Source: an uncultured Dorea sp. (GTDB lineage: Bacteria; Bacillota; Clostridia; Lachnospirales; Lachnospiraceae). From it: DNA of 57,929 nt. The notes beneath the pieces were generated by a model. The model saw only the letters and a program-made list of their open reading frames with translations. It made no database searches and had not been told where the DNA came from. Both the position numbers and the translations under genes were made by a program. Every line of letters starts with the position of its first letter. The stretch's first letter is position 1. Positions 1 through 57,929 of the stretch are shown in pieces. The stretch spans positions 1 to 57,929 of the forward strand of contig CAYOSJ010000001.1 in NCBI GenBank assembly GCA_964406595.1. The letters run 5' to 3'.

Positions 1-79
1 ATCAAGGTTTTTATTAGATTTTAGTACAAAAAAACAGGTAGTTTTTGACACTACCTAATAATTTATGGAGGGCTAAGAA

Positions 80-1066
80 ATGGAAAAAATCAAAATTGGT
101 ATCGTCGGATATGGTAACATTGGACGAGGCGTAGAGCGCGCGATTGCCCGTAATGAAGATATGGAATTAAAAGTGGTATTTACACGGAGAGAACCGTCTT
201 CTGTGAAGATTGAGACAGAAGGTGTAACAGTAAAACACGTTGACGATATGTTGTTGATGAAAGATGAGATTGACGTTATGATGCTTTGCGGAGGTTCTGC
301 AACGGATCTTCCGGTCATGGGACCTGAGATCGTGGCAAACTTCAATACGATTGATAGTTTTGATACGCATGCAAGAATTCCGGAATATTTCGAAAAAGTG
401 GACAAGGCAGCAAAAGCAGGCGGAAATATCGGAATTATTTCCGTAGGCTGGGATCCGGGAATGTTCTCCCTGAACCGCCTGTATGCAGAGGCGATCCTTC
501 CACAGGGAAGTACCTATACATTCTGGGGCAAAGGCGTCAGTCAGGGACATTCTGATGCGATCCGCCGCGTAGAAGGGGTAAAAAATGCGATCCAGTATAC
601 GGTTCCGATTGAAACAGCCGTTGAGCGTGTAAGAAGCGGCAGCGCACCGGAACTTACTACAAGAGAGAAGCACCTCCGCGAGTGTTATGTGGTGGCAGAA
701 GAAGGCGCAGATCTTGCAAAGATCGAAGAGACGATCAAGACAATGCCCAATTATTTCGATGAATATGACACGACGGTAACATTTATTACAGAAGAAGAAT
801 TAAAAAGAGATCATAGCGCGATGCCTCACGGCGGATTTGTCATCCGAAGCGGTGAGACAGGGCACGACGGGAATAAGCACATTATCGAATACTCATTGAA
901 ACTGGATTCCAATCCAGAGTTTACAGCTTGCGTACTTGTATGTTATGCAAGAGCGGCATACCGCCTTGCTAAGAAAGGAGAGAGCGGTGCAAGAAGCGTA
1001 TACGATATTGCGCCAGGACTTCTCTCTGTGAAGAGCGCAGAAGAACTCAGGGCACAGATATTATAA
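80..1066 (+). CDS. ddh: meso-diaminopimelate dehydrogenase
   Basis: 328 aa; N-terminal GYGNIG Rossmann motif, DSFDTH, GWDPG, WGKGVSQGHS and PHGG motifs; RBS GGAGG upstream. Confidence 0.93.
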   Translation: MEKIKIGIVGYGNIGRGVERAIARNEDMELKVVFTRREPSSVKIETEGVTVKHVDDMLLMKDEIDVMMLCGGSATDLPVMGPEIVANFNTIDSFDTHARIPEYFEKVDKAAKAGGNIGIISVGWDPGMFSLNRLYAEAILPQGSTYTFWGKGVSQGHSDAIRRVEGVKNAIQYTVPIETAVERVRSGSAPELTTREKHLRECYVVAEEGADLAKIEETIKTMPNYFDEYDTTVTFITEEELKRDHSAMPHGGFVIRSGETGHDGNKHIIEYSLKLDSNPEFTACVLVCYARAAYRLAKKGESGARSVYDIAPGLLSVKSAEELRAQIL

Positions 1067-1127
1067 TTTGGGACAGGGTATTTTTAATCTGGGACGGAGT
1101 AAATTTAAATTTACCCCGTCCCAGATT
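1065..1127. repeat. Palindromic intergenic repeat, copy 1 (three 21-bp units, last inverted)
   Basis: AATTTGGGACAGGGTATTTTT-AATCTGGGACGGAGTAAATTT-AAATTTACCCCGTCCCAGATT; overlaps the ddh stop and precedes the tatD RBS. Confidence 0.92.
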
Positions 1128-1139
1128 GAAGGAGAGACT

Positions 1140-1904
1140 ATGATATTTGATACACATGCACATTATGATGATGAACAATTTAATGAGGACCGCGAGAAAC
1201 TGCTTCTTTCTCTGCCCGGGCAGGGGGTTGGGACGATTGTTAATGTGAGCGCCCGCTATGATTCTTGTGAGAAGGTGGTTGCCATGGCACACAAGTATCC
1301 GTTCATGTATGCAGCGGTGGGGGTTCACCCGGATGAGGTGGGAGATCTGAACGAAGAAACATTTGCCCGCATGAAGGAACTTTTTAAGGACGATAAGGTT
1401 GTAGCGGTCGGGGAGATCGGGCTTGATTATCACTGGGACGTGGAGCCGCGTGAAGTACAAAAAGAATGGTTTATCCGTCAGCTTGACCTTGCAAGAGAAC
1501 TGGATCTTCCGGTTAATATCCACAGCCGGGATGCTTCTGAAGATACTTTTCAGGTGATGAAAGAGCACGGGCAGGGATTAAAAGGTATTATTCATTGTTT
1601 CTCCGGTTCAAAAGAACTGGCGGTAGAATATGTAAAACTTGGGTTCCTGATCGGCGTCGGCGGTGTAGTCACTTTTAAAAATGGGAAGAAATTAAAACAG
1701 GTAGTTGAAACAGTGCCTCTTGAGTCGATCGTGCTTGAGACGGACTGCCCGTACCTTGCGCCGGAGCCGTATCGTGGCAAACGGAATCATTCTGCATATA
1801 TCTGTTACGTGGCAGAGGAAATTGCAAGGATTAAAGGAATCACTCGTGAAGACGTGTTAAAACAAACGGAAGAGAATGCAAAGAAGGTATATGGGCTGAG
1901 TTGA
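1140..1904 (+). CDS. tatD: TatD family deoxyribonuclease, copy 1
   Basis: FDTHAH, GVHP, VGEIGLDY, HSRDA, IIHCFSG and LETDCPYLAP motifs; start moved to ATG 1140 after GAAGGAGAG (the ORF-track extension is the translated repeat). Confidence 0.93.
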   Translation: MIFDTHAHYDDEQFNEDREKLLLSLPGQGVGTIVNVSARYDSCEKVVAMAHKYPFMYAAVGVHPDEVGDLNEETFARMKELFKDDKVVAVGEIGLDYHWDVEPREVQKEWFIRQLDLARELDLPVNIHSRDASEDTFQVMKEHGQGLKGIIHCFSGSKELAVEYVKLGFLIGVGGVVTFKNGKKLKQVVETVPLESIVLETDCPYLAPEPYRGKRNHSAYICYVAEEIARIKGITREDVLKQTEENAKKVYGLS

Positions 1905-1927
1905 TTTTTAACATTTTGTTACAACTG

Positions 1928-1990
1928 AATTTGGGACAGGGTATTTTGAATCTGGGACGGGGTAAATTTAAATTTACCCCGTCCCAGATT
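1928..1990. repeat. Palindromic intergenic repeat, copy 2
   Basis: Same three-unit layout; 1949-1990 is a perfect 42-bp palindrome. Confidence 0.92.
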
Positions 1991-2002
1991 AAAGGAGAGG
2001 CT

Positions 2003-2767
2003 ATGATATTTGATACACATGTACATTATGATGATGAACAATTTAATGAGGACCGCGAGAAACTGATTCTTTCTCTGCCCGGGCAGGGGGTTGGGACGAT
2101 TGTTAATGTGAGCGCTCGCTATGATTCTTGTGAGAAGGTGGTTGCCATGGCACACAAGTATCCGTTCATGTATGCAGCGGTGGGGGTTCACCCGGATGAG
2201 GTGGGAGATCTGAACGAAGAAACATTTGCCCGCATGAAGGAACTTTTTAAGGACGATAAGGTTGTAGCGGTCGGGGAGATCGGGCTTGATTATCACTGGG
2301 ACGTGGAGCCGCGTGAAGTACAAAAAGAATGGTTTATCCGTCAGCTTGACCTTGCAAGAGAACTGGATCTTCCGGTTAATATCCACAGCCGGGATGCTTC
2401 TGAAGATACTTTTCAGGTGATGAAAGAGCACGGGCAGGGATTAAAAGGTATTATTCATTGTTTCTCCGGTTCAAAAGAACTGGCGGTAGAATATGTAAAA
2501 CTTGGGTTCCTGATCGGCGTCGGCGGTGTAGTCACTTTTAAAAATGGGAAGAAATTAAAACAGGTAGTTGAAACAGTGCCTCTTGAGTCGATCGTGCTTG
2601 AGACGGACTGCCCGTACCTTGCGCCGGAGCCGTATCGTGGCAAACGGAATCATTCTGCATATATCTGTTACGTGGCAGAGGAAATTGCAAGGATTAAAGG
2701 AATCACTCGTGAAGACGTGTTAAAACAAACGGAAGAGAATGCAAAGAAGGTATATGGGCTGAGTTGA
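2003..2767 (+). CDS. tatD: TatD family deoxyribonuclease, copy 2 (863-bp tandem duplicate)
   Basis: Protein identical to copy 1 except THAH>THVH and KLLL>KLIL; offset exactly 863 bp. Confidence 0.9.
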   Translation: MIFDTHVHYDDEQFNEDREKLILSLPGQGVGTIVNVSARYDSCEKVVAMAHKYPFMYAAVGVHPDEVGDLNEETFARMKELFKDDKVVAVGEIGLDYHWDVEPREVQKEWFIRQLDLARELDLPVNIHSRDASEDTFQVMKEHGQGLKGIIHCFSGSKELAVEYVKLGFLIGVGGVVTFKNGKKLKQVVETVPLESIVLETDCPYLAPEPYRGKRNHSAYICYVAEEIARIKGITREDVLKQTEENAKKVYGLS

Positions 2768-2790
2768 TTTTTAACATTTTGTTACAACTG

Positions 2791-2853
2791 AATTTGGGAC
2801 AGGGTATTTTGAATCTGGGACGGGGTAAATTTAAATTTACCCCGTCCCAGATT
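2791..2853. repeat. Palindromic intergenic repeat, copy 3
   Basis: Identical to copy 2, 863 bp downstream. Confidence 0.92.
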
Positions 2854-2971
2854 CAGATTTAAAAATTCATATATTCTTAATATGATTTTGGACGATGTTA
2901 TTGTATAATGTAGTACAAGGGTCAGGAGATGCATTCCCCCAAATAGTATATAAATTGGAGATTAGATATAG

Positions 2972-3847
2972 ATGAGGAAACCTACGCTGGGAAATCCGCA
3001 GAATACGATAGAAGTCTTGCAGAAGTATCAATTTACGTTTCAGAAAAAGTTCGGGCAGAATTTCTTGATTGATTCTCATGTTCTGGACAAGATCATACGG
3101 GCGGCAGAGATTACGAAGGATGACATGGTGCTGGAGATCGGACCGGGGATTGGGACGATGACGCAATATCTGGCGGAAGCTGCGAGAAAGGTCGTTGCCG
3201 TAGAGATCGACAGGAATTTGATACCGATTTTATCGGATACGCTTGACGGATATGAAAATGTAGAGATTCTGAATGAAGATATTCTGAAAGTGGATATTGA
3301 GAAACTGGTGAGAGAAGAAAATAATGGGAAACCGATTAAGGTCGTGGCGAATCTTCCGTACTATATTACGACGCCGATCATCATGGGGCTGTTTGAATCG
3401 CATGTGCCGGTAGAGAGTATCACGGTCATGGTACAGAAGGAAGTGGCGGAACGTATGCAGACGGGACCGGGAAATAAGGATTACGGAGCGTTATCGCTGG
3501 CAGTTCAATATTATGCCGAACCGTACATTGTGGCAAATGTCCCGCCGAACTGTTTTATGCCAAGGCCGAAGGTTGGTTCTGCAGTGATCCGGCTGACGAG
3601 GCATGCAGCGCCTCCGGTAGAGGTTCAAAATGAGCGATTGCTGTTTGATATCATAAGAGCGTCTTTTAACCAGCGCAGAAAGACACTGGTAAATGGACTG
3701 AATAATTCTGATAAATTAGACATTCCCAAGGAAGTCATCATAGAGGCGATCGAGCAGTTAGGCAAAGGTGTGGGAGTGCGGGGCGAATCCCTGACACTGG
3801 AAGAATTTGGGGAACTGAGTAATTATATAGAAGAAAGACGAAAATAA
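2972..3847 (+). CDS. rsmA: 16S rRNA (adenine-N6,N6)-dimethyltransferase
   Basis: KKFGQNFL, LEIGPGIG, VANLPYYITT and F.PRPKVGS motifs; tatD-rsmA synteny typical of Firmicutes. Confidence 0.95.
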   Translation: MRKPTLGNPQNTIEVLQKYQFTFQKKFGQNFLIDSHVLDKIIRAAEITKDDMVLEIGPGIGTMTQYLAEAARKVVAVEIDRNLIPILSDTLDGYENVEILNEDILKVDIEKLVREENNGKPIKVVANLPYYITTPIIMGLFESHVPVESITVMVQKEVAERMQTGPGNKDYGALSLAVQYYAEPYIVANVPPNCFMPRPKVGSAVIRLTRHAAPPVEVQNERLLFDIIRASFNQRRKTLVNGLNNSDKLDIPKEVIIEAIEQLGKGVGVRGESLTLEEFGELSNYIEERRK

Positions 3848-3883
3848 TCGGGCAATTAAGAAGGGGTAGAAAGGGTGATGATT

Positions 3884-5263
3884 ATGTCAAATAATTCAAG
3901 AGATGTAGGACATGTGTTATTCGAGGTGACGCCGGCGGTGCAGAGACTGGCGGACTTGTGTGAGAAGAATAATGCGATTGATAAGGAACTGTATGCAAAG
4001 TATGAAGTGAAGAGAGGGCTGCGAGACCTGAATGGAAAAGGTGTGCTTGCGGGTCTGACGAATATATCTGATGTATGTGCGAAAAAGGTTGTGGACGGTG
4101 TGGAAGTACCTTGTGAAGGCAATCTTTATTATCGCGGTTACAACATCAAGGATCTCGTAGATGGATTCTTAAAGGATAAACAGTTTGGGTTTGAGGAAAT
4201 TGCATATCTATTGTTATTTGGAGAACTGCCGAATCAGCAGGAACTGGAAGAATTCCACGGAGTGCTTGTGAGGAGGAGTACGCTGCCGCCGACATTTGTA
4301 AGAGATGTTATTATGAAAGCGACAAGTTCTGATATGATGAATAATCTGTCGCGTTCTATCTTAAGTTTATATACATACGATGACAAAGCAGATGATACGT
4401 CTATTCCGAATGTATTGAGACAGTGTCTGAACCTGATCAGCCAATTTCCGATGATGATGGTGTACAGTTATCATGCTTATAATTATCGCCAGGGGCAAGA
4501 TCTCTTTATCTACGCACCGTCACCGGAGTTGTCTGTAGCGGAGAATATATTGATGATGTTACGGGAGGATCGTAAATATACGAAACTGGAGGCAAGGATC
4601 CTTGACATGGCGCTGGTGCTTCACATGGATCATGGCGGTGGTAATAATTCTACATTTACGACACACGTAGTCACTTCTTCGGGGACGGACACATACTCGA
4701 CGATCGCAGCGGCGATGGCATCTCTTAAGGGACCAAAGCATGGCGGTGCAAACATCAAGGTAACGCAGATGTTTGAAGACATGAAAAAAGTTGTATCTGA
4801 CTGGGAAGATGAGGAAGAAGTAAGGGCATACTTGAATGCGCTTCTTGAGAAGGAAGCATTTGACAGGAAAGGTCTTATCTATGGTATGGGGCATGCCATT
4901 TATTCCATATCAGATCCGAGAGCGGATATATTCAAGAAATTTGTAAAACGTCTCGCAAAAGAGAAGGGGTGCGAAAAGGAGTATGCGCTTTACGCCATGG
5001 TGGAGAAGATGGCGCCGGAGGTTATCGCCGAAAAACGAAAGATCTACAAAGGTGTCAATGCAAATGTAGACTTTTACAGTGGGCTTGTGTACAGTATGCT
5101 GGATCTTCCGCCGTCACTGTATACGCCTATCTTCGCAACCGCGCGTATCGTAGGCTGGAGCGCACATCGTCTGGAAGAACTTAAGAATGTGGATAAGATC
5201 ATCCGTCCGGCATACAAACCGTTGGCGCCATATAAAAAGTATATACCGATGAATGAGCGTTAA
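3884..5263 (+). CDS. Citrate synthase family protein
   Basis: LYYRGY, HMDHG..NNSTF, GPKHGGAN, GMGHAIY..DPR and NVDFYSG motifs; start uncertain (3875-3884). Confidence 0.88.
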   Translation: MSNNSRDVGHVLFEVTPAVQRLADLCEKNNAIDKELYAKYEVKRGLRDLNGKGVLAGLTNISDVCAKKVVDGVEVPCEGNLYYRGYNIKDLVDGFLKDKQFGFEEIAYLLLFGELPNQQELEEFHGVLVRRSTLPPTFVRDVIMKATSSDMMNNLSRSILSLYTYDDKADDTSIPNVLRQCLNLISQFPMMMVYSYHAYNYRQGQDLFIYAPSPELSVAENILMMLREDRKYTKLEARILDMALVLHMDHGGGNNSTFTTHVVTSSGTDTYSTIAAAMASLKGPKHGGANIKVTQMFEDMKKVVSDWEDEEEVRAYLNALLEKEAFDRKGLIYGMGHAIYSISDPRADIFKKFVKRLAKEKGCEKEYALYAMVEKMAPEVIAEKRKIYKGVNANVDFYSGLVYSMLDLPPSLYTPIFATARIVGWSAHRLEELKNVDKIIRPAYKPLAPYKKYIPMNER

Positions 5264-5294
5264 AAGAAACGATTTAGTGGGAGGAATATCAGTT

Positions 5295-6227
5295 ATGAAG
5301 AGAGAATTTGGGTATCTGTCTATGGATGGAGTGACTGAGATTCATGCAGTCGAGTGGATCCCGGAAGGAGACGTAAAGGCGGTTCTTCAGATATGCCATG
5401 GCATGTCTGAGCATATCGGGCGTTATGATGAATTTGCAGAATATTTAAATGAGAGAGGTATCTGTGTCTTCGGACACGATCATCTGGGACATGGAAGATC
5501 CGTGCAGGGTGATGAGTTCTATGGATATTTCCACGCCGAGAAGGGAAATGAATATGTGATCGGAGATATTCATACGCTTCGCGGGATCATGAAGGAGAAG
5601 TATCCCGATGTGCCATATTTCATGCTGGGACACAGTATGGGTTCGTTCCTGCTGCGGCAATATCTGACAATGTACGGGGAAGGTCTTCACGGGGCAGTGA
5701 TCATGGGGACTGGTCATCATGGACCGCTTCTTCTGAATTTCGGACAACTGCTGTGCAAAGCATTTGCTCTTGTAAAGGGCTGGAAATATAGAAGCCGGCT
5801 GATCCATAACTTAAGTTTTGGCGGATTCAACAAGAAGTTCAAAGATGATAAAACAGGAGCTAACTGGCTGTCTACAAATGTGGAAAATTGCGTGCGTTAT
5901 GCAGAAGATCCGCAATGTGATTTTGTGTTTACGGTCAATGGCTATTATCAGATGTTTGAGGGAATGAAAGTGCTTACGGACAGGGAAAGTGTCGGTAAAA
6001 TTCCTCAAGATCTTCCGATATTTTTTGTGGCGGGCTCTGATGACCCGGTAGGAAATTTTGGCAAAGCTGTATATAAGATTTATAAGAAATATAAGAAAGC
6101 CGGGATCAAAGACGTGCAGTTGAAATTATATAAGGGCGACCGGCACGAGATTTTAAATGAACTGGACCGTGAGCAGGTCTACGAGGATATCTATGTGTGG
6201 CTGTCTCACAGGTGTCCTGTTTGTTAA
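5295..6227 (+). CDS. Alpha/beta hydrolase (lysophospholipase-like)
   Basis: HGMSEH, DHLGHG, GHSMG nucleophile elbow and HEILNE motifs; RBS GGGAGG. Confidence 0.88.
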   Translation: MKREFGYLSMDGVTEIHAVEWIPEGDVKAVLQICHGMSEHIGRYDEFAEYLNERGICVFGHDHLGHGRSVQGDEFYGYFHAEKGNEYVIGDIHTLRGIMKEKYPDVPYFMLGHSMGSFLLRQYLTMYGEGLHGAVIMGTGHHGPLLLNFGQLLCKAFALVKGWKYRSRLIHNLSFGGFNKKFKDDKTGANWLSTNVENCVRYAEDPQCDFVFTVNGYYQMFEGMKVLTDRESVGKIPQDLPIFFVAGSDDPVGNFGKAVYKIYKKYKKAGIKDVQLKLYKGDRHEILNELDREQVYEDIYVWLSHRCPVC

Positions 6228-6979
6228 GGGATGATCTCGACAAATGTTTTATAAAAATCATAAAGTTTCCCATCTTCCTGAGCGCATAGCAAGAAACGGC
6301 TGATAATATAGCCGGTGCGGTATGTCTTTTGGAGATGGGCTAAAAGTTCGTGCAGGTTATTAGGAAATCCTTCGGTAACCTCTTCTTTCATCAGACAGGC
6401 AATATAGGTATGGTTATTTTTTTCCCAAAGTATTTCTGACTTTGGGAAAAGTGATAACTGTTCTGTCGGGACCGTCAGTCCGCGGCGCTCCGTCCGGATG
6501 TTTTCCGAGTGTTGTACACGAGAATATAAGTAAGGATCTTCCATGTATTGTCGGAGTTTTTCGATTTCAATCAGATCGAAAGATACGATATAGTCTGTAT
6601 CAATATCCGTTTTTGTAAATGGGTGCAGCCTTAATTCCTCCAAAGTGTGGATGGCGTCAAGTCTGGAGTGTAGTTTTTCAATGCGACGTTGTATTTGTTG
6701 TTGCTGATTTTTTAATTCTTTAATTTTTGCTTCAAATAAAGATTCGTGCTCTTCCGGCGTGGAATGTTCCATTGTCGGTATCTTCTTCAGGGGAATCCCA
6801 AGATTTTTGTAAAAGATAATATCTGAGAGTTTCATCAAGTCTGCCACTGTGTATTCGCGATAGTTGTTCTCGGCATTTTTGCAGGAAACTACGATCCCGG
6901 CGTCTTCCCAGTAACGTAATGTAGAAGCAGGAAGATCAAAAAAATGTGAGATTTCTCCAATATGAAATCGTTTATCCAT
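6224..6979 (-). CDS. MerR family transcriptional regulator
   Basis: IGEISHFFDLPASTLRYWE...NNYREY MerR HTH followed by a coiled coil; divergent from the MATE gene. Confidence 0.88.
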   Translation of the reverse strand: MDKRFHIGEISHFFDLPASTLRYWEDAGIVVSCKNAENNYREYTVADLMKLSDIIFYKNLGIPLKKIPTMEHSTPEEHESLFEAKIKELKNQQQQIQRRIEKLHSRLDAIHTLEELRLHPFTKTDIDTDYIVSFDLIEIEKLRQYMEDPYLYSRVQHSENIRTERRGLTVPTEQLSLFPKSEILWEKNNHTYIACLMKEEVTEGFPNNLHELLAHLQKTYRTGYIISRFLLCAQEDGKLYDFYKTFVEIIP

Positions 6980-7025
6980 TACCATCACCCCTAAGGAATT
7001 TTGTTTGATTATATCAGATTTTGTA

Positions 7026-7056
7026 TTGACCTTCAAGTAACTTTAAGGTTTAAAAT
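7026..7056 (+). promoter_or_regulatory. MerR-type promoter with 19-bp spacer and dyad operator
   Basis: TTGACC-19 bp-TAAAAT with dyad ACCTTCAAGT-A-ACTTTAAGGT (7029-7049) across the spacer, the hallmark of MerR-activated promoters. Confidence 0.82.
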
Positions 7057-7074
7057 GAGTACGGAGGGATAGAT

Positions 7075-8424
7075 ATGGAAAAATTATTGATCTTTGATTC
7101 TGCAGAGGAAGTACGGTTTGGAAAAGTATTGAAGTTTATCATTCCAACGTACCTGACTTCTTTGTTTAATACGGTTTATACGATCATAGACGGGATTTTT
7201 GTATCTTTATATGTAGGAACAAATGCATTGGCTGCCATCAATATTGTATATCCGATCGTAAATGTGCTGACAGGGATCGCATTGGCATTTGCAACAGGAG
7301 GGAGCGCCATTGCCGCGCTTCAGATCGGAGGCGGGAAGAGACGGGAAGCGGACAGGACATTTTCGGTGTGTATGATCGCCGCGATCTTACTTGGCTGCAT
7401 GGTCTCGGTGTTTGTATGGCTGAGATTGCCTGCCATACTGACCGTATTAGGAGCAACCAGATTAACGATAGCAGATTGTAAAGTGTATGCGTTCTGGTGG
7501 CTGATCGGTACGCCTGTTGTTATCGGAAAGGAACTTCTTACGTATTTTATCCGCGTGGACGGTTCGCCGACATATAGTTTTTTCATGGCACTTTCCGGGG
7601 GAATCTTGAATATTGTCCTGGATTATATTCTTGTAGGGTGTATGGAAATGGGAATATTGGGGGCGGCGCTGGCTACGGTTCTGGGATTACTCCTCGCATT
7701 TGCTATGGGAATCTATTATTTGATAAAACGGAAAAATACACTTCATTTTACAGGGCAGCAGTTATCAATAAAGACAGGATTTCGTTGCGTAGTGAATGGG
7801 ACGTCCGAGTTTGTCAACCAACTGGCGATCGCGATCACGACGATCGTTTTTAACCGGACGGTCATGGCGTATGCAGGAGAAGATGGGATTGCCGCAGTCT
7901 CGATCATCATGTATCTGCAGTTTCTGTTTATCGGAATCTACTTTGGCTGTTCTATGGGGATCGCACCGCCTCTTAGTTACGCTTATGGAAATAAGAAGTT
8001 TGACGTCTGCGGCGTCCTTGAGCGATATGCGCGCCGGTTTTTCTGTATCGCGCCGGTTGTGATCTATGCATTCACTTTTCTGCTTGCGCCTGCAGGAGTC
8101 TCCCTTTTTGCTCCCAAAAGCAGCAGCGTGTATGCCCTGGCGGTGTCAGGTATGCGGATATATGGACTGGGCTTTTTGTTTTCCGGGATAAATATATTTG
8201 CCGCGATCCGTATGATGGCTTATGGAAAAGGAGAAATATCGGGAATGATCACATTTCTGCGTTCATTCGCACTGTTGTTGCTGTTCCTGATCGTACTGCC
8301 CGGGTTTTTGGGGATTCATGGGATCTGGCTTGCGGTACCGATGGCAGAAAGTCTGACGTTGATTCTGGCAGTTGTGACATTGCTATCTGTTCCGCGCAGT
8401 ATGAGAACGGAAAAAATCCGCTAA
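7075..8424 (+). CDS. MATE family efflux transporter
   Basis: 449 aa, ~12 hydrophobic segments, YTIIDGIFV and NIVLDY..V...MGILGAALAT motifs. Confidence 0.9.
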   Translation: MEKLLIFDSAEEVRFGKVLKFIIPTYLTSLFNTVYTIIDGIFVSLYVGTNALAAINIVYPIVNVLTGIALAFATGGSAIAALQIGGGKRREADRTFSVCMIAAILLGCMVSVFVWLRLPAILTVLGATRLTIADCKVYAFWWLIGTPVVIGKELLTYFIRVDGSPTYSFFMALSGGILNIVLDYILVGCMEMGILGAALATVLGLLLAFAMGIYYLIKRKNTLHFTGQQLSIKTGFRCVVNGTSEFVNQLAIAITTIVFNRTVMAYAGEDGIAAVSIIMYLQFLFIGIYFGCSMGIAPPLSYAYGNKKFDVCGVLERYARRFFCIAPVVIYAFTFLLAPAGVSLFAPKSSSVYALAVSGMRIYGLGFLFSGINIFAAIRMMAYGKGEISGMITFLRSFALLLLFLIVLPGFLGIHGIWLAVPMAESLTLILAVVTLLSVPRSMRTEKIR

Positions 8425-8446
8425 CCTTTTGGCTAACGGATTTTTC
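8410..8446 (-). terminator. Intrinsic terminator, better formed on the minus strand
   Basis: Minus strand AATCCGTTAGCC-AAAA-GGTTAGCGGATTTTTT pairs fully using two G-U pairs; the plus strand has two A-C mismatches. Confidence 0.75.
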
Positions 8447-8532
8447 TTTTTATAGTTATCTAAAGGAATGAGAGTAAAGTGTTTTTACACTTTTATGAGG
8501 GGGAGATAGTTGATATCCTGTTCAACTATCTG
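8410..8532 (-). ncRNA. Candidate small RNA (~120 nt)
   Basis: -10-like TATACT just upstream; 10-bp hairpin AGATAGTTGA/TCAACTATCT, unpaired CCCCCTC, hairpin AAAGTGT/ACACTTT, ACTCTCATTCCTTT, then a minus-strand terminator. Confidence 0.45.
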
Positions 8533-8608
8533 AGTATAAGTATAAAAGATAAATATGTCTAAAATATGTTAATTCTATAAAAGAAAAAGAAAAAATCTTA
8601 AGAAATGC

Positions 8609-8959
8609 TTAAAGGACAACTTTAAGTTGCCTCTGTCTGTTTAAATGTCCAACTAAAATATCGAAAAATTCACCAGAAGTAGGTCTGTCCTGAAGTGGGT
8701 GGAGCGCAATCTCCTGCAAGAAGGCTTTGTTGCCGCGTTCCCAGCAGACTTTAACCACGGTACGAAGATCTCGTTCAACGCTGCTGCTGGTTGCCTGAAA
8801 CTCTTTGGCGATCTCAGGATAGAGTAGTTTGCTGATAGACAGAAGATAGTCTTCGTTGTAGGAACACAGTTTTACTCCATAACTTAGATAACGGTAGCCG
8901 CGATAGTTGGCGCCGATTCCCAAAGAGCGAATGAGACATTCGATATCAAAATCGTACAT
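8609..8959 (-). CDS. Stand-alone Spo0A C-terminal (DNA-binding) domain protein
   Basis: LGIGANYRGYRYL, KLLYPEIAKEF.ATSSSVERDLR and RPTSGEF match the Spo0A effector domain; no receiver domain; RBS AAGGAG. Confidence 0.85.
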   Translation of the reverse strand: MYDFDIECLIRSLGIGANYRGYRYLSYGVKLCSYNEDYLLSISKLLYPEIAKEFQATSSSVERDLRTVVKVCWERGNKAFLQEIALHPLQDRPTSGEFFDILVGHLNRQRQLKVVL

Positions 8960-9199
8960 ATAGTATATTCTCCTTTGTAACAATACCAGATAAGGAAAGT
9001 AAGCCTTTTTTCATTATAATAAAAAAATGAAAAAAAGCATTAAAGAGCGGAAAAATAAGACTCAATTCGACATATTATGGCATTTCATAAAATGGAAACA
9101 AAAGGGGGCAAATATATATTCATAATATCTTAAGAATTTTCAGCAAAGAGTCTTAAAAATTTTCTGATATTTTTGTATTATATAAAGGAGGTGATCGAA

Positions 9200-9895
9200 A
9201 TGGAAAAAATATTAGTATGTGATGATGATAAAGAAATCGTAGAAGCGATAGAGATATATCTGGTGCAGGAAGGATATGAAGTGCTGAAGGCTTATGACGG
9301 CGAGGAAGCGCTTCAGGTATTGAAGACCTGCCAGCCGGATCTTCTGATCATTGATGTGATGATGCCGAAACTTGACGGGATCCGTGCGACGCTCAAGATC
9401 CGCGAAGTGAACAATATGCCGATCATCATCCTGTCAGCAAAATCCGAGGATGCAGATAAGATACTGGGATTAAATGTAGGGGCAGATGATTATCTGACGA
9501 AGCCATTTAACCCGTTGGAACTTGTGGCAAGAGTAAAATCTCAGCTGCGCCGTTATACCAAACTTGGAAGCACGGTGAATATGGAGAAAAAGAATGTATA
9601 TTCTACGGGCGGATTATCGATCGACGATGATCTGAAAGAAGTTACGGTAGATGGAGATACGGTGAAGCTTACACCGATTGAATATAATATATTGTTATTG
9701 CTTGTAAAAAATCAGGGGAAAGTATTTTCTATTGATCAGATATATGAAAATATCTGGAAGGAAGATGCTATCGGAGTGGATAATACGGTAGCGGTACATA
9801 TCAGACATATCCGGGAGAAGATCGAGATCAATCCAAAAGATCCTCGTTATCTTAAAGTTGTCTGGGGAGTCGGGTATAAGATAGAAAAACTTTAG
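9200..9895 (+). CDS. OmpR family response regulator
   Basis: ILVCDDD, IDVMMP, GADDYLTKPF, and wHTH ending VWGVGYK. Confidence 0.93.
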   Translation: MEKILVCDDDKEIVEAIEIYLVQEGYEVLKAYDGEEALQVLKTCQPDLLIIDVMMPKLDGIRATLKIREVNNMPIIILSAKSEDADKILGLNVGADDYLTKPFNPLELVARVKSQLRRYTKLGSTVNMEKKNVYSTGGLSIDDDLKEVTVDGDTVKLTPIEYNILLLLVKNQGKVFSIDQIYENIWKEDAIGVDNTVAVHIRHIREKIEINPKDPRYLKVVWGVGYKIEKL

Positions 9896-9907
9896 AAGGG
9901 AGTTACT

Positions 9908-12532
9908 ATGAGATCAAAAAAGTACAGATCTGGTCTGGTGAAAGGGATTCTGACCATTCTGGCGCATGTGATGATCATCGTGACGGCATCCGTTATGATG
10001 TGGCTGGCGGCATATCCGACCGTTGCGCTGGAGGCATTTCGGTCAAAACCTGCGAAAGAGTATCAGGACACTGTGGGATTTGCAGAATTAATGAACAGCT
10101 ATAGTTATCATGCTGCAGAGAGAATCCGGGTAGAGCAGTTATTTGAACAAAATGGAGAAGTAGATGAGGATCAGCTGATTGATATAGAGGCATTTCATGA
10201 GAATGGAAGTTTGAAGCAGGAAGGAAATGCGTATCAGAAGTTATTAGATGAGCAGAAGATCAGTGGAGATTTTCAGTATCGCCTTGGAGATCTGCTGGAC
10301 TGGTATGATAAGATAGATGGAGGTGGAGGTGAAGATGACTATTACGATGAAAGGATCATCGTTTGCCAGAAGACGGACGGTTCTTACTATTATTATAAAT
10401 TGCCGGAGTTTTATGATCTCTTTGAAAAAGGCGATCTTCAGTTTATCTTTGCAGGTTCAGAGTATGGAGCGACGACAAAAGAACAGATCCTCTGGGAAAT
10501 AGAGCAAGGGTATGATGTCTCAGATGATACATTTCGCGGGATTCAGGACGCAGAAGGAAAAACAGCCTATGTGGACTGCTGGGTGTATACTGGAGACTGG
10601 ATAAAGGAGATGTATACGCCGGCGGGGAAGAGCAGTATTCTGGAGTTTGTAAATGAGGATGAAAAGTGGAATGGAAAACTGGAAGATATTTTCTCCATGC
10701 TAAAAAGTGCGATTTATACCATTGGAAGTGATTATGAGATCTATCAGGATGAAATGTATGAGCAGAAAGAGGGAGATACCAATTATGCTTACATTTACGT
10801 AGATGAGAAAAACAAGACGGTATACACGAACCGGGCAGAATATCAGGATTATCAAAATCTGGAGAAGAGTCTGGAAAGCCTGAAAAGCCTGGGAAAATAT
10901 GTGGTCATGAGACCGACACTCGAAGACTCCGAGAACAATATGGATATTGATATGGACAGGTGGGCTGTGGAGTTGAAAAGCAGCATACCGGACCGGGAAG
11001 AGTTTCTATTTGCAGCAGCGGTAGATACTACTTATCCGATCGAAGATCAGTTTTATGCGGAGAACAAGATATTTGAGGAATATGGTTTTAACGGAAGAGA
11101 ACTTCTGGCGCTGGCGATCGTGGCATTTTTCATTGCTGTGATCTGCACGGTATGGCTGGCGGTCGTGGCAGGAAGAAGTGAGAAAGACGAGGAGATCCAT
11201 CTTCTTTGGTTTGACAGATGGTATACAGAGATTGCAGCGGCTGTTATGATCGCTCTTGGGATCGTCGTGATCTGGTCTGGCGCTGCGGTATTCGTTGACG
11301 GTTCCAGTTTTATGGGAGTTGAAGTGTACAGAGTAGGCATGGCGCTGGCACGAGTTACCAATTATGTCAGGAACTCGATCGCCTATGTGGTAGGTTTTGC
11401 GGTCCTGGCGGTGATTCTATATGCACTTTTCCTGATCGGATTCTTAAGTCTGGTGAGAAGGATCAAAGCAAGGACGCTGTGGAAAGATAGTCTGCTTAGG
11501 AAAATCTGTCATTTTGTAAGACTGATGTACCATCATTTGAATAGCGTATGGAAGGTTGTCTTTTTATTCGCAGCATTCGTGTTTCTTGAACTTATAATGA
11601 TGGGCGCTTACAGCGTAGGCGATGCGGGGATATTTCTCCTGATTGCATTTGGAGGAGGGGGAGTATTATTTGTATGGTTTGTCTATCAGGCGATCGGCAG
11701 GAAGAAGATCAAAGATGGCATCCATAAGATTTACGAAGGTGAAGTGGATTATAAGATCTCCCTTGACGGACTTCGCGGAGAACAGCGGCAGATAGCAGAA
11801 GATATCAATAGCATTGGCGCAGGTTTGGATGCGGCGGTTGAAAAGAGTATGAAGAGCGAGCGCCTCAAGACAGATCTTATTACGAATGTTTCCCATGATA
11901 TCAAGACGCCCCTTACGTCTATTATCAACTACGTGGAACTACTGAGACAGGAGAACTTTGAGGATCCAAGGATCCGGCATTATATTGAAGTGCTGGAGCA
12001 GAAATCCCAGAGGCTTAAGACTCTGACAGAAGATATCGTGGAGGCTTCCAAGGTAAGTTCCGGGAACATCACATTAGAATATATGGATCTGGATCTGGTG
12101 GAGATGATACAGCAGACAAGCGGAGAATTCGAAGAAAAATTCGCAAAACGCGGGCTCAAAGAAGTGCTGACATTTCCAAAAGAAGAGGCGATCATCCGGG
12201 CAGACGGCAGACGTACATGGAGAATCCTCGAGAATATTTATAATAATGTAGCGAAATACGCAATGGAAGGAACCAGAGTGTACGGAGACCTTGCAGTAGA
12301 CGAGCAGACAGTGATGTTCAGCCTTAAGAATATATCCGAGCAGCCACTGAATATTTCGGCAGACGAACTTACAGAGAGATTTATCCGTGGCGACGTATCA
12401 CGAAGCACAGAAGGCAGCGGGCTTGGACTTTCCATCGCAAAGTCACTGGCGCAGATGCAGGGCGGCACCTTTGAATTGTATTTGGACGGAGATCTGTTCA
12501 GAGTAACGATAACCTTTCCAAGAGTCAGATAG
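9908..12532 (+). CDS. Membrane sensor histidine kinase
   Basis: N-terminal TM, large extracellular region, several further TMs, H-box NVSHDIKTPLT, N-box NNVAKY and G2 GSGLGL. Confidence 0.92.
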   Translation: MRSKKYRSGLVKGILTILAHVMIIVTASVMMWLAAYPTVALEAFRSKPAKEYQDTVGFAELMNSYSYHAAERIRVEQLFEQNGEVDEDQLIDIEAFHENGSLKQEGNAYQKLLDEQKISGDFQYRLGDLLDWYDKIDGGGGEDDYYDERIIVCQKTDGSYYYYKLPEFYDLFEKGDLQFIFAGSEYGATTKEQILWEIEQGYDVSDDTFRGIQDAEGKTAYVDCWVYTGDWIKEMYTPAGKSSILEFVNEDEKWNGKLEDIFSMLKSAIYTIGSDYEIYQDEMYEQKEGDTNYAYIYVDEKNKTVYTNRAEYQDYQNLEKSLESLKSLGKYVVMRPTLEDSENNMDIDMDRWAVELKSSIPDREEFLFAAAVDTTYPIEDQFYAENKIFEEYGFNGRELLALAIVAFFIAVICTVWLAVVAGRSEKDEEIHLLWFDRWYTEIAAAVMIALGIVVIWSGAAVFVDGSSFMGVEVYRVGMALARVTNYVRNSIAYVVGFAVLAVILYALFLIGFLSLVRRIKARTLWKDSLLRKICHFVRLMYHHLNSVWKVVFLFAAFVFLELIMMGAYSVGDAGIFLLIAFGGGGVLFVWFVYQAIGRKKIKDGIHKIYEGEVDYKISLDGLRGEQRQIAEDINSIGAGLDAAVEKSMKSERLKTDLITNVSHDIKTPLTSIINYVELLRQENFEDPRIRHYIEVLEQKSQRLKTLTEDIVEASKVSSGNITLEYMDLDLVEMIQQTSGEFEEKFAKRGLKEVLTFPKEEAIIRADGRRTWRILENIYNNVAKYAMEGTRVYGDLAVDEQTVMFSLKNISEQPLNISADELTERFIRGDVSRSTEGSGLGLSIAKSLAQMQGGTFELYLDGDLFRVTITFPRVR

Positions 12533-12589
12533 GGACAGGGTAATTTCAATCTGGGACGGGGTAATTTTAAAATTACCCCGTCCCAGATT
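12532..12589. repeat. Palindromic intergenic repeat, copy 4
   Basis: GGGACAGGGTAATTTC plus perfect 42-bp palindrome 12548-12589 (centre TAATTTT/AAAATTA); starts in the kinase stop codon. Confidence 0.92.
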
Positions 12590-12616
12590 GCATTTTCCTT
12601 GAAAAAACATTACAAT
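12588..12616 (+). promoter_or_regulatory. Putative sigmaA promoter overlapping the repeat end
   Basis: TTGCAT-17 bp-TACAAT; ATG follows 9 nt later with no Shine-Dalgarno (near-leaderless). Confidence 0.55.
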
Positions 12617-12625
12617 ATTAATATT

Positions 12626-13780
12626 ATGAATGAATTAAGACTATTATTACAGGAAAATTTAAATAGTGAATGTCTTCAGGCGGTACTAAGTAACCCACGG
12701 GATAAGGAAAGGGTGCTTAAGATAAAGGTGCGTCCGCTTCTTAAGAAGGAAGAGTTGTTGTTTCAGATCGAGACGTTTCGGGGAGTGCAGGTTTTTCATG
12801 AAAATCTTGCGCCTGCGGAGGCGGTGGAATGTCTGTTGGAATGGATGGAAAATATGAAGCAGATGCAACTTGAGACGAGGAGTCACGTGCATACAGTGCT
12901 CATAAGTAAGAAGGGAAAGGTTACGATCAGGAGCAAGGCGCACAAGGTGGCAAAGGAACAGGCGAGTCTTACGCATAACCGTGAGAAGCAGTATATCTTA
13001 AAGGAAGGAACTCCGGTTCCGTTCCTTGAGGATCTTGGGGTTATGACAAAAGAGGGAAAGGTGGTCCATTCCAGGTTTGATAAATTCCGACAGATCAATC
13101 GTTTTTTGGAATTTATAGAGGACATATTGCCGGAAATTCCAGGAGACAGGGAAATCACGATCCTGGATTTTGGCTGTGGAAAATCTTACCTTACGTTTGC
13201 GATGTATTATTACCTGCATGAACTGAAGAAGTATGACGTCTGTATCATCGGTCTTGACCTGAAGAGTGATGTGATCCGTCATTGCAATGAACTGAGTGTG
13301 AAATACGGTTATGAGAAGTTAAAGTTTTTGGAAGGAAATATCGCGGACTATACAGGAACGGAAGAAGTGGATATGGTAGTGACGCTCCATGCCTGTGATA
13401 CAGCGACGGATTTTGCGCTTGCCAAGGCAGTGGGCTGGAATGCGAAGGTGATCTTGTCCGTGCCATGTTGTCAGCATGAACTGAATCAGCAGATAGAAAA
13501 TGATATCTTAAAACCGGTGCTTGGGTACGGGCTTATTAAGGAGCGCATGGCGGCACTTATTACAGACGGACTCCGGGCACAATACTTGGAGCGCGAAGGA
13601 TATGCGGTGCAGGTGCTGGAATTTATTGATATGGAACATACGCCGAAAAATATCTTGATCCGGGCAGTGCGCACTGGGAAAAAGGGAACGAATGATGAGC
13701 AGATCCGGGCATGTGAGGAATTTCTCCACGTGTCACCAACACTTGGAAGGTTATTAGACAGACAAGGGGAATGTAAATGA
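12626..13780 (+). CDS. Class I SAM-dependent methyltransferase
   Basis: KFRQINRF, ILDFGCGKSYLTF, LHACDTATD and SVPCCQ motifs. Confidence 0.85.
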   Translation: MNELRLLLQENLNSECLQAVLSNPRDKERVLKIKVRPLLKKEELLFQIETFRGVQVFHENLAPAEAVECLLEWMENMKQMQLETRSHVHTVLISKKGKVTIRSKAHKVAKEQASLTHNREKQYILKEGTPVPFLEDLGVMTKEGKVVHSRFDKFRQINRFLEFIEDILPEIPGDREITILDFGCGKSYLTFAMYYYLHELKKYDVCIIGLDLKSDVIRHCNELSVKYGYEKLKFLEGNIADYTGTEEVDMVVTLHACDTATDFALAKAVGWNAKVILSVPCCQHELNQQIENDILKPVLGYGLIKERMAALITDGLRAQYLEREGYAVQVLEFIDMEHTPKNILIRAVRTGKKGTNDEQIRACEEFLHVSPTLGRLLDRQGECK

Positions 13781-16230
13781 AATGGAAGAAACAACTGATT
13801 CAAGGTGGAATATTGACGGCAATTTTTATTCTTGCGGTTGTGATATTCAGTGTTTTTACAAATAGAGATGATAATAATATGACGGCGGATATGGGGACAG
13901 CGACCCGGCCGCAGGTGACATTTTCTTATGAAGGGTATGCCTTAAATCCACTGCCTGTCTATACGAAGGAGATGGATATTCTTGCTGTGCGTGATACGAT
14001 CACACCCGTGACGAACGGTCAGTTGATGATGAGTATCAAGCCGTATGAGAATAAGATCACCGGAATTCGTTATACTGTCTATACACTGGACGGGGAGGAG
14101 AAGATTCTGGAGTCCAGGGTGGACAAACCGGAGGAAAAGGTGATGCTGTCGTTCAAAGGGGATAAAGCCTTAGATGAAGAGCGTGTGATGGAACTTGTAC
14201 TTCAGATGGACGGTGGGGAGGAACTCTACCTGTATACAAGGCTGGTAGATGCGCGTGATACGAATGCGCTGAAATGTCTGGACTATATCCGTGACTTCCA
14301 CAAGAAAACACTGGAGGGCTCAGAAGATCTGATGGTTACGAATGCGCTTGAGTCCAATGAGGAGGGGGACAATACGACTTTTCATCATGTAACGATCCAT
14401 TCGGATTATGACCATGTGGCGTGGGGAGATCTTGAGCCGGAAGTCGTAGGTGGTGAACATTGGAATATCAAAGAAATGAACGATGTCTATATGTCAGTGG
14501 AACTGGAATATCTTGTGACCTGTAAAGGAGAGGAAAATGAAACGGATACTTACAGTGTCACGGAGTTTTTCCGGGTGCGCCACCGGCCGGATCCGGAAGG
14601 GGGAGTGACGTATCTTCTGGATTATGACAGATGGATGGAGCAGATATTTGATGCGTCCCACAAGATACTTACAGAGACGGGAGTCCTTCTTGGAATCCGG
14701 GGAAGTGATGTCCCTTATATGGTAAATAAAAACGGCACGGTGGTGTCATTTATTCAGGCAAATGAATTGTGGAATTATAATCAGAACACGGATGAAATAT
14801 CTCTTGTATTCAGTTTCTCGGATGCAGAGAACAGCGATGTGCGGAACCGTCTTGGCCAGCACGACGTCAGACTGCTGGAAATGGATGATGCCGGGAATAC
14901 TGTATTTGCGGTAACAGGATATATGAATCGTGGCGAACATGAAGGGGAAGTCGGTGTAGCGGTTTATTACTACAATATTTCCCAGAATACAGTGGAGGAG
15001 AAAGCATTTGTCTCGGATGATCAGTCTTACAGACGAACGGAGGAGAAACTGGGAAAACTTATCTACTACAGCGTGGACAGGGAAATGCTCTATATGTTGG
15101 TGGAGGGTTCCCTCTATCGGGTTGATGTTGTCAGCGGCTATAAGAAAGAATTAGTGACAGGTCTTACGAACGAACAATATGTGGTATCTGCAGATGGACA
15201 TCTGGCGGCATACCAGATGCAGTCGGAGACGGAAGAGGGCTGCGATGTGACTGTACTTAATTTTAAGACCGGTGAAGAGCGGGTTGTGACCTGCAAGCAG
15301 GGGACGGTGATCGTGCCTCTTGGATTTATCGGCGGTGATTTTGTCTACGGCACTGCCAATACGTCGGATGTAGGAAAGACGGTGTCCGGCCAGGAAGTAA
15401 TGCCGATGTACCGTCTGGATATTATAGATGGCAAGGGCAAGACGGTCAAGACATACGAGCAGAAAGGAATGTATATACTCGGCGCAACATTTGAGGAGAA
15501 TATGATAACCTTGAACCGTGCTACGAAGGAAGGCGAAACCTATACCGGAGCACTGGAAGATTATATTACCAACAATGAAGAGTCTAAGGAAAGCAATATA
15601 TATGCAGAGAGTTATGTGACGGAACTAAAAGAGACGCAGATGCATCTTGTCTATGCGGAGGGCATTACGGATAAGGAACCAAAGCTGTTGAAGCCAAAGC
15701 AGGTGCTTCACGAGAAAGCAGAAGACATTACATTTGACACGGAAAATAAGGAACAAAGATGTTATGTGTATGGCCGTGGAGATCTGCAGGGGATTTGTGA
15801 CAATGCAGGGGACGCCATTCAGATCGCAGATGAAGTGGGAGGCGTGGTAGTCTCAGAGTGGCAGACTTATATCTGGGAGCGTGGAAACCGAGACCTTCAA
15901 TATACCATTGCAGGGAAAGAAGAGGTCGAGACGATACGCACACAACTTAAAAGCGGGAAGACTCCGGTAGAGATCATGGAGGAGATTTCCGGAGGGAGAA
16001 GTGTGGATCTGACCGGATGCAGCGCCGAGCAGGTGCTCTATATCGTAAATCAAGATATTCCGGTCATCGCGATGTTAAATGCGAAAGACGCTGTAGTCAT
16101 TACGGGATATAATGATGGCAGCGTGGATTACCGCGATGTGGGAAATGGTGAAAGTCATACGGTGTCTTATGAAGAAATGAATGCTATGACTGCAGGGAGC
16201 GGGCACACGTATGTAGCGTATGTGCAATAG
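13777..16230 (+). CDS. Membrane-anchored extracellular hypothetical protein
   Basis: 817 aa; N-terminal hydrophobic anchor, acidic beta-rich body; translationally coupled (ATGA) to the upstream gene. Confidence 0.75.
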   Translation: MKWKKQLIQGGILTAIFILAVVIFSVFTNRDDNNMTADMGTATRPQVTFSYEGYALNPLPVYTKEMDILAVRDTITPVTNGQLMMSIKPYENKITGIRYTVYTLDGEEKILESRVDKPEEKVMLSFKGDKALDEERVMELVLQMDGGEELYLYTRLVDARDTNALKCLDYIRDFHKKTLEGSEDLMVTNALESNEEGDNTTFHHVTIHSDYDHVAWGDLEPEVVGGEHWNIKEMNDVYMSVELEYLVTCKGEENETDTYSVTEFFRVRHRPDPEGGVTYLLDYDRWMEQIFDASHKILTETGVLLGIRGSDVPYMVNKNGTVVSFIQANELWNYNQNTDEISLVFSFSDAENSDVRNRLGQHDVRLLEMDDAGNTVFAVTGYMNRGEHEGEVGVAVYYYNISQNTVEEKAFVSDDQSYRRTEEKLGKLIYYSVDREMLYMLVEGSLYRVDVVSGYKKELVTGLTNEQYVVSADGHLAAYQMQSETEEGCDVTVLNFKTGEERVVTCKQGTVIVPLGFIGGDFVYGTANTSDVGKTVSGQEVMPMYRLDIIDGKGKTVKTYEQKGMYILGATFEENMITLNRATKEGETYTGALEDYITNNEESKESNIYAESYVTELKETQMHLVYAEGITDKEPKLLKPKQVLHEKAEDITFDTENKEQRCYVYGRGDLQGICDNAGDAIQIADEVGGVVVSEWQTYIWERGNRDLQYTIAGKEEVETIRTQLKSGKTPVEIMEEISGGRSVDLTGCSAEQVLYIVNQDIPVIAMLNAKDAVVITGYNDGSVDYRDVGNGESHTVSYEEMNAMTAGSGHTYVAYVQ

Positions 16231-16238
16231 AGGAGAAG

Positions 16239-16727
16239 TTATATACCGCGAAACAGTACATTTCGATATCTGCGCAGCGCTGTATACAGTATCATGCCCA
16301 GTACACCACAGGAGAGAACTTCTCCCATGCCGACAGTCAGCATCATGAATGGGACCGGCAGCAGTATGCCATAGCCATACCGCAGCACAAAGGGAACGAT
16401 GATAACATTGGAAAGAATTGGTGGCAGCGGAGCCAGAAAAGGCGTTTTCTTGCGGAGCCGGTAAGTAAACATTGCGCCAAGCAAAGTTGCTATACTTCCG
16501 CAGATAATGTCAGGCAGGATAGCGCCACCTAAAATATTTCCGATGAGACAACCGATGAATAATCCTGGTATGGCTGCTGGGGTAAATAGAGGCAAGATCG
16601 TAAGCGCCTCGGCGATTCTTACTTGTACTTCTCCGAAAGAAAAGGGTGCGAACACAATGGTGAGCACCACATAGATAGCGGCGATCATGGACGCCTGCGT
16701 CAGAAACGTGATGTTTTTGCTTTTCAT
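16239..16727 (-). CDS. queT: QueT family queuosine-precursor transporter
   Basis: IAAIYVVLT...SFGEVQVRIAEAL...GCLIGN signature; preQ1 riboswitch upstream. Confidence 0.9.
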   Translation of the reverse strand: MKSKNITFLTQASMIAAIYVVLTIVFAPFSFGEVQVRIAEALTILPLFTPAAIPGLFIGCLIGNILGGAILPDIICGSIATLLGAMFTYRLRKKTPFLAPLPPILSNVIIVPFVLRYGYGILLPVPFMMLTVGMGEVLSCGVLGMILYTALRRYRNVLFRGI

Positions 16728-16735
16728 AATATTGT

Positions 16736-16780
16736 ACTCCTTTAGTTTTGTTTTACGAGTGGAAGGTCTCGAACACTCGA
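16736..16780 (-). ncRNA. preQ1-I riboswitch (translational)
   Basis: Minus strand CGAGUG-UUCGAGACCUUC-CACUCG-UAAAACAAAACUAA-AGGAG: P1 stem, UUCG-start loop and A-rich tail running into the queT SD. Confidence 0.85.
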
Positions 16781-16850
16781 TTCATTTAACGCCGGGAATC
16801 GGCGGCAAGCCCGATGGACCTTGGTTTTGCGGGGCTTTGCTACGGGTGGT

Positions 16851-16879
16851 AGTATAGCATAGAAAAAGTGGAAAATCAA
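16851..16879 (-). promoter_or_regulatory. sigmaA promoter of queT
   Basis: TTGATT-17 bp-TATACT with an extended TG. Confidence 0.65.
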
Positions 16880-16928
16880 GGCTTGTCCGGAATTTGTCCG
16901 GAATGGGGAAATTAAGAGAAATTTTGTG

Positions 16929-17048
16929 CTAAAATTTGCTAGAAACAGTTTTTTGTGATAATACATATTCTTCCACGGATTCCCGTGGTATCTTCCAGAT
17001 CCTGCCAATTTTAAAAGCCTTGATCTGATTGATCTTTAAAAAGATGTA
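16929..17048 (-). pseudogene. Excisionase-like helix-turn-helix (HTH_17-type) remnant, 5' end missing
   Basis: Manual translation YIFLKINQIKAFKIGRIWKIPRESVEEYVLSQKTVSSKF*; no start codon or RBS seen. Confidence 0.6.
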
Positions 17049-17100
17049 TAAAAAGGAAAGTTTTGATATAATAGGTGTATCGAGAGAGAGGAGACGAAAT

Positions 17101-17376
17101 ATGTATCTAAAACGCAGTGTATACGAACGTCTTATAAAGTGGAAAGAGAATGGAACGCATAGTACATTAGAGGTGAGCGGAGCAAGGCAGGTTGGGAAAA
17201 CCTACCTTATTAATAAATTTGCGGATGAGTACTTTGCGCATAAAATCTATATCAATCTTTTTGAACTGAGCGGAAAGGCAGATAAATTGCTTTATTTAAA
17301 AGGAGATACCCAAGGGGGGACAGATAAAAATATAGAAACTGTACCAATCTATATGCTGGAAAGATATCGATTTTGA
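17101..17376 (+). pseudogene. Internally deleted AAA (AAA_14/DUF4143-type) ATPase
   Basis: 91 aa; N-terminus MYLKR...GARQVGKT...YINL joined directly to the typical C-terminal tail IETVPIYM; Walker B absent. Confidence 0.7.
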
Positions 17377-17417
17377 TAAAGCGTAGATGTAGAAAAATAG
17401 AGGAAAGGTTTTGCATT

Positions 17418-17438
17418 AAATTTACCCTGTCCCGGATT
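17418..17438. repeat. Palindromic repeat, single inverted 21-bp unit (copy 5)
   Basis: AAATTTACCCTGTCCCGGATT followed by GCATTTTCCT, as at copy 4. Confidence 0.7.
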
Positions 17439-17496
17439 GCATTTTCCTGATTTATTCATATAATAAAGCAGATATTTATTTTCAGGAGAGGGTATT

Positions 17497-17865
17497 ATGG
17501 ACAACAGGCTACCTTACTATATGACTTATCAGAACCCGGTAATGTATGATATGGTGTACGATGATGACAGAAAAACCAGACGAGATTACGATTATATGAA
17601 GAGTTTGTATCCCGAAACGGCTCAGCGGGTGCTGCCGTTTGTGGAAGAAGAGTGCGACCGTCTGGAATATGATGGCAGTATGATGTATGATGAATATCCT
17701 GACAGGCTGCAGCTGCGTCTGATGTGCCGCAGGATCTACGGGCGGGTAAAGGATACGGAGGAAAATCCGGGGAAATGGCTTCAGGAACTGGTTGAGGTGC
17801 TTGCTTATCAGGAATTGTGCAGACGGCGGTGCGATCACCGGGAATTTAGACGGCGGTTTTACTAG
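17497..17865 (+). CDS. Hypothetical protein (Tyr/Asp/Arg-rich, possibly spore-associated)
   Basis: 122 aa with RBS GGAGAGG; motif CDRLEYDGSMMYDEYPD; function inferred only from composition. Confidence 0.7.
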   Translation: MDNRLPYYMTYQNPVMYDMVYDDDRKTRRDYDYMKSLYPETAQRVLPFVEEECDRLEYDGSMMYDEYPDRLQLRLMCRRIYGRVKDTEENPGKWLQELVEVLAYQELCRRRCDHREFRRRFY

Positions 17866-17934
17866 AGCGAAAAGTGGACGAATGGGCATCGATGTGATAA
17901 AATGATGTTTTAAAAGTACAAAGGAGTCGGGTAT

Positions 17935-18450
17935 ATGGACAATATTATATTTATCGGAATGCCGGCCGTTGGGAAAAGTACCGTAGGCGTAGTTCTTGCA
18001 AAACGTCTTGGATATAGATTTGTAGATACAGATATTCTTATACAGGAAAAAGAAGGCAGACTTCTGAAAGAGATTATTGCGGAAAAAGGTGTGCAGGGAT
18101 TCCTTGAAGTAGAGGACCGGATCAATGCGTCTGTGGAGGCAGAACGCACGGTCATATCTCCGGGTGGAAGTATCGTGTATTGCGAAAATGCCATGAAACA
18201 TTATAAAGAGATCGGTACCGTTGTATATTTGAAAATATCTTATGACATAATAAATAAGAGACTTAAAAATGCCAGGAATCGCGGCGTAGTGCTTCGCGAT
18301 GGGCAGACTTTCCGTGATCTGTACGAGGAGAGGACGACGTTATTTGAGAAATATGCGGATGTAACTGTCTGTGAAGACGGGCTTAATCTGGAGGAAACTC
18401 TTGATAAGGTCATGGCTGTTCTACCGAAAGTGGGAAAATATTACAGATAA
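17935..18450 (+). CDS. aroK: Shikimate kinase
   Basis: IGMPAVGKST P-loop, DTD and VISPGGS motifs. Confidence 0.88.
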   Translation: MDNIIFIGMPAVGKSTVGVVLAKRLGYRFVDTDILIQEKEGRLLKEIIAEKGVQGFLEVEDRINASVEAERTVISPGGSIVYCENAMKHYKEIGTVVYLKISYDIINKRLKNARNRGVVLRDGQTFRDLYEERTTLFEKYADVTVCEDGLNLEETLDKVMAVLPKVGKYYR

Positions 18451-18601
18451 GTTACATATTTGTAAAAAATGTTTTACAAATTGCAGATTTATGTTATACT
18501 GTTGAGTGTGTATAAGGGATTATGCATTTTTTTGTGTTGTTTAAATTTTAAATAAGAATATAAAGTTAAAGATTGAGTGTATAAGAATTTTGAGGTGTAG
18601 T

Positions 18602-19894
18602 ATGGAACAATATATTATTAAAGGGGGAAATCCTCTTGTAGGAGAGGTCGAGATCGGCGGAGCAAAGAATGCGGCGCTTGCGCTTCTTGCGGCAGCAATT
18701 ATGACAGACGAAACAGTTTGTATAGATAATCTTCCGGATGTAAATGACATTAATGTCATGCTGGACGCGATTGCAGGGATCGGCGGAATGGTTCACCGCA
18801 TTGACCGCCATACAGTCAGGATTAACGGGAGTAAGATCCATGACATTAATATTGAATATGATTATATTAAGAAGATACGGGCATCTTATTATCTGTTAGG
18901 CGCACTTCTTGGAAAGTATAAACATGCCGAGGTGGCACTTCCGGGTGGGTGCAATATCGGAAGCAGACCGATCGATCAACATTTGAAAGGATTCCGCGCC
19001 CTGGGGTGTGATGTAGATATTGAGCACGGCAAGATTATTGCAGAAGCAGACCGTCTGGCAGGAAAGCACATTTATTTTGACGTGGTAAGCGTAGGGGCAA
19101 CCATCAATGTCATGATGGCAGCAACGATGGCAGAAGGACTTACTATCATGGAAAATGTAGCGAAAGAGCCACATGTCGTTGATGTTGCGAACTTCCTGAA
19201 TAGCATGGGAGCAAATATCAGGGGGGCAGGTACAGATGTAATCAAGATCCGTGGCGTAAAGTATCTTCATGGTACGGAGTACTCTGTTATTCCGGATCAG
19301 ATTGAAGCAGGCACATTTATGTTTGCGGCAGCGGCAACAAAAGGAGACGTAACGGTATTAAATGTCATTCCAAAGCATCTTGAAGCGACGATCGCAAAAC
19401 TTGTGGAGATCGGCTGCGAAGTCGAGGAATTTGACGATGCAGTCCGGGTGGTTTCCAAGGGAGACTTGACAAGTACACATGTGAAGACATTGCCATATCC
19501 GGGATTCCCCACAGATATGCAGCCGCAGATAGGAGTCACATTAGCTTTGTGTACAGGGACAAGTACGATCACAGAAAGTATTTTCGAGAACCGTTTCAAA
19601 TATTTAGATGAACTGGCAAGAATGGGAGCCAGCGTTAAGGTTGAAGGAAACTCCGCGACAATCGAGGGAGTAGAGAAGTTTTCTGCGGCCCGTGTCAGCG
19701 CGCCAGATCTCCGTGCAGGAGCCGCGCTTTGTATTGCGGGGCTTGCAACAGACGGAATTACGATTGTAGATGATATTGTGTATATCCAAAGAGGATACGA
19801 GAGATTCGAGGAAAAACTTCGCAGTATAGGTGGAATCATCGAGAAAGTGGAGACAGAAAGAGAAATCCAGAAATTCAAATTGAAAGTAAGCTAA
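18602..19894 (+). CDS. murA: UDP-N-acetylglucosamine 1-carboxyvinyltransferase
   Basis: GAKNAAL, LPGGCNIGSRPIDQH, PGFPTDMQ, DLRAGA and RGYE motifs. Confidence 0.95.
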   Translation: MEQYIIKGGNPLVGEVEIGGAKNAALALLAAAIMTDETVCIDNLPDVNDINVMLDAIAGIGGMVHRIDRHTVRINGSKIHDINIEYDYIKKIRASYYLLGALLGKYKHAEVALPGGCNIGSRPIDQHLKGFRALGCDVDIEHGKIIAEADRLAGKHIYFDVVSVGATINVMMAATMAEGLTIMENVAKEPHVVDVANFLNSMGANIRGAGTDVIKIRGVKYLHGTEYSVIPDQIEAGTFMFAAAATKGDVTVLNVIPKHLEATIAKLVEIGCEVEEFDDAVRVVSKGDLTSTHVKTLPYPGFPTDMQPQIGVTLALCTGTSTITESIFENRFKYLDELARMGASVKVEGNSATIEGVEKFSAARVSAPDLRAGAALCIAGLATDGITIVDDIVYIQRGYERFEEKLRSIGGIIEKVETEREIQKFKLKVS

Positions 19895-19895
19895 A

Positions 19896-19977
19896 GTTGG
19901 GGACGGGGTAAAATTAAATTTACTCCGTCCCAAATTGATTTATCCCTGTCCCAGATTGAAAATACCCTGTCCCAGAT
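19896..19977. repeat. Palindromic repeat, four-unit copy 6 (reverse orientation)
   Basis: GTTGGGGACGGGGTAAAATTAAATTTACTCCGTCCCAAATT followed by two CCCTGTCCCAGAT units; directly after the murA stop. Confidence 0.9.
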
Positions 19978-19996
19978 GGGGCATAAGGAGAAGGTA

Positions 19997-21181
19997 ATGA
20001 AGAAAATACAAAACAGATATGTGATATTGGCAATTGCGGCAACGGTTAATTTTGTGCATGGCAATCCTTATATATGGACGGTGTTTCAGCCGTATGTCCG
20101 GCAGGAGTTTGGTATGTCTCTGGCGGGTTCTGGTCAGCCGTTTACGGTGATCATTGGAATTTTTGCTTTGGGAAATATGATCGGGGGTTATTTACAGCAT
20201 AAATTGGGAGCGAAAAAGACGATTTTGCTTGGAAGTTATGTGATGTGTGCCGGTTTTTTGCTTGCGGCAGTTGCGCCTTATGATATGCCGTGGATGATTT
20301 CGCTTGGGTATGGTGCCATTGGCGGACTTGGCTCCGGCTGCGCTTTCAGCCTTTTGGTGGCTGTGCCACAGGCGTGGTTCCCGGATAAACGTGGATTGGT
20401 TACAGGAATTACGATGGGTGTCGTTGGTGTTTCCGGTATAATTATGAACCCCATTTGTGATTATGTGTTGGCGGCAAGGGGATATCGTTTTACCATGTTG
20501 ATGGTAACGATCATTTATGCGGTGTTATGTCTGGGGGCATTTTTTATAGAAGAAGCGCCGGAGGAACTTGCAGAGCAGAGTGCGGGGACGTTAAAACAAA
20601 ACGAAGAAACACAAAAGCAGTATACGACAAAAGAAATGATGAAAACGAGATCATTTTACATTATCTGTATCGTGATGGCGATGGCGATTCCGGCGTATGT
20701 GCTGGTAAATCCGTTGATGAAATCTCTTGGAATGGAGAGAGGGCTGACGAACGGGCAGGCGCTTGCCGGCGTGGTGATCGCATCTTTTGCGAATATTATC
20801 GGAAGGTTTGTGATTCCGTGGATTTCTGACAGAGTAGGGTGTCGGATCATGATACAACTTCTTTATCTGGCAGCAACTATATCCGTCCTTGGGCTTACCG
20901 CGGCAAGAGGAGGACTGTTTATCTCACTGGTATGCCTGATGTATGGCGGAGTTGTAAGCGTGTTTCCGGTGCTGGTGTCGGAATATTTCGGCATGAAGTA
21001 TCAGGGAATGAATTATGGGGCGGTGATGATTGGCTATGGGATTGTCTCTGTGTTGTGTCCGCTTCTTCTGGAAGTGGCGGGGCAGAATCTGGCATTTATC
21101 ATTGCAGGCGTGTCCTGCGGGGTAGGTCTTGCAGGAACGAGATTTCTGAAGGAGAGTTCGCGGGAGAAGGCGGAATGCTGA
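19997..21181 (+). CDS. MFS transporter (oxalate:formate antiporter-like)
   Basis: ~12 TM; YIWTVF, WFPDKRGLVTG and EYFGMKYQGMNYG motifs typical of the OFA subfamily. Confidence 0.85.
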   Translation: MKKIQNRYVILAIAATVNFVHGNPYIWTVFQPYVRQEFGMSLAGSGQPFTVIIGIFALGNMIGGYLQHKLGAKKTILLGSYVMCAGFLLAAVAPYDMPWMISLGYGAIGGLGSGCAFSLLVAVPQAWFPDKRGLVTGITMGVVGVSGIIMNPICDYVLAARGYRFTMLMVTIIYAVLCLGAFFIEEAPEELAEQSAGTLKQNEETQKQYTTKEMMKTRSFYIICIVMAMAIPAYVLVNPLMKSLGMERGLTNGQALAGVVIASFANIIGRFVIPWISDRVGCRIMIQLLYLAATISVLGLTAARGGLFISLVCLMYGGVVSVFPVLVSEYFGMKYQGMNYGAVMIGYGIVSVLCPLLLEVAGQNLAFIIAGVSCGVGLAGTRFLKESSREKAEC

Positions 21182-21297
21182 TCTGGGACTTTGGGTTTAT
21201 TTTAGAGAAATTTCAGAGAATTTGGAAAATCCAGTTGACATTTTCGGGGAAATTGTGTATATTTTTATAAATACTAAAAATAAATAATGTAAACTTT

Positions 21298-21396
21298 CTC
21301 TTATTCAGAGCAGTGGAGGTACAAAGGACCTGTGAAACTGCGGCAACCCCCGTGATGGGAAGGTGCCAACCTGAGCGAGCAATCGAACAATAAGAG
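21298..21396 (+). ncRNA. SAM-I (S-box) riboswitch aptamer
   Basis: P1 CUCUUAUU/AAUAAGAG, CAGAG, P2 with GUGGA/UGUGA kink-turn, GGCAACC...GGUGCC P3, GCAA-capped P4; upstream of metK. Confidence 0.9.
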
Positions 21397-21416
21397 GATT
21401 GATTTATAAAAGATAT

Positions 21417-21447
21417 AAAACAGTCCGCTTGTTGTGGGCTGTTTTTT
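21417..21447 (+). terminator. Riboswitch expression-platform terminator
   Basis: AAAACAGTCCGC-TTGTT-GTGGGCTGTTTTTT. Confidence 0.8.
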
Positions 21448-21559
21448 ATGATATAGAAAACATCGGTTTCCCATATCAAAAAAATCCTTCGAATGTTACT
21501 CGCGCGAAAATGTAATATGTCGCAGGCGACCGCGCCCGGCGTGTTTACATAGGAAAATC

Positions 21560-21643
21560 AATTTGGGACAGGGGAAAGTTCAAAAAGGGACAGGGAGAAT
21601 TTAATCTGGGACGGAGTAAATTTAATTTAACCCCGTCCCCAAC
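21560..21643. repeat. Palindromic repeat, four-unit copy 7
   Basis: Two GGGACAGGG units then AATCTGGGACGGAGTAAATTTAATTTAACCCCGTCCCCAAC; mirror image of copy 6; just before the metK RBS. Confidence 0.9.
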
Positions 21644-21661
21644 CCACAAAGGAGGTAAAAA

Positions 21662-22849
21662 ATGGAGAAATTATTATTTACATCTGAATCAGTGACTGAA
21701 GGTCACCCGGACAAGATCTGTGATGCGATTTCTGACGCGGTGCTTGATGCGTTGATGGAGCAGGATCCGAACAGTCGTGTGGCATGTGAGACGGCGATCA
21801 CAACGGGCCTTGTGCTTGTAATGGGCGAGATTACAACGAATGCTTATGTTGATATTCAGAAAATCGTCCGTGATACCGTAGACGAGATCGGATACAATCG
21901 GGCAAAATATGGATTTGACGCGCACACATGTGGTGTCATCACGGCAATTGACGAGCAGTCCAGTGATATTGCGATGGGTGTTGACAAGGCGTTGGAGGCG
22001 AAAGAGAACCGGATGTCGGATAACGAGATCGAGGCGATCGGAGCAGGGGATCAGGGCATGATGTTTGGATATGCCTGTGATGAGACGCCGGAATTGATGC
22101 CTTATCCGATTTCGCTTGCACACAAATTGACGCGCAGGCTTGCAGAGGTTCGTAAAAATGGAACGCTTCCTTATTTAAGACCGGATGGAAAGTCTCAGGT
22201 TACAGTCGAGTATGACGAGGCGGGAATTCCGAAACGTCTGGAGGCGGTAGTTCTTTCTACGCAGCATGACCCGGATGTAACGCAGGAGCAGATTCACGAG
22301 GATATTAAGAAGCATGTATTTGATGCAGTAGTTCTGGCAGAGATGGTAGATGAGAAGACAAAGTTCTTTATCAACCCGACAGGACGTTTTGTAATTGGTG
22401 GCCCTCATGGAGATTCTGGTTTAACAGGACGTAAGATCATCGTGGATACTTATGGTGGAATGGCACGTCACGGCGGCGGTGCATTTTCAGGTAAGGACTG
22501 CACGAAGGTAGACCGTTCTGCAGCTTATGCAGCACGTTATGTTGCAAAGAATATTGTAGCAGCGGGCATTGCAAAAAAATGTGAGATTCAGTTGTCTTAT
22601 GCGATCGGTGTAGCACAGCCGACATCTATTATGATTGACACATTCGGAACGGGAAAGATATCTGAGGAAAAATTAGTTGATATCGTAAGAGAGAACTTTG
22701 ACCTTCGTCCGGCAGGAATCATTAAGATGTTAGATTTAAGAAGACCGATCTACAAGAAGACGTCTGCGTATGGACATTTCGGACGTACAGATGCAGAGTT
22801 TTCCTGGGAGAGGACAGATAAGGTGGACGTGCTGAAACGTTATCTATAA
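21662..22849 (+). CDS. metK: S-adenosylmethionine synthetase
   Basis: [19 protein letters not shown] and GGGAFSGKD motifs. Confidence 0.97.
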
Positions 22850-22953
22850 GAAATATAGGTGTTTGTGATTTATAGAAATTTAATAAATGTTTATGGGCGC
22901 TTTCGTGTGAAGCGCCTGTTTTCATGCTATACTTAAAATCGGAGGACATATAT

Positions 22954-24450
22954 ATGAAGTTAAAAACAAGGCTGACTATCGCGTTTTTTATAATTATATT
23001 AATTCCGATTTTATTATCCACTGCCATGATCACACTTCTTAGCAGGTATCAGGTAGGGGCGATACAGAAAACATACGGGATCGCGGATGCCACGATAGAG
23101 AGTCTTTCGAATCCCATGCAGATCCTCGGAGGTGTGACAGAGAGCCTTTATGGAGAACTGTCCGGTATGATAGAAAAAGAGCCGGAGAAGTTGGAAGACG
23201 CCACATATCTGAATGAATTTAACAGAAAACTGACAGAAAAGAAAGCGTATCTGATCGTACGCAAGGAAAGGACGATCGTTTACACGGGAAAGGACACCGA
23301 GGAAGTGAAGAACGTCATCCGCCAGCTTCCTGATTATGGGGATCTGGACACGACTTCGAAGAACGGGATCTACCTGGGCGGAAAGGCAAATTCACTGGTG
23401 AAACAGATTGATTTTCATTATCCGGAAGGGTCGAAGGGCAGTGCGTTTATCATCACAGATGTAAGCAATATGATTCCGGAGATGGAGGAATTCTTTGTAG
23501 ATATGATGGTCTGTATCGTGTTGGTCCTGATACTGACGGCAGCGGGTCTGATATTCTGGATCTACAAAAGCATCATGCGCCCTCTGGGGAAAATGCAGGT
23601 GGCGGCGCGAAACATCAAAGAAGGAAATCTGGAGTTTGAATTAAAAGCGGAGTCGGATGATGAACTGGGACAGTTGTCAAGGAGCCTTGAAGATATGCGA
23701 AAGAGGCTGAAAGACAATGCGGAGGAGAAGCTTACCTACGATAAAGAGAGTAAGGAACTTATCAGTAATATTTCCCATGACCTTAAGACGCCGGTAACGA
23801 CCATCAAGGGCTACGCGGAAGGGATCATTGACGGAGTGGCAGACACGCCGGAGAAACTGGATAAATATGTCCGGACCATTTACAATAAAGCGAATGAGAT
23901 GGATCTTCTTATCAATGAACTGACATTGTATTCCAAGATTGATACAAACAGGATTCCATATAATTTCAGTATCTTGTCGGTCAATGATTATTTTAACGAC
24001 TGTTCGGAGGAATTGTCTCTGGAGCTTGAGGCGAAGAACGTGCAGTTTGGGTATTTTAATTATGTGGATCCGGAAGTCAGAGTTATCGCGGATGCGGAAC
24101 AGATCCGGAGAGTGATCCATAATATTATTAATAATTCTGTCAAATATATGGACAAGAAACGGGGCAAGATCAATCTCAGGGTGAAAGACGTGGGAGACTT
24201 TATCCAGGTGGAACTGGAAGACAATGGGAAAGGAATTGCCGCAAAAGACTTGCCGAATATCTTCGACAGGTTTTACCGCACAGACGCATCGAGAAATTCT
24301 TCCAAGGGAGGAAGTGGGATCGGGCTTTCTATTGTGAAGAAGATCATCGAAGAGCATGGGGGCAAGATCTGGGCGACAAGCAGGGAAAATACGGGAACGA
24401 CCATGTACTTTGTGCTTAGAAAACATCAGGAGGTGCCAATAAATGAATAA
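22954..24450 (+). CDS. HAMP-domain sensor histidine kinase
   Basis: Two TMs, HAMP (DDELGQL), ISHDLKTP, DNGKGI and GSGIGL. Confidence 0.92.
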   Translation: MKLKTRLTIAFFIIILIPILLSTAMITLLSRYQVGAIQKTYGIADATIESLSNPMQILGGVTESLYGELSGMIEKEPEKLEDATYLNEFNRKLTEKKAYLIVRKERTIVYTGKDTEEVKNVIRQLPDYGDLDTTSKNGIYLGGKANSLVKQIDFHYPEGSKGSAFIITDVSNMIPEMEEFFVDMMVCIVLVLILTAAGLIFWIYKSIMRPLGKMQVAARNIKEGNLEFELKAESDDELGQLSRSLEDMRKRLKDNAEEKLTYDKESKELISNISHDLKTPVTTIKGYAEGIIDGVADTPEKLDKYVRTIYNKANEMDLLINELTLYSKIDTNRIPYNFSILSVNDYFNDCSEELSLELEAKNVQFGYFNYVDPEVRVIADAEQIRRVIHNIINNSVKYMDKKRGKINLRVKDVGDFIQVELEDNGKGIAAKDLPNIFDRFYRTDASRNSSKGGSGIGLSIVKKIIEEHGGKIWATSRENTGTTMYFVLRKHQEVPINE

Positions 24451-25132
24451 GATATTAATTGTAGAAGACGAAGAAGCGATTGCAGATCTTGAAAAAGATT
24501 ATCTGGAACTTAGCGGATTTGAAGTGGAAGTGGCAAATGATGGTGAGACGGGGCTTAAGAAAGCACTTGAGGAGGACTACAGCCTGTTTATTCTCGACCT
24601 GATGCTTCCGGGCGTGGACGGATTTGAGATCTGCCGCAAGATCCGTGATGAAAAGAATACACCGATCATTATGGTATCCGCAAAGAAAGACGACATTGAC
24701 AAGATTCGTGGACTGGGACTTGGGGCAGATGATTATATGACGAAACCATTTAGCCCGAGCGAACTGGTGGCAAGAGTGAAGGCACATCTGGCGAGATATG
24801 ACCGTCTGACGGGAAGTGCAGTGTCGAAGAATAAGCTGATCGAGATTCGTGGGCTTAAGATTGATACGACGGCAAGGCGTGTGTGGATCAATGGAAAAGA
24901 ACGTACATTTACGACAAAGGAATTTGACCTTCTTACTTTTCTTGCAAGTCATCCGAATCATGTGTACACGAAGGAAGAATTGTTCCGTGAGATCTGGGAT
25001 ATGGAGTCCATCGGAGATATTGCCACGGTAACGGTGCATATTAAGAAGATCCGTGAGAAGGTTGAGATGGATACATCCAATCCGCAGTATATCGAAACTA
25101 TCTGGGGCGTGGGATATAGATTTAAAATGTAG
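24443..25132 (+). CDS. OmpR family response regulator
   Basis: ILIVEDE, LDLMLP, GADDYMTKPF and IETIWGVGYRF. Confidence 0.93.
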   Translation: MNKILIVEDEEAIADLEKDYLELSGFEVEVANDGETGLKKALEEDYSLFILDLMLPGVDGFEICRKIRDEKNTPIIMVSAKKDDIDKIRGLGLGADDYMTKPFSPSELVARVKAHLARYDRLTGSAVSKNKLIEIRGLKIDTTARRVWINGKERTFTTKEFDLLTFLASHPNHVYTKEELFREIWDMESIGDIATVTVHIKKIREKVEMDTSNPQYIETIWGVGYRFKM

Positions 25133-25141
25133 ATCAGGCAG

Positions 25142-25204
25142 TTGATTGTTCTTTTGATATATTATATAATAGAGTTATATAACAAGTTTATATAACTCTA
25201 TTAT
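25142..25204 (+). promoter_or_regulatory. sigmaA promoter with a palindromic operator
   Basis: TTGATT-17-TATAAT overlapped by perfect 17-bp inverted repeat ATAATAGAGTTATATAA-CAAGT-TTATATAACTCTATTAT (25166-25204). Confidence 0.75.
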
Positions 25205-25227
25205 TTTTTTTATTTGGAGGGATCTTT

Positions 25228-25800
25228 ATGCCAAAACAGAGAATTACAAAAGAAATGGTCGTGGACGCGGCTTTTGAGATCGCCCGAGAGGAAGGGCTGG
25301 AAAAGGCTACCGTAAAAACCATTGCAGAAAAGTTAGGGTGTTCCGTGCAGCCTATTTACAGTTACTGTCAGAATATGAATGGACTCAGGAACGATGTTGC
25401 TGAGAAAGCGAGGGCGTTTATTCAGGAATATGTAGGGAAGTCTGTTGATAAAAAGGATCTGTTCCGAAGTACGGGACACGCATATATCCAGATCGCGAAA
25501 GAAGAGCCTCATATCTTCAGAATATATCTGTCGCAGGAAAGGAAAGGGATTTCCTCTCTTGATGAACTGTATCGTGCCGAAACCAATCCGGCTGTTGCAA
25601 AAGTCATTGCAGAGGAACTGCATATTTCTGTTTCAGCAGCGAAGAAGCTGCATCTGAATATGCTGATCTATACGATCGGCATCGGAACAATTTTTTCAGC
25701 CACGTCTTCGTCTATTTCCGAAAATGAGATCTTTGCGCAGCAGGAACTGGCATATCAGGCATTTTTAAAAAGTGCAAAGGAGGGTACAGAAAATGAATAA
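25228..25800 (+). CDS. TetR/AcrR family regulator
   Basis: AAFEIAREEGL...IAEKLGCSVQPIYS HTH. Confidence 0.88.
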   Translation: MPKQRITKEMVVDAAFEIAREEGLEKATVKTIAEKLGCSVQPIYSYCQNMNGLRNDVAEKARAFIQEYVGKSVDKKDLFRSTGHAYIQIAKEEPHIFRIYLSQERKGISSLDELYRAETNPAVAKVIAEELHISVSAAKKLHLNMLIYTIGIGTIFSATSSSISENEIFAQQELAYQAFLKSAKEGTENE

Positions 25801-26332
25801 AAAGATATTAGTTATTTATAAAAGCGTCACAGGTTTCACAAAAGAATATGCCCGGTGGATCTCGGAAGAACTGGAGTGTGAGATGTCAGACCTTAAAGAA
25901 GTGTCTGCCAAGAAGATGTCGCGATACGAGACAATTATCTTCGGCGGACGGTTTCATGCCGGAATGGTAGACGGGCTGAAAAAAGCAAAAGAACTTTTCG
26001 GGGAAAGCAGCGAGGGCAGATTGATTGTCTTTGCCACCGGCGCTACGCCGGATACGGAAACGAACATGATCGAGGAGGCGTGGAAAAACAATTTTACAGA
26101 GGAAGAATTAGCGCATATCCCTCATTTTTACATGCAGAGTGGCCTGCGGTATGAAAAAATGCCCCTGGGCGATCGATGGATGCTAAAAGCATTCGCCTCT
26201 ATGATAAAACACAAAAAAGAGAAAAGCAAATACGAAAAAGCCATGGAACAAGCCCTTGGCAGTTCCTACGATCTTTCGTCCAGGGCATATATCAGACCGC
26301 TTATTTCTTATACATATTCTTTGAAGCCATAG
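25793..26332 (+). CDS. Flavodoxin-domain protein
   Basis: VIYKSVTGFTKEYARWI FMN loop, IIFGG and VFATG; overlaps the TetR stop. Confidence 0.8.
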   Translation: MNKKILVIYKSVTGFTKEYARWISEELECEMSDLKEVSAKKMSRYETIIFGGRFHAGMVDGLKKAKELFGESSEGRLIVFATGATPDTETNMIEEAWKNNFTEEELAHIPHFYMQSGLRYEKMPLGDRWMLKAFASMIKHKKEKSKYEKAMEQALGSSYDLSSRAYIRPLISYTYSLKP

Positions 26333-26425
26333 ACTTCATTGGCCTGATCAGGAAGATAGAGCCCCATCTTCTATATCCTACGACCACGGGGTTCTGATTA
26401 AATATCAGAAGGCATAGTCCTTTGC

Positions 26426-26547
26426 CTATGGGAGGACAGCGTCGGATGCCAGAGCGAGGGTTGCAGGTATGGCAAGCTTTGTGATCGCCCTGGAAGGCTC
26501 TACCGTAGATAGAAGCAGGCGTTTCCATGTTGTTTATTTGTCTTCAT
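26426..26547 (-). pseudogene. Frameshifted, truncated MATE-transporter 5' remnant
   Basis: GGAGGT RBS plus ATG overlapping the TetR end gives MKTNKQHGN..*; another frame reads LLSTVEPSRAITKLAIPATLAL (MATE-like N-terminus) then stops. Confidence 0.5.
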
Positions 26548-27169
26548 GATGTACCTCCAAAATTCCGTATAAAAGGATATTTAATTGTCTGTGACACTGC
26601 GCTTCGTGGCGTCTTAGAAGGTCTTCTCCTGATTCTCCCTCTTTTAATGCCTGCTGAAAGCGCAGGTTGAAATAATTGATATACATTTCAAGGTCTTCGA
26701 TCACTCTGGAAAGTTCAAGGTCGGGACGGAGCCCGGCATTTTCCAGAAGTTTACGGAGAAATGTGATGTTCAGGGCATCAAAATCCCTGCGGATCTTATA
26801 GATGGCATTCATAAGATGAAAGGGGGGATTTAGCATGGCATCTATAAAAATATTGAGATAGACCGGGTTGTCTGTAAAAAAGTGGAAACGTATGTCAAAG
26901 TATTGCGTAAGACGTTGTTCCACAGTGCCGGTGATCGCCTGTTCCTGTTCGGAAAGGTATCTCGTAAGTTCCCGGAAGCATTCTTCTACACATAAGAGAT
27001 ATAGTTCTTCTTTGTCTCTGAAATGATGATAGATGATTCCCTTGGAGATCCCGTTCTCTGCACACAGATTGTTTAAAGAAGCGTTGCGCCAGCCGGATCT
27101 GGAAAACTCCGTCCTGGCAGCAGTCAGGATCTTATCTCGTGTCAGTGCACTTTTTTCTTCTCTTTTCAT
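26534..27169 (-). CDS. TetR/AcrR family regulator
   Basis: TRDKILTAARTEFSRSG...GISKGIIYHHFRDKEELY HTH. Confidence 0.9.
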   Translation of the reverse strand: MKREEKSALTRDKILTAARTEFSRSGWRNASLNNLCAENGISKGIIYHHFRDKEELYLLCVEECFRELTRYLSEQEQAITGTVEQRLTQYFDIRFHFFTDNPVYLNIFIDAMLNPPFHLMNAIYKIRRDFDALNITFLRKLLENAGLRPDLELSRVIEDLEMYINYFNLRFQQALKEGESGEDLLRRHEAQCHRQLNILLYGILEVHHEDK

Positions 27170-27226
27170 AATTTTTTGCTCCTGTATTTTTTCCCAAAGT
27201 GGGTATGTTTCAAACAGTATTAAAAA

Positions 27227-27279
27227 TAGACCGACTGGTCTGTATACAGAAGATTAACATAAACAGATCGGGTGGTCAA
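27227..27279 (-). promoter_or_regulatory. Promoter and probable TetR operators
   Basis: Minus TTGACC-17-TAATCT; dyad TAGACCGACTGGTCTG and related CAGATCGGGTGGTCAA. Confidence 0.6.
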
Positions 27280-27387
27280 TTATTTAAAAGTGAAAAATGT
27301 GTGAAAATATAAAATTTACATTTATTTTCCTCCGTGATAAGATGATACTAAGATTTCACATAAAAGATGACAGGAGAGCGGATAATT

Positions 27388-28182
27388 ATGATCACGAGCA
27401 CGGCTAATGGGAAGGTAAAACATCTTGTAAATCTTCAGAAAAAGAGAAAGTTAAGAGATGAAGAACATATATTTCTTGTGGAGGGACTGCGTATGTTTGT
27501 AGAAGTTCCACTCCAGCGGCTTAAGGAAGTGTATGTGTCGGAGACATTTTATAAAAAGGAACAGAAAACGATAGAGAAGATCCTTGGAGGCAGGCATATC
27601 TTTCCGGAGATCTTGTCGGATACCGTCTATGGGCATGTTTCAGATACGAAGACTCCACAGGGAGTGCTGTGTGTCGTAGAAAGAGAGGAACATACGCTGC
27701 AGGAGATGATGAGTCGGGAGGAAGGTCAGCCATTTCTTATGGTGCTTGACAATCTTCAGGATCCGGGGAATCTGGGAACGATCGTACGGACAGCGGAGGG
27801 CGCCGGAGTGACAGGGATCATTATGAGCAGGGAATGTGTGGATATCTATAATCCAAAGACGATCCGTTCTACGATGGGATCCGTGTATCGAATGCCGTTT
27901 TATTATACGGAAGATATTGTGGGAGAAGTGATCCGTTTAAAGGAAGCAGGAATCTGTACTTATGCGGCGCATCTTGAAGGAAAAGTGTCTTATGATGAGC
28001 AGGATTATCGGACGGCATGTGCATTTCTTATCGGAAACGAGGGAAATGGACTGCGTGATGAGGTGGCGGAACAGGCAAAAGAGTATGTACGGATCCCCAT
28101 GAAGGGACAGGTGGAGTCGCTAAATGCGGCGATCGCGTCATCGGTGCTGATGTTTGAGGCAGCGCGGCAGAGAAGGCGGTAG
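27388..28182 (+). CDS. TrmH/SpoU family RNA methyltransferase
   Basis: QDPGNLGTIVR, GNEGNG and IPM.GQVESLNAA SPOUT motifs. Confidence 0.92.
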   Translation: MITSTANGKVKHLVNLQKKRKLRDEEHIFLVEGLRMFVEVPLQRLKEVYVSETFYKKEQKTIEKILGGRHIFPEILSDTVYGHVSDTKTPQGVLCVVEREEHTLQEMMSREEGQPFLMVLDNLQDPGNLGTIVRTAEGAGVTGIIMSRECVDIYNPKTIRSTMGSVYRMPFYYTEDIVGEVIRLKEAGICTYAAHLEGKVSYDEQDYRTACAFLIGNEGNGLRDEVAEQAKEYVRIPMKGQVESLNAAIASSVLMFEAARQRRR

Positions 28183-28286
28183 AAGTGTACAGAAGGGAGA
28201 TTTCAATCGTCAGATAATTGCTTTTGATGGGAAAGTATAGTAATATGGAGAATAAGAGATACTAAGCGGAAGTAAGGAGGAAGTGT

Positions 28287-28730
28287 ATGCAGACAATATA
28301 CTGGTTGCTTATATTTGTAGTATTGTTAGTGATTGAGATATTTACAATGGGGCTTACGACGATCTGGTTTGCGGGCGGCGCACTGGTGGCATTTGCAGCG
28401 GGCATTCTGGGACTGGGACTTCCGGTCCAGGTAATCCTGTTTATCGTGGTGTCTGTCGTACTCTTTATAGGAACAAGGCCGCTTGCGATGAAGTACTTTA
28501 ATAAAGAAAGGGAGAAGACCAATGCAGATAGTCTCATCGGAAAGCAGGCGATCGTGCTAGAAGACATTGATACCTTACAGGCGAAAGGAAGAGTGGAGAT
28601 CCAGGGGCAGGAATGGTCTGCGAGGACGGTGCAGGCAGATGGAAAGGTTGCTGCAGGCACAGTGGTGGTAGTTGAAGAGATTCAGGGTGTAAAATTACTT
28701 GTGAGAGTGAAGGAGGAGAAGAAATGGTAG
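28287..28730 (+). CDS. NfeD family protein
   Basis: Hydrophobic N-terminus, LIGK and GRVEIQGQEWSAR OB-fold; paired with the SPFH gene. Confidence 0.88.
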   Translation: MQTIYWLLIFVVLLVIEIFTMGLTTIWFAGGALVAFAAGILGLGLPVQVILFIVVSVVLFIGTRPLAMKYFNKEREKTNADSLIGKQAIVLEDIDTLQAKGRVEIQGQEWSARTVQADGKVAAGTVVVVEEIQGVKLLVRVKEEKKW

Positions 28731-29665
28731 GAATATTGGGAACTATGTTGATACTTATATTATTGATCATCGGGATACTGCTTCTTATATCCTGTGTAAG
28801 AGTTGTAAGACAGGCACAGGCGCTGGTTGTAGAGAGGCTTGGCGCATATCAGGCGACATGGAGTACAGGGATCCATTTTAAGATCCCGATCATCGACCGT
28901 GTGGCAAGAAGGGTTGATCTGAAAGAGCAGGTTGTAGACTTTGCACCGCAGCCGGTTATCACAAAAGATAACGTTACGATGCGTATTGATACGGTTGTAT
29001 TTTACCAGATTACAGATCCGAAAATGTTCTGTTACGGTGTTGCCAATCCGATCATGGCGATTGAGAACCTGACAGCCACGACACTTCGTAATATTATCGG
29101 TGATCTGGAACTTGACCAGACACTGACGTCCAGAGAGACGATCAATACAAAGATGAGAGCGTCCCTTGACGTGGCGACAGACCCGTGGGGAATCAAGGTA
29201 AATCGTGTGGAACTTAAGAACATTATTCCTCCGGCGGCTATTCAGGATGCCATGGAGAAGCAGATGAAAGCAGAACGTGAGCGCCGGGAGTCCATTCTCC
29301 GTGCGGAAGGTGAGAAGAAATCTACGATCCTTGTAGCAGAAGGCAATAAGGAGTCTGCGATCCTTGATGCGGAAGCAGAAAAGCAGGCGGCGATCCTTCG
29401 TGCGGAGGCACAGAAGGAAGCCATGATCCGACAGGCAGAAGGTGAAGCAGAGGCAATCTTAAAAGTACAAAAGGCGAATGCAGACGGTATCCGTTTCCTG
29501 AAAGAAGCAGGGGCAGATGAGGCAGTTCTTACGATGAAGAGCCTTGAGGCATTTGAGAAAGCAGCAGATGGAAAAGCGACGAAGATCATTATCCCGTCCG
29601 AGATCCAGGGGATCGCAGGACTGGTAAAGAGCCTTGTGGAAATAGGAGAGAAGGATACGGAATAG
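28724..29665 (+). CDS. SPFH/stomatin-like (band 7) protein
   Basis: VVERLG, VITKDNV, TTLRNIIG, WGIKVNRVE and MEKQMKAERERR. Confidence 0.92.
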   Translation: MVGILGTMLILILLIIGILLLISCVRVVRQAQALVVERLGAYQATWSTGIHFKIPIIDRVARRVDLKEQVVDFAPQPVITKDNVTMRIDTVVFYQITDPKMFCYGVANPIMAIENLTATTLRNIIGDLELDQTLTSRETINTKMRASLDVATDPWGIKVNRVELKNIIPPAAIQDAMEKQMKAERERRESILRAEGEKKSTILVAEGNKESAILDAEAEKQAAILRAEAQKEAMIRQAEGEAEAILKVQKANADGIRFLKEAGADEAVLTMKSLEAFEKAADGKATKIIIPSEIQGIAGLVKSLVEIGEKDTE

Positions 29666-29702
29666 CCGACAGGTGAAAGGAATCACATTTGACAGATAGA
29701 GT

Positions 29703-30683
29703 ATGAAAACTGAGATTTTACGATTATTGAAAGAACGCGGAGATTATATTTCCGGGCAGCAGTTGTGCGAACGATTTCAGGTGTCTCGTACGGCGGTGTG
29801 GAAAGTGATCGAACAATTGAAAAAAGAAGGATATGCGATAGAGGCGGTACATGGGAAAGGGTACCGCCTTATAGAGAGCCCGGATATACTTTCCAGGGCA
29901 GAACTGGAAAGTATGATGAACACGGATTGGGCGGGAAAGCAAGTTGTTTATTATGACGAGACAGACTCTACCAATATTCAGGCGCGCCTTGCAGGAGAGA
30001 AGGACGGGGCACACGGGACACTTTTCGTGGCAGACAGGCAGATATCAGGGAAAGGCCGGCGCGGACGTTCCTGGGATTCGCCGACCGGTGTGTGCGTCTA
30101 TATGACATTGCTTCTGCGGCCGGAACTTGCACCTGTAAAAGCACCCATGCTCACGCTGGTGATGGCGCTGAGCGTGGCGGAGGCGGTGCGGGAGCAGACA
30201 GGGCTTGCCGCACAGATCAAGTGGCCGAATGATATTGTATTGAATCAGAAGAAAATATGTGGTATCCTCACGGAGATGAGCACCGAGATTGATTATATCA
30301 ATTATGTGGTGACCGGTGTGGGGATCAATACGAACCAGCCCGGATTCCCGGAAGAACTAGAAAAGACGGCAACATCACTTCTTATAGAAGGTGGAAAGAG
30401 GATCAGGCGTTCCAAACTGATCGCGGCAGTGATGCAGCGGTATGAAGAAAATTACAAGACATTTCTCGAGGCAGGAGATCTGTCAGGGATTCTTGACAGA
30501 TACAACGCATTGCTTGTAAACCGCGGGCGCGATGTGAGGATACTGGAACCACAGGGAGAATACAATGCGCGCGCATTCGGGATCAACAGGCAGGGCGAAT
30601 TGATCGTGATCACAGAAGACGGTGAAGAGAAGAAGATCTATGCAGGAGAGGTGTCCGTGCGCGGAATATACGGGTATGTGTAA
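29703..30683 (+). CDS. birA: Bifunctional biotin ligase / biotin operon repressor
   Basis: N-terminal HTH SRTAVWK, DSTN, GKGRRGRSW, KWPND and KICGILTE. Confidence 0.94.
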   Translation: MKTEILRLLKERGDYISGQQLCERFQVSRTAVWKVIEQLKKEGYAIEAVHGKGYRLIESPDILSRAELESMMNTDWAGKQVVYYDETDSTNIQARLAGEKDGAHGTLFVADRQISGKGRRGRSWDSPTGVCVYMTLLLRPELAPVKAPMLTLVMALSVAEAVREQTGLAAQIKWPNDIVLNQKKICGILTEMSTEIDYINYVVTGVGINTNQPGFPEELEKTATSLLIEGGKRIRRSKLIAAVMQRYEENYKTFLEAGDLSGILDRYNALLVNRGRDVRILEPQGEYNARAFGINRQGELIVITEDGEEKKIYAGEVSVRGIYGYV

Positions 30684-30744
30684 TTAGGGACAGGGTAAAT
30701 TCAATCTGGGACGGGGTAAAATTAATTTTACCCCGTCCCAGATT
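30683..30744. repeat. Palindromic intergenic repeat, copy 8
   Basis: ATTAGGGACAGGGTAAATTC plus perfect 42-bp palindrome 30703-30744 (centre TAAAATT/AATTTTA), between the birA stop and the next RBS. Confidence 0.92.
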
Positions 30745-30755
30745 AAGGAGGATAT

Positions 30756-31088
30756 ATGTACGAGGAAAAAGTTGTGCTTTGTGGCGCGAATTCTTATGAA
30801 GAAAAATATTATCTTAATCCGGATTTTGAGAATCTTCCGGATAGCATCAAAGATGAACTTAAGATTTTGTGTGTCCTGTATGTCAATGACGTGGGGGGAA
30901 TCCTGACGTTGGTGTATGATGAGGACGGTGAACTGTGCTTTGAAGTGATGTCAGAAGAATTTGACCCGATGTTTGACGACATTGGCAGTCAGCTTAAGAT
31001 CAAACAGCTTCGGCAGGAGAAACAGGAACTGCTGCAGGCATTACAGACATATTACAAGGTGTTTTTCCTTGGTGAGGAGGTAGAATAG
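30756..31088 (+). CDS. Conserved hypothetical protein (DUF6145-like)
   Basis: 110 aa, strong RBS AAGGAGG; VLCGANSYEEKYYLNPDF; family name from recollection only. Confidence 0.7.
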   Translation: MYEEKVVLCGANSYEEKYYLNPDFENLPDSIKDELKILCVLYVNDVGGILTLVYDEDGELCFEVMSEEFDPMFDDIGSQLKIKQLRQEKQELLQALQTYYKVFFLGEEVE

Positions 31089-31862
31089 ATGTTACTTGTC
31101 ATTGATATAGGAAATACGAATATTACCCTTGGAGTGTTTCGGGGAGAGGAACTTCTGGGAACTTTCCGTATGATGACGAAGCTTCCACGTACTTCCGATG
31201 AATATGGGATTATGTTAAAGGAATTGGTGGAACGTCAGGGGATTCTCAGCACGGATATTCATGCGGCGATCGTGGCGTCGGTTGTGCCGGATATCATGCA
31301 CTCTTTTGGAAGTGCGCTTATAAAATATTTTGGGATCAAGCCGATGGTCGTATCTGCGGGGATTAAGACGGGTATCCGTATCGTGACGGAGAATCCGAAG
31401 CAGGTAGGGGCAGACCGTATCGTGGATGCGGTTGCGGCATATACGATTCACGGGGGACCGGTCATCGTCATTGACTTCGGAACAGCAACCACTTATGATG
31501 TGGTTGGACCGGACGGGACATTTGACGCGGCAGTGATCGCGCCGGGAATCCGTATCTCCGCCCAGGCAATGTGGGGGGAAGCTGCCATGCTTCCGGCAAT
31601 CGAGATCAAGAAACCGGAGTCCATCCTTGGAAAAGAAACGGTCACCTCTATGCAGGCAGGTATCGTGTATGGGCAGATCGGCCAGACAGAGTATATCGTA
31701 AATAAGATCCGGGAAGAGTCAGGCTACAGGGACGCTAAAGTTGTAGCAAGCGGCGGACTGGGAAAGATGATCGTGCGGGAGACAGACATTATTGATGTGT
31801 ATGACCCGCAGCTTACTTTAAAAGGACTTAGGATTATCTACGAGAAAAATAAGAAACGTTGA
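31089..31862 (+). CDS. coaX: Type III pantothenate kinase
   Basis: [19 protein letters not shown] and IAPG motifs. Confidence 0.94.
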
Positions 31863-31895
31863 TTTGGGAAAATGTGACAGAAGTGGTGTCGGAAA

Positions 31896-32846
31896 ATGAA
31901 GATAGGAAATATAGAACTTAGCCATCCATATATACTGGCCCCCATGGCAGGCGTGACAGACCTGCCATTTCGTCTGCTCTGTAAAGAACAGGGAGCGGGG
32001 CTTCTCTGTATGGAAATGGTCAGCGCCAAAGCATTGCAATATAAGAATAAAAATACGAAAGCCCTGCTCTGCATCCACCCGGAGGAATATCCGGTGTCCC
32101 TGCAGTTGTTTGGCTCCGATCCGAAGATCATAAGCGAACAGGCGAAAGTGATCGAAGAACTTCCGTTTCAGATCTTGGACATCAACATGGGATGTCCGGT
32201 GCCGAAGGTCGTAAGAAACGGCGAAGGTTCCGCCCTGATGAAGAATCCGAAACTGGTATATGAGATCATCTATGAGACCGTGAGAGCGATTCAAAAGCCT
32301 GTGACGGCAAAGATCCGGAAAGGGTTTGACGATAACAGTATCAATGCGGTGGAGATCGCAAAGGTCATTGAGGAAGCAGGCGCGTCGGCAGTCATCGTTC
32401 ATGGGCGGACGAGAGAGCAGTATTATTCGGGGAAAGCGGACTGGGACATTATCCGTCAGGTGAAGGAGAGTGTGTCGATCCCTGTTGTGGGAAATGGAGA
32501 TGTGACGAGCGGAGAAAAAGCAGTTGCCATGCAGGAAGAGACAGGCTGCGACGGTGTGATGATCGGAAGAGGAGCGCAGGGAAACCCATGGATATTTTCG
32601 GAGTTACTGGAATATGATAAGACAGGTAAGATGCCGGCAAGACCTGATAAAGAGACTGTGAAAAAAACAATGCTTCGCCATGCGCGGCTGCAGTTGGATT
32701 ATAAAGGAGAATATGTGGGGATCCGTGAGATGCGTAAACATGTTGCGTGGTATACCAAAGGAATGAAAGGGGCATCAAAACTCCGGGCGCTTATCAACCA
32801 GGTGGAGAGTTATGAAGAACTGGAAAAATTATTAGAAACATTATAA
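31896..32846 (+). CDS. dusB: tRNA-dihydrouridine synthase B
   Basis: LAPMAGVTD, DINMGCP, HGRTR, NGDV and MIGRGA.GNPW. Confidence 0.93.
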   Translation: MKIGNIELSHPYILAPMAGVTDLPFRLLCKEQGAGLLCMEMVSAKALQYKNKNTKALLCIHPEEYPVSLQLFGSDPKIISEQAKVIEELPFQILDINMGCPVPKVVRNGEGSALMKNPKLVYEIIYETVRAIQKPVTAKIRKGFDDNSINAVEIAKVIEEAGASAVIVHGRTREQYYSGKADWDIIRQVKESVSIPVVGNGDVTSGEKAVAMQEETGCDGVMIGRGAQGNPWIFSELLEYDKTGKMPARPDKETVKKTMLRHARLQLDYKGEYVGIREMRKHVAWYTKGMKGASKLRALINQVESYEELEKLLETL

Positions 32847-32990
32847 TAAAAAAGCGATTCGCGACATATACTTTATCGTGCGAAAGAAAGAAATTTTAAT
32901 GGTGTAAAAATATTGACAATACAATGTGGTTTATGTATAATAATGAAATTGTGAAAGTCTCGTTATTTTTAAGAAAGGAAACAAAGCACT

Positions 32991-33473
32991 ATGGAAACAA
33001 AGAAAAAAATACTTACTTATGCGGGTCTGCAATCACTGGAAGACGAACTGGAGAATCTGAAGGTAGTAAAGCGTAAGGAAGTAGCAACAAAAATCAAAGA
33101 AGCACGCGAGCAGGGAGACTTATCAGAGAATGCGGAGTATGATGCAGCCAAAGACGAGCAGAGGGACATCGAGGCTCGTATTGAAGAACTGGAAGGGATT
33201 CTTAAGAACGCCGAAGTAGTAGTAGAAGATGAAGTTGATTTCAACAAGATAAATGTAGGCTGCACGGTAAAAGTATTTGATATTACATTTGACGAAGAGA
33301 TGGAATTTAAGATTGTGGGCTCTACAGAGGCAAACAGTCTGGAAGGGAAAATATCCAATGAATCTCCGGTAGGGCAGGCATTGATCGGCAAGATGGTGAA
33401 TGATGTCGTGGATATTGAGACACAGGCAGGGATGATGCAGTATAAAGTACTGGACATCAGCCGTTCTATGTAA
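32991..33473 (+). CDS. greA: Transcription elongation factor GreA
   Basis: GDLSENAEYDAAK and ISNESPVG. Confidence 0.96.
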   Translation: METKKKILTYAGLQSLEDELENLKVVKRKEVATKIKEAREQGDLSENAEYDAAKDEQRDIEARIEELEGILKNAEVVVEDEVDFNKINVGCTVKVFDITFDEEMEFKIVGSTEANSLEGKISNESPVGQALIGKMVNDVVDIETQAGMMQYKVLDISRSM

Positions 33474-33561
33474 TATTATTATAGAAACGATTGTTCGAAC
33501 CCCTCAGGATATGAGGGGTTTCGTTGGATAATGAAGGAAAAATAAAAGGAGAGATGTTAAA

Positions 33562-35502
33562 GTGGGAGAACGTAAGGAAAATGTTCAGGAGCCGGATATT
33601 AACCAATTAAGAAAAGTACGTCGTGAAAAACTTGCAGAATTGCAGGCAAACGGCAAGAATCCGTTTGAGATCACCAAATATGATGTGACATGCCATGCAG
33701 CGGATATTAAAGATCATTATGAAGAAATGGAAGGAAAACATGTAAGTCTTGCAGGCCGTGTCATGCAGAAGCGTGTCATGGGCAAAGCGTCTTTCTGTAA
33801 TATTCTTGACCAGAGCGGGAATATTCAGTCTTATGTGGCAAGAGACAGTGTCGGAGAAGAATCCTATAAGGACTTCAAGAAATTGGACATCGGAGATATT
33901 GTAGGTCTTGAAGGAGAAGTGTTCAAGACAAAGACAGGGGAAATATCCATTCACGCATCCGCAGTGAAGCTTCTGTCTAAGAGTCTTCAGATCCTGCCGG
34001 AGAAATATCACGGGCTGACAAATACCGATATGCGTTACCGTCAGAGATATGTGGATCTGATCATGAATACAGATGCAAGAGATACCTTTATCAAACGTTC
34101 CAGAATTTTAAGCGCCATCAGACGTTACCTTGATGGACAGGGATTTCTTGAAGTAGAGACTCCGATGCTGGTAAGCAATGCGGGAGGCGCAGCAGCAAGA
34201 CCATTTGAAACACATTTTAATGCGTTAAGTGAAGATTTTAAACTTCGTATCTCACTGGAACTTTATCTGAAACGTCTGATCGTAGGCGGGCTTGAGCGTG
34301 TATATGAGATCGGACGAGTATTCCGTAATGAAGGGCTTGATACAAGACATAATCCAGAATTTACACTTATGGAACTGTATCAGGCATATACAGATTATAA
34401 CGGCATGATGGATCTGACCGAAAACCTGTACCGCCATGTAGCGCAGGAAGTTCTTGGCACAACGACGATCGTATACAATGGCGTGGAAATGGATCTTGGC
34501 AAGCCGTTTGAAAGAATTACGATGATAGATGCAGTTAAAAAATACGCAGGTGTGGACTGGAATGAAGTGGAGACACTGGAACAGGCAAGAGAACTTGCGG
34601 ACAAGCACCATGTAGAATATGAAGAAAGACATAAGAAGGGCGATATCTTAAGCCTGTTCTTCGAAGAATTTGCAGAGGAACATCTGATTCAGCCGACCTT
34701 TGTAACAGATCATCCGATCGAGATCTCTCCGCTTACGAAGAAGAAACCGGAGAATCCTGAGTATGTAGAGCGTTTTGAGTTCTTTATGAATGGTTGGGAA
34801 ATGGCAAATGCATATTCCGAGCTGAATGACCCGATCGACCAGAGGGAGCGTTTTAAAGCGCAGGAGGAACTTCTGGCGCAGGGAGATGAGGAAGCAAATA
34901 CAACCGATGAAGACTTCTTAAATGCACTGGAGATCGGTATGCCTCCGACAGGTGGTATTGGATTTGGCATCGACAGAATGTGTATGCTTCTTACGGACAG
35001 TGCGGCTATCCGCGACGTCCTCCTCTTCCCCACCATGAAGAGCATGGGTGCTGCTAAGAATGAAGCGAACAACGCAGCACAGGCAGTTTCGGCAGTAAAA
35101 GCAGAGGAAAAACCGATGGAGAAGATTGACTTTTCCAACGTAAAAGTAGAGCCTCTTTTCGAAGAAATGGTTGACTTTGATACCTTCAGCAAGTCTGATT
35201 TCCGCGCTGTTAAGGTAAAGGAGTGTGTGGCAGTTCCGAAGAGTAAGAAACTCCTTCAGTTCACGCTGGAGGACGGAACCGGCGAGGACCGCACGATCTT
35301 AAGTGGAATTCATGCGTACTATGAGCCGGAAGAACTGGTTGGAAAGACACTGATCGCGATCACAAACCTGCCTCCGAGAGCGATGATGGGTGTTGAATCC
35401 TGTGGTATGCTTCTGAGCGCGATCCACACAGAAGAAGGCGAAGAGAGACTTCACCTGCTGATGGTAGATGATCATATCCCGGCTGGTGCAAAATTGTACT
35501 AG
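33562..35502 (+). CDS. lysS: Lysine--tRNA ligase (class II) with extra C-terminal tRNA-binding OB domain
   Basis: [36 protein letters not shown] and DVLLFP, then a ~150-aa extension ([11 protein letters not shown]...[19 protein letters not shown]...GAKLY). Confidence 0.95.
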
Positions 35503-35536
35503 GAAGACCGGTTTGTCAATAAAACAGGGACGTAGC

Positions 35537-35577
35537 AAATTAAAACTTAGGGGAATTCCTCTGAGTTTTAATTTTTT
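35537..35577 (+). terminator. Intrinsic terminator after lysS
   Basis: AAATTAAAACTTAGGGG-AATT-CCTCTGAGTTTTAATTTTTT. Confidence 0.75.
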
Positions 35578-35682
35578 CTACTATGAATTCTATTGAAAAC
35601 TTGATTTTTCCTGCGGGGGTGGGTATAATATCTATTGAAAAGTAGTACAATATTAAACATAAGTTTTCAATGGAGGTTGGTT

Positions 35683-36984
35683 ATGGAGATTAAGCGTGAC
35701 CGCTATTTGAATAAGCTCATCTCTTTTATGTGGGACGGGCAGGTTAAGGTAATTACCGGCATCAGGCGCTGCGGGAAATCTTACTTGCTTAAAAACCTGT
35801 TCCGTGATTATTTAAGATCTGTCGGGGTGGCAGACGACCATATTATTGAGTTGGCTCTTGACCTGACAAATGATATTCGTTATCGTAACCCTTTGGAGTT
35901 GGCTAAATATGTACGGGTAAAAGTGGAAGGAAAAAGTGAACAGTTTTATCTTTTTGTTGATGAAATTCAAATGTCCGATGAGGTTGTCAATCCTTACAAT
36001 CCTGATGGAAAGAAAATTACTTTTTATGATGCCCTGAACGATTTGAATACTCTGCCAAATCTTGATATTTATGTGACCGGCAGCAATTCAAAAATGCTTT
36101 CTACGGACATTCTTACAGAGTTTCGTGGTCGCAGCGATGAAATTCGTGTCCATCCATTAAGTTTTGCAGAATACTATTCTGCGGTGGGCGGCGATAAGGC
36201 GGATGCTTTTGATGATTATGCCTTTTACGGAGGAATGCCATTGATTTTATCCCGTCCTACTGAGGCGGCAAAGATGAATTATCTGCAATCACTTGTTTCC
36301 GAGGTTTATTTGAAGGATATTGTTGAACGCAAAAAAATTAAAAGAGAGGATGTATTGGCATCTATTCTTGATTTGCTTTGTTCTTCTGTTGGCTCTCTTA
36401 CCAACCCGACGAATATAACGAACACTATCAATTCAAAGCAAAAAAGAGCAGGAGAAAATATTGTAGCACACAATACGGTAAAGGCATACATTGATCATCT
36501 GTCGGATGCGTTTTTGTTCAGCGAATGTAAAAGATGGGACGTGAAAGGCAAGGATTACTTTGACTATCCTAATAAATACTATTGCGAAGATATAGGGCTG
36601 CGAAATGCAAGAATCGGGTTCCGCCAGCAGGAAATGACACATATTATGGAAAATGTCCTGTATAACGAGCTTGTTATCCGAGAATGCGCGGTAGATGTAG
36701 GCGTTGTTTATTCAAATGAAAAGGATTCCAAGGGAAGAACCAATAAGGTTGCAAGAGAAATTGATTTTATTGCAACCTCCGGTGGAAAGAGAACCTATAT
36801 CCAATCTGCTTATGCGCTTCCAACTGAAGAAAAGGCGGAAACCGAAAACAAGCCATTTTCTTTGACCGGAGATTCCTTCCCCAAAATCATTGTTCGTCAC
36901 GACATCCGCAAGCGTTGGTATGACGATAATGGAATATTGAATATCGGTATTATCGACTTTTTACTTGACGATTCGCTGATTTGA
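35683..36984 (+). CDS. AAA+ ATPase (AAA_14/DUF4143-type)
   Basis: GIRRCGKS Walker A, FVDEIQ Walker B, VTGSNS, YGGMP, KYYCEDIG and EIDF. Confidence 0.88.
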   Translation: MEIKRDRYLNKLISFMWDGQVKVITGIRRCGKSYLLKNLFRDYLRSVGVADDHIIELALDLTNDIRYRNPLELAKYVRVKVEGKSEQFYLFVDEIQMSDEVVNPYNPDGKKITFYDALNDLNTLPNLDIYVTGSNSKMLSTDILTEFRGRSDEIRVHPLSFAEYYSAVGGDKADAFDDYAFYGGMPLILSRPTEAAKMNYLQSLVSEVYLKDIVERKKIKREDVLASILDLLCSSVGSLTNPTNITNTINSKQKRAGENIVAHNTVKAYIDHLSDAFLFSECKRWDVKGKDYFDYPNKYYCEDIGLRNARIGFRQQEMTHIMENVLYNELVIRECAVDVGVVYSNEKDSKGRTNKVAREIDFIATSGGKRTYIQSAYALPTEEKAETENKPFSLTGDSFPKIIVRHDIRKRWYDDNGILNIGIIDFLLDDSLI

Positions 36985-37202
36985 GAGTGAAATCTCAATA
37001 AAGGGTAAACAAACAACGGTAGAAATTAAGATAGAAATGGAAGCAATGTCCAGCCTGACTGAAAAGCAGAATAGTCGGATATAATATTTCTAAATATATC
37101 CGCAAAATAATGATAATCAAAATAGTTTTGCGATTTATAATCGCAAAACTATTGCTTCCATAAAGGGAGTGCGGTATAATTAAATCCGTGGAGGTGGTCA
37201 TA

Positions 37203-38414
37203 ATGATTTACAGACCGTTATATGTGGACAGAATTATGGCGTATGTCGATACACCCTTTGTAAAAATTCTTACAGGTGTGCGTCGTTGTGGAAAATCGAC
37301 TATTTTGAAAATGATTATGGAAAAGTTGCACACGGAGAGAAATGTTCCGACGGACTGCATTGTGAACTATCGATTTGACTCCATGGAATATGAGGATATG
37401 ACTACAAAGCAGATGTTCACGGAGCTGAAAGGCAGGCTTTCTGAAAAAGGAAAAACTTACTTTTTTCTTGACGAGGTGCAGGAGATCAAAGGCTGGGAAA
37501 AGGTGGTCAACTCCCTTGCTTCTGATTACGATGTAGATATTTATGTAACTGGCTCTAACTCCCGTATGATGTCCTCGGAGATCTCCACTTATTTAACGGG
37601 GCGTTATATAACATTTCGGATCTATACCTTATCTTTCAAAGAATACCTTGATTTCAAATCAAAGCATACGGATTTAGGAGATCCGAAAACTGAACTTGCT
37701 GAATATATCAGGCTTGGCGGTTTTCCGGCAACGCATCTGCAAGGATATACACAGGACGAGGCATATACGATTGTCAGAGATATTTACAATTCCACAATCT
37801 TTTCGGATATTGTAAAAAGAAATCAGGTTCGCAAGATTGATCAGCTGGAGCGTGTAGTAAAATACACATTTCAGAATGTGGGCAATACATTTTCGGCAAA
37901 ATCAATTTCTGATTATTTGAAATCGGAGCATAGAAAATTGGACAACGAAACCGTGTACAGTTATCTTGAAAAGTTGGAAAAAGCCTACCTTCTCCACCGC
38001 TGCTCGCGATATGATTTACAGGGTAAGGAACTTTTGAAAACACAGGAAAAATTCTATCTTGCGGATGTATCGCTCAAATATAGTGTCCTGGGATATACGC
38101 AGGACAGTGTTGCCGCAAGCCTTGAAAATGTGGTGTATCTTGAACTGTGCCGCAGAGGCTATACAGTTTATATCGGAAAAGCAGATGACGGAGAGATTGA
38201 CTTTGTGGCTTCGCGGCAAAACGACAGGCTTTATGTTCAGGTAACGCAGGAAATCCGAACAGAAAAGACAGAAAAGAGAGAGTATGACCGTTTGCTTCAG
38301 ATTAAGGATAACTATCCGAAATATGTGCTTCGCACAGACGCTTTTGCAGGCGGCAACTATCAGGGAATTAAGACAATGCACATCGCAGACTTCCTGCTTG
38401 GCGATGAGTTTTAA
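37203..38414 (+). CDS. AAA+ ATPase (AAA_14/DUF4143-type)
   Basis: GVRRCGKS, FLDEVQ, VTGSNS, GGFP, KFYLAD and GEIDFVA...YVQV. Confidence 0.88.
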   Translation: MIYRPLYVDRIMAYVDTPFVKILTGVRRCGKSTILKMIMEKLHTERNVPTDCIVNYRFDSMEYEDMTTKQMFTELKGRLSEKGKTYFFLDEVQEIKGWEKVVNSLASDYDVDIYVTGSNSRMMSSEISTYLTGRYITFRIYTLSFKEYLDFKSKHTDLGDPKTELAEYIRLGGFPATHLQGYTQDEAYTIVRDIYNSTIFSDIVKRNQVRKIDQLERVVKYTFQNVGNTFSAKSISDYLKSEHRKLDNETVYSYLEKLEKAYLLHRCSRYDLQGKELLKTQEKFYLADVSLKYSVLGYTQDSVAASLENVVYLELCRRGYTVYIGKADDGEIDFVASRQNDRLYVQVTQEIRTEKTEKREYDRLLQIKDNYPKYVLRTDAFAGGNYQGIKTMHIADFLLGDEF

Positions 38415-38486
38415 TCCGCTGACGGGAACATAAATAATGACAGAACTCGTAATTTGTGATAAAATATCTGAGGAAGGGGGATTTTT

Positions 38487-40718
38487 ATGAACAACCAACA
38501 TATTGGGAACATTTTATTTGAAGATATCCTGGCTTTGTTGGCTCTTCCCGAGAATCGTGAACTGGATCTTGTCAGTCTGATCGCTAAAAAGCAGCAGGAC
38601 GAATCCCTTTCAGCAAATATGAAAACTGCCATGGAGATGATCAATTTTATGGATGAGATGCCGGGCGGATTTTTAATTTATTTTGCTGAACATGAGGAAA
38701 AGATCATTTATGCAAACAAAGCATTGTTTCGACTTTTTCAGTGCAGTTCTTTTCAGGATTTCCAGGAATTAACCGGGAATTCTTTCCGTGGGATCGTACA
38801 TCCGGAAGACCTTGACAGAGTGGAAATGAGTATATGGGAACAGATCGAGGAAAGCCAATATGATCTGGATTATGTGGAATATCGTATTATCCGTAAAGAT
38901 GGAACCATCGGCTGGGTGGAAGACTATGGCCATTTTGTCAGGAGTGACTCTGCCGGAGGCATTTTTTATGTATTTATCGGAGACGCTACTGAAAAACATA
39001 ATCTACAGCAAAGGGAAAGAGATGCTCTCCTGAATGCACAGAGACTGGAGTCTGAAAAATTACAAAATATAATTGATAATTATGATAAAGAGAAAAAATT
39101 GATTGACCAGGAACATTTGCGGCGTCTTGAGGTCATTGAAGGTCTTAGTGTAAATTACGATACGATCTTATACGCGGATCTGGACACAGATAAAGTCCTT
39201 CCGTATCGCCGCAGCAGCCGGATTGCAGACCAGTTCGATTATGAACGTAAACCTTGTGAGTTTTTAGAGTTTGTATCTGGCTATGTAAATACCTGGGTGC
39301 ACCCTGACGACCGCCAGCATGTTTTAGATGCTGTTTCACCGGATTATATCCGTGAAAAACTGGCAGATGATAAATCGTATTATGTAAACTACAGGATTCT
39401 TTCGGAAAACACGATTCAGTTTTTGCAGCTTCGAATTATAAATGTGGGAGATGAGAGCCGTATTTCTCAGATTGTCATGGGCTGCCGCCGGATCGATGAG
39501 GAAATTATCCGGGAAATGGAGCAGAAACAGTTTCTGGAAGATGCGGTAAACCGGGCTAATGCTGCAATTGTTGCCAAAAATACCTTTTTGTCCAATATGT
39601 CTCATGACATGCGAACTCCTTTGAATGCTATTTTTGGTTTTCTCGCTCTCGCAAAATCAAATATTGATGACCGGCAGCGCACCAGGGATTATCTTGATCG
39701 AATTGAAGAGTCCAGTCATCAGCTTCTGGAACAGATTGAAAAGGTTTTGGAAATTGCCTGGATGGAATCCGACGATGTTCATTTTGCAGAAACAGAGTGC
39801 AATCTGGCTGATATTGCTCAGGAAATGTATGATTCCCTCCGTCCGAAGACAATTGCCAAAAATATTTCTTTTTCGATGGAATGTACAGAATTAAAACATC
39901 CGTATGTATACGGTGATGCGGATAAGTTGCGTCAACTTATCAAATATTTGATCAATAATGCTATTAAATACAATAAAACCAATGGGAGTGTTAAGTTTAC
40001 CATTAAAGAATCTGATGAGGGGCAGGGAGAATATGCTCTCTATCAAATCGTGATCGAGGATAGCGGTATCGGAATCAGCGAAGACTTCCTTGAACGTATT
40101 TTTGAACCTTTTGAACGTGAGAAGAATACGACCCACAGTCAGGAATTTGGAGTCGGTCTGGGACTTACGATTGCGAAAAGTATTGCGAACAGAATGGACG
40201 GAGATATTGAAGTCAAAAGTACCGTGGGGAAGGGAAGCACATTTACCGCAACTCTTCGTCTGCGTATACAAGCCGAGTCCAGCGCGAATGCTGAGGATCA
40301 ATCGGATAACTCCTATGTTAATTTGCCAGGGAAAAGAATCCTGCTCGTGGAGGATAATGAAATCAATCTGGAGATTGAAACGGAGATTCTTCAGGGAATT
40401 GGCTTTATCATTGAAACTGCCGAAGATGGAAGCATTGCTGTTGACAAGTTGAAACGTGCTGCTCCCGGGTATTTTTCACTGGTATTAATGGATATCCAGA
40501 TGCCCGTTATGAACGGATACGAGGCGTCAAAAGCAATCCGAAAGTTAGAAGACCCTGCTTTGTCTCAGATTCCTATCATTGCATTATCAGCCAATGCTTT
40601 TGAAAGTGATAAGCAGATGTCGCTGAAGAGCGGGATGAATGAGCATTTGACGAAACCTATCGACATACCTCTATTGCTGGATACTATTTCATATATTTTT
40701 ATAGGCGCAGGAAATTAA
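38487..40718 (+). CDS. Cytoplasmic PAS-domain hybrid sensor kinase
   Basis: Two PAS-like regions (IVHPED, WVHPDD), MSHDMRTPL, NAIKY, GVGLGL and C-terminal REC (LMDIQMP); no TM seen. Confidence 0.9.
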   Translation: MNNQHIGNILFEDILALLALPENRELDLVSLIAKKQQDESLSANMKTAMEMINFMDEMPGGFLIYFAEHEEKIIYANKALFRLFQCSSFQDFQELTGNSFRGIVHPEDLDRVEMSIWEQIEESQYDLDYVEYRIIRKDGTIGWVEDYGHFVRSDSAGGIFYVFIGDATEKHNLQQRERDALLNAQRLESEKLQNIIDNYDKEKKLIDQEHLRRLEVIEGLSVNYDTILYADLDTDKVLPYRRSSRIADQFDYERKPCEFLEFVSGYVNTWVHPDDRQHVLDAVSPDYIREKLADDKSYYVNYRILSENTIQFLQLRIINVGDESRISQIVMGCRRIDEEIIREMEQKQFLEDAVNRANAAIVAKNTFLSNMSHDMRTPLNAIFGFLALAKSNIDDRQRTRDYLDRIEESSHQLLEQIEKVLEIAWMESDDVHFAETECNLADIAQEMYDSLRPKTIAKNISFSMECTELKHPYVYGDADKLRQLIKYLINNAIKYNKTNGSVKFTIKESDEGQGEYALYQIVIEDSGIGISEDFLERIFEPFEREKNTTHSQEFGVGLGLTIAKSIANRMDGDIEVKSTVGKGSTFTATLRLRIQAESSANAEDQSDNSYVNLPGKRILLVEDNEINLEIETEILQGIGFIIETAEDGSIAVDKLKRAAPGYFSLVLMDIQMPVMNGYEASKAIRKLEDPALSQIPIIALSANAFESDKQMSLKSGMNEHLTKPIDIPLLLDTISYIFIGAGN

Positions 40719-40728
40719 TTCCTGCGCC
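40704..40728. terminator. Hairpin between convergent genes
   Basis: GGCGCAGGAA-ATTAA-TTCCTGCGCC. Confidence 0.6.
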
Positions 40729-40746
40729 CTTCTTATATGAGCATAA

Positions 40747-41559
40747 TTATTTGATTTCAACCAGACTGTTGTAGATGTTCTGTTCCATTTCTTTTTGCTG
40801 CGTAGCAGTCAGTTTATCGGAAGTACGGATGACAACTGTGCCGACCACGGAATGAGAACCACTGTTTAACATGCCTGCGCCATCAAAAGTTGCAAGGTAT
40901 TCATTTCTTTTGTCTGCATCCTCAACAGTTGCATAGACCTCGATAGCGCCGCCTGCTTCTGTCCCTTTATCGACAATAGTTTCACCATATACTTCGGATT
41001 GGTCAACCAGATCAGAGGAAAAATATACAGTAGCAGTATAACCGCCTTGTTTATTAAGATTTCCGTTAGGATCATTATCCTCGGTAACAGCTTCCATTCC
41101 GGTAATATTTGGTAAACCAGTTAAACGCTCTATAATAAATGATTCTTGCGGATTGGTTACCTGTTGCATTTGTTTTATGCTCTTAGAAAGAGTGTCGTTG
41201 GCAGATTGAAGTTCTGTTAAGGATTCCGAACAATCTGCATTTTTCAGAAGAGTTTCTGTAGCGGAAATGATTTCTTCTGTCTTTGATGGGATCTGGGGAA
41301 TTTCAACAATCTTTGTTTCGGCTTCTGTGATAACTGTTGCAGCGTTGTCAATCGTTGCAGCATCAAGAGGCTGATCTTCCGAGTCAATAAGTGCCTGTAA
41401 ATCTGAAATTGCGGTTTGAATATCGGAATTATTCTTTTCTGCTGTAGATATAGCTTCGTTGAAATCAGCGGTTGCTTTTTCTTTTTCTTCATTGGAACAG
41501 CCTGTAAAGCAAAGAGTAAGACTCAAGGCTAACACCAAAAGTAATGAAAACTTCTTCAT
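40747..41559 (-). CDS. Putative lipoprotein
   Basis: Signal peptide with lipobox CFTG-C, helical region and C-terminal domain VTEDNDPNGNLNKQGGYT. Confidence 0.8.
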   Translation of the reverse strand: MKKFSLLLVLALSLTLCFTGCSNEEKEKATADFNEAISTAEKNNSDIQTAISDLQALIDSEDQPLDAATIDNAATVITEAETKIVEIPQIPSKTEEIISATETLLKNADCSESLTELQSANDTLSKSIKQMQQVTNPQESFIIERLTGLPNITGMEAVTEDNDPNGNLNKQGGYTATVYFSSDLVDQSEVYGETIVDKGTEAGGAIEVYATVEDADKRNEYLATFDGAGMLNSGSHSVVGTVVIRTSDKLTATQQKEMEQNIYNSLVEIK

Positions 41560-41806
41560 AATTTTCCCTCCTGTGGAAATGATTTACTATCTAAATTATA
41601 GCACTCGTATAAAGTTAACTCAATACTGCAATTTTCCCGGGTTATTTGCCAGTAACGCGGAGTGTAAAGTTAATCTGAAAGCGGCGGTTGTTTTTTTTAA
41701 TGAGATTGTGTATAATGGTTCAAATTAGAAACAAAAGGGATGGATATCCATATTATGAATTGCCTGGGAGAACGATATTTACAGCAGAAGGTGTTTTGTT
41801 TGGGGA

Positions 41807-42796
41807 TTGTATGAACAGGCAGTCAATACCACACTTGTTCAGAGGAACTGGATGATCGGATATCGAATTGCAGAAGAAGAATTGGGCGGAGAAGAACGAT
41901 CAGAGTATGGATTAAAAATAATAAAAGAAATTTCTAAAGAATTAACTCGACTATACGGAAAAGGCTATGACAGAAGTAACCTGTATCATTGTTTGAAGTT
42001 TTATAAAACTTTTCCCAGGATTGTCGACACAGCGTGTAGACAATCGAGCAAGTTGTTGTCATGGTCTCATTATAGAACCTTATTACAAGTAAACGATAAA
42101 AAAGCGCGTGATTGGTATGAGAAAGAAGCTGCTGAACAGGGGTGGGGCGTTAGAACCTTACAGCGAAACATTTCCTCACAGTATTATTATCGTATGCTTC
42201 AAACGCAGAAACAGGAACTTGTTGAGGATGAAATGAAGAAATTGACCGCAGAATATCAAAATGACAAACTTGAATTCATTAAAAATCCGGTTGTGGCAGA
42301 ATTTTTAGGATTGGCTTCCAATACAGACTTTACAGAAAGCGATCTTGAAAAGAGCATTTTGACTAATCTACAGAAGTTTTTGATGGAACTTGGCAAAGGC
42401 TATGCATTTGTTGCAAGACAACAGCATATTCATACCGAAAAAAAGGATTATTTCATTGACCTTGTGTTCTACAACTATATTCTTAAATGCTTTGTCCTGA
42501 TAGACCTGAAAACAAAGAAAATCACACATCAAGATGTCGGTCAGATGGATATGTATATCCGTATGTATGATGAACGAAAGCGAAGTGAGGGTGATAATCC
42601 AACAATAGGTATTGTTCTTTGCTCTGATACAGATGAAGATGTTGCAAGATATTCAGTACTTCACGAAAATGAGCAGTTATTCGCTTCTAAATATAAATTG
42701 TACCTGCCTACGGAAGAAGAACTGAGAGCAGAGATAGAAACGCAAAAGGCAATCTTCCTCTTGCAGCAAAAGGAAAAAGAAGATTGCCAGGAGTAA
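41807..42796 (+). CDS. YhcG/DUF1016-type PD-(D/E)XK nuclease-domain protein, 5' end probably truncated
   Basis: LSWSHY, ESDLE, FLMELGKGYAFVARQ, IDLVFYN, IDLK, GQMDMY and NPTIGIVLC; begins at TTG with a weak RBS. Confidence 0.82.
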   Translation: MYEQAVNTTLVQRNWMIGYRIAEEELGGEERSEYGLKIIKEISKELTRLYGKGYDRSNLYHCLKFYKTFPRIVDTACRQSSKLLSWSHYRTLLQVNDKKARDWYEKEAAEQGWGVRTLQRNISSQYYYRMLQTQKQELVEDEMKKLTAEYQNDKLEFIKNPVVAEFLGLASNTDFTESDLEKSILTNLQKFLMELGKGYAFVARQQHIHTEKKDYFIDLVFYNYILKCFVLIDLKTKKITHQDVGQMDMYIRMYDERKRSEGDNPTIGIVLCSDTDEDVARYSVLHENEQLFASKYKLYLPTEEELRAEIETQKAIFLLQQKEKEDCQE

Positions 42797-42807
42797 GTAA
42801 ATGGAAT

Positions 42808-42969
42808 TTAAACCGACCCATGTTGATTCAGATATTTGATGGCGCCGAGAGCGATCGTATCTGCGGCACATATAATTGCATCTAAGCTGAGATTGTCCGT
42901 CAGGAGTTTTGGTGTATTGGTATATCCGTTATCAATATAGAAAGAACCAGTCTTGATAGCGTCTGGAGA
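42808..42969 (-). pseudogene. LacI-family regulator ligand-binding-domain fragment
   Basis: Manual translation SPDAIKTGSFYIDNGYTNTPKLLTDNLSLDAIICAADTIALGAIKYLNQHGSV*; no HTH or start. Confidence 0.6.
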
Positions 42970-42996
42970 AAGAGAGTGTGCTTTCGGTCAAAGGAA

Positions 42997-43155
42997 ATGA
43001 AGGAAGCATTACTTGCCCTGATCGGCGGTATGGGAGTTGGAGTTTTATTTGGATTTTTAAAACTACCGATTCCCGGCCCGGCGACTTTGGCAGGCGTATG
43101 TGGAGCGATTGGATTATTTGTTGGATCGCTTATCTATATCAATTTTCTGGGATAA
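42997..43155 (+). CDS. XapX-domain small membrane protein (52 aa, absent from ORF track)
   Basis: MKEALLALIGGMGVGVLFGFLKLPIPGPATLAGVCGAIGLFVGSLIYINFLG; two TMs flanking the LPIP.P..LAG motif. Confidence 0.7.
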   Translation: MKEALLALIGGMGVGVLFGFLKLPIPGPATLAGVCGAIGLFVGSLIYINFLG

Positions 43156-43197
43156 GGAAAAGATAAGGATATTAGAAACAAATTAAATAAAAAGATG

Positions 43198-43226
43198 AAG
43201 GGGTGTCGCATATTGCGACACCCCTT
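43198..43226. terminator. Hairpin between convergent genes
   Basis: AAGGGGTGTCGCA-TAT-TGCGACACCCCTT, 13-bp perfect stem. Confidence 0.7.
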
Positions 43227-43241
43227 ATCAAGTCCTTTTCA

Positions 43242-43604
43242 TTAGTGACAACTATGCTGGCCACAGCCGCCGTCTGAGCAATTGTGCTCGCTTCCTCCGT
43301 GGTGGTGGTTGCAGTTTGCATTTGGATTGTGGTTAAGAGTTCCACAAAGGAACTGATCCATTGCGCGGTCAGCGTTTCCTGTGATGCCTGCATATAATTC
43401 GATTCCGGCGTCGTGAAGTGCTGCCTGTGCGCCGCCGCCGATACCACCGCAGATCAAAGTGTTTACACCGGCAGCAGATAAGAGATCAACCAATGCTCCG
43501 TGACCGGAACCATTGGTATCTACTACTTCATAGATCTTAAATTGTTCGGTGTGTCCGAAATGTCCATAAATTTCTCCATTTTCATAAGTTACTGCGATCT
43601 TCAT
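43242..43604 (-). CDS. NifB/NifX-family FeMo-cofactor-binding-like protein
   Basis: MKIAV...HFGHT..F, LICGGIGGGA and His/Cys-rich tail. Confidence 0.85.
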   Translation of the reverse strand: MKIAVTYENGEIYGHFGHTEQFKIYEVVDTNGSGHGALVDLLSAAGVNTLICGGIGGGAQAALHDAGIELYAGITGNADRAMDQFLCGTLNHNPNANCNHHHGGSEHNCSDGGCGQHSCH

Positions 43605-43829
43605 TATGTTTTCGCCCCTTGATCTTGATGATTTAGTATTTCGTATTTGTTATATGTCGATTATATAATGTTTTCACAGGGATTTCAACTCTATTCAAAC
43701 TTAAAAACCGTAGATACAGGGGCAGTAAAAAGTTGAGTTATTCGTGGTTTCAGGGTATAATGAAAAATGAAATGAAGCAGGGATATATTGAGAAGCATTG
43801 GATAAGAGGCTTAAGGAGGGATAACGGCA

Positions 43830-46388
43830 ATGAAAAACAGTACAAAAAAGAATGACATAACACGGTTTTTATTATATAGTTTTTGTGGAATTATTATTTT
43901 CAGTATTTTCGCCTTTAGTTGTCTGGGGTTTTATATGACCAGAAAAAGCCATGATGCTTTTCGTGAAATAGAAAATATCTATATGTCTGGAACAGGCGAC
44001 CGGGTATCCAGGCACTTTGAATCGGTCATTCAATTACGCTTTGAGCAGGTTGCCGGGCTTGTGTCCGGGGTTCCGTCCGACGGGCAGGATCAGGAGGAAA
44101 TGTATAAGGAACTGGTACACAGGGCAGAGATCGGAGGATTTGACTATCTAGCCCTCTGCGGTACGGACGGAAGACTTGAGACTCTTTGTGGACAACCCAT
44201 ACAGCCTTTGCATCCGGAACCTTTTGTGGAAGCCTTGATCCAGAATGAAGAAAGAGTTGCCATTGGCACGGATTCTGACGGGCAGGAAGTCGTATTGTTT
44301 GGAGTTGACGCTGATTATTCCATGGCAGACGGCAGGGAAAGTACCGGACTGGTTGCAGCGGTCCCGCTGGAGTATATTACGGAGTTTCTTGATCTGGACA
44401 GAAAAGACCAGATGATGTCTTTTTGTATAATCAGAAATGACGGAAGTTTTGTTATAAATAATGCACATGTCAAGTTTGGAGATTCTTCTGAACGGTTACC
44501 GGAATTGCTTACCCCATGTTCTCAGGGATCGGGTATAGAATATTCTGCTGAAGAATTTGATGATGCGCTGAAAAATAACCGCGTATATACTTCAACGGTT
44601 GAAGTGAGCGGGGAGGAACATAATCTTTACAGTATCCCGTTGGCGCATTCTGAGTGGAACCTGATAGCGCTCATGCCGTACAATCAGATAAGGACTGCGC
44701 TGGATACGTTAAATATCCAGCGTACGATAGCGACTGTCCTGTCCTGCATGTCTGTGCTGCTTCTTGTATTGGTGATTTTTATCCGGTATTTTCAAATGAA
44801 CAATTTCCAGATCGGGGAACTGGAAAGATCCAACCGGGAAGTGATCAAAGCAAATAAAGCAAAGAGTGAATTCCTGGCAAATATGAGCCATGATATCCGA
44901 ACACCTATGAATGCCATCGTGGGAATGACGGCGATTGCCACATCCCATATCAATGACAGGGCGCAGGTAAAAGAGTGTCTGCGGAAGATCACGCTGTCAA
45001 GCAGGCAGCTGCTGGGATTGATCAACGATGTACTGGATATGTCTAAGATTGAAAGTGGCAAGATGACTTTGTCTAAAGAGAATACTTCTTTAAAAGATCT
45101 GTTTGATGGGATCGTAAGTATCATGCAGCCACAGCTTCATGCGAAAAAACAACATTTTGACGTACGCGTAAAGAGCGTCATAACAGAAAATGTATGGTGT
45201 GACGGCGTACGTTTAAATCAGGTGCTGCTCAATCTTCTGTCTAATGCGACAAAGTATACACCGGAAGGCGGCAGGATACAATTATCTCTTTTGGAGGAAG
45301 AGTCTCCGATAGGAGAGCATTATGCCCGGATACACATTATGGTTGAGGATAATGGAATAGGTATGACTCCGGAATTTTTGGAAAAAATATACGAGTCTTA
45401 CAGCCGTGCGGATGGAGAGAGGGTTCAGAAAGCAGAAGGAACCGGACTGGGAATGACGATCACAAAGTATATTGTAGACGCCATGGAAGGAACCATTGAT
45501 GTACAGAGCGAATTAGGAAAAGGAAGTAAGTTCCACCTTATATTTGATTTTGAAAAAGCGCCTGCCATGGAGGTGGATATGGTTCTTCCGGCATGGAATG
45601 TGCTGGTCGTTGATGATGATGAATTTTTGTGTCAGTCCACGATAGATATGTTAGAAACATTTGGAATAAAAGCAGAGTGGACGCTTAGCGGGGAGAATGC
45701 GATAGAACTGGTGCGCGAACATCATGAGAGGGGAGTAGATTATCAGATTATTCTGTTGGATTGGAAACTGCCTAGTATGAATGGGCTCCAGGTTGCAGGA
45801 AAACTCCGGGACATTTTGGGAGATGAAGTTTCGATCCTGCTGATCTCAGCGTATGACTGGAGTGAACTTGAGGCAGAAGCACGGGAAGCAGGTATCAATG
45901 GATTTATCCCCAAACCATTATTTAAAACTACGCTGTTTTATAATTTGTGTAAGCACATGGGCATTGAAGAAACGCAAGATCAGACGACGGAAACGACGAT
46001 GGATCTGTCCGGAAATTGTATCCTGATCGCGGAGGACAATGAACTGAACTGGGAGGTGGCAAGCGAACTTCTGTCAGATCTGGGACTGGAGTCGGAGTGG
46101 GCGGAAGATGGTCAGATCTGCCTTGAAAAGTTTGCACAATCTCCGTCAGGATATTATAATGCGATCCTTATGGATCTTCGTATGCCACACATGACAGGGT
46201 ATGAGGCTACGCAGGAGATCCGTAAATCCGGGCACCCGGACGCTTTATCCGTTCCGATCATCGCCATGAGTGCAGATGCCTTTTCAGAGGATATACAGCG
46301 CTGCCTGGATTGCGGCATGGATGCGCATACAGCGAAACCTATAGATATTAAAGATATCACAAAACTATTGGTGAAGTATTTGAAGTAA
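43830..46388 (+). CDS. Membrane hybrid sensor kinase with two receiver domains
   Basis: 852 aa; TM-extracellular-TM, MSHDIRTPM, NLLSNATKY, GTGLG, REC1 (LLDWKLP) and REC2 (LMDLRMP). Confidence 0.92.
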   Translation: MKNSTKKNDITRFLLYSFCGIIIFSIFAFSCLGFYMTRKSHDAFREIENIYMSGTGDRVSRHFESVIQLRFEQVAGLVSGVPSDGQDQEEMYKELVHRAEIGGFDYLALCGTDGRLETLCGQPIQPLHPEPFVEALIQNEERVAIGTDSDGQEVVLFGVDADYSMADGRESTGLVAAVPLEYITEFLDLDRKDQMMSFCIIRNDGSFVINNAHVKFGDSSERLPELLTPCSQGSGIEYSAEEFDDALKNNRVYTSTVEVSGEEHNLYSIPLAHSEWNLIALMPYNQIRTALDTLNIQRTIATVLSCMSVLLLVLVIFIRYFQMNNFQIGELERSNREVIKANKAKSEFLANMSHDIRTPMNAIVGMTAIATSHINDRAQVKECLRKITLSSRQLLGLINDVLDMSKIESGKMTLSKENTSLKDLFDGIVSIMQPQLHAKKQHFDVRVKSVITENVWCDGVRLNQVLLNLLSNATKYTPEGGRIQLSLLEEESPIGEHYARIHIMVEDNGIGMTPEFLEKIYESYSRADGERVQKAEGTGLGMTITKYIVDAMEGTIDVQSELGKGSKFHLIFDFEKAPAMEVDMVLPAWNVLVVDDDEFLCQSTIDMLETFGIKAEWTLSGENAIELVREHHERGVDYQIILLDWKLPSMNGLQVAGKLRDILGDEVSILLISAYDWSELEAEAREAGINGFIPKPLFKTTLFYNLCKHMGIEETQDQTTETTMDLSGNCILIAEDNELNWEVASELLSDLGLESEWAEDGQICLEKFAQSPSGYYNAILMDLRMPHMTGYEATQEIRKSGHPDALSVPIIAMSADAFSEDIQRCLDCGMDAHTAKPIDIKDITKLLVKYLK

Positions 46389-46402
46389 TACCCTTTGCTT
46401 TA

Positions 46403-46431
46403 TTTACAAATAATAGGGAATTTATTATAAT
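46403..46431 (+). promoter_or_regulatory. Putative sigmaA promoter for the second hybrid kinase operon
   Basis: TTTACA-17 bp-TATAAT. Confidence 0.6.
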
Positions 46432-46540
46432 AGATATTGTGGATATTTATGTCCGGAAACGATGCCGGATATGCCGGAGTTTGCCGGAAGAACGTTGGCT
46501 GAAGAAAAAGATTATATTTATATAGGGAGAGAAGATAACA

Positions 46541-49099
46541 ATGATAAAAAATACAAAAAATACAAAAAATACGCAAAAGACACTGCTTATCAGTTTTGTC
46601 CTGTTGATTTTTTTGTATATATGCATGATGTTTGTGCAGTCGCGTTTTATGAGCATGAAAAGTAAGGAGACCATCAGGCAGGTAGGAGAAATCTACATGT
46701 CCGAGGTGAACAGGCAGATGCAGCAGAAGTTTGAAGCGGTTACAGATATCTGGCTGCATGAGGGGGAGGCGATCATCCAGAGAACACCGCCTGAAGAGGC
46801 AGTGTATGGAGAAGAATTAAAGAAAGAGCTGGCAATGAGCACCGATGGAAGAAGTTTCGTATCCCTCGAATTATATAGTGATTCCGGGAATCATGAAGTG
46901 ATATTCGGAACCCCTGTAACGAGTGAAAATCCTCTGGGTGTTCAAAGACTTTTGAAGGAGCAGAATAAATGGATCAGCGGCGGAAGAGACTCAGATGGGA
47001 ATAAGAGAGTCCTGTTTGCGCTGGATGCGTCTTACCCCATGATCGGCGGAGAAACTAGTTCTATGATGGTCCTGAGTTTGCCGATGGAAGAATTAGAGAG
47101 AGTGCTTGTACTGGATGATGACAGATCTCTGGCAACTTCTATGATTATTCGTGCAGATGGAACTTTTATTGCGCAGAATGGAGATATAGCGGAAGAAAAT
47201 TATTTTGACAATCTCAAAGAAAACATAGAAAAGCTGGATAAAAAAGAATCTGAAGATTATGTACAGGAACTCCAGAAAGCAATAGAGGATGGAGAAAATT
47301 ATACAGAACAAATCAGAATGGAAGGAGAGACAAAACATCTCTACTGTATTCCGCTTAATGGAACGGATTGGTATCTGATTTCTGTTATGCCGTATGGCGC
47401 TCTGGAGAATGCAATTAATGATCTGGGAGCTGCAAGACAGTTATCACTGATTGGAATGATAGGTGTTATGTTGGTGGCGATGATCATAGTCTTTGTGCTA
47501 TATTACCAGATGACCCAGGAGCAGTTGAGACGTTTGGAAATAGCCATAAAAGAGGCAGAAAATGCGAATAAGGCAAAAAGCGAGTTCTTGTCTAATATGA
47601 GTCACGATATTCGTACTCCGATCAATGGAATCGTTGGTATGACGACGATTGCTTTAGCGAATGTACGGGATACGGCGAAAGTACAGGATTGCCTGAAAAA
47701 GATTACGCTTTCCAGCAGGCACCTGATTGGACTGATCAATGATGTACTGGATATGTCTAAGATTGAGAGTGGCAGGATTTCTTTGAACATGGATGTGATT
47801 TCTCTGCGTGAAACGATGGAGTCTATTGTCAATATCGTACAGCCACAGATAAAAAGTAAAGACCAGCATTTTGACATCTTTATCCGGGACATTCAGACAG
47901 AGATGGTATGCTGTGACGATGTGCGTCTGAACCAGGTACTTCTTAACCTGTTGTCAAATGCCATTAAGTTTACCGGAAAAGGCGGAGCGATCAGAGTATA
48001 TCTGTCTCAGGAAGAGTCTCCACGGGGATCGGAATATGTAAGATGTCATTTCCGGGTAAAAGATACCGGTATCGGAATGTCAGAAGAGTTTCAGCGGAAG
48101 ATTTTTGAGAGTTTCTCCAGAGAAGACCGGGCGAGAAAGATAGAAGGTACGGGGCTTGGAATGACGATTACCCGTTATATTGTAGAACTGATGGAAGGAA
48201 CGATAGAACTTACGAGCCAGCAGGGCGAGGGATCGGAGTTTCATATAACAGTTGATCTGGAGCGGGCCGAGGAAAAACTCGGGGATATGATACTGCCGCC
48301 GTGGAATGTTCTTGTAGTAGATAACAATCAGGATATGTGCGAGAGCGCGGCGGTTCAATTGAAAGAAATCGGTATACAGGCAGAATGGGCAACCAGTGGA
48401 GAGCAGGCTCTGGAGATGGCAAAGGAACGTTTTAACAAACCAGAGGCATATCATATTGTACTCCTTGACTGGAAGATGCCTGGAATGAATGGACTGGAGA
48501 CGGCGCGCGAACTTCGTAAGGTTATGGGTGAGGATCTGCCGATTCTTATTATTTCTGCATACGATTGGAGTGATATTGAAGAAGAAGCACGTCAGGTAGG
48601 TGTAATGGGATTCATATCCAAACCACTATTTAAGTCTAATCTGTATTTGGAACTTAGCAAGTTTAACGGAGCGAGAGAAGAAGTAGAGATACAGTCGGAG
48701 AAGCAGGAGATCAATTTTGAAAATAAACGCATTTTGCTGGCAGAAGATAATGAACTGAATATGGAAATTGCGAAAGAACTTCTGGAAGACATTGGATTTG
48801 AGGTAGATTGGGCAGAAGATGGCAAGATGTGTACGGAGATGTTTGCAGAATCGGCGGAAGGTTACTACGATGCAGTACTGATGGACATCAGGATGCCTGT
48901 AATGGATGGCTATGCGGCATGTGAGATCATCCGTTCTATGGAGCGAAGTGATGCGGAATTGCCGATCATTGCCATGACAGCTGATGCTTTTTCAGAGGAT
49001 ATACAAAAAAGTACAGAGTTTGGAATGAATGAGCATATAGCAAAACCGATTGATATTGATAAGTTGTATCAGATTCTTGTGCGTTACATAAAAGAATAA
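46541..49099 (+). CDS. Membrane hybrid sensor kinase with two receiver domains (paralog of 43830)
   Basis: 852 aa; same architecture, MSHDIRTPI, NLLSNAIKF, LLDWKMP and LMDIRMP. Confidence 0.92.
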   Translation: MIKNTKNTKNTQKTLLISFVLLIFLYICMMFVQSRFMSMKSKETIRQVGEIYMSEVNRQMQQKFEAVTDIWLHEGEAIIQRTPPEEAVYGEELKKELAMSTDGRSFVSLELYSDSGNHEVIFGTPVTSENPLGVQRLLKEQNKWISGGRDSDGNKRVLFALDASYPMIGGETSSMMVLSLPMEELERVLVLDDDRSLATSMIIRADGTFIAQNGDIAEENYFDNLKENIEKLDKKESEDYVQELQKAIEDGENYTEQIRMEGETKHLYCIPLNGTDWYLISVMPYGALENAINDLGAARQLSLIGMIGVMLVAMIIVFVLYYQMTQEQLRRLEIAIKEAENANKAKSEFLSNMSHDIRTPINGIVGMTTIALANVRDTAKVQDCLKKITLSSRHLIGLINDVLDMSKIESGRISLNMDVISLRETMESIVNIVQPQIKSKDQHFDIFIRDIQTEMVCCDDVRLNQVLLNLLSNAIKFTGKGGAIRVYLSQEESPRGSEYVRCHFRVKDTGIGMSEEFQRKIFESFSREDRARKIEGTGLGMTITRYIVELMEGTIELTSQQGEGSEFHITVDLERAEEKLGDMILPPWNVLVVDNNQDMCESAAVQLKEIGIQAEWATSGEQALEMAKERFNKPEAYHIVLLDWKMPGMNGLETARELRKVMGEDLPILIISAYDWSDIEEEARQVGVMGFISKPLFKSNLYLELSKFNGAREEVEIQSEKQEINFENKRILLAEDNELNMEIAKELLEDIGFEVDWAEDGKMCTEMFAESAEGYYDAVLMDIRMPVMDGYAACEIIRSMERSDAELPIIAMTADAFSEDIQKSTEFGMNEHIAKPIDIDKLYQILVRYIKE

Positions 49100-49104
49100 T
49101 ATAA

Positions 49105-51228
49105 ATGAAAGAGGAAGGGAAAAATGAAATCATGAAACAAGAAGAACATAATGATATCAAACGAAAAATACTGGTTGTAGATGATTCAGAAATGAACCGT
49201 TCTCTTTTGTGTGACATGCTGTCTGGCAAATATGAGATTCTGGAGGCAGAAAATGGACTTGAGGCGTCTGTGATCTTACAACAGAAAGAGCATGAGATCG
49301 CCTTGATGCTTCTTGATATTGTCATGCCTAAGATGGATGGATTTGAACTGTTGGCGGTGATGAATAAAAATGGCTGGATCAAGAGCATACCAGTGATCGT
49401 TATTTCATCAGAAGTAGTCCCATCTTATGTAGAGAAGGCGTATGATCTTGGCGTGCAGGATTATATCAGCAGACCTTTTGACGAGCGTATCGTACAACGT
49501 CGGGTAAGTAATACCTTGTTATTATTTACAAAACAGAAAGAATTGTCCCATCTGGTTGTGGAACAGTTCCAGGAAAGAGAAAATGAAAATACATTGATGA
49601 TCAATATTCTCTCTAATATCGTAGAGTCCCGGAATGGAGAGAGTGGATTGCATGTGATACATATCCGTATCCTGACAGAAATGATCCTGAAGAAACTGTT
49701 GGAGAAGACGGACAAGTACCCAATCTCGAAGAAGGATATTTCTCTTATCTGTAATGCGGCTTCACTCCACGATATCGGGAAGATGACAATACCGGTGGAG
49801 ATCCTAAATAAGCCGGGGAAATTGACTGCGGAAGAGTTTGAGATCATGAAAACGCATTCGTTGGAAGGCGCCAAACTTCTGGAGAGTCTTTCGGTACAGG
49901 AAAAGGAACCGTTGATCGAACGGGCGTATGAGATCTGCCGCTGGCATCATGAGAAGTACGATGGAAGAGGATATCCTGATGGATTAAAAGGAGATGAGAT
50001 CCCGATCGCAGCGCAGGTAGTATCGATTGCAGACGTTTATGATGCACTGCGCAGCAGCCGTGTTTATAAGCCCCCATATTCTCATGAAAATGCAATGGAA
50101 ATGATCTTAAACGGAGAGTGTGGTGTATTTAATCCTATTTTGCTGGAATGCCTGAAGGAACTTTCCGATGACCTGAAAGAAGCATCGCAGGTGAATTCAG
50201 GAACGCATATCTCCAAGACGGAGGTTATACATGCGATAGAAAATCAATTTGAGAAAGGTGATATGGACTTCTCAGGACGGACACTGCGCCTGCTGGAAAA
50301 AGAGAGGATGAAATACCGTTTCTTTGCAAATATTTCTCAGGAGATCCAGTTTGAATATACAAAAGTGCCGAAGATGCTGACGCTGTCTGAATGGAGCGCA
50401 GAGTATCTGAGGATCCCTGAGGTTATTATGAATCCTCAGGAGTCGGTCGTAGGTACAGAGATCTTTCAGAAGGAAGATTTTGAGCAGTTATTGCAGGAAC
50501 TGGAAGATGAAAAATGGGAGAAGAATGTGTTTGAAAGAGAGTATATGCTTTCAATCCATGGGAAAAAACGGTGGAACCGTGTCATTGCAAAATCTATCTG
50601 GAACGAAGAAGAACCACGGGAATTTACCGGAGCCATTGGAAAGATCGTGGATATTCATGATGAGAAAGAGCAGATGAAGCACTTAAAAACCATTTCAGAA
50701 CATGATACGCTGACGGGGCTTTTGAACCATCGGACAGCGAAAAGAAAGATCACAGAGATTCTTGACCAGGATGGGGAGTTGAAGTATATTCTGGTTCTCC
50801 TTGATCTGGATGGATTCAAACAGGCAAATGACCAGTACGGGCATTTGTTTGGAGATGAGGTGCTGAAATATGTGGCGTCTACCTTGTCAGGAGGTACGAG
50901 AAGTGTGGATATTGTTGCCCGTATGGGTGGCGATGAGTTCTTGCTTTTTATGCCTTATAAGGATGAGACGCAACTTCCGGTGGAGCGTATCTTCCACCTT
51001 CTGGACAGTGATTTCAAGGGATTTCATGTCAGTACCAGTATGGGTGTTGCGAAAGCAACGGAGTGTGAAAGGGACTATGGTAAGTTGTTCCACATGGCAG
51101 ATGTGGCATTATATCAGATGAAGAAGAACGGGAAACATGGATATTGTTTCTATGATAAATTCAGTGAAACAATGCAGTCAGTGCTGACATTTGGCAGAGA
51201 AGAAAAAGAAGAAGGAAAGGAGAATTAG
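49105..51228 (+). CDS. Response regulator with HD-GYP phosphodiesterase and GGDEF diguanylate cyclase domains
   Basis: REC (LVVDD, LLDIVMP), LHDIGK, HHEKYDGRGYP, ADVYDAL, DTLTGLLN and RSVD-IVARM-GGDEF; start may be 49132. Confidence 0.9.
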   Translation: MKEEGKNEIMKQEEHNDIKRKILVVDDSEMNRSLLCDMLSGKYEILEAENGLEASVILQQKEHEIALMLLDIVMPKMDGFELLAVMNKNGWIKSIPVIVISSEVVPSYVEKAYDLGVQDYISRPFDERIVQRRVSNTLLLFTKQKELSHLVVEQFQERENENTLMINILSNIVESRNGESGLHVIHIRILTEMILKKLLEKTDKYPISKKDISLICNAASLHDIGKMTIPVEILNKPGKLTAEEFEIMKTHSLEGAKLLESLSVQEKEPLIERAYEICRWHHEKYDGRGYPDGLKGDEIPIAAQVVSIADVYDALRSSRVYKPPYSHENAMEMILNGECGVFNPILLECLKELSDDLKEASQVNSGTHISKTEVIHAIENQFEKGDMDFSGRTLRLLEKERMKYRFFANISQEIQFEYTKVPKMLTLSEWSAEYLRIPEVIMNPQESVVGTEIFQKEDFEQLLQELEDEKWEKNVFEREYMLSIHGKKRWNRVIAKSIWNEEEPREFTGAIGKIVDIHDEKEQMKHLKTISEHDTLTGLLNHRTAKRKITEILDQDGELKYILVLLDLDGFKQANDQYGHLFGDEVLKYVASTLSGGTRSVDIVARMGGDEFLLFMPYKDETQLPVERIFHLLDSDFKGFHVSTSMGVAKATECERDYGKLFHMADVALYQMKKNGKHGYCFYDKFSETMQSVLTFGREEKEEGKEN

Positions 51229-51232
51229 AGAG

Positions 51233-51583
51233 ATGACTATAAAAGAATGTTATGAAGCAATGGGCGCAGATTATAGTGAAGTGGAAAGCCGTCTGCGTAC
51301 GGAAGAACGAATCAGAAAGTTTTTAGGTAAGATTCCAGAGGACAAGAGTTATACACTTCTGTGTGACTCTCTGGAGCAACGGGATATGGAGGAAGCGTTC
51401 AGAGCAGCACATACGCTGAAGGGAATCAGCCAGAATCTTGCTCTGACAAAACTTGGACGGTCAGCAGCGGCGCTTTCAGATCATCTGAGGGACAGGCGGG
51501 AATATACGGAAGATGTGGAAGAATTATTCGCGCAGGTGCAGAAAGATTATAGTGATACGGTAGAGTGTATTCATAAGTTATAA
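51233..51583 (+). CDS. Hpt (histidine phosphotransfer) protein
   Basis: AFRAAHTLKGISQNLAL Hpt motif. Confidence 0.9.
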   Translation: MTIKECYEAMGADYSEVESRLRTEERIRKFLGKIPEDKSYTLLCDSLEQRDMEEAFRAAHTLKGISQNLALTKLGRSAAALSDHLRDRREYTEDVEELFAQVQKDYSDTVECIHKL

Positions 51584-51586
51584 CTT

Positions 51587-51659
51587 CAAAAAATTCCATT
51601 CATATCTTACTTCTGGAGGGGATAACCTCTGGAGGTAAGGATATGAATGGAATTTTTTG
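51587..51659. terminator. Long bidirectional hairpin between hpt and csrA
   Basis: 20-bp perfect outer stem CAAAAAATTCCATTCATATC/GATATGAATGGAATTTTTTG plus a 13-bp inner stem using G-U pairs. Confidence 0.75.
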
Positions 51660-51661
51660 TA

Positions 51662-51883
51662 TCAATTCTCTTTGAGTATCTGTTCAAGCAGGTTCATAGG
51701 AACCGTTTCAGATGCTTTCTTGTTTTCTTCAATGGCATCTTTTAATTCGGAACGAAGAATGGGTATATCCCTGGGAGCGTCAATTGCAAGTTTTACCCAG
51801 TCATTTCCTATATCTGTTATGGTGAGAGTGATATTGTCATTTATAGAAAGGGCTTCTCCTTTTCGCCGTTGTAATATAAGCAT
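51662..51883 (-). CDS. csrA: Carbon storage regulator CsrA
   Basis: MLILQRRKGEALSI...VKLAIDAPRDIPILRSE; next to fliW. Confidence 0.92.
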   Translation of the reverse strand: MLILQRRKGEALSINDNITLTITDIGNDWVKLAIDAPRDIPILRSELKDAIEENKKASETVPMNLLEQILKEN

Positions 51884-51885
51884 CG

Positions 51886-52332
51886 TTACTCATCCTCCTT
51901 CTTAGTGGCTTGTGCAAGGGTATGCTGGAAGGTGTATTCCGGCTGTTCTAAGATGATCTGTTTTGCCTTGCGGTTGACAAGATTGATCACTAAAGGTGCT
52001 TTCAGGTTAACGGTAGATGAAGCGGTAGTATCGCGTATTACACAGATGGCGTAAAAGACAATATCTTCCGGCGAGTCAGCCTGTAACTCTTTCATATCCT
52101 GCTCAGCCAGATCGGGAGCGTATTCAGGAAAGAGCTGGAAAGGATCCATCAATATAAAAGAGAGAGATTCATCTTCAAGGCTTTGAAGAGAAATCATAAA
52201 GTCATTTTCTTCGTCAAAAGAAAGTGGAAGATATTTTGTATAAGTATCAAAACCGATCAGTCCATTGTCGATCTGTATGATATCTGAACTTTCGTATGAA
52301 ACATTTCCAAAATATTTTGCATTTATATTCAT
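51886..52332 (-). CDS. fliW: Flagellar assembly factor FliW
   Basis: GLIGF, LQSLED..LSF..MDPF and TVNLKAPLVIN. Confidence 0.92.
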   Translation of the reverse strand: MNINAKYFGNVSYESSDIIQIDNGLIGFDTYTKYLPLSFDEENDFMISLQSLEDESLSFILMDPFQLFPEYAPDLAEQDMKELQADSPEDIVFYAICVIRDTTASSTVNLKAPLVINLVNRKAKQIILEQPEYTFQHTLAQATKKEDE

Positions 52333-52409
52333 TATATTGTCCTCCTAATAAGAAATAACATTATATTTTTGTAAAGAAAAGTAATTCTATAACAAAAGTA
52401 AGGGCTTTG

Positions 52410-53015
52410 TTAAGCCCTTACATCTAATGGTACATAATCGGGATCTGCACTCGGCGGAACATAGATAGGCCCACCAATATATTCGATTAAAATCTCAGGA
52501 TGTTGTGTGATGGACATTTCTATATCGCCCGGAATAAACTCAAAATTACCGTTTGCAATCTTAAGATCAAAGTTCAACTTATCCATCTCGTAATTAATTG
52601 TCAGATCCGGAGCCTGATAACTAATATCTACCGGCTCAGAAGGAGTAAACGACAATTGGAATTCTCCGGTTGGAGCCTGTGCCCGTTGCGCGAAGATATT
52701 TCCAAGTACGTCATCTCCAATGTCTGCTTTCAGCATAAGCTGTCCCTCCTGCGCCATCTGTGCAGTTGCACTGTAAGCGGCCTCTTTTCCTCTGGTAGCA
52801 GCCTGAGAGACAGCACGGGCAGGAGTAGGCACAACAGAATTTCTTGCCTCGAAAGTATCGAGGTTTAGTTTGACGGGACGGCTTTTGATCGAGAGTCCGC
52901 CCTTGTTCCGGCGGATTTCCAGTTCCGCCTTCGAACTGTGATGCTCTAAACGTGCATCATTAATTTTCAATTCATATTGAATTGGAACGGTTGTAATTTT
53001 TAAAAGTTGATCCAT
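52410..53015 (-). CDS. YviE-like (DUF6470-type) flagellar-cluster protein
   Basis: 201 aa between flgL and fliW; C-terminal IEYIGGP.YVPPSA; assignment by synteny. Confidence 0.7.
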   Translation of the reverse strand: MDQLLKITTVPIQYELKINDARLEHHSSKAELEIRRNKGGLSIKSRPVKLNLDTFEARNSVVPTPARAVSQAATRGKEAAYSATAQMAQEGQLMLKADIGDDVLGNIFAQRAQAPTGEFQLSFTPSEPVDISYQAPDLTINYEMDKLNFDLKIANGNFEFIPGDIEMSITQHPEILIEYIGGPIYVPPSADPDYVPLDVRA

Positions 53016-53051
53016 TTACTATCCCTCCTTTAGATGTAAAATGTGGTACGA

Positions 53052-54074
53052 TTAATCCATAAAGTCAATAAAAGATGGTGACAAGATATTTGTTCCGACT
53101 TTTAAAGCTGCGTTATAAGCATATTGCGCCCATGAAAAATCGCTGATCGCTCCCGCCATATCAACATTGACTACTTTATCATACTGTGTAGCAAGGCTGA
53201 GATCACTTGCTTCCAGACGTTCTTTTGTCGTTGTCAGGAACTCTGTTTTCGTACCAAGTGTTGTAACCTGACTTAAAACATTGTTGTGACCGGCTTCAAA
53301 AGCATTCAAAAGTTCTTTTAATTTATCATAATCAAGAGTAGGATTCTTTACAGGATCTAAAGTATCTGCAATTTCTCCTGCAAGAAGAATCATATTTTTT
53401 GGATTATTATTAGCGTCTGTTCCGTACCCTATGATATTGATTCCTGGAAGGCTTGTATTGAAAGCGCTGGAAGGATCAACCACATTCTGATTATCCATAT
53501 TCAGTCCAAAGCCCATATCGACAAATACAGTTTCTTCGGAGAGTTCATCTAAAACCGCCTGCTTTGTAGTATCGTTCACATCCACTCCGCGGTATGTTAA
53601 GGTCTGGTTTCCGGCATTGTCGGTTTCCAATTTAAATGGAGGGTTGGCACCATCTGCTCCGGCAAACACATATCTGCCCTCATAAGAAGCATTCAGGCTG
53701 AGAAGCATGCTATCCTGTGCACCTCTCCACGCGTCTGCGTAGGTTTGTCTTGTATTCGCAGAACCATTTGTTCCGTTTAAAGATTCGATTCCATAACGTT
53801 TGCTTAAGTTCAGAGCAATGGTACTGATCTGCATGGCAGCGTCTTCCTGAGAGTCCTGAAAAGACTGGGCATTTTCTACCGTATTCAGATAATCCTGATT
53901 CCGAAGATACCGTCTTTCCAATGTAGCAGCACGAAGGGCGCTGGAAGGATCCTGAGAAGCAGTAGCAAACTTGCGTCCGGTCATTACTTTATTTCTGGCA
54001 GTATCCAGATTTGATAAAGAAGTTCCAAGATTGGACTTATAATTTCTTAAAATAGCATTTGTAGTAATTCTCAT
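53052..54074 (-). CDS. flgL: Flagellar hook-associated protein 3
   Basis: MRITTN...TGRKF...DP N-terminus and AYNAALKVG..IL.PSFIDFM C-terminus; follows flgK. Confidence 0.9.
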   Translation of the reverse strand: MRITTNAILRNYKSNLGTSLSNLDTARNKVMTGRKFATASQDPSSALRAATLERRYLRNQDYLNTVENAQSFQDSQEDAAMQISTIALNLSKRYGIESLNGTNGSANTRQTYADAWRGAQDSMLLSLNASYEGRYVFAGADGANPPFKLETDNAGNQTLTYRGVDVNDTTKQAVLDELSEETVFVDMGFGLNMDNQNVVDPSSAFNTSLPGINIIGYGTDANNNPKNMILLAGEIADTLDPVKNPTLDYDKLKELLNAFEAGHNNVLSQVTTLGTKTEFLTTTKERLEASDLSLATQYDKVVNVDMAGAISDFSWAQYAYNAALKVGTNILSPSFIDFMD

Positions 54075-54088
54075 AATAGACCTCCTAA

Positions 54089-55648
54089 TTAACGTCCAAC
54101 TACGCCGGTTCTGTTGATCAGAGTATCAAGCGCTTCGTCCAGAGTCGTCATTAATCTGGCAGCGGCTGTGTAGGACTGGTTATAGTGCATCAGGTTCATG
54201 CCCTCCTCGTCAAGCTGTACTCCAGATACGCCATCCCTGCTGTTGGCGGTCTGGTTCAGAACAGAGATCTGATTTTTCAGAAGTGTCTCGGAGGACTTTT
54301 TATCAATACCAAGATTATTTTCAATATTCGCATAGCAGTTATAGAAACTTCCCCTGTAGAAAGTAGTACCGTCTACAGTAAAATCATGTTCATCGGAGAG
54401 CGATTTGATCATAGCAAGAATATTCTCATTTGCTCCCGATGGGATCGAACCGTTGACAGGCTTCTTGGAAGCCGTGATCGTATAAGTACCATTGGTCCAA
54501 TCATCAGCAATCTTAATGTTAGAAGCACTCCAGCCCTTGGCTGTGTCAATCAGTTCAAAGAGCGGGCGATCCTCGTAACCAGTAATATTTCCTGTCGCAT
54601 CAAGAATCGGAGCCTTATTCATCTCATTGAATTTCTGAGCAAATGTACCGGCAAGAGAATCCAGTGCTTTTTCGTAATATCCCAGACCTTTAAAATCACT
54701 GTTGTCAAAGTCTCCGCTCTTATTCAGCATATCAAGCGTACCTTTTAAGGAACCTTCCCCCAGTGTATCTGTTACATCCACATCATATACACCCGATGCA
54801 TCGGAAAGAGTAAGTGTAACTGGTTCTCCGCTGATATCAGCATCAAGAGAGCCATACAGGTCATCAGAGATCAATGTGTGCTTTCCACCCTTGGTATCTG
54901 TAAAGAACACATCAAGTACTTCGATGGTCTGTCCGGGGCAGATTTCTTTATCTCGATATTTTACAGAGATCGGAAGATAACCGCCTAACTGATCTAAAAG
55001 GTCATTGCGCTGATCCTGTAATTCCAGCGCCGGATTTCCCAGAACCTGTGCATTTTTAATACTGCTGTTCAGATTGCTGATATTTTCCAGAATCTGGTTC
55101 ACTTCATCTACATCTGTAGTTTTGAACCCAGTCGTAAGATCCTCACGGACACCCTCCAGACGTGTCGAGTTATCACGGAACAGATTCAATAAAATCTGCA
55201 TATTGGAACGAACCATCGTATCATAAGTAGCGAAGTCTTTATCACCCTTTTGTTCAGAAAGTGTGGTAAGAGAACTCGTAATAGAAGAAAGTGCTGCACG
55301 GATACCGTCCATGGATGATTCATCAAAAATGGATTCTAATTGCTCAAAGCCTGCCACATGGGAATCCGTAGTTCCGAGTTTTCCAACCTGGGAACGGTAT
55401 TGCATATCAAGAAACGGATCACGAAGCTGTGAAATGCCGGTGATCTCAACACCATAGCCGACCTTGTCTTTACTGGAACTGAAAAAACCGGTGCCATGTG
55501 TATGAAGGCTGGCAATATCAAGTCGCTGCCTCGTGTATCCTACAGTATTAATATTTGCGATATTCTGACCGGTAACATCTAACGCGCGCTGGCTTGCAGA
55601 CATGGCAAGCTGTGCGGTTGTAAATCCGGCAAATGTTGAACGTATCAT
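54089..55648 (-). CDS. flgK: Flagellar hook-associated protein 1
   Basis: LDVTGQNIANINTVGYTRQR and VSGVQLDEEGMNL...YTAAARLM. Confidence 0.94.
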   Translation of the reverse strand: MIRSTFAGFTTAQLAMSASQRALDVTGQNIANINTVGYTRQRLDIASLHTHGTGFFSSSKDKVGYGVEITGISQLRDPFLDMQYRSQVGKLGTTDSHVAGFEQLESIFDESSMDGIRAALSSITSSLTTLSEQKGDKDFATYDTMVRSNMQILLNLFRDNSTRLEGVREDLTTGFKTTDVDEVNQILENISNLNSSIKNAQVLGNPALELQDQRNDLLDQLGGYLPISVKYRDKEICPGQTIEVLDVFFTDTKGGKHTLISDDLYGSLDADISGEPVTLTLSDASGVYDVDVTDTLGEGSLKGTLDMLNKSGDFDNSDFKGLGYYEKALDSLAGTFAQKFNEMNKAPILDATGNITGYEDRPLFELIDTAKGWSASNIKIADDWTNGTYTITASKKPVNGSIPSGANENILAMIKSLSDEHDFTVDGTTFYRGSFYNCYANIENNLGIDKKSSETLLKNQISVLNQTANSRDGVSGVQLDEEGMNLMHYNQSYTAAARLMTTLDEALDTLINRTGVVGR

Positions 55649-55668
55649 ACAATCTCCTCCTAATATAT

Positions 55669-56139
55669 TTAAACTGAACGGCTGGTAAAGTGCATAGGGT
55701 CATCTTTTTTCTTTACGTTACCACCCTGAGAATATACAGATTCTGTTCCGGCGTCATTTGAGAGAGCCGATTGAATCCTGTGCAGATTTAATTCGATCAT
55801 TTCTTTTGCACTTTCACTGACAGACTGGAAAGTAGTGACCTGTTCAGATAACCGGCGGAATAAAGGCTGCAAGGCGTCCGCCGAATCAGCAGGAACTTTC
55901 TCAAGGATCTGTTTGAACGTATAGCCGCCCATACCCATCTCCTGCTGTATCTGTTCCCGCTTCTGCTCCAGTCCGCGCATCTTAAGAACAGCGGCCTGTT
56001 CTTTGTTCATGCATTCTTCTACAAGGATAACCTTATTTGCAATGGCAGCGTCTAGTTTTTTCTGCTCAATGGGGATCAGTTCCTCGAAAAGTTGGATAAA
56101 CTCTTCGATCGTACCAGTAAATTCCACAAATTTATCCAT
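55669..56139 (-). CDS. flgN: Flagellar export chaperone FlgN
   Basis: Helical 156-aa protein between flgM and flgK. Confidence 0.75.
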   Translation of the reverse strand: MDKFVEFTGTIEEFIQLFEELIPIEQKKLDAAIANKVILVEECMNKEQAAVLKMRGLEQKREQIQQEMGMGGYTFKQILEKVPADSADALQPLFRRLSEQVTTFQSVSESAKEMIELNLHRIQSALSNDAGTESVYSQGGNVKKKDDPMHFTSRSV

Positions 56140-56145
56140 CGTATA

Positions 56146-56454
56146 CTATACCTCCCCAAGCAAAAGGATCTTTGAAGCAATAGATCTGGAATCAATGTGG
56201 TAAGCACCGGCTGCAACCTGCGTCTGGAGATTGTTCACTTTCTCCTCGGAAACATTGCCGGAAACTGCATGGAGCAATTGTTTCGAAACTGCTTCTGAAA
56301 ATGTCCGCTCTTCAATCTGTCTTGGATCAGACTGGATCGTGAGTGCATCAAAATTATGTCCTGTATTAGAAATAGAACGAGTTGCAGAGGTTTCTTTTGT
56401 ATGCATATTCACATCTGTGTAGTTTCTGACTAAATGGTTGATAGATATTTTCAT
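56146..56454 (-). CDS. flgM: Anti-sigma28 factor FlgM
   Basis: C-terminal EEKVNNLQTQVAAGAYHIDSRSIASKIL. Confidence 0.85.
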   Translation of the reverse strand: MKISINHLVRNYTDVNMHTKETSATRSISNTGHNFDALTIQSDPRQIEERTFSEAVSKQLLHAVSGNVSEEKVNNLQTQVAAGAYHIDSRSIASKILLLGEV

Positions 56455-56506
56455 ACAAATCCCTCCTTTCTATGAATCTATATCCTTTGAAAGATTTATA
56501 TTATTA

Positions 56507-56533
56507 CTATCGACAGAAGGCCGGAAAAAATAA
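56507..56533 (-). promoter_or_regulatory. sigmaD/FliA-type promoter for the flgM operon
   Basis: Minus TTAT-15 bp-GTCGATAG versus consensus TAAA-N15-GCCGATAT. Confidence 0.65.
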
Positions 56534-56561
56534 CGAAAACTTTTCATAATATTCCGGTCGA

Positions 56562-57605
56562 TTATTTCCGAAGGTGATTCATCAGGACAGAAGCAATACC
56601 GTCCAGGGAGGATTGCGTGCAGACGGCGCCAATGTTCTGTGCGACCATAGGCATACCATATACAACACAGGATTCCTTGTCCTGTCCGATGGTGAAAGCA
56701 CCCTTTTGTCTCATTTTTAATAATCCGTCAGCACCGTCTCTGCCCATACCTGTCAAGATGATACCTACCGTGTTGATGGACACGTTTTTAGCAACGGAAG
56801 AGAAAAGCACGTCTACGGAAGGACAATGTCCACTCACTTTTGCGCCCGGGTGGCACTGTACCGTGTAATTTGCACCGGAGCGTACGACTTCCATCTGCTT
56901 TGCACCGGGAGCGATATAGGCAACTCCGGGGCGGATCACATCACCGGTTCTTGCTTCTTTGACCGTCAGGTTACAGATGCGGTTCAGCCTGTCGGCATAC
57001 ATCTTGGTAAATCCCTCTGGCATGTGCTGGGTGATCACGATGCCCGGCATACTTGCAGGAAGTTTCTCGAGAATGCTGAGAGTCGCTTCGGTTCCACCGG
57101 TGGAAGCACCGATAGCAATGATCGTAGAATTCAGCGTTGCATGAGGGATCTTTACATTCAAAACTGCCGGAGGAGCGTCAACTGCTTTTGCCGGAGAAGG
57201 TGTACGTACCTTCGCGGTAGAAGCAACGACGATCTTCGTAGATAAAGAATTAAAAAAGAGTTCTTTCGCATGTGGGCTGTTCATATCCGGCTTCCGGACA
57301 AAATCAACAGCTCCGGCAGAGAGTGCGTCAAATACGCTTAAGTTCAGCGAAGAAACCAGGATGACCGGCAGCGGATTGGTAGGAAGAAGCTGTTTCAAAA
57401 ATTCGATTCCATTTAATCCCGGCATCTCGACGTCCAGAGTCATAACATCTGGCTTAAGAACGGGAATCTTCTGCCTTGCATCGAAAGCATTTACTGCATA
57501 TCCAACAACCTCCATATTGGGCTGGGTAGACAGATATTGTGTGATAGCCACACGAAACAAAGACGAATCGTCGACTACAAGAACTTTTATTTTTTTATTA
57601 TACAT
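56562..57605 (-). CDS. cheB: Chemotaxis response regulator protein-glutamate methylesterase
   Basis: REC plus GASTGG, QHMP, PSVDVLF and LTGMGRDGA. Confidence 0.95.
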   Translation of the reverse strand: MYNKKIKVLVVDDSSLFRVAITQYLSTQPNMEVVGYAVNAFDARQKIPVLKPDVMTLDVEMPGLNGIEFLKQLLPTNPLPVILVSSLNLSVFDALSAGAVDFVRKPDMNSPHAKELFFNSLSTKIVVASTAKVRTPSPAKAVDAPPAVLNVKIPHATLNSTIIAIGASTGGTEATLSILEKLPASMPGIVITQHMPEGFTKMYADRLNRICNLTVKEARTGDVIRPGVAYIAPGAKQMEVVRSGANYTVQCHPGAKVSGHCPSVDVLFSSVAKNVSINTVGIILTGMGRDGADGLLKMRQKGAFTIGQDKESCVVYGMPMVAQNIGAVCTQSSLDGIASVLMNHLRK

Positions 57606-57638
57606 GTGTGAAAACTCCTTTCATATTTCATAACAAGG

Positions 57639-57670
57639 AAAACCGCCTAGTGTTAAGAAGGCGGCTTTCT
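57639..57670 (-). terminator. Terminator-like hairpin after cheR
   Basis: Minus GAAAGCCGCCT...AGGCGGTTTTCC. Confidence 0.5.
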
Positions 57671-57672
57671 GA

Positions 57673-57929
57673 TTATTCTTTTCGATAAGTTGCAGGGCGC
57701 AGATACTTATAAGGGTTTGTTTCCTTGTTCAAACCTTCTGAATGACCAATCAACAGATAGCCTCCTGGATTTGTCGCATTGTAAAATCTCTGTATCAGGG
57801 CATCTTTTGTAGGCTGGTCAAAGTAGATCATTACATTCCGGCAGAAGATCACGTCGAACTTCAGGCGGAATTTGATCGGATCCATGAGATTAAACGTACG
57901 GAAGATCACGTTCGACCTGATCTCGGGAG
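57673..57929 (-). CDS. cheR: Chemotaxis protein methyltransferase, 3' part (runs off the window)
   Basis: FNLM, FDVIFCRNVMIYFD and PGGYLLIGHSE. Confidence 0.9.
   Translation of the reverse strand, partial: PEIRSNVIFRTFNLMDPIKFRLKFDVIFCRNVMIYFDQPTKDALIQRFYNATNPGGYLLIGHSEGLNKETNPYKYLRPATYRKE

Follow-up and report, generated by a model that had tools for sequence, protein, structure and literature searches.

The clusters of 21-bp units found between genes in the DNA analysed here (the window, 57,929 nt from an uncultured Dorea sp., a gut member of the Lachnospiraceae) are likely non-autonomous copies of an element spread in trans by a single chromosome-fixed HUH/Y1 transposase of the TIRYT type, whose gene such clusters bracket. 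The repeat and the Y1 gene together form a well-supported new example of TIRYT/TIRtron, a known kind of system. The original prediction, made from the window alone, had proposed a REP/BIME-like non-autonomous repeat served by a HUH/Y1 enzyme of the RAYT type. The repeat-flanked gene, the co-occurrence of gene and repeat in the family and the filled and empty sites bear this out; the REP/RAYT analogy holds, the precise family being TIRYT/TIRtron and not the enterobacterial GTAG REP/BIME.

All eight intergenic copies reported earlier are present, and their exact bounds are given in Table 1. They comprise 24 units of 21 bp: GGGACRGGG occurs 21 times in the window, and three GGGACGGAG variants complete the set. 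Five clusters have the layout ++-, one is +---, one is +++- and one is a solo unit. Four of them start at or directly behind the stop codon of the upstream gene, as had been noticed. No copy had been seen after 31 kb, and the sole trace there is a half-site with six mismatches at 35522. The pattern suggested for counting, GGGAC[AG]GG[AG]GT, had to be corrected: it has 0 matches in the window, because the base that varies is the one at position 8 (GGGACRGRGT).

Table 1. Repeat clusters and associated features in the window.
Feature	Position	Strand	Remarks
Repeat cluster ++-	1065..1127		Outer GGGACAG unit plus 42-bp palindrome; ddh/tatD gap; overlaps ddh TAA (1064-1066)
863-bp tandem duplication of repeat and tatD	1065..2790	+	Ends fall in repeats; probably an assembly artefact
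Repeat cluster ++-	1928..1990		Duplication junction; its left flank is that of the 2791 copy, its right flank that of the 1065 copy
Repeat cluster ++-	2791..2853		tatD/ksgA gap; perfect 42-bp palindrome
Repeat cluster ++-	12527..12589		3' of histidine kinase gene (TAG, ending at 12532, within the unit); 5' of predicted promoter of a methyltransferase gene
Solo 21-bp unit, outer (GGGACAG) type	17418..17438	-	No hairpin formed
Repeat cluster +---	19895..19978		murA stop directly upstream (gene end 19894); MFS gene downstream
SAM-I riboswitch, metK leader	21298..21396	+	RF00162, 75.5 bits (Rfam scan)
Repeat cluster +++-	21560..21644		metK leader, between SAM-I riboswitch and metK RBS; just 5' of RBS
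Repeat cluster ++-	30682..30744		birA/DUF6145 gene gap; birA TAA (ends 30683) overlaps the unit

The core of the element is a 42-bp palindrome made of two GGGACG-type units placed tail to tail with no spacer. One or two GGGACA-type units are usually added in direct repeat on one side of the palindrome. It had been supposed that one 21-bp unit builds all copies; the unit length is correct, and the units are not interchangeable. The inner palindrome units carry GGGACG in 154/154 cases (the search pattern did not impose that base) and the outermost extra units carry GGGACA in 70/74. The latter read GGGACAG in the same 70/74, the preceding base being G in 21/74 (full GGGGACAG) and mostly T or A otherwise. 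When folded as DNA, the hairpin at 2791 gives z = -9.7; the outer units do not pair, and the solo unit stays unfolded (z +0.9). The arms inside one copy resemble each other more than shuffled arms do (1431 vs 1384±8, 0/2000), and the same comparison per copy in the congeners gave 1441 vs 1371±19 (0/2000). Occupied sites bear species-typical variants.

The copies at 1928 and 2791 had been treated as independent and in fact share the 863-bp tandem duplication, which is probably a mis-assembly. Its halves (1065-1927 and 1928-2790) show seven differences, all within the first 189 nt. Sequencing runs X1 and X6 contain one tatD contig of 870-871 nt at single-copy depth (19.9 vs 21.6-23.1 in one run and 23 vs 27-28 in the other), so that the window probably holds seven sites. 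There is one tatD match per genome in 11/11 congeners. The false duplication was probably created by the repeats themselves; the practical point is that these repeats break assemblies.

The genome-wide count proposed earlier was carried out on the host assembly (G000, 227 contigs) and found 78 core 42-bp palindromes plus solo units, not only the copies in the window. The pattern matched 77 times vs 0 for the reversed pattern, which is not chance. The repeat is dispersed in G000 as singles, dimers and clusters, as in TIRtrons. It is present in 11/11 congeners with 1-314 copies each (60-314 in 10/11), and in the other sampled genera the result was 0/29. A scan of 400 genomes of the family gave 14 that match the repeat pattern. 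Among non-congeners with at least four copies, 10/11 carry a full-length relative of the Y1 protein at E<1e-70; it was found in 0/60 pattern-negative genomes (chosen at even steps) and in 0/2 single-copy genomes. Since the co-occurring genomes are kin, a single origin may lie behind the contrast of 10/11 with 0/60.

No cognate transposase had been found in the window; the candidate is encoded on another contig. G000 has exactly one Y1/HUH transposase gene, at C71:733-1512, between proS and cca. As anticipated, it is flanked by unit clusters in inverted orientation (+--- at C71:639 and +++- at C71:1494), and the repeats overlap its 3' end, as in TIRYT. The Y1 protein (259 aa) scores above the cut-off for PF01797 and reaches 83.8 (cut-off 80) with NF047646, the NCBIfam model of REP-associated tyrosine transposases; the IS200 model gives 21 (cut-off 55). 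The HuH and Y---NP motifs (H60, H62, Y119, N123 and P124) are invariant in 12/12 aligned proteins. The motif around the tyrosine is Y119-I-H-L-N-P, and in the same alignment Y136 and S139 are invariant and S140 nearly so, which constitutes a conserved-serine core extension. In a Foldseek search, the predicted model (pLDDT 86) matched E. coli TnpA-REP best (4ER8, E 2e-7), with 17% identity. The C-terminus is confidently predicted as a four-helix domain (pLDDT 89.5). Pfam HTH families gave no match to this C-terminus, and HTH matches were found in at most 2/12 aligned members per family. A Foldseek search with the C-terminal domain returned nothing at E≤0.001, and a PDB sequence search for its identity returned only 4ER8 (E 0.13).

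The proS-cca position of the Y1 gene is shared by 9/11 congeners and 10 genomes from other genera (about 11 genera), and all 10 non-congener full-length relatives sit there. Clusters lie on both sides of the gene in every congener locus whose two flanks are covered and in 9/10 loci from other genera; for G402 those listed are outer units on a single side. The four groups starred in the host tree, which was built from neighbouring genes that are themselves linked to the transposase, recur in the Y1 tree, three of them starred and the congener clade with 94/95. The dN/dS is about 0.08-0.33 in 5/7 pairs (those with estimable dS). Judged from these sequences, the Y1 gene is under purifying selection and is inherited at the fixed proS-cca locus.

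Comparison of orthologous intergenic regions, a check suggested with the original prediction, revealed gaps that are filled in one species and empty in another. The ddh-tatD gap is filled in six of the seven genomes (including G000) with ddh directly upstream and is empty in G005 (2-bp gap); this count omits G009 (ddh divergent from tatD), G003, G007 and G011 (another gene precedes tatD) and G002. The kinase-methyltransferase gap is filled in G006 and empty in G009 and G011. The repeat 3' of murA is found in G001, G005, G006 and G008 and is absent from G004, G009 and G010. Two sites are filled only in G000: the tatD-ksgA gap lacks the repeat in 9/9 congeners shown, and the metK leader between riboswitch and RBS lacks it in 8/8. 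Some sites are old, e.g., birA-DUF6145, which 10/12 genomes of the genus have filled, with a different sequence variant in each. No target-site duplication was detected at nine offsets (0-8); the AT shared at offset 2 belongs to the palindrome itself. Among the contigs listed from eight sequencing runs (window 1-19999 and C71), none crossed an empty site at strain level, a null result that is weak because contigs break at repeats.

A second Y1 paralogue is found at a fixed kbl-aminopeptidase locus with its own repeat, which has a 33-bp core and a period of 22 bp where extra units occur. The top four 33-bp-core counts (76, 49, 44 and 39) are all from genomes with the paralogue or a fragment. 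G402 has 29 such cores and a paralogue fragment only; G139 (19), G236 (15) and G193 (12) have cores, and no paralogue was found in them. In G005, one orthologous site is occupied by the paralogue's repeat.

The repeats might instead derive from transposase ends and now be spread and kept uniform by ordinary recombination, gene conversion or another enzyme, with the Y1 protein retained for some other host function. Large repeat families exist despite a broken gene in G004 and G007 (85 and 78 copies) and a missing one in G139 (52 copies, no Y1 gene found in an assembly of 100 contigs). Half-sites assort combinatorially inside a genome, the contigs listed crossed no strain-level empty site, and Group 1 RAYTs have been called host-co-opted and not REPIN-linked (bioRxiv 10.1101/2021.07.10.451892, in the portion available). 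All four points fit this explanation, which we nevertheless consider unlikely. Conversion leaves the new sites in the tatD-ksgA gap and the metK leader unexplained. Each paralogue goes with its own period and motif: in G069 the motif in the paralogue's flanks is altered, so that motif and flanks change together, and G000, which has no paralogue at kbl-aminopeptidase, shows a degenerate hairpin at this locus and only two 33-bp cores.

The position of the elements relative to genes was analysed in G000 with crude ORF calls. Of 67 elements with an adjoining gene 3' end, 51 lie -6 to +11 nt from the stop, and near-stop placement was 43/53 vs 25.0 expected if randomly placed in the gap; G010 shows the same (12/15). 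Convergent gaps are enriched (24/68 elements vs 154/1123, p 1e-5) and divergent gaps are depleted (5/68 elements). The stem begins no more than 15 nt from the stop on 44/91 stop-facing sides, a spacing that, in PMC12306157, goes with ribosome stalling by E. coli REPs, and a terminator scan with loose settings picked up two of the window's hairpins. These features would be expected if the elements were mainly RNA signals (3'-end stabilisers, terminators or ribosome-stalling hairpins) kept and multiplied by mRNA selection, an explanation that is highly improbable. The variable stem position gives A-C 14 times vs G-U three times on the transcribed strand (p 0.013), and the A allele tracks the side bearing the extra units (36/75 vs 6/77), a polarity at the DNA level. 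TTTT within 10 nt past the stem was found in only 4/39, many copies lie within closely packed operon junctions where relatives have no repeat, and the outer units are unpaired. In the Rfam scan of the window the SAM riboswitch was the sole match, and the repeat matched no family. The mRNA-stabilising or processing hairpin put forward earlier is thus not favoured as the cause; any mRNA effects of the element would be secondary.

The strict 21-bp period, the invariant GGGAC core and the AT-rich spacers could also describe phased sites for a host regulator or nucleoid factor, with the transposase gene as one of several bearers. This is hardly credible given that the units are at 3' ends and scarce in divergent promoter gaps, that occupancy differs between congeners, that almost all genomes with the Y1 gene have it bracketed on at least one side, and that the 22-bp period goes with the second Y1 paralogue. 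The idea of phased putative binding sites, raised in the original prediction as an alternative, is probably right for the transposase itself only.

By analogy we infer that the repeats are mobilised by the Y1 protein. Like the enzymes of IS200/IS605 and E. coli TnpA-REP, it would bind the GGGAC-R-G boxes, and the 21-bp-spaced outer units may serve as extra docking sites, possibly via the helical C-terminal domain. It would then nick single-stranded or hairpin DNA with Tyr119 and the putative His60-Phe-His62 metal site and join the nicked element to new sites. The surviving copies would be mostly those right 3' of stop codons, probably because elsewhere genes, promoters or ribosome-binding sites would break; a target preference is a possible alternative. 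A bolder proposal, possible and on balance doubtful, is that a Group 1/TIRYT transposase uses a recognition code of its own to keep up 60-300 elements as a REPIN-like population. The inner GGGACG pair would be what the enzyme acts on, outer GGGACA units in helical phase would load it, the two paralogues would read the 21- and 22-bp versions separately, and insertion would be steered to gene 3' ends, rewriting stop codons and C-termini. The lineage offers an unusually clean test case: a single gene stays at the same locus over about 11 genera, the 21-bp unit is well defined, and orthologous sites are filled or empty; G004 and G007 are natural null alleles and the 22-bp-unit paralogue is a specificity control.

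In the description of TIRYT/TIRtron, the gene of a tyrosine transposase has inverted repeats with GGGGWSAS on its flanks (PMC3733652, Di Nocera, De Gregorio & Rocco 2013). As in that description, so far as its main text goes, the Y1 gene lies between inverted repeats unrelated to GTAG REPs, and single, dimer and cluster copies are dispersed. GGGGWSAS is matched here by [TG]GGGAC[AG]G, and many outer units have GGGGACAG. In contrast to it, there are two unit classes, the inner units (GGGACGG) being off the consensus at position 7, and the locus is fixed over about 11 genera; the published families are moderately abundant, whereas 10/11 congeners have 60-314 copies. Firmicutes or Clostridia had 0 matches in the text of PMC3733652, the species figure and alignment supplement lying outside this comparison. 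Quentin et al. (2018, PMC6006769, passages compared) equate subclass 2.1 (TnpA-Y1) with TIRYT, rank it as the second-largest Y1 class (14.9% of strains) and report no REP-like sequences near its genes. RAYT Group 1, which corresponds to subclass 2.1, has been reported in Clostridia (PMC5581495, Bertels et al. 2017, in part). The Y1 protein resembles subclass 2.1 and Group 1, as far as described there, in its length (259 aa), HuH and Y---NP motifs, conserved-serine extension and predicted extra C-terminal helical domain; it differs in the abundant genome-wide hairpin family, and its C-terminus gave no match to HTH families. According to the statements seen of Bertels & Rainey, only RAYT Groups 2 and 3 are tied to REPINs, and our finding goes against the statement, as worded there, that REPIN-like populations are kept by these groups only. 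TIRYT/subclass 2.1 is a large class, yet its role is not shown in the literature found. A literature search, which left most subscription papers and the TIRYT species listing uncovered, found no description of this repeat family.

The system shares with REP/BIME/REPIN and RAYT Groups 2-3 a single-copy, vertically inherited Y1 gene under purifying selection, abundant repeats, and paired inverted units between genes that lie near or supply stop codons. The predicted fold is similar to 4ER8, and the dN/dS is within the range quoted for RAYTs. Unlike REP/REPIN, its conserved flank is AATCT and no GTAG guide tetranucleotide was seen where the stem begins, its 21-bp unit alone forms no hairpin, the palindrome consists of two abutting units and the extra units are direct; the AATCT flank and the unfolded solo unit speak against a GTAG REP/REPIN identity. 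MITEs of DDE transposases are likewise short, non-coding, dispersed elements with inverted ends; the present elements differ from them in the missing target-site duplication and in the linked enzyme, which is HUH/Y1. The CGTCCC on the reverse strand brought CGTC-tagged REPs into consideration, and these were rejected. In those REPs, as presented in the main text of PMC3733652, the tag is unpaired and there is no transposase, whereas CGTC is inside the stem here.

All eight repeat clusters of the original prediction were present in the window, in which GGGACRGGG occurs 21 times. Fuzzy matching to the 21-nt unit returned 24 good units in eight clusters, none after 30744, as had been claimed for the region beyond 31 kb. 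The pattern proposed for checking the repeat was slightly wrong and had zero matches in the window. Pfam upheld the gene assignments: ddh, tatD (twice), ksgA, metK, birA, DUF6145, MFS, murA (as a member of the EPSP-synthase family), and genes for a methyltransferase and a histidine kinase. The core of the element is a 42-bp palindrome in which two units directly abut through their AT-rich ends. Folded as DNA, the copy at 2791 gave -25.2 kcal/mol (z -9.7); DNA folding found no fold for the solo unit at 17418. The genome holding the window (G000) has 78 cores (77 with a stricter pattern, none with a reversed control pattern). Fifty-four cores carry one extra direct unit on one side, 10 carry none, seven carry two on one side, five carry one on each side and two carry one plus two. 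Position 6 is G in 154/154 inner units and A in 70/74 outermost extra units. The element is polar, since A at position 8 occurs in 36/75 arms directed towards the extra unit versus 6/77 free arms. Similarity between the arms within one copy exceeds that after shuffling, at 1431 versus 1384±8 in G000 and 1441 versus 1371±19 in a set of 103 copies from congeners, where arms were exchanged inside each species. Half-site alleles vary between species and combine freely inside a genome. Target duplication was sought at the element sites and none was found. The composite +-+- layout in the Table, in which a larger inverted repeat encloses two palindromes that are inner/outer hybrids, was not seen in G000. 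Two further inverted/tandem structures of G000 contain GGGGAC and are unlike the main family.

Table. Locations of the features described in the text.
Feature	Location	Remarks
Main Y1 gene	G000 C71:733-1512	259 aa; proS on one side, cca on the other
tatD tandem duplication	window 1065-1927 and 1928-2790	863 bp
SAM-I riboswitch	window 21298-21396	before metK
metK leader	window 21400-21560	lies between riboswitch and RBS
Response regulator with variable gap behind it	window 25132	
kbl-aminopeptidase gap	G000 C55:14615-14769	degenerate hairpin
Degenerate half-site	window 35522-35542	GGGACGTAG; behind ORF ending 35502
Composite +-+- layout	L033:9590, L033:13426, L050:6551 (G011)	extracted loci
GGGGAC structures	G000 C27:19360-19480, C2:20330-20395	
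Intergenic sequence, ~200 nt	window 8401-8605 and G000 C66:181-389	79% identity
Candidate leader	window 16663-16804	upstream of small reverse gene 16239-16727
ORF pair	window 43830-49099	two neighbouring 852-aa ORFs; DNA blocks 71-89% similar, 2.7 kb apart

On its left, the tatD duplication begins exactly with the repeat's first base. Its two copies differ at 7 positions, all within the first 189 nt. The flanks of the 1928 cluster match those of two different clusters, 2791 on the left and 1065 on the right. Sequencing runs X1 (possibly the source) and X6 each contain one tatD contig of 870-871 nt, as deep as its neighbours, and have almost zero cover on the second copy. Each of the 11 congeners has one tatD match. 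The duplication is likeliest a mis-assembly through the two repeats, and one of the eight clusters is probably not real. It may alternatively be a strain-specific unequal crossover. The second tatD copy would alter a residue beside the N-terminal His pair (A7V).

A cognate HUH/Y1 transposase had been predicted outside the window and was located on contig C71 as the sole Y1 match in G000. The gene is bracketed by mutually facing clusters, +--- upstream and +++- downstream, and its last codons (MGQGKL) are encoded by the repeat. The protein passes the NCBIfam cut-off for REP-associated tyrosine transposases and not that for IS200, and retains the catalytic motifs H60-F-H62 and Y119-x3-N-P. E. 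coli TnpA-REP (4ER8) is the best match for its structure model. A C-terminal helical domain is confidently predicted in the model; it matched none of the HTH families searched. Nine of 11 congeners have the gene with flanking clusters at proS-cca (two copies, in G004 and G007, are broken), and the genomes of the two without it are 57% and 65% complete.

The core pattern was found in 11/11 congeners (1-314 copies) versus 0/29 other sampled genera. In a 400-genome sample of the family 14 genomes matched. One is a congener; of the 13 non-congeners, 11 hold 4-80 copies and two hold a single copy. These 13 and 60 of the 386 negatives, taken at even steps, were searched with the Y1 protein. A full-length Y1 relative (47-56% identity, E<1e-70) is present in 10 of the 11 repeat-rich non-congeners, always at proS-cca; none at this E-value occurs in any of the 60 negatives or in either single-copy genome (best 2e-50, 36%). 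The co-occurrence of gene and repeat may represent one origin because the genomes with both are kin. The gene is vertically inherited: all four groups starred in the ProS+CCA tree reappear in the Y1 tree, three of them with a star again and the congener clade with support of 94/95. The broken or partial copies of G004, G007 and G009 were excluded. Mismatches concern the branching within G001/G006/G008 and a weakly supported conflict over G111. The protein is under selection, with dN/dS of 0.08-0.33 in five pairs (dS saturated in two). Titled records with relatives of the protein bear the labels Dorea, Claveliimonas, Faecalicatena, Mediterraneibacter and Lachnospiraceae, and most of the sequencing runs containing the window are metagenomes of rat gut, gut or faeces.

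A second Y1 gene, 40% identical to the first at the protein level and forming a separate clade, occupies the kbl-aminopeptidase gap in G069, G203, G204 and G359, with a fragment in G005. This paralogue with its own repeat is a natural control. The core of the repeats beside the paralogue measures 33 bp, and where extra units were seen (G203, G005) the period is 22 bp. The highest 33-bp-core counts are in G203 (76), G359 (49), G005 (44) and G204 (39). G069 lacks the pattern, and its paralogue flanks bear a changed motif (AGGACG/GGTAC). G402 has 29 cores alongside a paralogue fragment alone, and no paralogue was found in G139 (19 cores), G236 (15) and G193 (12). The listed matches in G007 and G004 are first-family forms one base longer. 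G000 has no paralogue in this gap and two 33-bp cores genome-wide. The degenerate half-site in the window resembles the paralogue's repeat family. More distant Y1 genes (loci L115 of G128, L015, L016, L019, L021, L102, L104 and L105) carry other repeats of the GGGG(A/T)C type on their flanks, such as GGGGTCAGACCCC, GGGGACAGTTCC and 30-bp tandem units; each has a period of its own.

Comparison of orthologous intergenic regions, a check suggested in the original prediction, showed both filled and empty sites between congeners. Only G000 has a repeat in the tatD-ksgA gap (empty in 9/9 congeners shown) and in the metK leader (empty in 8/8 shown). This leader is longer in G000 than in congeners and, in addition to the repeat, includes ~90 nt of unrelated sequence. 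The ddh-tatD site is filled in 6/7 genomes with the same gene order (G005 has a 2-bp gap), the kinase-methyltransferase gap in 2/4 and the birA-DUF6145 gap in 10/12, with species-specific variant and layout. The gap behind the response regulator has no repeat in G000 and G004. In seven congeners it holds a main-family repeat, and in G005 one of the paralogue's family. Sites are therefore gained, lost and refilled, and some are repeated targets. No strain-level empty site was seen among the contigs listed in eight sequencing runs.

Placement was scored with crude gene calls (longest ORFs of at least 90 aa), by which three elements fell within an ORF. Among 68 G000 elements with genes on both sides, 39 are co-directional, 24 convergent and 5 divergent; the background of 1123 gaps has 154 convergent and 191 divergent (convergent excess p 1e-5, divergent deficit p 0.04). 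A stop codon lies -6 to +11 nt away in 51/67 elements with an adjacent 3' end, and 43 of 53 testable elements are near a stop where random placement in the same gap predicts 25.0. The stop codon overlaps the unit's first bases on 18 sides, and on several more the gene enters the unit and stops inside. In G010 (89 elements), 12 of 15 examined abut a stop. This clustering is most simply survival bias; it may also come from insertion targeting. The mRNA-hairpin role raised in the original prediction is disfavoured as the cause of the element because A-C exceeds G-U (14 versus 3) at the variable stem position on the transcribed strand and a T-run stands behind just 4/39 stems. The element may still influence translation or mRNA decay secondarily, since the stem starts within 15 nt of the stop on 44/91 stop-facing sides, the 15-nt rule being that of PMC12306157.

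By analogy with IS200/IS605 and TnpA-REP, as covered by Quentin et al. (2018, PMC6006769), the Y1 protein would recognise the repeat unit, its catalytic tyrosine would nick DNA there, and strand transfer would take place on single-stranded DNA. More speculatively, the outer units could be docking sites for the C-terminal helical domain. According to Di Nocera et al. (2013, PMC3733652), TIRYT genes are flanked by inverted repeats with GGGGWSAS, with copies as singles, dimers and clusters. Most TIRYT genes are placed in TnpA-Y1 subclass 2.1 by Quentin et al.; this corresponds to RAYT Group 1 of Bertels et al. (2017, PMC5581495), which is reported from Clostridia too. REPIN-RAYT systems are limited to Groups 2 and 3 according to Bertels and Rainey (bioRxiv 10.1101/2021.07.10.451892). 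The Dorea system has every TIRtron feature tested, and the idea of a transposase-linked REP-like repeat was right. The repeat lacks two REP features, a self-palindromic unit and the GTAG guide, and despite this the system behaves like REPIN-RAYT. It adds one case to a known kind of system that is experimentally untouched so far, and its value is testability.

Three other features of the window were recorded. The ~200-nt intergenic sequence, a terminator-like hairpin plus a conserved block, breaks contigs in the compared sequencing runs and had no match in an Rfam scan. The candidate leader is single copy in G000 and had no Rfam hit at gathering score. Several runs show it at high depth, with the loose ends of other contigs falling on it, which suggests a conserved non-coding leader common to other gut bacteria. 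The ORF pair is probably a duplicated hybrid sensor kinase pair.
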